Part shown: in pieces, positions 1-64,000 of the stretch
Numbering within the stretch: the first letter of the stretch is position 1
Layout of the letters: every line of letters begins with the position of its first letter
NCBI RefSeq assembly: GCF_006345805.1
Contig: NC_042998.1
Coordinates: 112,902,001 to 112,966,000 of the forward strand
Direction: 5' to 3'
Length of the DNA stretch: 64,000 nucleotides
From: Octopus sinensis
Taxonomy: Eukaryota
Program-made: the position numbers and the translations under genes
The notes under the pieces: model-generated
What the model saw: the letters and a program-made list of their open reading frames with translations, nothing else
Told to the model about the DNA's origin: nothing
Database searches by the model: none

Positions 1-1641
1 ATTTCCAATCCTAACCCTACTGACAGCATCTCTGTAAAGGGCCTGTACAGCTCTTATTAACCATTCGTCAATCCCCAGTTTCTGCATCGCCAACCAGATA
101 AGGGATCAGGGGACCCTGTCAAAGGTTTTCTTCAAATCCACAAAAGCTAAATATAGGGGTTTATCTTTGGCTAGGTATTTCTCCTGCAGTTGCCGTACCA
201 GGAATATAGCATCAGTGGTGCTTCTACCTGGCACAAAACCGAACTGCATCTAATCTAAGCGAACTCTCTCCCTTATTAGTTGGGCTATGACCTTCATCAC
301 CTGATCCAGCAATTAGATACCCCTGTAGTTATTTCTGTCTAAAGCATCACTTTTACCTTTGTAGCAGTTGACTATGGTGCTGCTATGCCAGTCATTGGGT
401 ATGACTCCATCATGAACAACCTGGTTTACAATACAGGTGACTAGGCCAAAGCCCACACCACCAGATGTTTTAAGCATCTCAGTGGTGATTCTTGATGGGC
501 CAGAGGCTTTTCCTGGCTTCATATCTTTAATTGCTTTATCTACCAGGGTGCTGTTTTTTCAGATAGCTGGTCCCTATACTGGACCAACATTTGGCAGGCT
601 CTCCTCCTCCCACTCATTCTCCACATTCAACAGTCTTTCATAATGGCTCCTCCGAGTCTCATTCTTTTCCAAATCATTAAAAGCAAGTGCACCATCATCC
701 ATGCAGACACGTTTTTCTCATGTGACATCACAATTTTCTCTCACGCTGTCTTGCAATACAGAATACTTCAGTTCCTTGGTCCTCACGTCGCTGGACAATG
801 GCAAACTCCTTTTCTGCTTCGCCCTTGGCTATGTATACCTGTCACCCAGCCTCCTTTTTGGCTATCTGGTACAGTTCCCTGCTACCCCCACCCTTCCAAG
901 CCTGTTTCTTTGCTCTGATGGCTTTGTCTACCATATTATTACCCCACCACGTTACTCTAGGTCTGGAAGTCTATGCTGGTGGGTGCATTCCTCACCAGGG
1001 AGGGTCTTTGTATTTAAGAGCAACCCTGCGTCCCGCTGTCTGGTGAGGATGAAATCAATCTGGCAAGCTGAGTCCCCTGACTGATAGGTTATCAAGTGGC
1101 TGTCTGGCTTCCTGAACTTAGTGTTGCAGATTAAAAGGTTACATGTATCACAGAACTCCAGTAGCCTAGTTCCCTCATCGTTCTGGGAACCAATACCATG
1201 GCCCCCATGTACACCAGTAAAGATACCAGATTTCCGCCCAACATGCCCATTAAAATCTCCAGCCACAAAGATGAGGTAGCCTGAGGAAGGGTATCATAGA
1301 AGTGGTCCTTCAGATCATTTGGTAGCTCCGCATGTGGGGCATAGGCGGAGATAATTGTAGCTGTGCTGTTCTGCAGGACTAGCCTGAGCTTAAACACTAT
1401 CGCATACCCTAACAACCTCTATGATTTTATCCACCCATTTCTCTACAAGGAGTATGTCTACACCTCCTACACCATCCATGTTACCTTGCCAGAAGACTTT
1501 ATACCAATGTGCCTTGCATGTGAGGACTCTAGCTGAAGCTCCTCTCCATCTTACCTCTTGTATGCAGCATACATCAACCCATCTCCTTTCAAGCATCTCT
1601 ACAATCTCACTAGACCTACCTTTCAGTGTGCCAAGATTCAC
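1..1641 (-). mobile_element. Degenerate RTE-clade LINE: APE endonuclease and start of RT, internally deleted, runs off the left edge
   Basis: Broken minus-strand frames give NLGTLKGRSSEIVEMLERRWVDVCCIQEVRW, ISAYAP, GDFNGHVG, QIDFIL and KGKSDALDRNNYRGI; frameshifts and stops present. Confidence 0.9.
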
Positions 1642-1739
1642 AAACTGTTTCTATCTACAAAGCTGAGAAAATATCATCCTAACAATTTAAATTACTAAAA
1701 AGTGTAACTTGAAAGTTCTGGCCAGGTTCTGAAAATATT

Positions 1740-2460
1740 CGAGTCATTATAAGTGATGGAGAAAAGTGCTAAATGTTTATAAGCTGAATATTATTGCGAA
1801 CTGCCTTTATTCATATATTATGTTATGTTCATTGTAAAAAGAGCGGCAGGATAGAGTACCTTACATACAAAATAAATTCAAGTGAAAAGCAGGTTCAGAA
1901 CAATCCATGGATTCTCCTTTCATCAAAAGATACTGCTTGAAATATATAAATATAGTGTCATAACAAGAAATTATATGGGTGGTGCTGGTTCCAAAAGTTG
2001 TTTGCTATTATAACACCTATATGGGAGACATTAGTCAAGGTGACATAAGGTTATGTTGAACTTTTAAATATTGAAAAAAAATGATTTTCAGTATCATGAA
2101 CCTTTTAGCAGTAAATGTATATATTTTGTATGGTCAGTATACATTTGAGGTTCAGTCCTCTGAGTGTAATGTTTTGTGGGTGTGGTTGAAACACTAGTCC
2201 AAGAACAAACAGAAGCTAAAGAAGAACCTCAGCATGGCAAAAGAATGTCAGAAATCACTCAAGGAATGAAAATTTCAGATTATTCCTGATTGTAAAAACA
2301 AAGAGTATTGCATTTGCAGCAATCAGAGACTCCCTGGTGGTCAAAGATGATCATGTGCTTAGTGCTACAACTGTAAAAAAAAAAAAAAAAAAGAAGGGCT
2401 TCATGGAAAAGTGTCTACATAAGCACAAGTGCAAAAGAACTGTACTGTTTGCTGACACAG
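1740..2460 (+). mobile_element. Possible highly decayed piggyBac-like transposase remnant
   Basis: Fragments read YK*WRKV, YNTYMGDISQGD and IFSIMNLLAVNVYILY, resembling piggyBac KWWRK, YNxxMGGVD and NAYILY motifs; no intact ORF. Confidence 0.35.
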
Positions 2461-3109
2461 CTGACTCTGAATTCATTATTTTTAAAAGGTTTAGTAAACA
2501 AGATAAATAAACAATATTTTACTGTATTTATACACTGCCAAACTTTACTCAAGTTGATTTTTGTTCAGGACCTTACTGTCATCTATACTTAGCCATACCC
2601 ATTACCTTTAATTTTATTAAGCAAAAACTGTGTTCCATGTTTGGTTTTGAATGTTGCTGGTTAACTGACGAGCTATTTACAGCATAATTATACAACAGAA
2701 GTTGAATAGTTTTGATAGTTTTTGGGTGATTTTGGAAGATGGCAAGCCCTGCAAGAAATCAGAACTTTACTATTCGTACAAATGCTCTTTAGCACACAAG
2801 TGAGCTAATTAGCATAATTAGTTAAATCGTAACTCCCTCTCTCTCTCTCCTTCTCCTGCACCTCCCTCAAGTTGGGTAACCCTGTATTTCCTTTGTAGTA
2901 GCACACCGGTTTCTGTCTTCATTCCTGATCTCTCTCTCTCTCTCTCTTTCCACCGGGTAACCCTGTACCTCCTCTATTGCAAGACACCCATTTCTGTCTC
3001 TGTGCCTCACTATAACCTTTCATCATCTGACACAAGATTGCCTCCTCCAATGTCACCTTTCATCTCAAAAAAAAAAGGGGGGGGGTGTCTTGCAAGTATT
3101 TGGTGACCC

Positions 3110-3389
3110 TATCAGTGCAAGTACCACTTAAAAGCACCCAGTCCTCACTGTAAAGTGATTGGTGTTTGGAAGGGCATCCAGCTGTAAAAACCTTGCCAAA
3201 ACTGACCTCGCCTGTGCTTGTGCCACATAAAAAGCACTAAGTCCACTCTGCTGAGTAGTTGGTGTTAGAAAGGGCATCCAACTGTAAAAATCCTGCCAAA
3301 GCAGTTACATAAGTCTGGTGCAGGCTTCTGCCTGGCCAGCTCTTGTCAAACCGTCCCACCCATGCCAGCATGGAAGGTGGATGTTAAAC

Positions 3390-3423
<34 letters not shown>
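3110..3423 (+). repeat. RTE LINE 3' UTR fragment with (GAT)n tail
   Basis: Family motif ggaagggcatccagctgta...cccatgccagcatggaa...gttaaacg(atg)n recurs at ~5110-5420(-), 5690-5886(+), 12380-12665(+), 14290-14435(+), 15627-15810(-), 20744-20886(-), 22100-22250(+), 24345-24449(+), 53250-53556(+), 57020-57263(+). Confidence 0.85.
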
Positions 3424-3425
<2 letters not shown>

Positions 3426-4020
3426 AATTAACTGAGTTGCCCCATCTGCAAGTTTTAAAAAATCTGTGGTTTATATCACCATTGATTGACAGTTATTTAA
3501 AGTGTACTATTTTGCTGTGTTTTTTGGCTATAGTCAAAAAGACTACATTTCTAAAAGTGTCAAACAATTGGCTAAAATTTTTGCAAGCTGAACATACTGT
3601 TACCTTCCGGGTGAGGAAATCGTTTTCTGAGATCATAATATATGAACCTAGGTACTTAAAATCATGCATACAGTTTAGAATGTTATTACTTAAGGCTTTC
3701 AAAACATTAAACACTAAACAATTTACTGGACTTTACCACTCATCTCACAAACAATTAAACAACATAGGGTAGAATTTGTACTGGTTTAGAGCAAAAAGTG
3801 AGCTAGCATCATTTTTTCATCAAAGACCTCAACCAGCTGGTGGGAAAAGTCATAAGCTCATCTACCCAAATGTTATAACCAGAGATTAAAGAAATGAGGC
3901 GATAGATTTTGGTGAACTGGGAAATTTGTCAACTGGGATCACCAGTACACAATGATGATGATGAGGAGGAGGATGATAGCAAAAGACAGAATACAATTGC
4001 AGATAATTAAAAAGAAATGG

Positions 4021-4026
4021 TTTATT
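4021..4026 (-). promoter_or_regulatory. Candidate polyadenylation signal (AATAAA) of EAF
   Basis: tttatt on + reads AATAAA on -, about 190 nt downstream of the EAF stop codon. Confidence 0.5.
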
Positions 4027-4212
4027 TCATACAATGATGACCTGTTCCTCTGATCTCTAGACCACTATATAACTTCTAGTGATGATAGATGATACAATCA
4101 ACAATGTGAATGCATGAAAAGTGAGATCAATAGAAGAAAGAACACGTGATGACAGTCATTAGAGAAATGTCACAGCCAAAGTTTAGTTAAACAGAGCCAC
4201 ATTCGTGAGGGT

Positions 4213-4256
4213 TCATTCACTGTCACTGCCTGATTCAGTCAAATGTAAGTCTTCAC
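4213..4256 (-). CDS. EAF: EAF coding exon 7 (last): (S)[13 protein letters not shown]
   Basis: Acceptor ttctatttttcaag; conserved EAF C-terminal motif; TGA at 4215-4213. Confidence 0.92.
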
Positions 4257-7200
4257 CTTGAAAAATAGAAAGAGAGAATAAAATATACAATGAGATACAC
4301 TTTCTGGTGGAGGAGGAAGAGGAGGAAGAGGAGGTTGGGGATTCACATAGTTGATAGCAAAAAAAAAAAAAATGGTAACTATCTAGATATTTTATATCAA
4401 TATTTTGTCGTTTTGTTTTCTTTATTTTTCACTGCTACATTTAATGCGCACGAGCCGGGCAATACTGCTAGTATTGTATATGTAAAAAGCCACAAGTACC
4501 TCCACCAACCAAAGGTACCTCCACCAACCAAAGGTCAATGACAATTTGAAATTTTGGGCTGACATCGCATCTCAGTGACATGAGGGCTTTACTTCCAGAA
4601 AGCACAGAACTAAGAGAAAAGTAAAATTAACTGGGGTGGATGTCATCAGAGAAAATATTGACTTCCATAAAGTGGAAAAATTTTGCAGAGTGTTTGTTGT
4701 AAAAAACGAAAAACTGCAAAAGGATATCGAGACCTCATATGGGTTTGTTTTGCAAAATGCCTTTGTGTAAAGGGTGTTTTGGACAGCTTCCTGATAGAAA
4801 TATGGCATAACTATATTTTGTTGTTTGATAGTAATACTATCATGTATTCCTTTCATTTTATTACAAATAATATGTGAAAGTGAGAAATACAGATTAATTT
4901 TCAGTATGTTACACACCTGTATTCACCTTTGCCTCGCCTGTTAATGAGTATTTTTTATTAGATGCATTCTGTTATGTAAATGTATTCATTAAATTGTATA
5001 AGAGTACATAGCCAATGGTATATTGACTAGTTAAAGAGTTTTGTACTTTATTTACAATGAAAATGTTTGAATGAAACAGAGAAAGAATAAAATCTTGTAC
5101 TGATTATATACATCATCATCATCGTTTAACATCCGTTTTCCATGGGTTGGATGGTTCGACCGGGGTCTGGGAAGCCAGGAGGCTGTACCAGGCTCCAGTC
5201 TCATCTGGCAGTGTTTCTACAGCTGGATGCCCTTCCTAACGCCGACCACTCCATGAGTGTAGTGGGTGCTTTTTACGTGCCAGGGGAGGCTGGCAACGGC
5301 CATGATCGGTTGGTGCCTTTTACGTGCCACCAGCACGGAAGCCAGTCAAGGCGGCGCTGGCATCGGTCACATACAGATGGTGCTTTTTACGAGCCACTGG
5401 CACAGCATGCCACCGGCTAATTCAAATTAATCTATCTCATCTTGAAAAGTGGCAAAATTGTTGGCAGTTGACATCTGGGATAATTTTAGTAACAAATCAA
5501 ACAGGTAAGATGCATTAAGAATTTCAAATATAGTGTTTATCCATGTTATTGCTTTTATACCTATTAATTAAATTTACCTGCCCATAAAAGTCAAATTTAA
5601 TCAGCAAGATCAGTTAAAATTACATAACTATAATCCACTGGTAGATAAGCACCCCACTGACAAAATCTCTGCCAGTACTGCCTTACTAGCCCTCATGCTG
5701 GTGGCACATAAAAGCACCCACTACACTCTCGGAGTGGTTGGCGTTAGGAAAGGCATCCAGCTGTAGAAACTCTGCCAGATCAGATTGGAACCTGGTGCAG
5801 CCATCTAGTTCACCAGACCTCAGTCAAATCGTCCAATCCATGCTAGCATGGAAAGCAGACGTTAAACAATGATGATGATGATGATGTAAAAAATTAACTA
5901 AGTTACAAGCAAATATTGAACCTGAATAATTCAAAATAATGTGAACAAATAAGCATTGCATTCGATAGATTAATCTGAACACTAAAGGGTTAAACTAGCT
6001 TCACTACTTGTTGTGGTCTATCATCTCTTTTGTGAAGTCCAGGATCTTCAGATCAGATCTTTTAACAGATAATTTCACTTAGCAACTAACTAATTCATAA
6101 TGTGCCTTGTTAATACATTTTCATTTCTAATACATTCTTATAAGTTTAAATATTATTTCAGTAACTAACATGTACTACCCTTGAACAAAGTACAACTCAA
6201 CTACTTCACAGCTACAGCGATCATAGCAGGAAGGGCACCCAACAACTACTCTAACAATTAACCATCTCTCACACATTGAAGAATGGATGTAAACAGTAAA
6301 AATACTTTTGATAGCTGCATGTTCTTAGCCACTGAGGGAGCTTTTATGTGGTCACTCAAATGGAGAAATAGCAGCCAAACCCCTTTCAAATCATGCCCTA
6401 CCATCTTAAAAAAATGAAGTAAATACTACATGATGTAATCTTAGATATATTATGCAAAAAAAAAGGTAAAGCAGTCACAACTGGAACTCATTTGATCAAC
6501 AACATATCTGAACAGAGCTAAGCTCAGTTTAAATAACAACAACCTATCAAACAGAGTAGGAAGTTCTTTATACAAGCTAGTGAGAAGAGGGGGAGAAGGC
6601 CACAGATGACCTGAATTGTTACAATACAGTGGGAACTGCACACTATGACTGGTGATGGTGATGTTACACTGGGTCATATGTTAGATATACCACTCAAAAT
6701 GAAACTGTGAAGTAAATAAAGAACCTTTTTTCATGTCAGTAAGATACATAAAAGCAAGGAGAGTTAAATGCGTTGGTCAATGTTACACTACAATGACCAT
6801 AATGAATATGAAGGGGTGCTGAAAAGTTCCTGGCTTTGGGTAAAAGAGAATACAGGAGGATCACAACAGATTCCCTTCTTAGATTCACAGACTTATTGCA
6901 GCTGTTGGAAGGTTGGGCCCCCAACCAAGCCTTTCACAATACCCTTAAAGCCATGGACTTTTCAACACCTTCTTGCATATGAAAAAAAAATGAGAATAAA
7001 TTATACTTACTTAACGTACTAAGGTCTTTCGATGGAACATCACATGGAGCAGGAGTATCTGAAGAAAAATATCAAATAAGATTTTAAAAATAGGAAAATA
7101 AACATAATTATTGGCATGAGCAACATACTTAATAAAACACACACGCACACATATGTATCTATTTGGCAAATAAAAATCAACAAAAAGTGGAATGAGTTCA

Positions 7201-10200
7201 CAAACCATGTTACACGCTCGACACTCAGGGAAATGAAAATAGTTAATCTCTAAAATGTTTTGGATATTGTACTTCAGACAGTGCAATAAAAGAGGAGGAA
7301 AGACCAGGAGAAAGTGGAAAATGAAGAAGTAAAAAATTAAAAACAGCAATCCCAGTGAAAGAGGTTTGTCAACTTGCTGGCCACTGACTCACTGAAAGTA
7401 GGGCCAGATTAACCATTTAGCATTTAATGAAGCCCAAATATTCTACTTATTTCATGTTAAAACTGACCAGATCCAACCTTTCATACCTACCTTACAATAT
7501 CATTCTAAAAATATACAGGAGGCCAGAATTTTCACAGTGTGTCATGTTGAGTTAACCTCAGAATTACAACAATGACTCAAATACATTTTAAACACTCAGC
7601 TACTTACACAATAAAGCAATGAGTTGGTAGTTTTGTTTATCAAACAATTGGAATATTCATCCCCAAAACTGACAGAAAATTCAATTTGCTATTGAGTGCA
7701 TTAGTTGTTTGACATGGAAGGAGGTACGATTGTTTAGTTTGTTAACTGGAAAGCCATCAAGCAGTTTCTGAGGAATATCTTTACAAAATTCATCGAATCA
7801 TCAAATTGAAACAATGTTTACCTTTGTTAGGTCCTCCCTCTGAATCAGAGTTGTCTGATTCTGAATCACTAGACACATCACTGCCACTTGATGAAGAACT
7901 ACTACTGCTGCTTTCTGACATGTTATTTGTCAACGCTACTGGAGCACACACATTTAGAGAACTGTTACCATTATCTGGAACAAAACAGAAACAACAAAAT
8001 CTCAACATGTAGTTGAACACAGAAATCTACAAAGTGAACAGTTATTTTGCAGCAAAAGCTAAATATAATACCAGAGTGGAGCCTGGTGCAGCCACTGGCT
8101 CTCCAGACCTCAGTCAAACCGTCCAACCCATGCAAGCATAGAAAACAGATGTTATCGATGATGATGACAATGATGATGATGATGATAATGATGAATACAG
8201 GATAACAGTTAGAAACTAATACAAGTGAGGTAGATTGATACAAGCAATGAAGGAGCCTCTATATGCTGATTAAACCCACATAAAGTAGCCACAAAATCTC
8301 CCTCAAATTCCACCTATTTTATCAAAAAAAAAGGTATGTGTGTGTGTGCGTATGTGAGAGAGAGAGAGAGAGAGAGAGAGAATCGTGATGTCATAGAAGA
8401 GAAATATGTCCGCATGTATGATGGCTCACTTGCATTTAATGAGGCTGCGAAGAGAGAGACTTGGAGATACCACTATACTATGAAAGGTTGCTAAACAAAG
8501 AGAAAGAGAGTCTGCTAAATGTTGACCCAACAAATGGACCAGCTATCCAAATTGACAGTACCTTGGTAGATAAAGCAATTAAGGGTTTGAAGACAGGGAA
8601 AGCCCAGAGGCAAAGTTCAGAGAGCTCCTACCTCTGCTGGTAACAAAGGGCCTCTCACTCAAAGTAAAAGGTAGACTGTATGACACAGGTGTGCAAACAG
8701 CCATGCTATATGGCAGTGAAACATGGGCTGTGACTGCTGAGGACATGTGTAAGCTTGCAAGAAATGAAGCTAGTATTCTCAGCTGGATGTGTCAGTGTAC
8801 ATACATGACAGGGTGTAAGCACCTTAAGAGAAAAGTTGGATATAAGAAGCATCAAATGTGGTGTGCAAGAGAGACGACTGTGCTGGTATGGCTATGTATT
8901 GCATATGGATAAGGACAGCTGTGTGAAAAAGTGTCATGCCCTTACAGTGGAGGAAACCTGTGGAAGCAGTAGACCCAGGAAAACCTGGGATGAGGTGGTG
9001 AAGCACGACCTTCAAACGTTGGGCCTCATGGAGGCAATGACAAGCAACCAAGACCTTTGGAGATATGCTGTGCTTGAGAAGACCTGGCAAGCCAAATGAG
9101 ACTGTAACCATGGCCTATGTCAGTATAGCATAACCGGCACGTTTAAGAGTACCTTTCAATCATTGAGCAACAAACTGTGCTTGAGAAGACCTGCTGAGTC
9201 AAGTGAAATCATTGTTGTGGCTGATGCCAGTACCGTGCCAGTGGCACGTAAAAAGCATCATTTCAGCATGGTCGTTGACAATGCCACCTGACTGGTCCCA
9301 TGCCAATGGCACATAAAAAGCACCATTTAAGCGTGGTCTTTGCCAGTGCCACTTGAATGGCTCCTATGCTGGTGGCACGTAAAAATACCATTCGAGCGTG
9401 GTCGATGCCAGAACCACTTGACTGGCCCTCGTGCTGGTGGCACATAAAAAGCACCCACTACACTCTTGGAGTGGTTGGTATTAGGAAAGGCATCCAGCTG
9501 TAGAAACCATGCCAGTCTTCAGTCAAACCATCCAACCTATGCCAGCATGGGAAGCAGGTTTTTAAATGATGATGATGATGATATGCATATTAGACAATTT
9601 AGACTTAGATATATGATACTGAAATAAAAGAGCTGGTCATTGTTAGAACACCTACAATCATATGTTAGCTGGATGAGGACTGAGTAGAGCCAAGAAAACA
9701 CTAACAAGATAGAGAGAAACAGATGTAAATTAAAGTATATAAAGTAAATAGGTGTGGGGTAAGATGTTTCCTTCCCAAACACATGGTCCCAAGTTCAGTC
9801 CCACTTCATGGCACCTTGGGCCAACCAAAGCCTTGTGAGTGGATTTCATAGATGGATACTGAAAGCTGCACTCATTGCAGACTTATACACAAGCTCCTAC
9901 AGAGGGCTGATTGGGCTATCAGCCCCAAACTGGAGAGAGCAATAGTAATAAAACATTTATTGGTACCCTACCATCTCAGATTAACATCACAGAGTATCAC
10001 ATTTGGAGAATTTTGTGTCACTGTGAAATTTGGTGTACACTGTAAAGAAACAGTGGTTGACAGATAGAATGTAACGTTTATTATTGTAGGTAACAGAGGT
10101 AACTGTCACAAAGTTTTAGTATTAAATTCAAAAAGTTTTGGTCAGTTTTCTGACACAGAATGTCATGTTTAGTATTATAGCTAAGGGAGGTAACTCTTGC

Positions 10201-13200
10201 AAACCGCTTGAAACCTCTCATAGTTGTTCTATTAGCTAGAAATAACAGCCAAATACTCTTACATCAGATCCTAATGCTGGATGTTCAAGAATCAAATGAA
10301 GGTCAGATTTTCAATCTCGGGATCATCCTGATTCCAAGACCTTTATATAGACCAAAATGTAGACTGAGATACAGGAATCCCAGAGGGACAGACAGAATAT
10401 CACTTTTATTTATATAAATGTGTATGTATGTGTGCATGTGTGTGGTGTGTGTGTGTGTATGTGTCTCCCACCACTGCTTGACAACTCGTGTTGTGTTTGT
10501 ACCCCTATAACTTTGCAGTTCTCAAGAGAGACTGATGGAATAAGTACCAGAGTTGATTCATTCAACTAAAAATTCATCAAGGCAGTGCCCCGACATGGCC
10601 ATAGTCTAATGACCAAAACAAGCAAAAGATGAAAGATAAATAGGATAGTGAATTCCAAATAAACGTTTATATATCTCACACAAACATGACAGATATAACT
10701 GCTGGATGTTTCATAACTCGGAGTTTCCATTTATGGAAAGGCAATAAGCCTGCTTCATTCTTTAGTCAGATCAAATGGACAAAGCAGAAATTAGTTGTTT
10801 AGCTCAGGAGAACAGCTTAATATCTAACATAAACACAAAAGCACAAACTGACCTCAGTAAATGACTAATACTTTATTCTGTTGATACCAGAAGGGTGAAA
10901 GACAAAGTTCACATAGAGAGTACAATATAATTACACCAGTAAGATCTGAATTTACAATAATGTAAAATTAGTCTGGCAGCATCAATCTCACACTCACTTA
11001 AAATGGCTATATTTGGCCTAAATGTTCTACCCATTTTATGTTCAAGCCAGCCAGATTTGGCCTCTCACACTTACCCTGCAATGTTATTCTAAAAATAAAC
11101 AATCACATCATTGAAATCTTGAAGCTACAAAATAATGCAGGACTAATTCAAAACAATGTAAATAAATAAGTATCACATTTGACAGAGTAATCTGAATGAC
11201 TCATTAGCTCTTTCCACAATTAAAATTTGCCTCACAAATATGATATCATCTTACTTATGTTCCCATTATCTTTATTATAAGAGGGTGAGTCAGACAGTTA
11301 TGCAAATAAAAAATTGTATTACTTTCTGATTCACTGACATATGTACACTTTTCATGGAAAAGATTGGACAAATCCTTCCTACAACTAACCATTTAACTGT
11401 GAAATGCATAGGTAGCTGTGTTAATCAGATATAACCCTCATTTTATGGTTGAAACACAGAAAGCAGAATCAGAGCATTGGTAACATAACATAATGACTGA
11501 TGTGAGATTTGTACAACTACCTATGATGCCAGTATTGTAGCTGGTTAAAGTTGCAAATCAGTTACATAGTACAATGTCATCAATGTTTTCAGTTTTTTTT
11601 AACATCCACTTCTCGATACTAGTATGGGTTGGACAAGATGGATTTTCTATGGCTGGATGCTTTTCTGTCACCAACCCTAACCTTTTTCTAAGTAAAGCAA
11701 TATTTCCCCATGAACAAGACATATTTTCACAGAAGACAGAAAATAAAAGATACTGCCTGCATTATTGTGTTACTCACACACAACTATTATGCAACATCAA
11801 GATAAGGAGACACAAGCATACACATACATCATTTATCATTTCATTTTAACATCCACTTTTCCATGCTTGCATGGATCAGATAGAATTTATTAAGGCAGAC
11901 TGTCTATGGTTGGATGCCCTTGCCATCACCAACCCTCACTTGTTACCAACCAAGATAATACCTCCTCATAACCAGACATGTTTTCACAGTATACTGGAAA
12001 TGAATGACACTGCTTGTATGACAGTGACAATGACTTACAACTACACATGATGTCAAGAGAAGGAGACACAAATATACACAAACATACATATATTGGGTCT
12101 TCCCATAAATAATGTGGTTTATTCAATTGCACAAGCTAAAAGATAGAGGGGGATGGGATAAGCTACCTGCATCAACTTGCTATAAAAGCAGGTAGTAATT
12201 TTACCTTGTCCTTATTCTTAGTGCAAGTTTTGAAGAGTGCAGTTTGATTCTAACAGTTACTTTTTCAAAGCTATAATAGAAGAAATAAAGGAGCATATTC
12301 GGCATATTTTGCTTTATGGATTCAATAAAGGCAACAATGCAACAGAAAGTGCAAGGAATATTAATGCAGTAACAAGGTCACTGCCAGTGCCGCTGGACTG
12401 ACTCCTGTGCAGGTGGCATGTAAAAAACACATTTGAGCATGGCCGTTGCCAGTACCGCCTGACTGGCCCTCATGCTGGTGGCACGAAAAGCACCCATTAT
12501 ACTTTCGGAGTGGTTGGCATTAGGAAGGGCATCCAGCTGTAGAAACTCTGCCAGATCGAGATTGGAGCCTTGTGCAGCCATCTGGTTCGCCAGTCCTCAG
12601 TCAAATCGTCCAACCCATGCTAGTATGGAAAGCGGACGTTAAACAATGATGATGATGATGATGATGGAGATGGAGATCAGACAATAAGCATAAGCCAGTG
12701 TCAACAATGATTCCAAAATTCTGAACCAAAAACTACAGCCTAGAAGACAAGCCTCATCCTGGAAGATCTTTAGAACTTGACGAGGATGTCCTGCAAACCC
12801 TGGTGGAACAAAATCCCATCATAACCATTGAAGAACTAGCAGAGAAGCTTGGATCTGGTCATTCAACCAGTCATTCAAGACAGCACTAAAAGAAAAACGA
12901 CCATCTTTGGTTGCAAGATGAAAGGTGTTCTTCCATCAGGATAATGTTTGGCCACATACATCAAGGATGATATTCCAAAGCTGGATCAATTTAAATGAGA
13001 AATGATGCCCCATCCACCATAATCGATGGACAGTGACCCATCTGATTATCATTTATTCTGCATTCTTCAAAATCATTTGGACAGAAAAAAATATGAATTC
13101 TGTAGATGAGGTCAGTACAGTACTCGAGGAGTATTTTTTGTCACGGACAAGTAAATTTTGGAAGAGGAGCCTTGCCAGTCTACTAGATAGATGGAAGAGC

Positions 13201-16200
13201 ATTGTAGAAAATGCAAGAGAGTATATTTTAGATTAAAAATGAACTGTTTATCTTAATTTTGAAAAATAAAAGAAGTACAAAAAACCCACATATATACATA
13301 CACACAAACTGCATATATACATGCACACAAACACACACACACATGCACACACACACACACGCACGCACACGCGCACACACACACACACACACATATATAT
13401 ATGTGTATACATATATATATGTGTACATATATACACACACATGTTTATGAATTTGTGTTGCATGATTCTTGATGTGAAGTTGTGTGTTGAATAGATATTG
13501 TTGTAGTTCATTTATTTATTTATTTTTCTTCCAATTAACCACATGCACTATATATTCGTTCTTCACTCATTTATTACTGTTCTTATTTTAACTCATATCC
13601 ATTGTCCAGAAATCTTTTGTCATTCCTGTGTGACCTTCTCAGCGACACTTTCCATCTTCGTGAGTGCTCCTGTTCCACTTATTCCATTCTGTTCTTATAT
13701 GATGTGTATCCTTATATGCACATGTGTCTGTGTTTGTGTGCATATAAGTCACTGTTCTGAGTAGCATTACGACCCGCTCCCCAGCCCTGTCCCCTACCCA
13801 GTTGCCATTGCTGCTGCCCTTGAACCCGACTTTTTGTACCGTTCTTGTAACTTACTGTGTTTGTATGTTCGCCCATGCTGCTGCCATCGTGGTCAAACAC
13901 ACAAGCACAGTGAGTTACAATGGTACAAAAAATCGAGTTCAAGGGCAGCAGCAGCAGCGCTCAACAGGGCAGGGGACAGGCCTGAGGAGAGGATCATAAT
14001 GCTACTAAGAACAATCACACACACACAAAACACAGATGCATGTGCATATAAGGATACACATCATAGAAGAACAGAATAGAATAAGCAGAGCAAGAGCACA
14101 CACAATATGGAAAGCGTCACTGAGGAGGTCACAGACGTGTGATGGAAGATTTTTGGACAATAGACATGAGTTAGAATAAGAACAATAATAGACGAGTGAA
14201 GAACAAATATATAGTGTGTGTATTTATTTGAGAAAAAAATGACCATCCCAAAATACAATATATATATATATATACACATACACACATGCACTCTGTGGAG
14301 TGGTTGATGTTAGGAAGGGCATCCTGCTATAAGAAGCATGCCAAAACAGACACAGACATCTGGTGCAGTCTTCTACCAAGCCAGCTCCTGTCAAATCATC
14401 CAGCCCATGCCAGCATGGAATGATGAGGATGACGATATATGTATGACAGGTTTCTTTCAGTTTCCATCAACCAAATTCACCCATAAGGCTTTGGTCAACA
14501 TGGGGTTATAGTAAACAAGATGCCACTCAGTGGGACTGAACCCAAAACTATGTGGTTGGGAAGCAAACTTATATATTACTTACCTCTGTTGTTATCAGGT
14601 TCAACTGGTGTCAAAGCTGGAGAACACTCTTTAAAGGAAGATGGACTATGCTGAGACATTTTGCCACTTTTCGGAGGTGATGTTTTCATTTTACTACTGT
14701 CAACAGGAGTGAGTGGCCTCATAGAAAGACGACTAGAACCTTCAGCTCTAAAAATAGAAAAAGAAGTAAAAATAACTATATAATTAAAAAAATAAAGATT
14801 ATATTTTTTCATGACTGATGATTGTCATCACTGATCAGTATAAGATGTTATAAATATATTGCATAGAAAGTTGTGAAGTTGTTGCTTTTAATACTTTAAG
14901 TTGGCCATGTTTCAGGAAACTTCTAGTATATCTTTAGGGTAACCAATAACTTGTGAGTAGTATTTGGTAGATAGAAACTGGCTGGAAGCCTGTTGTATGT
15001 GTAAGTTTATATCTTTTGGCAATGTATATCAGTCAAGGATATAACACCAGTGAGAAAATACCCAAAACACTGCTTTATGAATAAAGTCTCTTGCGATATG
15101 CTGAGTTTCAAATACTGCTTTGCCATTCTTGTCATTAGAAACATAGTGAAATGGTTATTGGCACACTGAATATCTATAAGCAATGATGATGTTGTAAAAA
15201 GAATAGATACAATTTTTTTTTTTTAAATGGTTTCAGTCATGAACATTCCAACTTCCTATCCAAATAAAATGTTCTTTTTCATAAAATGTTACAATCATCA
15301 TTAAATGATGATGATGATTATGATGATGATCAATGAGGTTTGAATGGCTATGGAGGTCCAGTATAGTAAAATATGAATCCAAGGAGTCCATAGACAAAAA
15401 TTGATTGAGAACCACTGCGGTGAAGTCATTTATGTAGACACAAAATGAGGTAACAGGATAGGTCCTGAAATATATTTGAGCATGAATCATTTTTTGTTTT
15501 GTATTGGATAAATCTGGAGGAAAGAGATGTGCTCTTGGCCTTTGCCGGTCTTTGTGACTGGTGAAATTGATTCAGTTAACTTTCCTTTTGAACACTTGTA
15601 CATCAACAGTGGAACAAATATTTGTCACATCATCATCATCATTGTTTCGCGTCCGCTTTCCTTGTTAGCATGGGTTGGATGGTTCGACCGGGGTCTGGGA
15701 AGCCAGGAGGCTGCACCAGGCTCCAGTCTGATCTGGCAGTGTTTCTACAGCTGGATGCCCTTCCTAACGCCAACCACTCCGTGAGTGTAGTGGGTGCTTT
15801 TTACGTGCCACATATATATTTTTACGTGTCACATATATATTTTCTTTATTCGTTTACTTGTTTCAGTCATTTGACTGCAGCCATGCTGGAGTACCACCTT
15901 TAGTCAAACAAACCTAAGGACGTATTCTTTTGCCAATCCGCTAAGTCACAAGGGCAGAAACACACCAATATCAGTTGTCAAGCAATGGTGGGGAGACAAA
16001 CACTGACACACAAATAAATAAATACAGAAACACACACATACATACATACATACATCTATATACACAACAGGCTTCTTTCAGTTTCCATCTACCAAATCCA
16101 CTCACAAGGCTATATTAGAAGACACTTGCCCAAGGTGCCATGCAATGGGACTGAACCTGGAACCATGTGGCTGGTAAGCAAGCTTCTTACCACACAGCCA

Positions 16201-16304
16201 CCCCTGTGGCTACATCCTCAGTGTGTGTGTGCGCGCATGATCATATATTTACTGTGTATATGTATATATGACTAGATCATTGCTTTCATCACTCTCTGTA
16301 TATA

Positions 16305-16341
<37 letters not shown>

Positions 16342-19300
16342 ACACACACACTCTACCAGCTTATATTATAAAATATATATATTTCTTTACTACCCACAAG
16401 GGGCTAAACACAGAGAGGACAAACAAGGGCAGACAAACGGATCAAGTCGATTACGTCGACCTCAAGGCGTAACTGGTACTTAATTTATTGACCCCGAAAG
16501 GATGAATGGCAAAGTCAACCTCGGTGGAATTTGAACTCAGAACATAACGGCAGACGAAATACGGCTGCACATTTCACCCGGCGTGCTAACGTTTCTGCCA
16601 GCTCGCTGCCTTCAGCTTATATTATAAAATATATACTGGACAATATAATCCCTGGTGTGCAAAAAAACAAGTTGGTCATAGGAGGAAATTCTTTCATCAT
16701 AGGCTAGCTAGATCAGGACAGAAGTAGGGCTGGGGTGGGGAGTGCTAAACAATAACTAAATCCAATTAAAATCTCTTTAATGAGACTGTCACACTTACCT
16801 AGTTTTCTTCACTTGTATGGTGTTGGAGAGTTTTTCCAGTGTAACTGATCCGGAGGCATTATCAATAATAAGGACACACTCTTTTGGACATGTCCTTTTA
16901 TTTCCTTTATACACAGTGTGTGTCGTACCTGAACTCTGAAGACAGATGGAAAATAAATACCAATTTAAGTCATTTCTCAACACAATTTTTAAAAATTTTA
17001 TTTACTATTTTAAATCTCTTTTAACTTGCTTGCATGAGAGCGAGGTGATTTATTTACCATTGCCTACCATAAGCCATGAACCAAGCTAGAGTCTAATTCT
17101 ACTGTATCTTCTTTCTTTGCGGATATGTCCAAGTGTGTTCCTTCTGTTGTAGCTTTATTAGACAGTAGAAAGGTTAAGTAGGTGGCAGTCTCATGAATCC
17201 GTTAGTGAATGTAAACAATTAGAATAATTGTTTATTACAGCTGAGTGCACTTCCTACTAAAGACTAAATAGCCATGGAGTATGCTCAAAGTGAAATTTTT
17301 AACCAGTCACACAATCTAGAACAAAGGAGTTATATGTCTTGCTCAATACAATTTAAGCTTATGATCATGATGCCATTGGTCCAATGTCATAACTACCAGG
17401 CAAAAAGCCTTGCAGTATTTAGTTACTTAATATTCTTGAGTTCAAATCCTGCTGTGGTCAACTTTGCATTTCATCCCTCCGGGATCAATAAAACAAAGTA
17501 TCAGTCAAGTAGAAGGGTTGATTTTTTTTTTCATCTAACCAACTCAATCAAATAATTGATCTTATGTATATCTATAAAAAATTAATATTATTAAATGCGA
17601 TGATGGATTGGAAGGAACAAAACAAAAAATACCTTGTGGTATTTAGTTATGTCCCCTTTACGTCCTGAGCTCAAATTCTGCTGGGATACATTTACTTGAC
17701 CATCTTTCTGAGACTGATATAGTCAGCCAAACATCTCTCCAAAAATTAATTGATTTGTGCTAATGTTAGATATAAGCATAATTATTATAAATAAGGAATT
17801 GAAATGGTAATAAAAGAAGAAAATCAATGGTTACTGAATCAACAACAGATTCTAAACCATATATACATGTATATATAAATCTGTAGTACATTGAGAGAAA
17901 TTCCATAAATGGAATGCTTATTTGTAAAATTTATATATAAAATTTTAAAATTTGCAAGCTACATGAACTGTGTACATGGATATTAATGAACAATTCATAC
18001 ACACTCTCCCAACTACTTATATGTGAGGATAGTCTACTGGTGGTTTGATGTTCAAATTTCAGTTCGGCTGAATATAATTTTCTTTAGAAAACTGCTTACT
18101 ATTCATTTAGTGTACCATTCATATATGCTCTCCAAGCACTTTAAACATGTGCATAGTACATATGTGGTTTGCTGTTCAAATTTTAAACTGTTAGGTAAAT
18201 GGACATCCAGACACTTATCCACCTGTGTAGTCTCCCCATGGTTCAGCAATCAAATTTCAGCCCATTGTGCAAGTTTAATTTCCTTCAGAAAAACTGCTCA
18301 TTATTCATTTAGAGAAGTGGTAAGCTAGGGAGCTGCACTAGGTTCCAATCTGATTTGGCATGGTTACTATGGCTCTCGGAGCATCTACCTCCACTACTGA
18401 CTTGGTCACCTAGGTAACGGAAGCTATCAACTACTTCTAGTTTTCCCCTCCGGCATTTGATGGAGTCAATTTTCTGTACATTTTTAGTGTTAATTGTACC
18501 TGTACATCTTCTACACACACAAACTATTTTCCCTGTTAACCTTCCCCTGATATTGCTGCACCTCTTATATATCTGTAGCTCACAGTGGGTACATCTTATG
18601 CAGTTTCTACTTACACCTTTTCTACAGATCGAACAGAGCCATCTACCTGAAGGGATTTGCGATTTGGTTTTTTGGCTCTAAAGCCTCTAAAAACAGACCT
18701 AGAGAACTAAAAGTTTCATGTTGTAGCTTAGACAATGAGCTTTCCGAAAAGGTGTAGCATGCCAAGATCAGATGACGATTAAGGTGTATGCAAATAATTA
18801 AATGAACAAATGAAATTAAACATTAGTTTTTCAGTCAACATACACTTTATTTACTGTACAAAAAGTATTAAATGAATCAAAAAGATATAGTATAGCATAA
18901 ATATCATGTCAAGATCAGATGATGATCAAGATGTACTACTCTGGCTGGGCCTTCTCCATCACCTTAATGTGATGCCTGTTGCCCTTCATAAACATCAGCC
19001 TCTCAAGTTATCATCTGACAGGGTGGCTCTCTTGGCCCTCAAAATATCTTTGCCTAAAGAGAATAGGCGCAGCATTGAATGAGATGGAGGTGTTAGGTGA
19101 ACAGGTCGATTAAGGCCTGCTCGCCCAAAAAGTCAGGACCCCCTTAGAGACAGCCTCCAGCCAGATCCTCACCAAGTTCTGCGCCTTGGATTTCAGAGAC
19201 CTGTGACCCCTGCTCTTCAAGAACCAGGTGATGTTGCTGAAGAAATCACTGGTGGTGCTGTTGCCCTCCTCACTGGTCTCCATGGCATTCGTTACCCAGC

Positions 19301-19944
19301 TAACCTGGCTGTTATTATACTGCTCCTGCCAAAACAGGTGAAAGTTAGCGGAACTAAATTTAGCAGAAGCTAACTGGTCCGCTAACAGCTTTCAAAGTTA
19401 GCGGAAATGCTAATCAGCTAAATGAAAAGTTAGCTTTGCTAATTAGCTGTTAGTGGATTAGTGGAAATGCCCCCCCCCCCACTGTATATATATATGTGTA
19501 TACATAGAATGAAATTAAAGATAAATATATATAACGATGATGATGATGATGATATATATATACATATATTTAATGAAATTCAAGAAATGACAAGGGAGGA
19601 ATTATGCAATCAACCTTATTAGCTTACAGGTGTTTCTGCTATAAGATGCAGTGCACCAAGATTTGACTGCTTGTGCATCACTTGTAACTTCCTCAGAGCT
19701 ATATATTTTTTTAGAAGCTCCAAGGAGCAATAAGGTGATGCATAAGTACTCACCTCTGAATGCACTGCATCTTATAGCAGAAACAGCTAACAAGGCTGAT
19801 TATGTAATTCCTGTTTCTTTGCCATTTCTTTAATTTCATGTAATCACATAACATTTTTCTGAAGCATATGCATATTAAGTTCTAACAGGTTATGAGTATT
19901 GTCGAAGCAAAATCATTATATACATACATATGTGATGATATATA

Positions 19945-19981
<37 letters not shown>

Positions 19982-21952
19982 TCTTAATATTAATAATGAT
20001 GCGCACTCTTAACCTTTCGGGTTTCCTTTTCTTCTACCTTACTGTCTCTCCCTCTCTCTCTCTCTCTCTCTCATTCTTCATTCTTTCTGGTTTTCTCTAC
20101 AATCATTCCCTTTTTTTCTCTCCCTTTCTCTTGCTCCTCCTCCTCCCTCCCATCATTGATCCATGACGAGCTCTGCTACTGTCTTTCTGACCTGGCTTCC
20201 TTTAAGTGTGGATGGCTTTCCTGTCTCTCTCTTGCCGTCCTCAAAACCGTTCATAATATTTTTTCGTTCATTCTGGCTTAACAGCTCTCAATGTTTGTGT
20301 TACTGTTATTCTCCTTGTCCTGTCCTTTACTGTTTATATTTTGTACTGTCTTTACTGCCCTGTTTTTTGTTACCATTTTTACCTCTCCGCCAAAAAATCT
20401 CAAATTTTATTTAATTTGCTTTTCGCGGGAAGGAATGTTTCATTAAAGTCGTGTCTCACCTTGACCTTCGAAACACGGAGTAGATGAAACAAAGGCGACT
20501 GAAGAAGGGGAATTTTCCTTGTATTGTATGTCCTGTACTCTATTTTATCGTTGTTTAAGAAAATGTCCATTTCCTTGGTTTTGTGTTTATGTTTTCGTTT
20601 CTCATTGTGTTCGACGTTTTTTTTGGTGTCCTGTACCCATATATGCATGTATATATACATGTAGAGGTAGGTACGTACATATATGTATGTATATATGCAT
20701 ATGTTTTATTTTATTTATTGATTTATTATATATATATATATATTATCATCATCATCGTTTAACGTCTGCTTTCCATGCTAGCATGGGTTGGATGATTTGA
20801 TTGAGGGCTGGTGAACTAGATGGCTGCACCAGGCTCCAATCTTGATCTGGCAGAGTTTCTACAGCTGGATGCCCTTCCTAACGCCAGGATTGATATATGA
20901 TATGTATATATAAATATATTTATATATATATATATGATGTACAGAAAACAGATTACATCACATGTCAAGGGGAAAAACCAGAAGTAGTTAATAGCTTCCA
21001 CTACCCAGGCGACCAAGTCTGTAGTGAGGGTAGCTGCTCTGAGAGTGAAGCAACTAGAGTAAGAATAGCCTGGGCAAAGTTCAGGGAGCTCCTACCTTCT
21101 GTTGACAGCAAAAGGTCTCTTGCTCAGGGTGAAAGGTAGACTGTAAGATGCATGTGTGCGAACTGACATGCTACACGGCAGTGAAACATGGACCATGCAT
21201 GCTGAGGACATGCGTAGGCTTGAAAGAAATGAAGCTAGTATGATCCGCTGGATGTGTAATGTAATGTGCATACATGACAGAGTGTAAGTGCCCTGAGAGA
21301 AAAGTTGGGCATAAGAAGCATCAAATGTGGTGTGCAAGAGAGGCGACTGTGCTAGTATGGTTATGTGTTACATATGGATGAAGACAGCTGCGTGAGAAAG
21401 TGCCACTCACTAACTGTAGAAGGAACCTGTGGAAGTAGACCCAGGAAGACATGGGACAAGGTAGTGAAGCATGGCCGTCAAATATTGGGCCTCACAGAGG
21501 CAATGACAGGAGACCAGGACCTTTGGAGATATGCTATGACTGAGATGACCTGGCAACAAAAGTGAGATCGCAGCCACACATGTGCGGCCCTGTTAAGAAT
21601 ACCCCTGATGCATCAGGCAATATATGCTTGAGAAGACCTGTATGCTTGAGTCAAGTAAAACCAATATTGTAGTTGTGGCCAGTTCCCCCTGACTGGATCC
21701 CATGCTGGTGGCACATAAAAAACACTATCCAAACATGATCAAAGCCAGGCCCGCCTGACCAGCTCCTGTGCCAGTGGCACATAAAAAGCACCCACTACAC
21801 TCTCAGAGTGGTTGGCATCAGGACGAGCATCGAGCTGTAGAAACTTTGCCAGATCAGATTGGAGCCTGGTGCAGCCGCTAGCTCTCCAGACCTCAGTCAA
21901 ACCGTCCAACCCATGCCAGCATGGAAAACGGATGTTAAACGATGATGATGAT

Positions 21953-22039
<87 letters not shown>

Positions 22040-22348
22040 ATATATATATATATATAATATATATATATATATATGATGATATATATATATATATATATAG
22101 TTGGCGTTAGGAAGGGCATCCAGCTGTAGAAACACTGCCAGATCAGACTGGGCCTGGTGCAGCCTTCTGGCTTCCCAGAACCCAGTTGAACCATCCAACC
22201 CATGCTAGCATGGAAAGCGGATGTTAAACGATGATGATGATGATAATGATGATATATGTTTGTGTGTATATATATGATGATAATGATATATATATATATA
22301 TAATGATGATGTGTATGTATACATGTGATGATATATATATAAAAAGCT

Positions 22349-22386
<38 letters not shown>

Positions 22387-25291
22387 GTAAATCCTTGAGT
22401 ATAATCTGCATTTTTTTCCCAAAATTTAAAGGTCAAAATCCTTAGTGCGTACTATATACGAGGTTAAAAATGAAAAATATTTCCTAAACAATGTCCGAGT
22501 CTCTATTTGCTGTTCAGCAATGTTTATGCAGACACCTTTTGTGATGTTGGGCGCAAAAATACCTTCAGCTAAGCCTGAAAGCAATGAAGTCATAAAAGAA
22601 TCATCCATAACTTGCAGTAAGCAACATTTATTAAACGTTATAACTGTTATTTCTTTATTTTCTGCCAACAAAATGCACAAAAAAGCTACACGTTAGCATT
22701 ATGTTATATATACAATAATAATAAAGGACACTACAGTATACATTTTTACAAACCAAGGACGTTATATAGACCTCCTTGACTCAAGTTAGAGAAGGGGTGC
22801 GTATTATACACAATGTTTAGATTTTTCAAAGGTACAGCCCCATAAAAATCCCCTGCGTATTATACTCAAGGGCGGACTATACTCGAGGATTTATGGTATA
22901 TACATGATGATGATGAGTGAGGCAATTACAACTACAACTGTACTGAATAGAAAAAATTATTAGCTGAGTTATTAATTCTGATTAAGAAAAGCAAGAAAGA
23001 CAATTCCTGGAATTAAATTTAATTAAAGACAGAATGCAGTGTGGTAGTTAGCCTGATTTTTTGCAATACAATAATCCTAACTTACCTCAATATGTGGCAC
23101 AGTTATTGTAACTTGGTTTTTCTCACCAACTTCTAAAGCAGCTTCTTTTGTAACATCAACCGATGCTGGTTTAAAGTCATCTAAGATAATCAATAGAAAA
23201 TTAAAATTACCTGACAAGCTGATAGACGATTTCATTTATATTAGTCATGTTTTAAGAAATATTATCTTCACTGAATAAGCAGGTTCTTTTAGGTATTATT
23301 TATGGCTTTTTCGGTACCTCTAACATTTTGGAGTCCCCACACTTCTTGGGAACAGGTAAGGGTAAGGGAGGAAGAAACTACATCTTATTTTGTCTTCACC
23401 TAGCTGAATGCTTGCAATAGAGGGGCTCAGCAAAAGGCACCTGTGGGCCTGTTGACAATGTTGAACTGAGCAAAAAATGGTCACAGTCCAGTCCATGGGC
23501 TTGAACAGCAGGACTAAACTGAGAAGAAATATGTCGTGAAGCAAACTTCTCAAACACAAAACCATACAAGGACCAATATTAGTGGGTGTATTATATTATA
23601 CTAACATTATAGTATATATACATTAACATATTATAGTACAAATATTCAAAAGTTAAATATAAAGTTCATAATGTATTATTTAAGAACACAATGGCAATAA
23701 AAAGCTAACAAGTTTAAATTAGTAAGCTTTTTTAACCGTTTCATGGCTATATTCCTAATGAAATACACAATCTATGTATTTCAGTAAATTTTTAACATAA
23801 TCATGAACTTGGAAAGATTTACTAAAATAACTTTTTTATTATTAAGCTAATATTGGGAACATGTCTTAAAAGACTTTACATAAATTATGATGGAAATTTT
23901 AAGTTTAAAATAAATACATTGATTTGCTGTAAATGACTGCAGTTGATCATTTGCTAGGAATGTCCTACATTTGTTTGTTTAAATTTCTTATTGCCAAAAT
24001 ATTTTTATTGATATCATTCATTAATTTGATAATTTACACAGCAATGAACTACACAAGCACTCGTAAACGATCTCATACAATCACTTTCCTAAACACGATA
24101 TTTTTATGAATTACAACTCCAACTACTCCCTAACATTAATCAGTTGGTTGTAGGCACAACTCAATAAAAAGTGACCCTGCTCGATCTGTAGAAAAAGCAT
24201 AGGTAGAAACTCTGTAAGATGTACCCAGTGTAAGCTATGGACACATAAGAGGTGTAGCAATATCAAAGGAAGGCTAACTGGGAAGATAGAGAACAACTTC
24301 TGCCACATTCCAGGAAGAAAAACTACAAGCAGTTGATAGCTTCACCAGATCAGATTGGAGCCTGGTGCAGCCATCTGGTTCACCAATCCTCAGTCAAATC
24401 GTCCAACCCATGCTAGCATGGAAAGCGGATGTTAAACGGTGATGATGATTTATCAGTTGACGATTCATTTCTTTGCTACAGTTCTGCGCTACACTTTTTT
24501 TCTAGTCAAACATGAAAACAGTGACTATGAACCTTCACAGGGTGTCCGAGATTGGGGAACAGTAACCTGGCCCAAAAGCTTGTTCAATGGAATCCACTAC
24601 AGGACTAATGGATTTAAACTGAGAGACGGAAACAGTTTACTACCCATGTAAACCAATACAGGATATGATCACAAAATGCAAAGAGCCAGAATAAATAATG
24701 CAAGGCATCTGGTATGATGTTCTTTCAGTTCCGAAAGAACAAAAAAGCAAGGTCTCTTAGCACATGGAGAGTGAGACCTATCTACCTGGTGAAGACCAGC
24801 GTGAAGAAACAGGAGCTGGCTACATCTTTTGCAAGGGGCAAAAGCTATGAAGATCAGCATGGCTACGGTGTTGCCTTTGCCATCAAGAGCCAACCAGTCA
24901 GAATGCACGGTGAGGTAAGCTATCGGATGCTCTAATGATTCTGCCAATTCATCACTCAGGCAATCTGTTGGAAATAGGAGCTAAATTTTCCTTAAACCAC
25001 TTATTACAACTTTAAATAAAGAAAATTACATCTGACTGACGGGTACGACAGATACTCCTTTCATGATGGGTTTGCTCTTTCATTGTTGATTTGTGCTAAT
25101 TAGCCATAACTGATTGTTACCACAAGGTTTCCAGTTCTAACACAGCGATTTTTGTGTGCGCGTGAGCAGACAGACAGACAGACAGATAGGTAGATAGATA
25201 GATAGATAGATACGGCCGGTCTACCAGGTTACCTTTAATTTCACGTCCATAAAGCGCTTAGCTTTACAGCGTTTCTTCAGACCCTAGGCCT

Positions 25292-25344
<53 letters not shown>

Positions 25345-26448
25345 CCCACACAAACATGCGTGCAAGTAATTTATTTTACCTTTTGTTCATCAAAATTCTT
25401 ATTCGAAGCACTAACTTGTTTCATTTTCCTTTGTATAAGTTTAAATTTAAAACGAATACTTATTCCTATAAATTTCGCTTCCAAACCAACAAGAAAACAC
25501 AAACTCAGTGATATTTTACAATACATCGGACATACACCATAACATCAATATTGTTAGCTAAACATATGGCGGCGTAAATTTCTCAATCAAGTACAGTTAA
25601 CTTGCACGATTATTTTTGATGCACATGAACAGAAGCGAAACTACGCAACAAAAGTATGCGCAAGCATGCGGGTATGCATATAATCAAGGGTATTTCAACT
25701 AATATATATATATAATAGTACCCGATGGCGAGGTTTGACATACACACAAGAAAAAAAAAGAAGTTACGATACGAGAAAATCTCTATGCGGCCGACTGATA
25801 TGCTAGAGATATCACTGTCTTAAATAAGAGTACACAGGGTAGGCAGGATGGTCACGTCTGGAACACTGATGGTTAATTTGGGTTAAACTGACTGTTACTA
25901 TATAAGGTTTCCTATCTGATCTCAGAGATTTGTAAGTGTAATTAAATGATCATACAACAGTCCACGACAGAATGAGATTAATTTGATAACCAGCTGGCTT
26001 ATGATTATTTGTTAAATGAGAAATATCAAGGTATTAGAACAATATTTAGTATATTTCACAGTTACCTTGTATTCTCTTTCATCAACGATCATAATTGTAG
26101 ACCAATTCTAATCACTGGATATATTCGAAATAATGATTTATAATGTAGGTGCAAATCCACGAATGTTATGGAAGCTCTATTACCGAGTATACGGACGATA
26201 ACACATTCGGAAAAACTTCTGCTATTACTTTACTTGCTTTATCGATTTCCCGGAAGGACGAAAGGCGAAGTCGACCATGACCGAACTTGGAACATTTGAA
26301 ATAGTAAAACGAATAAAGAGGTGATTATAAAGCGAATACACGAGAGAAAGTTTCAGTACTTACATCTGACAGAATGGAAAGCAACTCTAGGATTCGGATC
26401 AAAGCTTGCTCCAAGTCTAAGTTCAACAACACTATTGTCTTCTGCCAT
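4213..26448 (-). CDS. EAF: ELL-associated factor (EAF1/2 homolog), 7 coding exons, 241 aa
   Basis: Exons 26448-26364, 23180-23086, 16935-16799, 14747-14584, 7974-7822, 7058-7011 and 4256-4213 total 726 nt with GT-AG boundaries in consistent phase. Protein [37 protein letters not shown]...[34 protein letters not shown]...Ser/acidic tract...[18 protein letters not shown] matches EAF family motifs (FHTIRYDFKPAS, LEKLSSSIQVKKTRAEGSS, DLQLSESGSDSD). Confidence 0.96.
6805..6995 (+). mobile_element. Mariner-like terminal fragment or MITE
   Basis: Begins tatgaaggggtgctgaaaagttcc (mariner-type TIR after TA) with an imperfect inverted copy acttttcaacaccttcttgcata near 6958-6980. Confidence 0.5.
7011..7058 (-). 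CDS. EAF: EAF coding exon 6 (48 nt): (D)[15 protein letters not shown]
   Basis: Acceptor tttttcttcag and donor gtaagt, phase 1/1; joins exon 7 to give LSTLSEDL, matching EAF LMNTLRNDL. Confidence 0.85.
   Translation of the reverse strand: MLLLHVMFHRKTLVR
7822..7974 (-). CDS. EAF: EAF coding exon 5: Ser/Asp/Glu-rich region
   Basis: Acceptor ttttgttccag and donor gtaaac; [23 protein letters not shown] matches the EAF acidic-serine tract. Confidence 0.92.
8390..9581 (+). mobile_element. Internally deleted RTE LINE, 3' part with tandemly repeated 3' UTR and (GAT)n tail
   Basis: [17 protein letters not shown] and [14 protein letters not shown] motifs followed by the family 3' UTR. Confidence 0.88.
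12770..13290 (+). mobile_element. Mariner transposase remnant
   Basis: [24 protein letters not shown] (HTH), FFHQDN..PHT and [13 protein letters not shown] (YSPDLAP region); disrupted. Confidence 0.85.
13520..14240. repeat. ~720-bp imperfect palindrome (fold-back element) in EAF intron 4
   Basis: Arms 13520-13875 and 13885-14240 are reverse complements, e.g. gctgcccttgaacccgactttttgtacc vs ggtacaaaaaatcgagttcaagggcagc. Mirror ORFs [14 protein letters not shown] appear on both strands. Confidence 0.9.
14584..14747 (-). CDS. EAF: EAF coding exon 4
   Basis: Acceptor ttctatttttag and donor gtaagt; begins (R)AEGSS as in EAF1/2. Confidence 0.93.
15840..16210 (-). mobile_element. tRNA-derived SINE, family A
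   Basis: Minus strand ...gtggtaagaagcttgct...ggttcagtcccattgcatggcaccttgggcaagtgtcttc... with a pol III B-box-like head; relatives at ~9752-9870, 14445-14570, 46690-46830, 51605-51830, 54370-54730, 54800-55050. Confidence 0.75.
16385..16612 (-). mobile_element. tRNA-derived SINE, family B
   Basis: ggcagcgagctggcagaaacgttagc head, gagttcaaattcc B-box and central gttgactttgccattcatcctttcggggtcaataaattaagtacc domain; decayed copies near 17400-17520, 49800-50090 and 56120-56250. Confidence 0.75.
16799..16935 (-). CDS. EAF: EAF coding exon 3
   Basis: Acceptor ctgtcttcag and donor gtaagt; [45 protein letters not shown](R). Confidence 0.97.
18320..18670 (-). mobile_element. RTE LINE RT-region fragment
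   Basis: CRRCTG...[19 protein letters not shown] motif. Confidence 0.75.
18960..19484 (-). mobile_element. hAT transposon remnant (C-terminal dimerisation domain plus one end)
   Basis: Minus strand reads [29 protein letters not shown]; short subterminal gttagc/gctaac repeats and a cagtggggg terminus at ~19484. Confidence 0.7.
19572..19839. repeat. ~270-bp imperfect hairpin in EAF intron 2
   Basis: Perfect 25-bp core tgtttctgctataagatgcagtgca (19631-19655) pairs with tgcactgcatcttatagcagaaaca (19761-19785); arms extend about 130 bp each. Confidence 0.9.
20290..20720 (-). repeat. Interspersed repeat, possibly a Penelope-like terminal repeat; second copy at ~45620-46110 (+)
   Basis: The two segments align in opposite orientation (gtacaggacacc...gaacacaa.gagaaacgaaaacataaa...ccttcccgc.aaa); both abut (TA)n. 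Confidence 0.6.
20940..21953 (+). mobile_element. 5'-truncated RTE LINE with (GAT)n tail
   Basis: [20 protein letters not shown] and [11 protein letters not shown] motifs plus the family 3' UTR. Confidence 0.88.
22385..22896 (+). mobile_element. Non-autonomous pogo/Tc1-type element (MITE) with TIRs and TA TSD
   Basis: TA|ccgtaaatccttgagtataatc ... gactatactcgaggatttatgg|TA; longer sister copy at 52509-53219. Confidence 0.85.
23086..23180 (-). CDS. EAF: EAF coding exon 2
   Basis: Acceptor attatcttag and donor gtaagt; (Y)[31 protein letters not shown]. Confidence 0.97.
26364..26448 (-). CDS. EAF: EAF coding exon 1 (ATG at 26448; the exon has a splice acceptor at 26481/26480)
   Basis: [28 protein letters not shown] with donor gtaagt, good Kozak context gtcATGG, and an upstream acceptor ctttttctattttag. 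Confidence 0.94.
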
Positions 26449-27339
26449 GACGAGACAAGCTAGAGTTGCGAAGGACCACGCTAAAATAGAAAAAGTTATT
26501 TACAACAAAAACAGGAACTAAGAGAACCAATGTTATCTATCGAAAGAGATAGATGTGCGTAAAGAAAAGCATTTGTATGCATGTGAATAGTAGAGATGTC
26601 GAAAAATATCTCGATTGGGACAGGAACTATGAGTAGAGAGAGAATGTCAACAGACTCTGAAGTGGGACATGAAAATAATAGACATTGAAGAGCTCGGTAA
26701 TAAAGAGAAATAACTCTTAGGCACCTCCCGCTTTACGGGAACGTTGCGTTCTGTAATTGTACCGTAATGTGGGATTCCGTGAAACGAAAATCAATTTCCC
26801 ATTGATTTCGATGTTATAAGGCTTTCCGATGAATTTCTTTTCTTCGAGAAATATTACATTAGGATACATATCACAAAATATGTCAGTCGGTAGGGTGCAA
26901 TGGGAATTACTTGGAGAAAAAAGGACACTATTTTCTATTCTGCAGAACATAATCATCACTATTTCAAGGGTGACAAACATTCAAAGTTGTTCAACATTTA
27001 CAGTACGCCATTTCGTTGAACAGCTCCTGTGTGGGGACTGAACTCAGTATATAGTCCTTTTGTAATTTTACGTTCACATTTCACAATTATGATTGTCATC
27101 GGCAAAGATTTGCAAATCTTATCCGGTAAATTCCAACCCTTTAGCTATATTCTTGAAAGTCAACTGAAAAGGACCCAGTGGAGCTTCTATATCCTCTTAC
27201 TAAGCATTCTGCTCCTCTAAAAGAATCAGCTTCCTAGACAAACTTCCTCTATGGGACCTGAGCAACTAATCAATTAATCTACAATTTATAGTAACATCTG
27301 ATATAGAGATCTGACTGCTGAATATTCCCACTAAACCCT

Positions 27340-28200
27340 TCTGTTTGTGGAAAATCTATAAAACCCCTGATATAAACCGGACATATATTTTCCAAATTAA
27401 ACAACATTCATATCGCTGAAAGATTCACTTCATTTTGTGACTCGACTGTAGTTCCTATCAATTGCTTTTTTATGAATTGTTTCGAAATTCTGATATGATA
27501 TATTGTGAAACTTGCTATCACACTATAGTTCATTGATTGGAGCAAAGAAATCGTGTTCTTGGGAATATACTCCACTCTCACATTATTAGAAAGCACTTTT
27601 AATTTCACTGAATGGCTAAGTATTGTCTAAAACGAGAAAAACTTTCTGGGAAACATTACACGAGACACAGCAGGGTAGGAAAGTTTGTAAACCAGTATCG
27701 CAAAAGGCTCATAGTCCCTCAAGACTTTCTATTTGAATGTCAGATCATAGGTAGATTAAATTTTGCATAACCTTCGAAAATCATTGTATTTTTGGAGTAA
27801 GGGTAGTAATTTCACATCAATAGTAGCATTTCCTTCAACAAGATGCGCAAGACGACTTTTGAAACTTTAACAACCCGATGCTAAGTTTTCTTCACTTGAA
27901 ATAAAAGTTCTAACAGACATGTAGACTCATAAAATCCTATTTTTATCAATACTGTATATTTGTTCTGGTATGTAGCCTACTTCAGCAATTATTTTCCCCA
28001 GCTCCGCAGAATAATAATTACTACAGGTTCTGTTTCAGCATTGTCAGTTTCACAGGTCAGTGTGCAAAATTAGGCGTTTATTTTACCTTTCAGACCAGAT
28101 TTTACTGGCCAGACAAGGTTTTGCATCAAAAGTTGCACTTTCCCCTTCTTGCAAACCATCAAACAAGCTCTCAGCTTTCGCTTAAACAATCATTATTTTT
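27340..28200 (-). mobile_element. Tigger/pogo (DDE_1) transposase remnant
   Basis: VRVEYIPKNTISLLQSMNYSVIASF resembles the DDE_1 motif PPNTTSLLQPMDQGVI; also GYIPEQIY; many stops. Confidence 0.7.
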
Positions 28201-28530
28201 ATTGTCATATTGTGTCCAGTTTGATTGTCAATCCGCTCTCTCTGGAGGAGGAGGAGCTTTAGAAAAAGTGATCAATTATAATTATTGAATAATGTTCATT
28301 GTTATATATAGTGCTCCAGCTTAATCTAGATTGGTGTAATAGAGGGAAACAGGAATATTTTGCGGACATCGAATTCATTGGAATTTAGAAAGACAAATTT
28401 CAATTTCTTTTTCTCCAGAAGGGCAAGGATTTTCTTCATTTCATTAGCTGTAACACACTACGTAGAATATAATTCTTGCATGTCTCAATTCCTTATAATT
28501 ATATATTTATTATTTTTTTCGCTTTTAAAA

Positions 28531-29727
28531 CTATGGATTTTTATACTTACGTTTCTGTTTACTTTCTATTGTTTCAGAGATAGGTATTCTCATATTTTTA
28601 TGTAAGTGAAAAGAAGACTGAATATCAGAAATACTATGGTAATGCTTCTCGACATCCTCTAAAACATTTGGATGACACCTTTCCTTGAATCTTCTTAAAT
28701 GGTTAGGTTCGGGACATAAAGCTGATTGTAGAAATTTCTGTTTATTGTTGAGATTAAGAGTCTGTAAACCATTATTTGATGTTGGTTTCTTTTCCAGAAA
28801 TTCAAAATCTGTTGAATGAAAATGCTCTTCTAGACGATCTGAAGTCCCACGATACATTGCATTTAGCCGTCTTCTCACAAGTTGTCGCTGCTCCACTCTA
28901 TAATACGGCCACGCAGCATCAACTTCCTTCCAAGCAGGAATAGTCAAAGTAAATCGCTGTCTTTTGTAACATGTAGATACTTCACTTAATTTAAATTCAA
29001 AGGATTTTTTGTCATTTTCGGAAATGCCATGTCTTTTCAATAATCGAAGTAGTTCACACTTGTTATATGGTCGAAGAGCTAACAAATGAATAATTCTCTT
29101 TCGTAATGATGATTTCCTAACGTACGAGGGAATATGTAACTCATTACTCAATGAAAATGAAGATTCCCCAGATAAATTGTCAGATATTAAGGCCTTATTA
29201 TTCCAGCCATCACAAAGTGATGCATTAAAATTCGAAACCTCATTATCTGAATGCGAGAGAAATTTTTTGTATTTAAGATTCTTTGATAGACAAATCTCTT
29301 TCGCAGGTTTCTTTTTCGCTTCTTCCACGTGCATTCTTTTTCTGAATTCTTTAAACGAATCACGATTTCCATGCATAACTAGTTTATGAGTGATACACCC
29401 TAAAGAACTGATACAGTTTTCATTTTTTGACAGCACTTGCTGGAGACAATAAAAAACGCCATTGACTTTACCTTGTACACAATATAAGTTAAAATGAAAT
29501 GTATATTGTTCGCTATCTGTCTCTAAAGGACATACAGGAATTTGAATAAAACCTGTACCATCGTTATATATTTTAATAGTGGGATGCAGACAACTCTCTG
29601 TTGCGTTTCTTAAAAAATCTTGCAGTTTTCCTAAAATGGACTCTGTAAAAACTGCGTGTATGATAGTTTTGTCGTCTTCACAGGAAGTCGACAGAGTATA
29701 CAGAGGATGTTTTTCTAATGTTGACAT
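28531..29727 (-). CDS. ELL: Divergent ELL-like RNA polymerase II elongation factor, single uninterrupted 398-aa ORF (retrogene-like), lacking the occludin-homology domain
   Basis: aa ~8-145 follow the ELL N-terminal domain (IIHAVFTES, GFIQIP, FHFNL, GVFYCLQQ, SLGCITHKL, DSF...RM..EE). aa ~207-290 follow the ELL winged helix (LRKRIIHLLALRPYNKCELL, WKEVDAAWPYYRVEQRQLVRRRL; compare FRDRVLHLLALRPYRKAELL and DWPGYSEGDQQLLKRVL). Confidence 0.9.
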   Translation of the reverse strand: MSTLEKHPLYTLSTSCEDDKTIIHAVFTESILGKLQDFLRNATESCLHPTIKIYNDGTGFIQIPVCPLETDSEQYTFHFNLYCVQGKVNGVFYCLQQVLSKNENCISSLGCITHKLVMHGNRDSFKEFRKRMHVEEAKKKPAKEICLSKNLKYKKFLSHSDNEVSNFNASLCDGWNNKALISDNLSGESSFSLSNELHIPSYVRKSSLRKRIIHLLALRPYNKCELLRLLKRHGISENDKKSFEFKLSEVSTCYKRQRFTLTIPAWKEVDAAWPYYRVEQRQLVRRRLNAMYRGTSDRLEEHFHSTDFEFLEKKPTSNNGLQTLNLNNKQKFLQSALCPEPNHLRRFKERCHPNVLEDVEKHYHSISDIQSSFHLHKNMRIPISETIESKQKRKYKNP

Positions 29728-29836
29728 AGTGGAAACAAACGACCTTCTTGCTTGATTAATTCCGAAATGCTTATTTTTTAATATTTTCAGAACTATATTA
29801 GTTCAAAGCTGTTTCTATTGTATCTACCCCAGTTTG

Positions 29837-29846
29837 ATGACGTCAT
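29837..29846. promoter_or_regulatory. Palindromic CRE (ATGACGTCAT) ~110 bp upstream of the ELL-like ATG
   Basis: Exact TGACGTCA at 29838-29845 with a TGACG half-site about 10 bp away. Confidence 0.4.
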
Positions 29847-30714
29847 AATTAGTTTGACGTTTTATTTGTGAAATTTTTATTGCAAAATCACTGATACCAG
29901 TTTTATCTTCAATATCCATTCTTCAAAAGTCCGTAGTTACCCACATACTAACAAGCGGGTGTAATTATTAAAATTCATATCTAAATTAACTTACATCTTT
30001 TTTGTAACTTTTCTAAAATAACTGTTTTATACATGTTTCATTAAAGAAAAGCTGCTTGCCAGTTACAAATTGCAAACAGTCAAACCGGGAAATTTCAATG
30101 AATTACATAATTGAATTTCTCAAAACTGTAGTCGTTTTAAAAATGCTTATCATTCTGATCTGGAAAGAACGGCTGTGCTCATGGCTTTGACAAGCCCTCC
30201 AAAACCAGTGAAACCGACCCAGTTAATGTTCCACCGGTATTGTCTTAAATTGACGGTTGCAGTAAGAAAAATGCATGAAGAGAATTCCGGACGACCGACA
30301 TTTCGGAAAGAAACAATTAGAAGCTGATAGGGTAGAACCTGAACTCAATATTGGGAACAAGAGGACATAGATGTATGAGTTTCAATGAATGTAACACGAG
30401 CTCGGTCAAGCAGCCAGCTCTCAGGACCTGATGATGCCACGGTAATGAGTGGTAGGAAACGAGGAGATAGGAAACATATCTATATGCCAGAGGTTGTAGT
30501 GTGTTGCTGAACCACTTCATTGTGGTACTCACATGAGCTTGGTAGAGAATCAGTTGTTCTTTGGTTGATATGTATGTATTCACATATCCATACATACAAG
30601 CATACACGCATACATACACAACCAAGACTTGCACACACGCACACATATCCCCCAAAAAAGCCTCCCTTTTTTGTTTGCTTGCTTTCATTAATTTTTTTTT
30701 AAACAAGACTATTC

Positions 30715-31699
30715 GGATCTTTACCTTTTGACTGGAAGATACTGGTAGAATGTGTCATATTAAACATCTTTTACTCTTAGGGTTTTTGAGAAAAGTTTAT
30801 ATTTACGAAGTTATTTCGTGTTAAAGTTCTCGTATTAGGCTAATTTCAACCAATCAATGACGTCTATTGAGCTGAATAAAGTTACTGCTGTTGTTTGTCA
30901 ACAACAACTTCCGGCGGTGTATATTTCGTTTGTCATTGTTATCTATGACATATTTCATCTCAGTTACGCTTGTATGAGTAAACGAGTGTATCTGAAGCAT
31001 GTTTACTTCATGGCACCACCATAATCGTTCATGCATTTCTACTGCTTTTAGTTTTTTTTTCCTGTTTTTCAGCTATTATTTTCGGAAATACTTTTTTGCA
31101 CCCCCACCCCTACCCCTCCAATTTCTTCATTTTTCATTTTTTTCCGTAACTCTAACCCTAAAACCCCAACCCTAACCCTAACCTAAAACCTTAACCCTAA
31201 CCCCAACCCTAAAGCCCTAACCCTAAAATCCTAGCCCTAAAACCCTAAACCTAACCCTAATCCTAAAACCCTAACCCTAAAATCCTAACCCTAAAACCAT
31301 AACCCTAACCCTAAATCCCTAACCTTAACTCTAAAACCCTAGCCCTAAAACCCTAACCCTAATGCCCTAACCCTAACTGTAAAACCTTAAAGCTAAAACC
31401 GGTACAAACGCACGAACGATGTCATAAATAACAGTGATAAACGAAATATACACCGCCGATAGTTGTTGTTGAAAAACAACGACAGTAATTTTATTCAGCT
31501 GAATACACGTCATTGATTGACTGAAATTACCAAAATACGAGAACTTTAACGCGAAATAACTCCGTAAATATAAACTTTTCTCAAAAACGCTAAGAGTAAA
31601 AGATATTTTATATGACACATTCTACCAGCATACGAAGTTTGAAAGTGTTTAGTTACAAAAAATTATATTCTAAATCTGCCGGTCAAAAGGTAAAGATCC
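30715..31699. mobile_element. Non-autonomous long-TIR DNA transposon (Merlin/MULE-like) with an internal telomere-like array and 8-bp TSD
   Basis: gactattc|GGATCTTTACCTTTTGAC ... GTCAAAAGGTAAAGATCC|gactattc; ~240-bp imperfect TIRs; CCCTAA/CCCTAAAA array at 31150-31376. Confidence 0.88.
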
Positions 31700-31899
31700 G
31701 ACTATTCAATTTTCGCGGTTCCCTTTGCATTTTCAATGATAGTCTGTTTATTGCCAAGGCATCTGTAGCAGCAAACAGTTTCAACTTCCGCTTGTGAGGA
31801 CATGGACTCATTTCATTGGCTAAAAATATATAACTTTAAATGCTTCTATCTTGTTAATTATTAATCCCCCCCTCCAAAAATGGATGCAATATTCGTCAT

Positions 31900-34800
31900 T
31901 GTAAATTATGACATGATATAGGGCGCAGCCATTACTCTACGTATTTGTTACGTCATACATCACAAACTCGTGACGTCACACTACTTTGTGTGTACATCCT
32001 AACGTAAAGTCACTTTCATTGCATCTCCCTTCTTTGTAAACATTGCAAGAGGTATTATTGTAGTCAAAGTTTAAGTTATGGCAAAAGGAGGTAACTCTCT
32101 ACTACCTCTGTCGTAGTAGTACTTTTGCTGGTCTTGATGTGCTTTCAACTGATCATGTAGCTGTTTCTGATCCTGTACCTGAGGTTTCGGCAAGGCATCG
32201 GACACAGATAAGCGACTCTTCAGGCGCCTGCTCATTGGCAATTGAGTTGGTGAAAGATTGACCATGTCAACCGGTGTATTTCTGTACTCAAGTAGAGCTA
32301 AGTAGACATCTCGGCAACTAACTTCTGTTTTCTTGAGCAGATTTTTTTACTGTCTAAACTGTACGCTCAGTTTGTCCATTTGATTGTGGGTATGTCGGAC
32401 TTGATGGTGTGTCTTTGAAGTCCCATTCTAGAGCAAAGTTGTGGAACTCTACACTCATAAACTGCGGTTCATTATTTGTCATGAGCTTGAAGCGGCACAA
32501 GCAGTCAGCGCCATATTTGATGAAATCTCGCGGCAGCCATTGCCATCTCTGAGACTGGAGCAAGACCTCACCTGCATCCATTTGCCATGCGCGAGATCAC
32601 AACAAGGCTCGCAATGGCAAGCTGGATATAAGGGCCCAACAAAAACAGATCCATTCCCTTTTCACCACAAGCGCTTGCTGAGCACATTTCATTGGCTGGG
32701 TCTCCAAGCTAGTCCTGTCTGCATGTTGTATTTCCAGAGGCAATGGACCCACGTTAACGAAGATACAACGAAACGCACACAACTTGAGATGGTATGCTGA
32801 GAGCAGCACACTTCACCTATTCCGTAAATAAACTAGTTATAAATTGCATTTGTACTTAAAGACTGCTTTCCTCGCCTGCTGGAGCTTGAACTACACGAAG
32901 AACAATATTTAATGGGAGAAGGCGATATTCACCAGATATCGTAAACCTTGCCTCCCATTATAAGCTCATCCCGCAGGCCGTGTCTGGCAAAAACAGATTT
33001 CACTGCTGTGATTGTCATTTTACTTGAAAGGTCAGACAGTTTCACAATTTCAGGGTACTTTGAGAAATAGTCTACACACACCAGGTAGTCAATGTTCTTG
33101 CACACAAAAAAGTCGGCTCCGACTTTGGCCCACAATCGATCAGGAATTTCATGGCTCTTCAACGGTTGTTTCAGATTACTCTTTCTGTTCTCGTTGCATA
33201 TTGAACATCGCGATACAAATTCTTCAATTTGTACAGCCATTCCTAGCTTTGGCTATGTGTATGCACTTTGACACTCCGAAATGAACATCATGAATTCTGT
33301 TCAACATTTTCGTTTGTAGTGTTGCAGCTTTGAAGATGAGGTCATCAACAACAGTCAATTCAGCTCAAATATTCCACTAGTCTTACGCACTTACTGGAAC
33401 ATAATTTCTGTTTTCTAGCCACCCGCACAGAATCACTGATTTCAACTGTTATAGTTGTGGGTCATTCGCTGTGGCAATCCTAAATTCGCTCAGCTTTCCT
33501 GAGGTCATCGGCAGTTGTGATATTAGGTCCACATCACACTCGGTTTCATCAAACTAATTTTTACTGGCTTGAAGATATGCCTTGCTCAAGGCATCTGCAA
33601 CAATCAGTTCTTTGCCGGGTCTGTAGGTAACATGAAGATCATACTTCTATAAATGCAGCAATGTTCTCTGCAACCTCTGAGGAGCTCTACACAAGGGTTT
33701 CTGAAATATGATTTCAAGAGGTTGTAATGAGTTTCTACTTGAACTGTTTTCCCGTAGATCTACATATCCCGTAGATCTCACATCCATATAGGATACCTAG
33801 TAGATCTTTCTCAATCTGCGCATACTTTTTTTGTGCACTTGTCAGTGACCTCGAAGCGAACGCTACAAGCTTGTCAGCTTGCATCAACATTGTTCCTAGC
33901 CCTTTGGAGCTTGCATCCACTGATAACGTTACTGACTTTGTAACATCAAAGTACTGTAGTACTGGAGTTTCTTGAAACGTTTGCTGCCTTTCTTCCTAGT
34001 GCCATGCTATGTCCTTCGGCAATAACTCTTATAGCGTAGACTCGGGTGAAATTCCTCTCTCCCATTTATTATATATACGTGCATTCAGCCGTAGCAGGGA
34101 ACAGCTAGCCTTTGACTCTAATTGAATCATGTTGCATCCACTACTCTGAATGATTAGTATTGGCGCAATTTGTCCTCTAATCGGTTGTGCCAACATGCCG
34201 TAGACAACCAGTCAGACACGTGAGATAGCCTGTTTACTACCCTGTTTTAGCCTACAGCTCCTTATAAAAACTCAGTGTTGGGTCCTCGCTCTAGGTCTTT
34301 GGTTCCAGACCTGTCAAGGTTTAGCCACTGACCACGAAGACACAACCAGTTCCAGTGACAACATCACTACCACAGCAGCTATGTTGAGACTTACCAACTT
34401 TGTCATTATGACACCACTATAATGTCCTTCTTAACATCGTCAACATCATCTCTCTACGTACACAGTTCAGGAAGCAATTCACCCAGATTCCAGCAGTTCA
34501 CTGTTCGTGAATTATTTCACTACGAATCAACAGCGAATATACAACCTGCATGAACTCCTGTACCAAGTGACCCAGACAGCAGCATCACAGCCACGACTTC
34601 ACGTACGACATGTACCTGTAACCGACTCAGCATCATGGACGCGACTTCTTGATACAGTATTTCAACTACCGTGTGCGATCGACTACGAACTGGTATTATT
34701 ATCTTTTTTGTGTCTATGAACTTCTCACTTTGATGGCTTATAGACGCTTTCACTGTCTTCTTCTTATTGCCATCCTTAAATGTATTTAACACGCGCATAC

Positions 34801-36870
34801 ATCTATGCCTACATACACATATACGCTTTTGATCTCATGACGGCTTGTATTATTCTGTATACATGGCGCACACGCAGACACACATGTTATCATATCAATA
34901 AATGTTATCTTAATCATTTTTATGCGGTCGTGTCTCTTTCTATCGGGTATTTATTTGCTTTATTTAATTTCTCTTTATTGTAACGCTTGTGTGATGTAGT
35001 ACAATACAGCCATTCTCGTCACCTCATAGCAGTCCTTACTCTCTCGTAAAACTTCAGTTTCACTGGAGAGATTTGGCATGAACTCTCCCAGAGAAATCTC
35101 ATCACATCTGTTTTGTTTCCAGGCTCCAGCATTTCTCGATAGGTTTCACCTTTTCAAAATTTAGCTTCAATCCCTTGTCAGTGAGAAGATGCCCTATATA
35201 TGCAACCTCCGCCATTCTGAACTTGCATTTCTTGCATTCAGTTTCAGGCCACTTGACTGTGTTCTGTTCAGAACGGCAGGTAGGCTTTCATCATGTTGTT
35301 TGACATCTGTACCCCAAATCAAAATGTTACCAACAACACATTCTCTACCTGATAAACTTTCTAGGATCTGTGACATTGTTCGCTAAAATACCTCCGGCAC
35401 CGACTTCACTCCGAAAGGTAGTCGAGTGAATCGGTATCTACCGAACGGGGTACTGACTGTACACAATTTGGAACTGCTTTCATCAAATTGCATCTGCCAA
35501 AATCCAGACTGCGTCAAGAACGGTGAACAACTTGGCACCTGGCATTCGTGACATAATTTCCTCAACAGTTCTCATGGAATAATGTTCTCTTTTTATGGCA
35601 CGATTGAGATCTTTTAGGTCTATACAGATCCTAATCTTGCTTTATTTCACTACTGTCACCATGCTATTCACCCAGTTTGTGGGTCGAGTCACTTGGACGA
35701 CAACTCCAAGCTTGGTCATTCGATTAAATTCTGCTTGCACCTTGTCCATCAAAGCAGCGGGTACTTTTCTCGGCGAGTGAACCACGGGTGTGATTTTGTC
35801 CACTAATTCTATGTGGTGTTCTCCAGACATGCATCCGAGTCCTTGGAACAGCTCTGGATATTCTCCCAGAATGTCTGTATTCACTTTCTGAATGTTATGA
35901 ACTCGCTGTACGAACTTCAATTTCTCAGGTTTTTCTTCCCAGGATGCTTGATCGTTTTCCTCCACAACCTGGAATAGTAAGTATTTCATTCAAAGTGCCA
36001 CTGACTTCACATGAAACTGAGAGTTCTATCTTTCCAAGCGGGAATCACTTTTCTTCGAAGTATGATACAAGTTTCACTTTTGATCTTGACAGTTCCTTAT
36101 TCTTCAGATTCAAACTGTCGAACATTGATTTGGAAATAATATTGCACTGTGCGCTTGTATCCAGTTTGACTTTCACTGGTTTATTGTTGATTAATAAAGT
36201 CTCATATCAGTGGTCATCTGTCCAATGAATAATTCTTCAAATTCTTCAAATTGTCAACAGTGTGAACATTTTAATGTTTTCTCTCTCTCTAGTGTCTTGT
36301 CTGCCAAGCCTAGATGGTATTCTAATTTTACACAAGCTGTCAAAATGATGTTTACCACTGCATTTGCCACAAACTTTTCCTACAGCTAGACACTTGTCTT
36401 TAGCATGTTTGTAACCACACTCTCTACACTGAAGGTATTCTTTTGTTCTACCTTTAGGTCCATACTTTCTTCTTTGACCCCTACTGGCATTCATGGCATT
36501 GATTTCTTTAGATATGGTTGACTGTTCATCATTAAGAACTTTCAATTGTCTACACTTACTTCTGTAGCTCTACACATCTGCACATTTTTTTCCAAATCAA
36601 GATCATGTTCTCTCAATAACCGCATTCTGAGGTTATCACTAAGAATTTCACAGACGATTCTGTCTTTAATGAGCCCATCCTTCAATGTCCCAAACTCACA
36701 AGTTCTAGATTTATTCTTTAAATCTGTAACATACTCACCAATTGTCTCTCCTAATTTCTGAGATTGTATGAAAAATGCATGTCTCTCGATCGTCAGATTA
36801 TTCTTAGGTTCACAGAATTCCTGAAACTTTTGCTTCACTTTGTCGTAATTCTTGCAATTAGCTTCCTCAC
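31900..36870 (-). mobile_element. Degenerate Ty3/Gypsy LTR retrotransposon (gag-PR-RT-RH-INT) with nested insertions
   Basis: Gag (KNNLTIERHAFF, LIKDRIV), zinc knuckle (CGKCSGKHHF..LC), protease (VKLDTSAQC), RT (TPFGRYRFTRLPFG), RNase H (DASSKGLG..YAQIEK) and integrase (VDYFSKY, SSPTYPQSNGQTER) in Gypsy order. Polypurine tract AAAGAAGGGAGA at 32035-32024 is followed by TG at 32023. Confidence 0.93.
34030..35040 (+). mobile_element. ~1-kb solo-LTR-like insertion in the Gypsy pol
   Basis: Removing it rejoins the host frame (TEVLRE|LL) with a ctct duplication; contains TATAAAA (~34263) and AATAAA (34897). Related copies in opposite orientation at ~37060-37500 and ~42940-43380. Confidence 0.65.
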
Positions 36871-37515
36871 TCGAACTGTGGCCTCTCGCGCCACGTGCAG
36901 TAGAATAGCACGCTCCGTTCAGAAGGCTGAAATAATACATATAATGTGCCAGTGGGGAAAAGAGAGAGACACACAACCGAGTAGGATGCTTAACAGCTTA
37001 ACGTGTCAGCGTGCACGTCATGTATACAGAATAAATAACAGGCCGTCATGAGAACAAAGTGTATGTGTATGTGCATGGATGTATGCGTGTTCTACATATA
37101 AGAACAACAATGAGGAAGAAAATGAGTGTCCATTATGAGAAGTTAGACGAATGTTCATCGACACAAGAATAAGAAATACCATTTCGTAGACAATTGTACA
37201 CGGGTATTGAAATACTATAACAAGAAGTTGTGGCGATAATGCAGAGCCGGTTGCGGTACATGTCGTACGAAGTTGTAGCTGTAATGCTGCTGCCTGGGAT
37301 ACTTGATACAGGAGTTCTCGCAGGTTATATATTTGCTTTTAACCATGATGAAGTAATTCACGAACAGCGCTATGTTAGAACCTGTGCGGTGTTGCAGGAG
37401 CTGTGTACGTAGAGAGATGATTGTAGCGACGAAGACAGAGATTGCCGTAACGCTGTTAGACAGGTGTTGTTGTCTGGTTCGCAGGTTGTATCTTTCCTGT
37501 TAAACACACGCACAC

Positions 37516-37554
<39 letters not shown>

Positions 37555-37666
37555 TTCACATACCTCCCTTTTACTACATACACATACTCACACAGTTGAA
37601 GCGCTCCTTCCTTTCTCATTCATCTATCTTCTTCTTCTTCTTCTCCTTCTTTGCCGCCTCCTTTTT

Positions 37667-37705
<39 letters not shown>

Positions 37706-37992
37706 ATTAAACAATCAAAGACAAGAATTCATATCAAACTAGCTGCTGCTAACTACCTAGAGCTCAAAAGAGTTAAAAAGAGTGACAAAAACAGACAGTA
37801 AAAAAAGAAAATGTCCCTTGCATTTGAAAACTATGGAAATATTTTTTTAAAACATTTCATTTAATTTTTCCACAATTTAATTGTTTTTCATGCTTTACTC
37901 CAAGTTGAAAAAGTTGCAAAGACTGAAACCGGTGCTAAAATGTTCTTCATGATAAAATTATTTTAGCATTTTCTACCTTGTCTTATTTTCCT

Positions 37993-37994
<2 letters not shown>

Positions 37995-38024
<30 letters not shown>

Positions 38025-38190
38025 TGTATGTATGTATGTATGTATGTATGTATGTATGTATGTATGTATGAATGTATGTATGTGTGTGTGTATGTATGTG
38101 TGTGTATGTATGTGTGTGTGTATGTATGTATGTATGTATGTATGTATGTATGTATGTATGTATGTATGTATGTATGCATGTGTGTATGTA
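37995..38190. repeat. (TATG)n microsatellite
   Basis: Direct inspection. Confidence 0.95.
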
Positions 38191-38604
38191 TGCATTAATC
38201 GAACTGTACAATATTATGTATCCGTTCGGCCGACCTTACCATTGGGTTTCGCATTAGGGGTTCAACAGAGTGTTAAGTAACAGTCCGATTATGTAACCTT
38301 GTGCTCCTCAGAGCTAGCTGGGATTTTTACTTATACGGTTTACACACGCGCGTGCGCAAGCGCAAGCGCACACACTTACCTTTTTATCTATTCGTCTTTC
38401 ACTTGTTTCATTCTGTAGACTGCGTCAGACTGCAACCATGCTGGGGCAATATTATCTTTCATCTTTTGTTTCAGTCATTAGATTGTAGCCATGTAATATA
38501 GGGGTTTTAGTTCTTCCAAACAGCTTTGTTATGCAGATATAAAAAAAAAGCCGTGGGGCAGAAGACACAGTGGCCCAAAGACACATACATACACATGCGC
38601 ACGC

Positions 38605-38950
38605 CATCACTCACCTCACTGTCTTCCACTCTTCCTTTTTCTTCCTTCTCATCCTTCTCTCTTCCTCGTTTCTCCTTCCCTCCCTCTCAATCTCTCACTT
38701 CCCTCTTCTTACTCCTTCTTTCTTTCCCCCTTTTCTCTTCTCTTTTTCATCTTCTTTCTCTTTGTTCCACTCTTCTTTCACATTCTTTTCCCTCCTCTTT
38801 CTCTCTCTCTCTCTTTTCCTTTCTCTCTTTCACGCTTTCATTTTTCTTTCCCTCTCTTTCACTTTCTCTTTTCTCTTATTCTATTTCTCTCACTTTCTTT
38901 CCGTATTTTTTTCTTCCTTTCATACATCTTCTCTTCTTTCCCTTCTATCA
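38605..38950 (+). repeat. Polypyrimidine (CT-rich) low-complexity tract
   Basis: About 350 bp of almost entirely C/T on the + strand. Confidence 0.9.
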
Positions 38951-39324
38951 TTTCAGAAAGATAGAAAGAAATCTATCACTGACTTTTTCATAAAAGCAAG
39001 TCACTCTGCTTGTTCCTGTTTCAGCTTGCAAGCATCTGCTACACAACCGCTCTTGACTTTATGGTAATGTCATCAGCCCTACCTTCACTATGTTGATAAC
39101 GAAAAGTCAAGGGTAAACTTTATCAAAAGTAACTATTTAACTCTCTTCAACAGTATATAGTTAGAAGTTCTTCGCACAGGATTTTTTCTTTCGTTTATTA
39201 CAGTCAATTTACAACATCAAGAAAATGTCAGAGACGCTTCAATTATGAAAATGTTTAAAAAAATATTTTTGAAATGTTAAAAAATGATTGATCTTTCTTG
39301 CGAAATGGACATATTATAGACATA

Positions 39325-40366
39325 TCCCCTGTAACAGACACTCGATGAGTGGCGTAATCCTTGGCAGGATCATAGTTGGGCGCCTATGATGCCCAGTGAC
39401 TACTCGTTGGCTTCCAATAGCCGTGGGCAAAACCCTTCCAGTGAACATTAAACTGAAGTTTCATCATCCGATGGTTATCGTCATCTACCAACATTGCGGC
39501 AGAAGTGGATGCAGTGTTGCGTGCCTGACCGATAGCACTCTCTTCTGGGGAGTTTTCGGCCCTCGTAGCAGAAGTGCATGCAGCGTTGCATGCCCGACGT
39601 ATAGCATTATTTTGTGGTGGAAGCATTGCGGAAAGACTAAATGAACATTTGAAACAACATGCCGTTCAAACCGAAAAGATCCAATAAGCATCCTTAAAGT
39701 GAAACAATACATTGGCAGGTAAACAAAGGTATCAACAAATAGAAGAGAGGGAAGAGAACATCACCTTTCAAGTAACTCAGAATAGGTAATGGTAAGCTTG
39801 CCAAAGTTTAATGCAGTTTAAATAAGGAAATTAAGATTGTTTGGTATTGGACATTCATCGTGCACAGTGTTCCGAGTCAATTTAATCAGCGTTGCAGGTA
39901 TAAAAAGACAAAATCCTTTCACCTTTATAAAACAATTAAAAAGTATAGAAGAGCCTACATCCCCCCAAAAAAATATGTCCATTTACGTCCATTTACGCGG
40001 GAGCTCAGGGTAAAATGTTATAGTGCAAGTAATGTGTATGTAAAGTTAGGTGAAAATCGGTTGAGAAATGTGGAAATGTATGCGTTCAGTGTTCCTAGTC
40101 AATTTAATAACCGCCGCAGGTGGCAGTCGAAATAAATAGACAAAATCTTTTCATTTTTTTTTTTTTTAATTTAAAAGTATGGAAGACCCTACATACAAAT
40201 AACTATGCCCATTTACATCCATTTACGCGGAAGCTCTGGTCAAAATGTTATAGTGCATGACCATCCTTGGGACATAAGTGATGTAGAGTTTGGAGAAAAT
40301 CGGTTAAGAATAGTGGAAATGTATGCCTTAGTCATTATACACACACATACTGTGATTTATATATAC
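39325..40366 (-). mobile_element. Helitron-derived fragment adjacent to the next Helitron
   Basis: 39325-39665 is a direct repeat of 40765-41105 (RRACNAACTSATRAENSPEES vs HRARNAACTSATRAEKSPEES); two ~225-bp tandem units at 39860-40330. Confidence 0.7.
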
Positions 40367-40368
40367 TA

Positions 40369-41711
40369 CTAGCAAATGCACCCGTCCTTTCGACGGTTCA
40401 AGTTGCTTTGGTGGTATTTTTTCACTTTGTTTCAGGTGCCACCTGAGCTCAGCGAGCTGTTTAGCGTTTTTGATAGGAAGAATATAGCCTATCCGATGAT
40501 AGGTTTGGCCCCGAATTTTGAACGTTGACATATAGGAGACTTCATGAATGGGTTTGTGACCGAATCATGTCATCTGGAAAGCAGAGTTACAAGCGCGAAT
40601 TTTCTGTATAAATTGCTGCTAATCAGGTTGTTGACCAAGGGGTAAAGAGAGGAAAGGCTGAGGTGCGTTTTGCAAGTCAGGCAAGCAAACCTTTCCGTTT
40701 GAGCAGCATAAGCTACTGGATTCTCCAACCACTTGAAGGCCTTGCAAAACGAACATATTACAGACATAACCCCTGTAACAGTCTCTCAACGAGTGGCATA
40801 ATCCTTGGCAGGATCATAGTTGGGCGCCTTTGATGTCCATCGACTACTCGATGGCTTCCAATAGCTGTAGGCAAGAGCCTTCCAGTGAACATTAAACTGA
40901 AGTCTCATAATCCGATGGTTATCGTCATCTACCAACATTGCGGCAGAAGTGGATGCAGCGTTGCGTGCCTGACGGATAGTACTCTCTTCTGGGGATTTTT
41001 CGGCCCTCGTAGCAGAAGTGCATGCAGCGTTGCGTGCCCGATGTATAGCATTCTTTTGTGGTAGAAGCATTGCGGAAAGACTAAATGAACATTTGAAACA
41101 ACATGACGACAAAAAACTATCCTCATACTCATGCCAAAGTCCAACAAGGACGTACACTGTGTCAACTTGACATCCGCATTCTATCCAAGCACCCGAAGGA
41201 CCCAACACTCAGACAAATACAGGAGTACGTCCTCATAAATGAAACATCCACAGTACTAAATAGGAAATATACGTAGAAAGTAGTCATACCCCAATCCCCA
41301 CAGTTTATATTCACGCAGGTAGAGTTCTTAGTAAGCTGTTATATAGACGTATATATATGTGTATGTGTGTATGTGTGTGTATACGCACGTAAATGGATAT
41401 GAAAGTAAACGGATAAACAAATAGATGGGTACATGGGTAACACAGACAAGCACACACACACACACACACACAACTGAAGACTGAAACACACGACCATATA
41501 CACACACACTTCACACAAACACACACACAAGGACACATATGGAGGCACACATACATACATAACAGACGCACATACATAGTCACACAAAACCATACACATA
41601 AACACTCAAACATGAATATGCAGAATACATGTATACATGCAGACGTACACACGCATACATATACATACGCATACACACATACACTTTCATACATACATAC
41701 ACTTTCATACA

Positions 41712-41742
<31 letters not shown>

Positions 41743-42070
41743 GTATATACACATGTACACTAACGCACACACATGGGCACGAACAAAAAGAACGCAGGTC
41801 TGATAACGGACAGAGTGAACGACTATTGAAAAGATTGCAAGACAATGTGTTGCATATAAAAAGCTTAGATTCTCGACCTCATGTCGAATTTATCGATTTT
41901 TTTCAGAACTGGGGGAACTTTTCAAAATTTTCGCTGCGTTAGTTTTGAATTATGACATTAGGCTATGTGTGTGTCAAGTTTCATCAGAATCGGTTAAAAG
42001 CCGTGGTCAGGGTGAGGGTACAACCTGACAGACACACAGACAGACAAACTGCCGTTTATATATAGAGAGA
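40369..42070 (-). mobile_element. Deleted Helitron with Rep fragments and intact ends
   Basis: Minus strand 5' A|TCTCTCTATATATAAACGG and 3' CTAG|T with subterminal hairpin ccgtc-cttt-cgacgg; peptides CSFCKAFKW and FKIRGQTYHRIGYILP match Helitron Rep. Confidence 0.85.
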
Positions 42071-42077
42071 TATTCAT

Positions 42078-44428
42078 GGATCTTTTGCTTTTGATCGGCA
42101 GGTCGATAAATTATTATTTTTGTTAACTAAATACTTTCAAACTTCGGATACTGGTAGAATGTGTCATATAGAACAACTTTTATTCAAAAGGAAAAGACCC
42201 CATAAATACATACACTGTGGGGGCGAAGGTAAACAATACGCACACCCGGTGTTTAGGGTTAGGATTACGTTGAAAACGGGTGGTGTGTGTATTCTTTCCC
42301 CTCGCGATTGTGAGTGCGCGCGAGCGTATTCAGCTTTATGTATTTACACAGACATGCAGGAAGTAAATAGACACCTTTAATTTTCAAAATTTCCGTGTTT
42401 TCAGCGGTGTAGAATTTGCAACGTAATTATTCTTTTTCATTCCCGGTGTCATTATATTAAACATTTGCGAAGAGCAACCATGCCACGGCACAAAAAATTC
42501 AGCAGAACTGTTAGATTGGGCAATCTGAGGCTGGTCTTAGCCAGCGAAAAATTACCGAAAATCTTCAAATTCCTCTTGCTACTGTTAATAGAATTATAGT
42601 GCAATTCAAAAGCCAAGGAAAAGAATCAACAAATTCTTGTCCCGGCTGACCTGGACCCTTGGAAATGAGGCTTCACTGTTTGAAGAGAATTGTGGAAGAC
42701 GAACCCCGTTCAAAGGCTTCTGACATTGCAAAACAGGTAGAAGTTAATCCAAGAACATGTGTTACATATCTGCATAAGCTTCGGTGTTATGGACGAACAG
42801 CTAGAAGAAAACCTCTCCTTCAACCAATTAATATCATGAAAAGAAAGAAATTGGCTAAGGAGATGTCAAAAAAATCCAGTTCATTTTCTCAGATGAATCC
42901 AGATTTGCATTATTTTCAGACAGTGGACGTGTAGGTAATACGACCGTACGTAAGGAGTTGGTGACAAATGCCTCCTTTAAAACGTTTTTCAGCATATTGA
43001 GTTAAGATGGAATTTCTTTACCAGTTCGTAAGTGAGGTACACGATAACAAATTCTATAACAAGATGTTGTGGACACGAGACAGAGGCCGGTTGGGCACAT
43101 GTGCAGCGGTTGGGGTTTCAATGCTGTGTCGAGTCTCTTGATACAGAAAGTTCTTTCAGGTAGACTGTAGCTATTTTACCTCGGTGAAATATTCACAAAC
43201 AGCGTGGAGTTTTAAAACCTGGTCGATGTTGATGTGTACATATTTGAAGTTGACGGTAGTAATGGCGACAGTGGTGTAGACGTCCTACGCTGCTGGTGTA
43301 GATTGGCGTCGTCATAGCTGAAGCAGAAGCATGGCTGGCTGGCTGGTTGGTTGTCTGTCGCTGGAACTGGAACACGGCTGAGGGATCTTTTCCTTTTGAA
43401 CGGCAGACAATTTCTAGTTAACTAAACACTTTAAAACTTCGTATACTGGTAGAATGTGTCAAAATAAAACATTTTTTTCTCTTGGCTTTATTGAGAAAAT
43501 TGTAATTTGTTTGTTTAACGTAGTTTAATTTTTCGAATTTTAACCAATCCTATGCTCTCTTTTGAGCTAAAATCATTTGCTGCGTCTAAAACCGAGACAA
43601 CATCCTGTCACTAACCCTCAACCTAACCCTAACCCTAATTTTTTTTCTTAATTGTTGACTACTTCCGATGTATTCACACGATAACATAACGAAAACAGTT
43701 TTTATTCATGGAAGATTGGACTCCATGCTACACAGCGAAAAGGAATCAACAATGGCTGACTGAAAATGGGATCAGAAAGCTTCCTTGGCCGAGCCAATCT
43801 CCTGACATGAACCCAATTGAAAATCTTTGGAGCATACTAAATAGAGTTATACGAAAAACTTGACAGAAACCTAAATCTAAAGATGAATTGTTTCGATTTT
43901 TGCGTGAAAAGTGAGCAGAAATTCCACAAGAGACAATCGCAAAGCTCATCAGTTCAATACCAAAAAGCTGCAGCACGGGATTTTGTCAGTGAACTGGTCG
44001 CGATCTCAAAGCGACGAAACTATTTTGGCAAATTAAATTTAAATGTTAGAGTGATTCTAACGGATTTTGTGTGTATGCTTATAAACACCTAACCCTAACC
44101 CTAACCCTAAAATCCTAAAGCTAAAACCTGTATAAACGCACGAACGATGTCATAAATAACAGTGACAAATGAAATATACACCGCCGATAGTTGTTGTTGA
44201 TAAACAACAGCAGTAATTTAATTCAGCTGAATATACGTCATTGATTAGTTGAAATTACCGAAATACGACAATTTTAACACGAAATAACTTCGTAAAGAGA
44301 AACTTTTCTCAACAACGCTAAGAGTAAAAGATGTTCTATATGACATATTCTACCAGTATCCGAAGTTTGAAAGTGTTTAGTTAAAAAAAAAATAATTTAT
44401 CGACCTGCCGAGCCACAGGAAAAGATCC
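42078..44428. mobile_element. Composite long-TIR element (same family as 30715-31699) carrying nested Tc1, LTR-like and sister-element fragments
   Basis: Matching ends ggatctttt...cggcaggtcgataaattat and ataatttatcgacctgccg...aaaagatcc; flanks tattcatg / tatttatg; internal CCCTAA runs and an extra left end at 43383. Confidence 0.7.
42480..43970 (+). mobile_element. Tc1 transposase remnant split by insertions
   Basis: GRTARRKPLL and FSDESRF (42480-42935); WPSQSPDMNPIENLW (43785-43830). Confidence 0.88.
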
Positions 44429-44612
44429 TATTTATGCATGTACGTGTATATGAAAGATAATGGGTATACGTTTGTGTGTGTGGGGGGGGGGTATGCGAGC
44501 GTATTCAGCTTTATGTATCTGTAGTTACCCACTCACGTACACGCATTAACTTTCATATACACATACATAAATATATACATCGTGCAATTGAATGTTTCCG
44601 GTGTACGAGAGT

Positions 44613-44649
<37 letters not shown>

Positions 44650-44962
44650 CGTGTGTGTGTGTGTGCGCGCGCGCGCGCGTGAGACCTGTTTTTTTTAAAG
44701 CCTGTTATCTATTCTATCGGTCTGTTTAGCCGAACTGCTAAGTTACAGTGACATAAACGCGCCAACACTGGTTATCAAGATTTAAATTTAATTGAAATTC
44801 GAATTTAAATGAAACGTACGTAGTCGTTTTACTTATATATTGTTTATTCATTTTTGTACTTTTTGTGATCTAATTATGTGTTAAAATATATTTATTTTTT
44901 ATTTATGATTTGGTTTATGTCTATCATTGTTTGAATTGCGTAATAGTAGTTTTTCTCTAGTT

Positions 44963-44996
<34 letters not shown>

Positions 44997-45037
44997 CATA
45001 CATACATACATACACACATACATGCACACACACATAC

Positions 45038-45074
<37 letters not shown>

Positions 45075-45160
45075 CAACAACTGAGGGTAAAATTAATTAA
45101 TTATTAATCAATTTCACCAAGTATTCAGTATGTAAAGGGACCATTTAAGGCGAATTCAAA

Positions 45161-45500
45161 ATATTACATTTATAAAAGGGCTTAGTAAAATAAATTACTT
45201 TGCCACATACTGAACTCATGAAATAGCAGCCAAAAAAAAATTTTAGCCAATTCTAATACTTAAAGAAAATTTCTCTCAGATAGTGCTTACTCAAAATAGC
45301 CACGAAGGTATGGGGGTAAAAACATTAAAAAATCACAAGTGCAAAGGTTATTTGAGAACGTACGTTTCTAGATCAGTAAGCACTATCTGAGAGAATTTCT
45401 TTTAAGTATTAGAATTTGGCTAAAAAATTTTTTTTGGCTGCTATTTCTAATGAGTTCAGTATGCGGCAAAGTTAATTTATTTTACTAAGCCCTTTATAAA

Positions 45501-45509
<9 letters not shown>
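45161..45509. repeat. Inverted repeat with ~130-bp arms and 83-bp spacer, in (TA)n context
   Basis: ttataaaagggcttagtaaaataaatta...ctcagatagtgcttact (to 45291) vs agtaagcactatctgag...tttactaagccctttataa (from 45375). Confidence 0.9.
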
Positions 45510-45574
<65 letters not shown>

Positions 45575-45580
45575 AGATAT

Positions 45581-45629
<49 letters not shown>

Positions 45630-46120
45630 TAATTTAATAAATAAAACATATGCATACATACGTATATGTACATACCTACATCTATATGTATATATACATG
45701 TATTTATGAGTACAGGACACCACAAATAAACGTAGAACACAACGAGAAACGAAAACATAAAATCAAACAAGGAAACGGACTTTTTTTAACAACGAAAAAA
45801 CAGAGTACAAGACAAACAATACAAAGAACATTCCCCTTCATCAGCTGCCCCTGTTTCGACTCAATGCGTGTTTCGAAGGTAAGGGCAGAACACGGCCAGA
45901 CCGAAACAATCCTTCCCGCAAAATGAATTGAATAAAAATTTTTTGCGTAGGGGTAAAAAAAGTGACAAGAACAGGACGTAAAAGGAATACAAATGAAGAA
46001 AAAAAAACAGTACAAATAAAGATAAAAACAGTAAAAGACAGGACAAGGAAACCAACAATAAGGGCTATTTTTTAAGGCCTAGACGGTGTGGAAAAATTCG
46101 TTAGAATATATACATATATA

Positions 46121-46164
<44 letters not shown>

Positions 46165-46321
46165 CACACATATATATTATATATATAAATATACATACAT
46201 ATATATATATATATATATACATATATATATACATATACGTATATATATATATAATATATATTATATATATATACACACATATATATATATTATATATATA
46301 TACATATACATACATATATAT

Positions 46322-46379
<58 letters not shown>

Positions 46380-46476
46380 ATAATATATTATATATATATA
46401 GGCCACTTGGTTTTGAATAGATATACTATTAAATTAGTATCTAATTCTCTCACCCTTATTAATTAATTATATATAT

Positions 46477-46516
<40 letters not shown>

Positions 46517-47109
46517 ACACACACACACCACACACATATATATATATATATATATATAATATTCTTCTTCCCTTTTTCCTGAGCGCCTAATAATAATACT
46601 TTAATTGTTCCACGTTGTTGTTTGTTTTTTCTGTTTTCCCGTTTGGATTAACCTTATATATATATATATAATTTGACAAGATATTACAGACTTCTTTAGT
46701 TTCTGTCTACCAAAAATTCATTCATAAGGCTTTGATCGGCCTGTGACTATAGCAGAAGACTCTTGTCCAAGTTGACATGCAGTGGGACTGAACCAGGAAC
46801 CATGTGGTTGTGAAGCAAGCTCCTTGCTCCACATTCACATCTTAGATGTGCTGAGTTTTTTGTTAAATGTCGCCAACGAAAAATTTTAAAACTCTGTAAT
46901 AGTTCCGAAGACATTTTAATTTTTGCTAGCAACGTTTCCTCGATGTTAATAGATCATAGCCTTGACAAAAACAAATTCGCTATAAATAGATTAGGGGAAA
47001 TACGCGATCGTTGGTGTGTATGCTTGTGTTTGTGTATTCGTAATTAGATATTCCTATGCATGTCTATGTGTGTATAACCACACACAAACTCACATATATA
47101 TATATACTT

Positions 47110-47141
<32 letters not shown>

Positions 47142-48125
47142 GCTTCCAGTGAACATAATTACGCATAACAATATATCTAACTAACCGGATTTCTGTTATA
47201 TACATATACATTTTCAGAACTTTTTTATTTGTATTTTATTTATTTATCTATTTATCTTATACATTCAAAGAAAGATTTAATGCTTTCGAACCGGAACTCT
47301 GCAATGTTTTTAAAGGAAAATATTTGTTCGGAGGTCTGGAACAGGTCGCCTATTCCGTTTCGAAAGGGGATCTTTCATTTTCCTTCTTCACCATACAGTT
47401 AGCTTTTCATGGAAACATTTTTGAAAATATATGATTTTTTAAACCCCTTCACCTCGCCGTATGTATCCATTTATGTACATTATGCATGAACACATACACT
47501 ATTTATTTTTCAGATTTTTTTATTAGCATTAAGTAATTAAAAACAATAAGAGACTCTTATTTTTTTTTTAAATTCTAAAATCTATAATTTTGGAAGTGAC
47601 TTCCGCTGCAGCCTCAGCAATCACTATTATCCATCTGTTCAGTTTAGTTTAGGCAAAGGCCTTGCAATGCGCTCTTTAAAGCTCTTATGCTTCTTGTCGG
47701 CTACCACATGTTAATTCCACCTCTCAGGACGCGTGCGTGTGAGCGTACATGAATGTGTGTATGTGTATATGTCTCACACACACTTAATACAAGTGTCAAA
47801 GGGAGATAACTGCATTTCTTCTATAACACTTGGGACATCAACCTAGTGTCGCGCAGTCCACTTGCTGAATTGCGTTGTGATATCATCCAGTGAAGAACAA
47901 TTTACTTCGATAAAAGAAAGATAAAACCCAAAGAAAAATAATGACCAATATCTTTTACCAGCTCTAATTTTTGTGAATGTCATACTAATCTATCGCAGTT
48001 TAGTATTTTTCATAGGTTTATGTTTAAAACCACAACAAAAACTATTTTGTATTTGAAATTTCTAAATACATTTGAATTAATATATAACTTTTTTTAAATT
48101 ATTATTAATTTATTAATCTTTAATA

Positions 48126-49280
48126 ATGACCAGCGAGAGGTGTGTTATTTCTTTGGAACAATTTCGCCATAGGTATTGGCAAACTCATCCCGAATCGTTG
48201 ATGGAAATGAGTAACATTTTCTGGAGCTACCATAAAGTAAGTGCTACCTATCTTAGATGTGTTGGATTCTTCGATAAATATCGTTTACAAAATCTTTCAG
48301 AATACTTTAATGATACCGAAGATATCATCAATCTTGGCATCCGCATGAATTTTTCGTGGGATGTTGTTGATAGTGTAATGAGAGATAACAGCATGGATAT
48401 AAAAAGATTAGGAGAAATCATGTTGACAAACTATATTTTGGTGAGTCATGAAGGCGACGAAAAAACTGTCGAGCAGATTGTGAATATATTTCGCGAAATC
48501 GGTAAACATGGTTGTGGTATGAAAATTGAAGAAGATTTTCGATGCTGGTCGCAGCAAACTTGTGACAAATATAAGAAATTGGATGAGATTGAAAAGAAGT
48601 TCAAAGACGGTAAAACTGAAAAACAACTGAGAGTGTTTGGGTGGCAAATGAAACACACTCCCGAACGATTCTTCGATTATCTTGGAAATTTTTGTTCACT
48701 TAAAGAGTACGATAAAGAAGTATTTGTTGATCTTACTAAAAAAGACTTAAGTGATATGGCAGTAGAATTACTAAAAAATGCTCCTGTTGAGTTTGCCTTT
48801 CAATATTTACCATCAGCTGCTAAATATCATTACGATTCCAGGTTAGTCTTTCCCTTAGAATGGATAGTAATTAAGCCTGATTCTGATAAAAAATATTACT
48901 CATGTGAAAAATTAATGTGGCTATTTGCCACACATGATTTTGATAAAACAAAATTTCATAAATTTATGTTACAAAACTTTCCTAAAGAAGAAGTTTTTAA
49001 AGAAATTCTTGAAAAATATCCGCAAAACCAAACAATTTCCACATTTCAAATCCTTATGTATGTGTTTGGAAGTAAATCAAGTTCAAGTTGTGACTACACT
49101 AAAAATATGGAAATTCTAAAAATGTTCGAACCTTTTAAGAGATATGTTTCAATATTCCAGGATAAATGCAAAGTTGAAAAGATATTAGTTTTTAAAAATA
49201 TTTCTACCCATGACGCTTTATTATATGTAATTATAATCTTCCTAATCTGCGGTTGCTTTAAAAAAAATCCTGTTTTATGA
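48126..49280 (+). CDS. Intronless 384-aa protein with tandem death-domain-like repeats and a C-terminal transmembrane helix
   Basis: 1155-bp ORF of normal composition in unique, non-TE sequence. aa ~49-137 fit the death-domain pattern (LQNLSEYF...INLGIRMNF...VDSVMRDNSMD...IML...TVEQIVNIFREIGK), with weaker repeats at ~163-240 and ~258-345. ALLYVIIIFLICGCF-KK at the C-terminus; AATAAA at 49660. Domain calls are by eye. Confidence 0.75.
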   Translation: MTSERCVISLEQFRHRYWQTHPESLMEMSNIFWSYHKVSATYLRCVGFFDKYRLQNLSEYFNDTEDIINLGIRMNFSWDVVDSVMRDNSMDIKRLGEIMLTNYILVSHEGDEKTVEQIVNIFREIGKHGCGMKIEEDFRCWSQQTCDKYKKLDEIEKKFKDGKTEKQLRVFGWQMKHTPERFFDYLGNFCSLKEYDKEVFVDLTKKDLSDMAVELLKNAPVEFAFQYLPSAAKYHYDSRLVFPLEWIVIKPDSDKKYYSCEKLMWLFATHDFDKTKFHKFMLQNFPKEEVFKEILEKYPQNQTISTFQILMYVFGSKSSSSCDYTKNMEILKMFEPFKRYVSIFQDKCKVEKILVFKNISTHDALLYVIIIFLICGCFKKNPVL

Positions 49281-50122
49281 TTCAACCTCTATATGGTTGG
49301 GCGATTCTTTAAAAGTTCATTCAATAATTTTCCTTATAAAGATAAACGAAAAAACTTAAAGGTGACATCAGCTGCCTGTTAAGATATCCTTATATTGATT
49401 ACCACTTATTACTTAGCTGCTAAATAGGAAACGAGAGTGACTGAGGATAATCCTTCGCTGCATCAGTGTAAACCTGGATTTTGTGTTGGATTTCCACCGT
49501 ATTAACGTATGTGGTTTTTATTGGGAATCTTTTCTTGTTGACATTTTATGTATTGATGTTTTTGGTTTTTATTTTCATTTTTTTTTTACTTGATGAACTT
49601 CTCCCACTACTTTATATTTTGTCTTGGTAATATCCCCAACATCTCAAGCCTTTGTGGCTAATAAAAGAAATCATCTTTGGTTTATCTTACAATTAGTACC
49701 TATTCATATATTCATACAAATTGCGTGATACAAATTTGTGAAAACAAGAGTCATTAACAATGTATTAAGACGCATTAATTGTATTTTCAACTACCCAAAA
49801 CGGCAGTGAACTGGCAGTCCTTAGAGCATCAGACAAAATGCTTTGCAGTATTTCTTCCGATTCTATGTTCAAATCCATTTCTACCTCTTCTAGCGACCTG
49901 TCACTTTAATCAGTGCTCTCACTTCTTTTTGCCCAGTCTACCTAGACCATCTCTCATTGCTGTCCTTTCAGTTTACCTTCTTGGTCATGTCCCTCTGATC
50001 ATATAGGCCGATAAAATAAAGTACCAGCTAAGTCGATGATATGGACTAATCCCTTCCCTTCAATCTCAAAATTGCTGGCCTAGTGCCTAAATTAGAACCA
50101 GTTACTCATATGTAGTGAGTAC

Positions 50123-50154
<32 letters not shown>

Positions 50155-51862
50155 GTGTGTGTGTGTATGTTCCTGCGCACGCATTCATAATTAAAAGATG
50201 AATAAATGAAAACAATGTAAATAAGAGCAGCGCGCACACAAACGCACGAGAAGCTACCATTTAGGTTGGGTCGGAGCCTCTTACAATCTCCATTACCTTC
50301 TCAGCCTCGTACTGAAACCTTGTACATCCAGAAGATTCTCTGGACATCCTCTTCTGCGCATTCCATTTTCAGACAATGCTAGACCATCGGTGAGGTTTTG
50401 ACCAAACAGTCTATCATCTATATTTTTTTAATTTTATTTTAAATTCTGGCTCTATTTTTTTCTCCTCAGTTCTTTGTGCTAGTGTTATTACTGTATCTGT
50501 CGTTGCCCAGTTTCTTCCATTGTTTTTTTAGTTCCTTTCGGCAGAAAGCTTTCAATTGGCTCTAACCACAACGCGTATAAACAGCTAGACCTTTTACCCT
50601 ACACCACTATATAGTCTAAATGCCTTTCTCTCTGCACCCGGTATGAAATGCAGCACTTGGATTACTTTAAGCTCTTCGAGGGTCATCGAGGTTCATCAAC
50701 AACAACATGTACATGTAGACCTCACCGGACAACATATCGTCCCTGATATCACGGAGCTCACCACCTGCTCACACCATGCCATGAAGATTAGAAGCTAAGA
50801 TCACTGTCGCAACTAATTTTCTTTGCCGTGACACTGCTGCATTATCTCATGGATTGGTACACAGACAGGTGGGCATGTGTGTAATGCACTAGTATTGCCT
50901 GTTTCCTTGGTCCTGAAAACCAGACTCATTTGACCTGCCCGACCAAGAGAAGAAACCTCGTTCTATACGTCATCTAGAGCCTCATTCAACTGGTCTTATG
51001 AGAATAATTGAAGCAGGTTTTACCTGTTCTTCGGTTATTCCCTCAGTTAAAGAAGCACTTGCTTTAGTGACTTACCACTCACATTTTTTACTGGCTGCTA
51101 ACTTCTGACAGTTCCCTCTTGCAAAATGGTAGCAAAAGACATGTTGGTAATGTCTTCGTGTCCTGAAAACTATTGTTTTCGCTTGTAAAAATTACTTTTT
51201 CATTTGATAAAGTACATGGGTCTGGTTGTGTAATTGAGTTTGTTTTCTCTTTATATGTTTGTACTCTGTAATATTACTGAAATGCATGTAAACAAAAAAT
51301 ATATAAAAGAAAATCTTTTTGTGTACCTCAGGTAGGAAAGACTTCCTTACCAGTTGCACACTGGGGTCAGTGTCATCGACTTATCCTCTACTCTTAAATT
51401 GCTGGGCTTGTGTCAAAATTTGAAGTCAATCAAGTGGTTTGATGTTTTACACGCTGTGTTGCCAAATGAAAATGTTCAAAAGAAGTTGAATTTATACAGA
51501 AACATAAGCTTATTGAATTTACCAAATATGAATTGTATGTTTTTATTAACGATTTGCAGGCGTGACTTCCCGACTACATGTCCCCACGTTCAGCCCTATT
51601 GAGTAACACTTTGGGCAATCTTCTTCGGCCGACCAAAGCTTGTGAATGGATTTGGCAGACAGAAACTGAAAGAAGCCGGTCGTATATATATATATATTTA
51701 TATATATATAAAAGCTTCGTATATTCTACCGATATTTTTGCCGAACCGCTAAGTTTACGCGGACTAAACACACCACCAGTTTCACGGTTGGTGCTGGAGC
51801 AAACACGACACATATATGTTGTTGGAGATAGGTCGTTTTTTTTTTCGCCCTTGCCCCCTTAA

Positions 51863-51905
<43 letters not shown>

Positions 51906-51974
51906 AATATTAGGGAATAAATCCAAATTTACAGGGAAAAAATCAGATTTAGGATTAATCCATTTTATAGTAAA

Positions 51975-52135
51975 TATTATAAAATATTATTAGAGACCCA
52001 CTATTTTGCAAACCAAGGAAAGACTTAATCATACTAAATTTTAATAAATAGTCATAATTAAATTTTATGTATTGATATTTTCCTTGTTTGTTTTTGCCCA
52101 AATAGTGGTTTTGTCTCTAATAATATTTTAATATA
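51975..52135. repeat. Inverted repeat with ~65-bp arms, between (TA)n tracts
   Basis: aaaatattattagagac..ccactatttt vs aaatagtgg..gtctctaataatatttt. Confidence 0.75.
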
Positions 52136-52508
52136 TATATATATATATAATTATTAATTTTGATAATATACATGTCTGACGTGAAAAAGTATTGATCTAT
52201 ACGTGCAAATATTAGTATGTGGACGTGCGGATCTGTTTTGTACGGATATGTACAATTATTTTATTTATGTATCTCGAGTATTTTGTTGACGAAGGAAATC
52301 TGCATGTTTTGCGGTTTTAATCTAGAAATTGGACCCAATTCACGATTAACGTGAAGTCTTTTTAGGGTTTTTTTTTCACCCGCTCGCCTACAATCCATGT
52401 TTATTTTTGGAGTTTTCGGTCGTATCTGAATGCCTCGGCACGTTGGAGATGGGTCGTTTTTTTTTTTTTTTCGCCCTTGCTCCCTTAATATAATTATATA
52501 CTTATATA

Positions 52509-53219
52509 CTGTAAATCCTCGAGTATAATCCACATCCCCCCCCCCAAATCCCTAGTGCGTACTATATACGAGCTTAAAAATGAAAAATATTCTCTAAGCC
52601 GGTCCGAGTCTCTATTTGCTGTCCGGCAATGTTTATTCAGATGCATATTGTGATGTCGGGCGCGAAAATACCTTCAGCTAAGCCTGAAAGCAATGAAGTC
52701 ATAAAAGAATCATCCATAACTTGCAGTAAGCAACATTTATTAAAATAAAAGTTTTCAGAAATAAATGAAAGTGAATCTTCTGACGATGACGGAGATTTAC
52801 ACTACAGTGATGCTGACATGTTTACGGAGAAACAAATAGAACAGTTATTTGATGCTGAAAGTGATGTTGAATTTGAAGGATTTGAATAAATGTTTTTGCT
52901 TTTGTAACTGATAGGAATAAATATGTAAAGGCAGTTTACTTAATATTTATTTTTTACTGACATTATTACTGTTATTTCTTTATTTTCTGCAAACAAAATA
53001 CACAAAAAAGCTACACGTTTGCATTGTTATATATGCAGTAATAATAAAGGACGTTACCGTATACATTTTTACAAACCAAGGATGTTATATAGACCTCCTT
53101 GACTCCAGTTAGAGAAGGGGTGCGTATTATACACTAGGCTTAGGCTTTTCAGAGGTACAGCCCCCTAAAATTCCCTTGCGTATTATACTCAAAGGCGGAC
53201 TATACTCGAGGACTTACGG
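52509..53219 (+). mobile_element. Non-autonomous pogo-type element with TIRs and TA TSD
   Basis: TA|ctgtaaatcctcgagtataatc ... gactatactcgaggacttacgg|TA; internal acidic tail SESSDDDGDL...LFDAESDVEFEGFE* typical of pogo transposase C-termini. Confidence 0.85.
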
Positions 53220-55133
53220 TATAATTATTAATTTAATATGCCGCCTAACTGACTCCCCGTGCCATCCGAACGTGGTCGATGCCAGTCTCCCCCACCCCCC
53301 GACTGGCTCCTGTGCCAGTGGTATGAAAAAAGCACCATCCGCACATGGTCGATGCTAGTGCCGCCTAAATGGCTCCTGTGCCGGTGGCACGTAAAAAGCA
53401 CGCACTACACTCTGGGAGTGGTTGGCGTTAGGAAGAGCATCAAACTAGAAACCTTGCCAGATCAGATTGGAGCCTCGTGCAGCCTGATGGCTTGCCAGTC
53501 ACCCCAGTCAAACCGTCCAACCCATGCCAGCATGGAAAACGGATGTTAAATGATGATATATATCGCCGCTTTAAAATATGTACTGGCTCGGTAATAGAAG
53601 AGCCTTTTAGTTGAATGTATCGATGCCAGGGTAATAAAAAATGGAAATAAAAATTATGGGGAAAATAAGTAGTAAAAGAAGCAAAGGGCATGTGGTGGCA
53701 TAGAGAGAGTCTCAAGAAAGTGATTTCTGGTCGAAGTACTTGACTGCACCGAAGAAACTTCAACTGAACTGATACAAAGGTAGATTTTGCCTGGGTCTCA
53801 CTCACATAGTCATCGATGGATAGCGAGCATATAACAACGTTGGTATCCTCAATGGTAGTCCCTACATGCACGAGGTGATTATACACCAACAACATTTTCT
53901 TGATCCTCAATATCATCCACAGTCAATATGTGGTTTAGACAGTTTGGGACATTAGACGAATTGTTTGTTTCATATCTGCATGAGTTTTTCTGGCATAATT
54001 CCACTGAGAAAAAGAAGATATTTGTTCACTTTCTGGCAGCAATCGCCAATCTTTATGCTGTATAAAAAGCTGTTTCTTTTATTACTTATCTCCCCTTAAT
54101 TTTATTTACTTTTTTTATATAACTAAACTGGACAACCCTGACGTCGATGCATTTGACTAAAAATTCTTCAAGGCAGTGCCCCAGCATGGCTGCAGTCTAA
54201 TGACTGAAACATGTAAAAGATAAAAGACAAATGTCTGTACCTGCCTTTTAAAATTGTGGTATTCTTTTGTTGTTGTTATGGGAAATTATATCTAACTGGT
54301 TTCTGCCTCCATTGAAACCACTTCGTTTGGATTTCCAGCTGTGAGCTACAGCCTGTTCATATCTTTTTATCTCTTTCATTTGTTTCAGTTATTTGACAGC
54401 AGCTGTGCAAGAGCGCCGCATTGAAGGTTTAGTCAAACAAATCAGCTCCAGTTTTTACACTTTTTTTAAGCCTGATACTTATTGTATCGGCCTTTTTTGC
54501 CGAGCCGCTAACTTTCGGGGATGTGAGTAAACCAACACTGGTTACCAAGCGGTGGTGGGGAATACACGCATGCATATACAACATATTTGCAGTTTCCGTC
54601 TTCCAAATTCCCTCTCAAAGCTTTGGTCAGCCCAGAGTCTATAGTAGAAGACACTTGCTCAATGTACCTTGCAGTGGGACTGAACCCAGAACCGTGTATT
54701 GAGAAAGAAACTTCTTATCACATAGCTAGGCTTACACCTATATATAACCATAAAAGTATAAACACTTACGTAAACATTTATTGGTCAATCAGTATTAGCT
54801 GTGAATGGATTTAGTTGGTCTGAAACTGAAAGAAACCCGTCACATGCGCGCACGTATCTCTATGTTTATCCCACACCACCATTTGACAGCCGGTGTTGGT
54901 TGTTTACATTCCCGTAACATAGCGGTTTGGCAAAAAGTGATCGAAAGAATAGGTATGTTTTTTTAAAAACTAAGTACTAGAATCGATTTGTTCAACTAAA
55001 GCCTTTCAAGGTGGTGCCCCAGCATGGCTGCATTTCAATCACTGAAGTAAAAGGCAGAAGAGAAGAAAGTCCTATCCTTTCCTTTACTCTATTCTTTCTT
55101 TATTATTATTTATATTCATCATTTATTCTTTAA

Positions 55134-55953
55134 CTAGCATTATGACCCGTCGTTGCTAGTGCATGTATATATGTGTACATATTACATGTACATATATATA
55201 TACAACTACACATAAAATACAAAATACAAAGTTATATCTTGATATCGCTAGTGATAACAATACTCAAAAATATATAAGAGACTGGAATTGTAGGCCTGTC
55301 TCTTGCAATTTCGATCAATTGTATCTTGTCCTCCCTCATGTATAGAAGTGTGGCTACAATCCAGCCTACCTCTACTTCTGGGGGGATATTTTTAATTTTT
55401 ATCCGGGACATCCTACATCCCAGATATAAAGGTAAAAATAAAATATTTCCACTTTGCAAGGTTCAAGTTGAGTACTTCCTTGCACGCTCCGTTGACTCGA
55501 ACCTTGCTTCTATTGTGGCAAATTTACCGCCTCTGGTTAGATACTTGATATCTTTCATAGTCGCACCAAGACACTTTTCAATGGTGCTTTCCTCCAGGTG
55601 TTCAAATCTTTTTTTCTCTACATTGTATACTTTATAGACAATAGTCTTTTCTTTAATTTTATTTTTTATTTCGTTTGGTAGTGTTATCCTAGATTAAAGT
55701 GAAAGTATCTGACATAAAATAGAGAAATGTTTTTGTTTTACTTTTAACACGTAATACTGAAATAGTGGAGAAGATATGATATTGCTATGGGCTCGCCCTA
55801 GGCAAAAAGTTAAAATTGTTTTTGCCGATGACACTTCCTGGACCCTAAGTAAGGCATGTGTAAAATTTGAATGAAATTGGTTGTGTAGTTCTCAAGTCTT
55901 AGAGAAACACACAGACAGACAGACACACATTCTCAGTTTTATATATAGAGAGA
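55134..55953 (-). mobile_element. Non-autonomous Helitron carrying a coding fragment
   Basis: Minus strand A|TCTCTCTATATATAAAACTGAG ... ATGCTAG|T; internal ~135-codon frame with one stop (~55640-55232). Confidence 0.8.
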
Positions 55954-56659
55954 TAATGCAGGACACATGCAACATACCGACACACACAGATGTTCTTTAA
56001 CATTATATAAATAGACCTTTGTACATAGGTAAGCTATAGTCAATCAAATATAATAAATACATTATTTGTATGGATATTCTTGTCCACGAATGCAATCTAA
56101 TTGATTATTACGTCACATAACCCTTTCTACTATAGGGACAATGCCTGAAATTCTTTGAGAGGGGGCTTGTCAGTTACATCGACCCCAGTGCTCAAGTGGC
56201 ACTTATTTCATCAACCCTGAAAGGATGGAATGCAAAGTTGATTTCAGAGCAAATGAAGAATGAAGGGGGTATGAACTATTTAAGGAAGAATTAAGTGGGT
56301 ATGAAGAAAGTGATATGAACTTATTACAAAATGACAATTGTAAAATCCAATTTTTTTTTTTGTATGATACTTTTGATTTACGTTTTTCATTTGTTTAATA
56401 ATAAACTAAATTATAAGAATTAGGGAGGATAGTATTGCCAAAAATATTTAACAAATTGTGTAAATTGTTCCCGCCAATCTGTCCAGGATGATCAATATAC
56501 TACTTAAAACCTCTGTAATTATACCAGTTAATTTATTGTTTCTCTCATGACCCTCAGAGTGAAAGGCTGATTATAGGATGCCTGTGTACTTTATAACCAT
56601 GTTACATAGCAGTGATTACAGAAGACTTGTGAAGGCTTGAAAGAAATAAAGTTAGCATT

Positions 56660-57263
56660 CTCCATTGAGTGGGTAATGTCAGTGTGAATGCATGACAGAA
56701 TGTAAATGATTTAAGAGGAAAGCTGTGTGTAAGATTCATCAGATGTGTGCAAGAGAGAAGACTGTGCTGGTTTGGTCATGTGATGCATATGAACAAGGAC
56801 AGCTACATAAAAAGTGCTGAGCTCTAATTATAGAGGGTAGCTGTGGAAGGGCTAGACCCAGGAAGACGTGGGATGAAGTGGTGAGAAAGGATCTTCTGAT
56901 GTTGGGCTTCAATGAGGAAATGATAAAGGACTGGGAGATGTGGCGATTTGCTGTACTTGATAAGACATGTTAAGCTAAGGAAAATCTCTGTCTTCCATGC
57001 TTACAGGCTTGTCCTTTCAGGTGCTGGCGCCACATAAAAAGCATCCATGCCAGTGCTGTGTTAACGTACTTGTGCTGGTGGCACGTAAAAAGCACCCAGC
57101 ACACTCTGCTAAGTGACTGGTGTTAGGAAGACCATCCAGCCATAGAAACCATGCCACAACAGACAGTTGGAATCTGGACAGCTCCCTGCTAACCAGCTCC
57201 ATGTCAAACCATCTAACACATGCCAGCATAGTGAGCAGACATTAAATGATGATGAAGATGATG
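56660..57263 (+). mobile_element. RTE LINE 3' fragment
   Basis: QERRLCWFGHVM and [17 protein letters not shown] motifs; (GAT)n tail. Confidence 0.8.
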
Positions 57264-57299
57264 ACACTGATCTGCTCCATAACAACATTGCAGTAAACT

Positions 57300-58263
57300 G
57301 CTACCCACCAACACATGGGATATAGAAAGAAATAATTTTGTCTAATACTTGGATAATACCTGCTTACACAATACATTCAAGATTTTCCATTTGAATCATC
57401 TGTAGTGATTCACCAAATGCATTGGATTCTTACTGCATTCTGATGAATTATGAATTAATCTCAACAATGCAAGAAAGTTAAATGTAGTTTCAATGAATTT
57501 TCCTATTTTCATCTGTATTGTCAGTTTGCTCTTGTTCCAACAACATCAGGTTTTTGCTAGATGAACTTTCTGTATAGGACACTAGCAACTCAACTACACC
57601 ATTCTCTGTGACTGCTTTAAACCCCCTATCATTTGCAAGTGTCACTGTATTTTCTGTTTGTAGAATACTTGTAAAGTTATGGATACAGTTAGGCTATATA
57701 TTTTTCCAAGCATCATTCAAAGTTAAGAGTTTCTCTTCATCCCATGACTCTTTTAAGTTGGATATCTTCCAGAGGTCTCTATCTCCTTGTTAGTTGTTTG
57801 AAAGTTCGAATAATTTGTCTTCATGATAACTGTCACACTTTGATCCATTGGTTGGAGCTTAGAAGTTGTATTCTTGGAGATATATTTTAACCTTGCATTA
57901 TCAGAAAGCTCATCAGAGTACAGTTGGTGGCTTGATTCATTGTCTAAAAGGAGCCGTTCTTTCTTGGGAATATTATGTCTGGCACTGTACCTTTCTACAT
58001 CAGGACAAAAATGCTTGTAAACCACTCTTTGAATAGGGTTTTAGTCATCCATGCCTCCCTAATTTGAACACCATTTCAGAGGTAGACTAAATGTTCTGTA
58101 AAACTTGAAGGCCTTTCAATTTTCAGAGTGATAGACAAATAGGAGCTTTTATTTCATATTACCTTCAGTATTTCCTCTCAGAAGAAGCATCACATGATTT
58201 TTAGCTTTAAATCCTGGTGTTCCTTTTGCTTCTTGAGAAATACAAGTTTTAGGTGGCATGCAC
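57300..58263 (-). mobile_element. Tigger/pogo (DDE_1) transposase remnant
   Basis: MPPKTCISQEAKGTPGFK, LLLRGNTEG, LLLDNESSH and SKNTTSKLQPMDQSV motifs. Confidence 0.85.
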
Positions 58264-59455
58264 TTACAGAAAAATGTTAATTTCCACATTGTTTGTAAAA
58301 CAGAGGTCCAGGATATTTTTGTGCCTGACTGGAGAGAGTATGAACTGCTCCATAAATAGCATTTTTGTAACATCAAGTAGAGATTCTGCTTGATTTCGCT
58401 CTTTGTTCGTTATTGCTGGGGTTATGTTGCCCTCAGGCCACCTGATGTTGGGGAAGTTGAAGATACCCATCAGGAATATAGTAATGACGTTGATGTTGGC
58501 GTGATTTATATATCTTTTATCTTTTACTGATTTCAACACAGGGCTGAGGTCATGCTGGTGCACCACCTGTAGTTACTTGGTGTTGTTCCAATATTGTTTT
58601 TGGTGAAATAGCAACGGAGCTGCTCTTCTTTGCGTCTCATGCCGCAATGTAGGTTCATCTGGTATTTCAGATAGAAACCTGTCCAGACATTCCTTGAAAA
58701 CTTCCACATCAACACCGTGTAGAATGTTGAACAATTGCAGGCTCTTGAAACCCAGACTGTTGCAGTGATGTTTCCTTATTTTAGATGAGGAAGACAGGAT
58801 CTTTGGTATGATGCAGTGCCATCCAGTTCGAGGATTGGTATAGTTGTCAATTCCAAAATTGGGAGCTAAACCCGCTAAGATCTTCCAAATATATATCACC
58901 ACATTTCTCTCTCATCTTCTCTCCAGGGAATAGAGACTCAGCTCCTTTAGCCTCTCACAGTAGCCCATCTTTTGCATCGAGTCAAACTTCTTTGTGTATT
59001 GGTGCTGGATTGCTTTGAGTTCAACAATTTGTTTCACACTCTCTGGGGACCATAGTTGGGTGCAGTAGTCCAAGCAGCTGAGAATGAAGGTCTTCCATAG
59101 GAACAGCAGGGCTTCCCTTTTCCTGCTTCTGAATGTCCTCAGAATCCATCCAGCCACTTGCCTGCACAGTGTTGCCATCTTGGTAATGTGCATATGGAAT
59201 ATTGCATCATTGCTCATGTGAACCCCCAAGTCATGCACCAACTCTGATTCTGGGATCATATTACCTTCTGGTCAAGTGTATTCTGATTTTAGCCTGGTGT
59301 TAGACCAATAGTGGGATGCCTGAAATTTCATAGCATTGAATTGCATGTTATTTTTTGTTAGCTCACTTGTAGATTTCGTTCAGGTCTTTTTGCAGTTTTA
59401 TGATGTTCTCTGGGTTCCTAACTGCCTGCAATAGTTTTGTATCAGCAGCATAACT
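58264..59455 (-). mobile_element. CR1/Jockey-group LINE fragments (RT C-terminal region plus an endonuclease piece)
   Basis: GWILRTF, LDYCTQLWSP, LYSLERR, IYIWKIL.GL.PN; FNFPNIRW and NILDLCFTNN. Confidence 0.85.
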
Positions 59456-59459
59456 GGTC

Positions 59460-61876
59460 AGATTGGCTGACTGTAACCTGGCGGGCATGTCTTAGAGGGC
59501 CATCACAAATAGTAGTGGTCCCAGTACAGTTCCCTGAGACACCAATAGACACCATGTACGGGCCAAAGGAAAGCATGGACATGCAGCCTACAAGAAACCC
59601 TCAGAATCTTTCCAGCTTGAACTTCCATAAGGCAAACTGGAAACAAATTGAGAAAGAGATCCTCAAACAAAACTGGCCTGAATGTCTCTCCTCGCCAGAC
59701 ATCGACGTGAAACTTCAACAATTCATGTCTGTAATGCAAGCCATATGCTACAAATGTGTCCCAGAGAGAAAGGCCACTGTACACAAGGACAAAATCCCCA
59801 GAGAGAGGAAAATTTTAATGAGACGGCGTACAAAAATTTCAAATCGCCTAAACAAACAATTGAAAGCAGTGAAAAGTCCCGCTTGAAAATAAAACTGTTG
59901 GAAATTGAAAAAGTCTGCAACTCTCCATGAAAAGGAAAGAGCAGACAAAGAAGCCTGGGCTATAGACAATATAAAATCTAACCCCAGAGCTTTCTACAGG
60001 TATGCCAAAGAAACAGCTACGGTGCACTGTAGGATAGGGCCACTCCTTGAAAAGGATGGCACACTCACAGGAAAACCAACGAGGGTAAGTGAAATACTGA
60101 ATGAGCAATTCAAGAGTGTTTTCACTCCACCCCTTGGGCATTTCCAAATCACCAATCCAACTGACTTCTTTACCTCTGCAGATATAAAATCAGAGGCAGC
60201 GACAATAGATTACATCGATATAAAGGAAGACAATGTAATAAAGGCTATAGATGAAATGAAAACAGACTCAGCTACTGGCCCCGATGGATACCCGGCAATC
60301 CTCCTAAAAGTATGTAAGAGAGTCCTAGCAAGACCACTGCAGTTCCTCTTTCAGAGCTTCCTTGCAGCTGGCAAACTTCCAAGAAAACTGAAGGAAGGTA
60401 AAATATGCCCTATTCATAAAGGAGGTAGCAGAGCGGAGGCCAAGAACTACAGACCTATCTCTCTGACCTCACACATCAGCAAGGTCATGGAACGAATAGT
60501 CAGATGAAACTGATCACCTTCCTTGAAGAAAATGACTTGCTGCCCGACACCCAACATGGTTTCCGACCAGGAAGAAGCTGCTTAACTCAGCTCCTACAAC
60601 ACTATGACTGGGTGCTGAAACGACTGCTCAACCACTCAAATGTGGAAGTGATATATCTCGACTTTGCAAAGGCCTTTGATAAAGTCGATCATGGAATGAT
60701 ATGTCACAAACTGCGTGATCTTAGCATAGTTGGGAAACTGGGAGAATGGCTTCATGACTTTCTGAAAGATAGAAGTCAGGTGGTAGTAGCCAATGGCGCC
60801 ACTTCCATTAACACGCAAATAGTGAGCGGTGTTCCGCAGGGCACTGTTTTGGGACCACTACTGTTCATAATGGCCCTCTCAGACATGCCCTCAGCCACGC
60901 AGAGAGCCACGATCACAAGTTATGCAGATGATACAAAAGTTTCACAGGTAATGCAGAACCCTGAAGACACTATGTACCTGCAATGTGAGCTGGATGAGAT
61001 ATACAAGTGGGCTGAAAAGTTTCAAGCTTTATGGTATCAGCATGCAAAACTAAATGCAATACCCAATGAATACACTGGACCCGGAGGAATTGCAATCCCA
61101 GAGGCACAATCAGTGCGTGACCTGGGTATTTACATGAGTGATGACGCAACCTTTCGTGTACATGTTGCTAAATTGGCAATAAAATGTAGACGACTGGCCG
61201 GATGGATTCTTAGAACCTTTAGAACAAGAGAACAAGAAACCATGATGGTCCTCTGGAGGACGCTTGTCCTAAGCCACTTTGACTATTGCTCTCAGCTATG
61301 GTCACCATCCAGTGTCAAGTTAATCACAGAACTTGAGGCGATCCAACGTAGCTACACAAAGAAGATAGCCTCTGTGTGCAGAATATAAGCTACTGGGAAA
61401 GACTCAAGAGATTAAAACTCTATTCCTTGGAGCGTAGGCAAGAAAGATATGCCATAATATACATTTGGAAGATCCTGGAAGGACTTGTCCCAAACTTTGG
61501 CATCGAGAATTACACAAATGCCAGAACTGGGCGCCACTGCGTGGTGCCAAGGACTCCAAGATGTAGGACAAGATACTGTGATAGCCTGGGCTTCCGAGGC
61601 ACACAGCTCTTCAATATCCTCCTGAAGAACCTAAGAGACCTGCATGGGGTGGATGCAGATGTCTTTAAAATGAAACTGGATCTCTTCTTGTCAGGTATCC
61701 CAGATGAAGCAACTTCACAGCAGGAGGTGCAGATGAGGGCAGTTGCATCGAACTCTCTCATGCACCAAATGGCAGTTGCAAAAAGCATTCGTGAAGTAGT
61801 AAACCATGTAGCAACAACAATGGCGGTTGGCCCAGCATGGCCACAGCTCGTAGGCTGAAACTAGAATCAATCAATC
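59460..61876 (+). mobile_element. 5'-truncated CR1/Jockey-group LINE, ORF2 largely preserved with a few frameshifts, (ATCA)n tail
   Basis: GPDGYPA, NYRPISLTS, QHGFRPGRSC, YLDFAKAFDKV, GVPQGTVLGP, YADD and DYCSQLWSP motifs; frame breaks at ~59886, ~60505 and ~61380. Confidence 0.93.
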
Positions 61877-61901
61877 ATATATATATAATATACATATAAG
61901 A

Positions 61902-62001
61902 NNNNNNNNNNNNNNNNNNNNNNNNNNNNNNNNNNNNNNNNNNNNNNNNNNNNNNNNNNNNNNNNNNNNNNNNNNNNNNNNNNNNNNNNNNNNNNNNNNN
62001 N
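61902..62001. other. Assembly gap (100 N)
   Basis: Run of n characters. Confidence 1.
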
Positions 62002-62760
62002 TTTGTTTTGTGTAGGGAGACCACAGTGGACAGCAGTATTCAAGGTGGGGTCGGGCAAAGTGGAGAAGAGAAGGATAATAGCGTGGGAATCTCTCGACTG
62101 GGAAGGTTCTGAGATCCAGGAACACATTCTGAGGGGCAATGTCAACTTTGCTGCTATATGTGTAGCCCAGCTTATGTTGTTGTCCAAGTTACCCAGGTCT
62201 CTGAGTTGGATGCCATGAGAATTTCTCCAGAAGGAAGAGAGTAGAGTATGGAGTTTCAGAGCGTCCTCCCTTCCAAAGTGGACAGTTCGAATTTGTCTTC
62301 ATTAGCAACATGTTATTCTTTTCCGCCCATTGGACAACAGCCAGTAGGTCTGACTGAAGGTTTATTCGGTCATCCACGCCATTGATGACATCTGGAGCTT
62401 GGAATCATCAGCGAAGGTTCTGATTTGAGTGTTGATGGTGTGTGATGGTGTGTCAGTAATATCTTTATGTAGAAGATGAAGAGGAAGTGGGCCCCACACA
62501 GTGCCTGTGGGACACCACTGCGACTTGCTTTGGCTGGGCTGGATTTGACTCCTTCGACTAAAACATGCTGGTTCTGTTAGAGAGGAAAGGCACTTGATCC
62601 ATTGCAGCAGCTTTCCAGTGACACCAAATTGGGACGCTTCTCAGAAGGATCTTATGATACCCTGTCAAACGGCCTTGATGAAATCAAGGTAGATGACATC
62701 AGTGTTGGGACCCTTCCCAAGGCTCCAAAATGTATCAAAATGATTGCAGTAGCTGCGTCA
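62002..62760 (-). mobile_element. Degenerate CR1/L2-type LINE RT fragment
   Basis: SGVPQ, TFADD and RPHLEYCCPLWSPY motifs. Confidence 0.8.
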
Positions 62761-62769
62761 AGCAATCTC

Positions 62770-63083
62770 TCCCAATATATACAATATATATGATATATAA
62801 TATGGATATATATATGATATATATGTAATAATATGTATATATAATGTAGATATATAGTATATGTATTATATATTATATATATATATATATATATGTTATA
62901 TAATATATATATATGTAATATATATGTATTAGATATGTATATATATATATATATGTAATAGTATATATAGATATGTATATATATGTATAGATATGTATCT
63001 ATATGTATATATAATTATATATGTATATAATATATATATATATGTATATATATGTATATATATATATTATATGTATATATATG

Positions 63084-63114
<31 letters not shown>

Positions 63115-63236
63115 GTATATATATATATGTATATATATATATGTATATATTATATATATGTATATATATGTATATATATATGTATATAATATATGTATAT
63201 TATATATGTATATATATATATGTATATATATATATG

Positions 63237-63283
<47 letters not shown>

Positions 63284-63527
63284 GTATATATATATGTATA
63301 TATATAGGTTTATATATATATATATATATGTCTATATATATGTATATATATATGTATATATATGTATATATATATGTATAATATATGTATATATATATGT
63401 ATATATATATATATGTATATATATATATGTAGATATATATATATATATATGTATATATATTGTATATATATATGTATATATATATGTATATATATATGTA
63501 TAGATATATAATATGTATATATATATG

Positions 63528-63562
<35 letters not shown>

Positions 63563-63603
63563 GTATATATAGGTATATATGTATATATATTAGTATATAT
63601 ATG

Positions 63604-63641
<38 letters not shown>

Positions 63642-63850
63642 TGTATATATATTATGTATTATATATATATATGTATATATATGTATAATATATATATATA
63701 TGTATATAATATATATATATGTATATATATGTATATATATGTATATAATATATATATATATGTATATATAGTAATATATATTATATGATGTATAATATAT
63801 ATATATATGTATATATATGTATATAGTATATATATATATGTATATATATG

Positions 63851-63904
<54 letters not shown>

Positions 63905-64000
63905 ATATGTATATATATGTATATATATGTATATATGTATATATATTTATGTTATATGTATATATTGTATATATATGTATATATCTATGTATATATATGT
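62770..64000. repeat. Long imperfect (TA)n/(TATG)n tract
   Basis: More than 1.2 kb of almost pure TA low-complexity sequence. Confidence 0.97.

What the first reader, a model, noticed from the sequence alone, without database searches (positions are those of the whole stretch)
4213..29727. Predicted in-frame ELL::EAF single-chain fusion by one read-through splice
Seen in sequence: the ELL-like ORF has a consensus donor AAAC|GTAAGT after nt 1177 (28551/28550, phase 1), six codons before its stop. The EAF ATG exon has a strong acceptor ctttttctattttag| at 26481/26480, followed by 32 nt (CG TGG TCC TTC GCA ACT CTA GCT TGT CTC GTC) and then ATG. Joining them across a 2070-nt intron gives ...[23 protein letters not shown]... 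with no stop, a 644-aa protein of ELL N-domain + winged helix + complete EAF. A splice to EAF exon 2 (also phase 1) is in frame too. Established: ELL and EAF are separately encoded heterodimer partners that stimulate Pol II elongation. Inference: this locus could encode a covalently pre-assembled ELL-EAF module in which EAF replaces the ELL occludin-homology domain. Caveats: phase matches by chance 1 time in 3, and the acceptor may serve a separate non-coding EAF first exon near the CpG-richer 26700-26900 stretch.
Basis: partly seen in the sequence, partly recalled or inferred. Interest (0 to 1): 0.9.

Follow-up and report, generated by a model that had tools for sequence, protein, structure and literature searches.

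The report
Octopus single-chain ELL–EAF chimeric retrogene
In octopuses, an intronless copy of the transcription-elongation gene ELL sits just upstream of the gene for its own binding partner EAF and is spliced onto it, giving an mRNA for both halves of the ELL–EAF pair as one protein; databases already hold it as an unnamed prediction, and its function is untested.

Summary
The junction 28551^26480 (2070-nt GT-AG intron) is present in the assembled contigs of 3 of 3 contig runs laid (3 studies, 3 organism labels); it is absent from the 1 raw RNA run laid. In two runs a single contig spans the ELL-like exon and the EAF exons, and no contig continues past the donor. So this is an alternative first coding exon of EAF, not a rare read-through. 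Ordinary EAF mRNA starts inside that intron (~26650) and runs unspliced through the acceptor. The ELL-like exon is a retrocopy: its multi-exon parent, which keeps the occludin domain, lies 61 Mb away. It is sister to octopod ELL, is also annotated next to EAF in Argonauta, and its folded domains show purifying selection (3 replacement vs 6 silent changes, p=0.004). The 644-aa product equals RefSeq model XP_029655880.2, "uncharacterized". I found no paper on it and no such fusion outside Octopus. Best reading: a tissue-restricted, pre-assembled ELL–EAF elongation factor lacking the AFF/SEC docking domain. Translation, tissue and intramolecular pairing are not shown.

The parts
28551..30618 (-). 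Distal first exon of the chimeric mRNA: leader plus ELL-like coding part. The contig 5' end is 30618 in X1, 30759 in X14 and 29818 in X4; contigs do not fix the true start.
   Evidence: table 8
28551..29727 (-). ELL retrocopy coding part, aa 1-392: N-terminal domain (about 1-140), winged helix (about 205-295), freely drifting tail (296-392). No occludin/OCEL domain.
   Evidence: Pfam PF10390 147.8 bits; 7okx_M and 2doa_A matches; no OCEL hit
28545..28550 (-). Donor GTAAGT (phase 1), six codons before the unspliced stop
28531..28550 (-). End of the unspliced 398-aa ORF, with an AATAAA at 28511 just after it; no contig covered this stretch in the three expressing runs
26481..28550 (-). 2070-nt fusion intron; contains the ordinary EAF promoter
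   Evidence: joint 26480/28551, skips 2070, CT..AC on +
26364..26650 (-). Ordinary (proximal) EAF first exon, unspliced across the acceptor; 8 molecules begin at 26650 in X22
   Evidence: tables 2, 4, 6, 8
26449..26480 (-). 32 nt that are 5' UTR in the ordinary EAF mRNA and coding linker (aa 393-403) in the chimeric mRNA
   Evidence: one residue differs in P0001/P0011
26364..26448 (-). EAF coding exon 1 (ATG at 26448)
23086..23180 (-). EAF exon 2
   Evidence: loose end at 26364 in X1, X4, X14 is exon 2 sequence
16799..16935 (-). EAF exon 3
14584..14747 (-). EAF exon 4
7822..7974 (-). EAF exon 5 (Ser/Asp/Glu-rich)
7011..7058 (-). EAF exon 6
4213..4256 (-). EAF exon 7 to the stop codon
4021..4026 (-). 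AATAAA 186 nt after the stop; fits the X1 contig length (852 nt after exon 1 = 641 coding + 211)
29838..29845 (.). TGACGTCA (CRE-like palindrome; name recalled) about 110 nt before the ATG and 20 nt before the X4 contig end; a lead only, not significant window-wide
   Evidence: 2 matches in the window, 14 of 100 shuffles reach 2
30739..31631 (.). High-copy element with 218-nt inverted arms (89%) around degenerate CCCTAA repeats, at the upstream end of the distal exon; role as promoter untested

Best explanation
A processed (retroposed) copy of ELL, lacking the C-terminal occludin-homology domain, inserted about 2 kb upstream of the single EAF gene in an octopod ancestor (inferred from intron loss, tree and gene order). 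It has its own upstream start and a donor near the end of its ORF that splices to an AG inside the 5' UTR of the ordinary EAF first exon (shown in RNA contigs). The locus therefore has two promoters: a proximal one for ordinary 241-aa EAF and a distal, restricted one for a 644-aa ELL(N-domain + winged helix)-108 aa tether-EAF chain (mRNAs shown; proteins inferred). Most likely the ELL N-domain pairs with the EAF N-domain of the same chain and binds the Pol II lobe as ELL2-EAF1 does. That gives a fixed 1:1 elongation factor that cannot be loaded through the AF4/AFF-binding occludin domain, so it acts outside the super elongation complex, probably in male germ cells (all inferred).
For: Junction in 3 of 3 contig runs from 3 studies, with full-length single contigs in X1 (3051 nt) and X4 (2201 nt) and no coverage past the donor. 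Same junction in gene models of O. sinensis, O. vulgaris and O. bimaculoides. Parent ELL has introns after residues 42, 95, ~137, 247, 270 and 324 that the copy lacks. Copy is sister to octopod ELL, support 100/96. Argonauta ELL-like and EAF have consecutive accessions on a contig of the same length. X1 vs window in the ORF: 17 replacement/934 sites vs 11 silent/242 (p=0.03); folded domains 3/546 vs 6/147 (p=0.004); tail 12/235 vs 3/56, neutral, as a tether would be. 29 of 45 conserved ELL N-domain columns and 25 of 37 winged-helix columns are kept or conservatively changed. The EAF half is unchanged (111 of 112 identical to Argonauta EAF). ELL2-EAF1 dimerization domains bind the Pol II lobe (PMC10716050, passages). 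The occludin domain binds AF4 and EAF1 (PMC8387021, passages). Raw run X22 expresses EAF without the distal exon, so the fusion is restricted.
Against: No protein evidence. The leader holds 22-25 upstream ATGs if the mRNA starts at 30618-30759. The ELL module has diverged strongly: 40% identity to its parent in the N-domain, 16 of 45 conserved N-domain columns changed, stem branch 1.45, Argonauta branch 0.26 vs 0.015 for the parent. The Argonauta model is 'partial' and not fused (P0003), and one Logan protein from another source is unspliced (P0012). The three contig runs are not on record as RNA, were chosen because they hold the exon, and contigs drop rare forms. Tissue is unknown. Agreement among gene models is not independent of RNA data or of ORF-maximising predictors.
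Confidence: 0.52

Rival explanations
1. The fusion protein is made but works as a competitor or re-targeting factor, not a stimulator. The diverged ELL module no longer activates Pol II; the chain occupies the ELL-EAF/TFIIF site on Pol II, or its intact EAF half captures canonical ELL, while the basic winged helix directs it to new sites.
For: Fast evolution of the ELL module against a nearly frozen parent. Changed conserved columns include K20, K26, L27, S30, A120, D123 and T128. The winged helix is better kept than the N-domain (85% vs 68% to Argonauta) and has net charge +14. TFIIF clashes with ELL2-EAF1 on Pol II (10.1101/2023.12.22.572998, one figure-legend passage).
Against: The N-domain is still under constraint (2 replacement changes in 140 residues between window and X1), and the hydrophobic core columns are mostly kept.
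Confidence: 0.22
2. Selection acts on the ELL-like module alone. The splice onto EAF only supplies a 3' end and poly(A) site, and the EAF half is a tolerated passenger; a stand-alone ELL-like protein may be the ancestral or an alternative product.
For: An AATAAA lies 20 nt after the unspliced stop. P0003 (partial) and P0012 are unfused. One frame match in three is chance. EAF conservation is explained by the ordinary isoform anyway.
Against: No contig passes the donor in 3 of 3 expressing runs. The unspliced stop is not conserved: P0012 keeps the residues around the donor but then runs 29 residues further in an unrelated tail. The 32-nt linker stays open and in frame in three species' models. 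Landing beside the gene of its own partner and being kept there is unlikely without benefit (inference).
Confidence: 0.15
3. The mRNA is real but hardly translated. The distal promoter and long uATG-rich leader serve to switch EAF output down in that tissue.
For: 22-25 upstream ATGs in an 891-1032-nt leader. In X1 and X4 the chimeric form is the only EAF form assembled.
Against: A 392-codon frame stays open across octopods, with purifying selection on the folded domains. The X4 contig starts only 91 nt before the ATG, with no upstream ATG in that stretch.
Confidence: 0.08
4. Artefact: a gene-predictor merge, an assembly chimera, or a processed DNA copy mistaken for RNA.
For: The kind of the three contig runs is a guess or unknown.
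Against: The same GT-AG junction occurs in three independent studies with divergent sequence (77, 28 and 3 other letters in the exon). The contigs also skip further EAF introns, and neighbouring intron bins have no depth. The genome has one ELL-like copy and one octopus-type EAF locus.
Confidence: 0.03

Closest known systems
ELL2-EAF1 heterodimer of the super elongation complex (PDB 7OKX/7OKY)
   Same: Both halves are homologous: residues 16-291 to ELL2 (E 8.7e-17) and 413-620 to EAF1 (E 5.5e-40).
   Different: One chain instead of two. No occludin-homology domain, the AF4/EAF1-binding platform (PMC8387021 passages). The ELL part is a fast-evolving paralog.
Chimeric retrogenes (TRIM5-cyclophilin A, jingwei)
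   Same: A retrocopy spliced to exons of a neighbouring gene, with accelerated evolution after duplication (PMC5470649, passages).
   Different: Here the retrocopy supplies the 5' exon and N-terminus and joins the gene of its parent's own binding partner; the host gene keeps its ordinary product from a promoter inside the fusion intron.
Mammalian ELL3
   Same: An ELL paralog described as testis-specific (seen only as a reference title in PMC6212713).
   Different: A separate gene, not fused to EAF. That it keeps the C-terminal occludin domain is recalled, not checked. The tissue of the octopus fusion is unknown.
Public gene models XP_029655880.2, CAI9717901.1, XP_014781336.1, A0A0L8GG99
   Same: Same locus and junction; XP_029655880.2 is identical to the window's product.
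   Different: Automatic names only ('uncharacterized', 'ELL-like', 'EAF1-like', 'reverse transcriptase domain'); none is labelled as a fusion.
Read-through (conjoined) transcripts of two neighbouring genes (general class, recalled)
   Same: Splice from near the end of an upstream ORF into the downstream gene.
   Different: No independent upstream transcript was seen; the joined form is the only assembled form of the upstream exon in 3 of 3 runs.

Membership tests
ELL family | N-terminal ELL domain with winged helix (PF10390) | tested here: met
   147.8 bits vs cut-off 22.9; 2doa/2e5n match at 203-294
ELL family | C-terminal occludin-homology domain (PF07303) | tested here: not met
   No Pfam hit. 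tblastn with the last 125 residues of 8 ELLs gave no hit better than E 1.7 in 26000-31000. So an ELL-derived module, not a full ELL.
ELL family | Binds Pol II and stimulates elongation | not testable with these tools
   Needs biochemistry
ELL family | N-domain pairs with EAF | not testable with these tools
EAF family | N-terminal EAF domain (PF09816) | tested here: met
   83.5 bits vs 26, residues 412-510
EAF family | Ser/Asp/Glu-rich C-terminal region | tested here: met
   Seen in sequence; net charge -11; aligns to EAF1 up to residue 620
EAF family | Made as a small stand-alone protein | tested here: met
   For the proximal isoform only, at mRNA level (X22, X14)
Chimeric retrogene | Intronless copy of an intron-containing parent at another locus | tested here: met
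   Parent at G000:C2:51.675-51.740 Mb with at least 6 introns in the homologous part
Chimeric retrogene | Spliced to exons of a neighbouring gene | tested here: met
Chimeric retrogene | Open frame under purifying selection | tested here: met
   one pair of sequences, 28 differences
Chimeric retrogene | Poly(A) remnant and target-site duplication | not tested
   Not searched; the copy is too old (DNA similarity to the parent loci only in a 39-nt piece)
Chimeric retrogene | Testis-biased expression (common, not defining) | not testable with these tools
   Runs carry no tissue label; absent from 1 of 1 raw RNA run laid
Read-through transcript of two separate genes | The upstream gene also makes its own terminated transcript | tested here: not met
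   No contig past the donor in 3 of 3 expressing runs; contigs drop rare forms, so not excluded

The most novel reading that the evidence does not exclude
Octopods have evolved a natural single-chain ELL-EAF: a germ-line elongation factor that docks on the TFIIF/ELL-EAF site of Pol II without AFF or P-TEFb, made by a retrocopy captured next to its partner's gene and kept since before the Octopus-Argonauta split. In the cells that make it, it replaces ordinary EAF, which would also deprive canonical ELL of free EAF.
Probability: 0.38. Interest if true: 0.86.

Novelty: new variant of a known kind. Interest (0 to 1): 0.71.

Why it matters
ELL and EAF were separate proteins in every non-Octopus hit examined here. 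ELL's elongation activity is normally tied to the super elongation complex through the domain this protein lacks. A naturally selected single chain without that domain is a ready reagent for asking what ELL-EAF does on Pol II apart from AFF/P-TEFb. It is also a clear case of a retrocopy fusing to the gene of its own partner. Practically, it explains confused annotation of the octopus EAF gene: the O. sinensis model found here is the fusion, named 'uncharacterized'.

Tried and rejected
Structure of the fusion and ELL-N/EAF pairing: no prediction was obtained, so pairing is open. Alignments A3 and A5 were set aside: A3 placed ELL rows on the EAF half, and A5 was not used; A4 and A6 aligned both halves. 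Profile comparison of the ELL and EAF alignments gave nothing (probability 0.1). ESM Atlas holds P0013 but gave no usable hit. One search listed no holder on record as RNA, and its unlaid rows with low or zero share (X7-X11, X18-X21) are not used as evidence; 4 of 24 listed runs were laid. Other ELL+EAF fusions: only P0002 of 48 hits carries both Pfam families (only 7999 candidates scored, 354-1127 aa). In one search (best 150 of 792 shown) the only ELL-like close hits are P0001 and P0003. Nine long or N-extended EAF proteins checked by Pfam have no ELL domain. No squid or cuttlefish ELL was in the tree, so the duplication is not dated against that split. A second EAF hit (L002) and ELL hit (L006) lie on small contigs and are divergent; rejected as octopus paralogs by inference. 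An occludin-domain remnant downstream of the ORF was not found. The TGACGTCA motif is not significant. Literature: no paper for ELL+EAF+fusion+octopus, octopus+retrogene+chimeric+testis, the three locus/protein accessions (0 occurrences in the 12 papers listed of 13) or the ELL-EAF fusion phrases (6 hits, all unrelated). Searches listed nothing relevant. Subscription journals are not searched. Supplements of PMC9476566: no hit, 10 of 22 files not searched. bioRxiv supplements were not seen and could hold tissue data. Three primary papers on ELL/EAF (the Pol II-ELL2-EAF1 structure, the EAF activator paper, the ELL2 paper) were not held. Earlier scan findings: none.
Full report
Observation. The minus strand carries a single-exon 398-aa ORF at 29727-28531 with the ELL domain (PF10390, 147.8 bits) and, 2 kb downstream, a seven-exon EAF gene. 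An eight-exon GT-AG model of 1935 nt gives a 644-aa protein identical to P0013, which is RefSeq XP_029655880.2, 'uncharacterized protein LOC115229709 [Octopus sinensis]'. The same junction is in an O. vulgaris model (CAI9717901.1, 513 aa, starting at an internal Met) and two O. bimaculoides models (XP_014781336.1, A0A0L8GG99). The fusion is therefore already in databases as an unnamed prediction.

RNA evidence. I laid 4 of 24 listed runs on 25400-31050. The joint 26480/28551 (2070 skipped, GT-AG on the minus strand) stands in contigs of X1, X4 and X14 (3 of 3 contig runs, 3 studies, organism labels A, B, G; depth 323.6, 36.3, 134.5). X1 has one 3051-nt contig covering 30618-28551 and 26480-26364, then 852 nt that begin with EAF exon 2. 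The remaining EAF coding sequence is 641 nt and an AATAAA lies 186 nt after the stop, so the contig has the length of a complete mRNA. X4 has a like contig of 2201 nt. Depth in bin 28424-28612 is 106.2, 11.9 and 44.1, exactly 62/189 of each contig's depth (my arithmetic), and bin 28235-28423 is 0 in all three: nothing continues past the donor. In X1 and X4 the chimeric form is the only assembled form of EAF exon 1. X14 also has an unspliced proximal contig (26451-27045, depth 25.7). Raw RNA run X22 (about 6 in 100 of the run read) has no junction read and next to no reads on the ELL-like exon (under 2-fold in two bins, one of them where parent-ELL contigs cross-map in X1), but covers 26364 to about 26650 without a break, with 8 molecules beginning at 26650. 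So ordinary EAF mRNA starts inside the fusion intron, and the acceptor lies within its 5' UTR. Limits: the three contig runs are not on record as RNA (they skip introns, and neighbouring intron bins are empty, which argues for RNA); they were picked for holding the exon; contigs drop rare forms; tissue is not given. In X14 the shared exon 1-2 contig is deeper (409.5) than the two 5' forms together (160), which 3' bias or an unlisted 5' partner could explain.

Origin. The genome has one ELL-like exon, one octopus-type EAF locus and a canonical 578-aa ELL with the occludin domain at C2:51.675-51.740 Mb, 61 Mb away on the same contig. That parent has introns after residues 42, 95, about 137, 247, 270 and 324, all absent from the copy, which marks the copy as retroposed (inference). 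In a tree of 18 rows and 236 columns the four ELL-like sequences join next to octopod ELL, apart from all other ELLs (100/96), on a long stem of 1.45 changes per column (the duplicate fish row P0010 was left out, and no squid ELL was available). Argonauta hians has an ELL-like protein (327 aa, partial) and EAF with consecutive accessions GAB1604857.1 and GAB1604858.1 on a contig of the same length, so the arrangement probably predates the Octopus-Argonauta split; whether Argonauta splices them is unknown. A cuttlefish-cluster EAF is stand-alone. No ELL+EAF protein outside Octopus appeared among 48 hits or the best 150 of 792.

Selection. The 28 differences listed for X1 in the ORF give 17 replacement and 11 silent changes; the 17 are the same 17 that separate P0013 from P0001 in residues 1-392, so the list is complete for replacements. 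Per site this is 17/934 against 11/242 (p=0.03). In the N-domain plus winged helix it is 3/546 against 6/147 (p=0.004), and in residues 296-392 it is 12/235 against 3/56 (neutral). The domain limits were set from the alignment, and this is one pair of sequences. P0012, an unspliced Logan protein 90% identical, keeps the residues around the donor but has a different, longer tail, which suggests that the donor and not the stop is the conserved end (inference; its DNA was not seen). Against a plain ELL function: the copy is 40% (N-domain) and 47% (winged helix) identical to its parent; it differs from Argonauta by 32% and 15%, whereas the parents differ at 8 of 134 and 3 of 91 positions; and 16 of 45 N-domain and 12 of 37 winged-helix columns conserved in 12 canonical ELLs are changed.

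Mechanism. Shown: two promoters, two mRNAs, an open 644-codon frame, constraint on the folded ELL domains, loss of the occludin domain. From papers: EAF markedly increases ELL activity (PMC6212713, passages); the ELL2-EAF1 dimerization domains bind the Pol II lobe (PMC10716050, passages); TFIIF clashes with ELL2-EAF1 (10.1101/2023.12.22.572998, one legend); the occludin domain is the shared platform for AF4 and EAF1 (PMC8387021, passages). Inferred: the 108-residue tether (296-403) lets the ELL N-domain pair with the EAF domain of the same chain, giving a fixed 1:1 factor that cannot be loaded through AFF. Male germ cells are the likeliest site because retrogenes often are testis-expressed (PMC5470649, passages) and one laid RNA run lacks the exon; this is not shown. 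No structure model could be obtained, so pairing is untested. The leader is a real objection: 22-25 upstream ATGs if the mRNA starts at 30618-30759, but none in the 91 nt covered by the X4 contig. I give 0.52 to a single-chain stimulator outside the super elongation complex, 0.22 to a competitor or re-targeting role, 0.15 to EAF as passenger, 0.08 to an untranslated regulatory mRNA, 0.03 to artefact.

Comparison and novelty. It works like the ELL2-EAF1 pair (7OKX) and arose like the chimeric retrogenes TRIM5-cyclophilin A and jingwei (PMC5470649). It is not a full ELL (occludin domain tested, not met) and not an ordinary read-through (no separate upstream transcript seen). What is new is the joining of a retrocopy to the gene of its own partner, which turns a heterodimeric general elongation factor into one chain while ordinary EAF is kept. 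Searches of the held library found no description; subscription journals and most supplements were not covered. Verdict: real, conserved at least within Octopus, present in databases but unrecognised; new variant of a known kind; interest 0.71.

Noticed in passing
window 48126-49280 (+): Intronless 384-aa ORF with no good Pfam hit (PI3_PI4_kinase E 0.036, below cut-off); weak Atlas leads to Death-domain clusters (0.79-0.80).
   Followed up: partly
window 30689-31707: MITE-like element: 218-nt inverted arms (89%) around degenerate CCCTAA/TTAGGG repeats, abundant in RNA runs from other copies; the X14 distal contig reaches into it.
   Followed up: partly
window about 32000-37000 (-): Broken LTR-retrotransposon-like pieces (gag-, RT- and integrase-like ORF fragments at 36542-36940, 35642-35989, 32929-33240); family assignment recalled, not tested.
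   Followed up: no
window 58912-61388 and 1-1700: LINE-like reverse-transcriptase fragments on both strands; assignment recalled.
   Followed up: no
L002 (G000:C8702:68532-71768) and L006 (G000:C12470:232436-235906): Divergent EAF and ELL genes on small contigs; L002 is gene-dense, with an RPL26-like frame nearby (recalled). Probably a co-sequenced parasite such as a dicyemid (recalled, not tested).
   Followed up: partly
window 26364-26480, run X14: The shared EAF exon 1-2 contig (depth 409.5) is deeper than the fusion (134.5) and proximal (25.7) forms together; 3' bias or a third 5' end.
   Followed up: no
window 27215-28154, run X14: Low-depth contig (6.08) inside the fusion intron, not joined to the ELL-like exon; pre-mRNA or a separate transcript.
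   Followed up: no
window 30317-30688 (-): 123-aa upstream ORF over a low-complexity stretch within the long leader of the chimeric mRNA.
   Followed up: no
P0013 residues 1-295: The ELL-like module has 11 Cys against 4 in the matching part of the parent, and a winged helix of net charge +14.
   Followed up: no
window 61902-62001: 100-base assembly gap, far from the finding.
   Followed up: no
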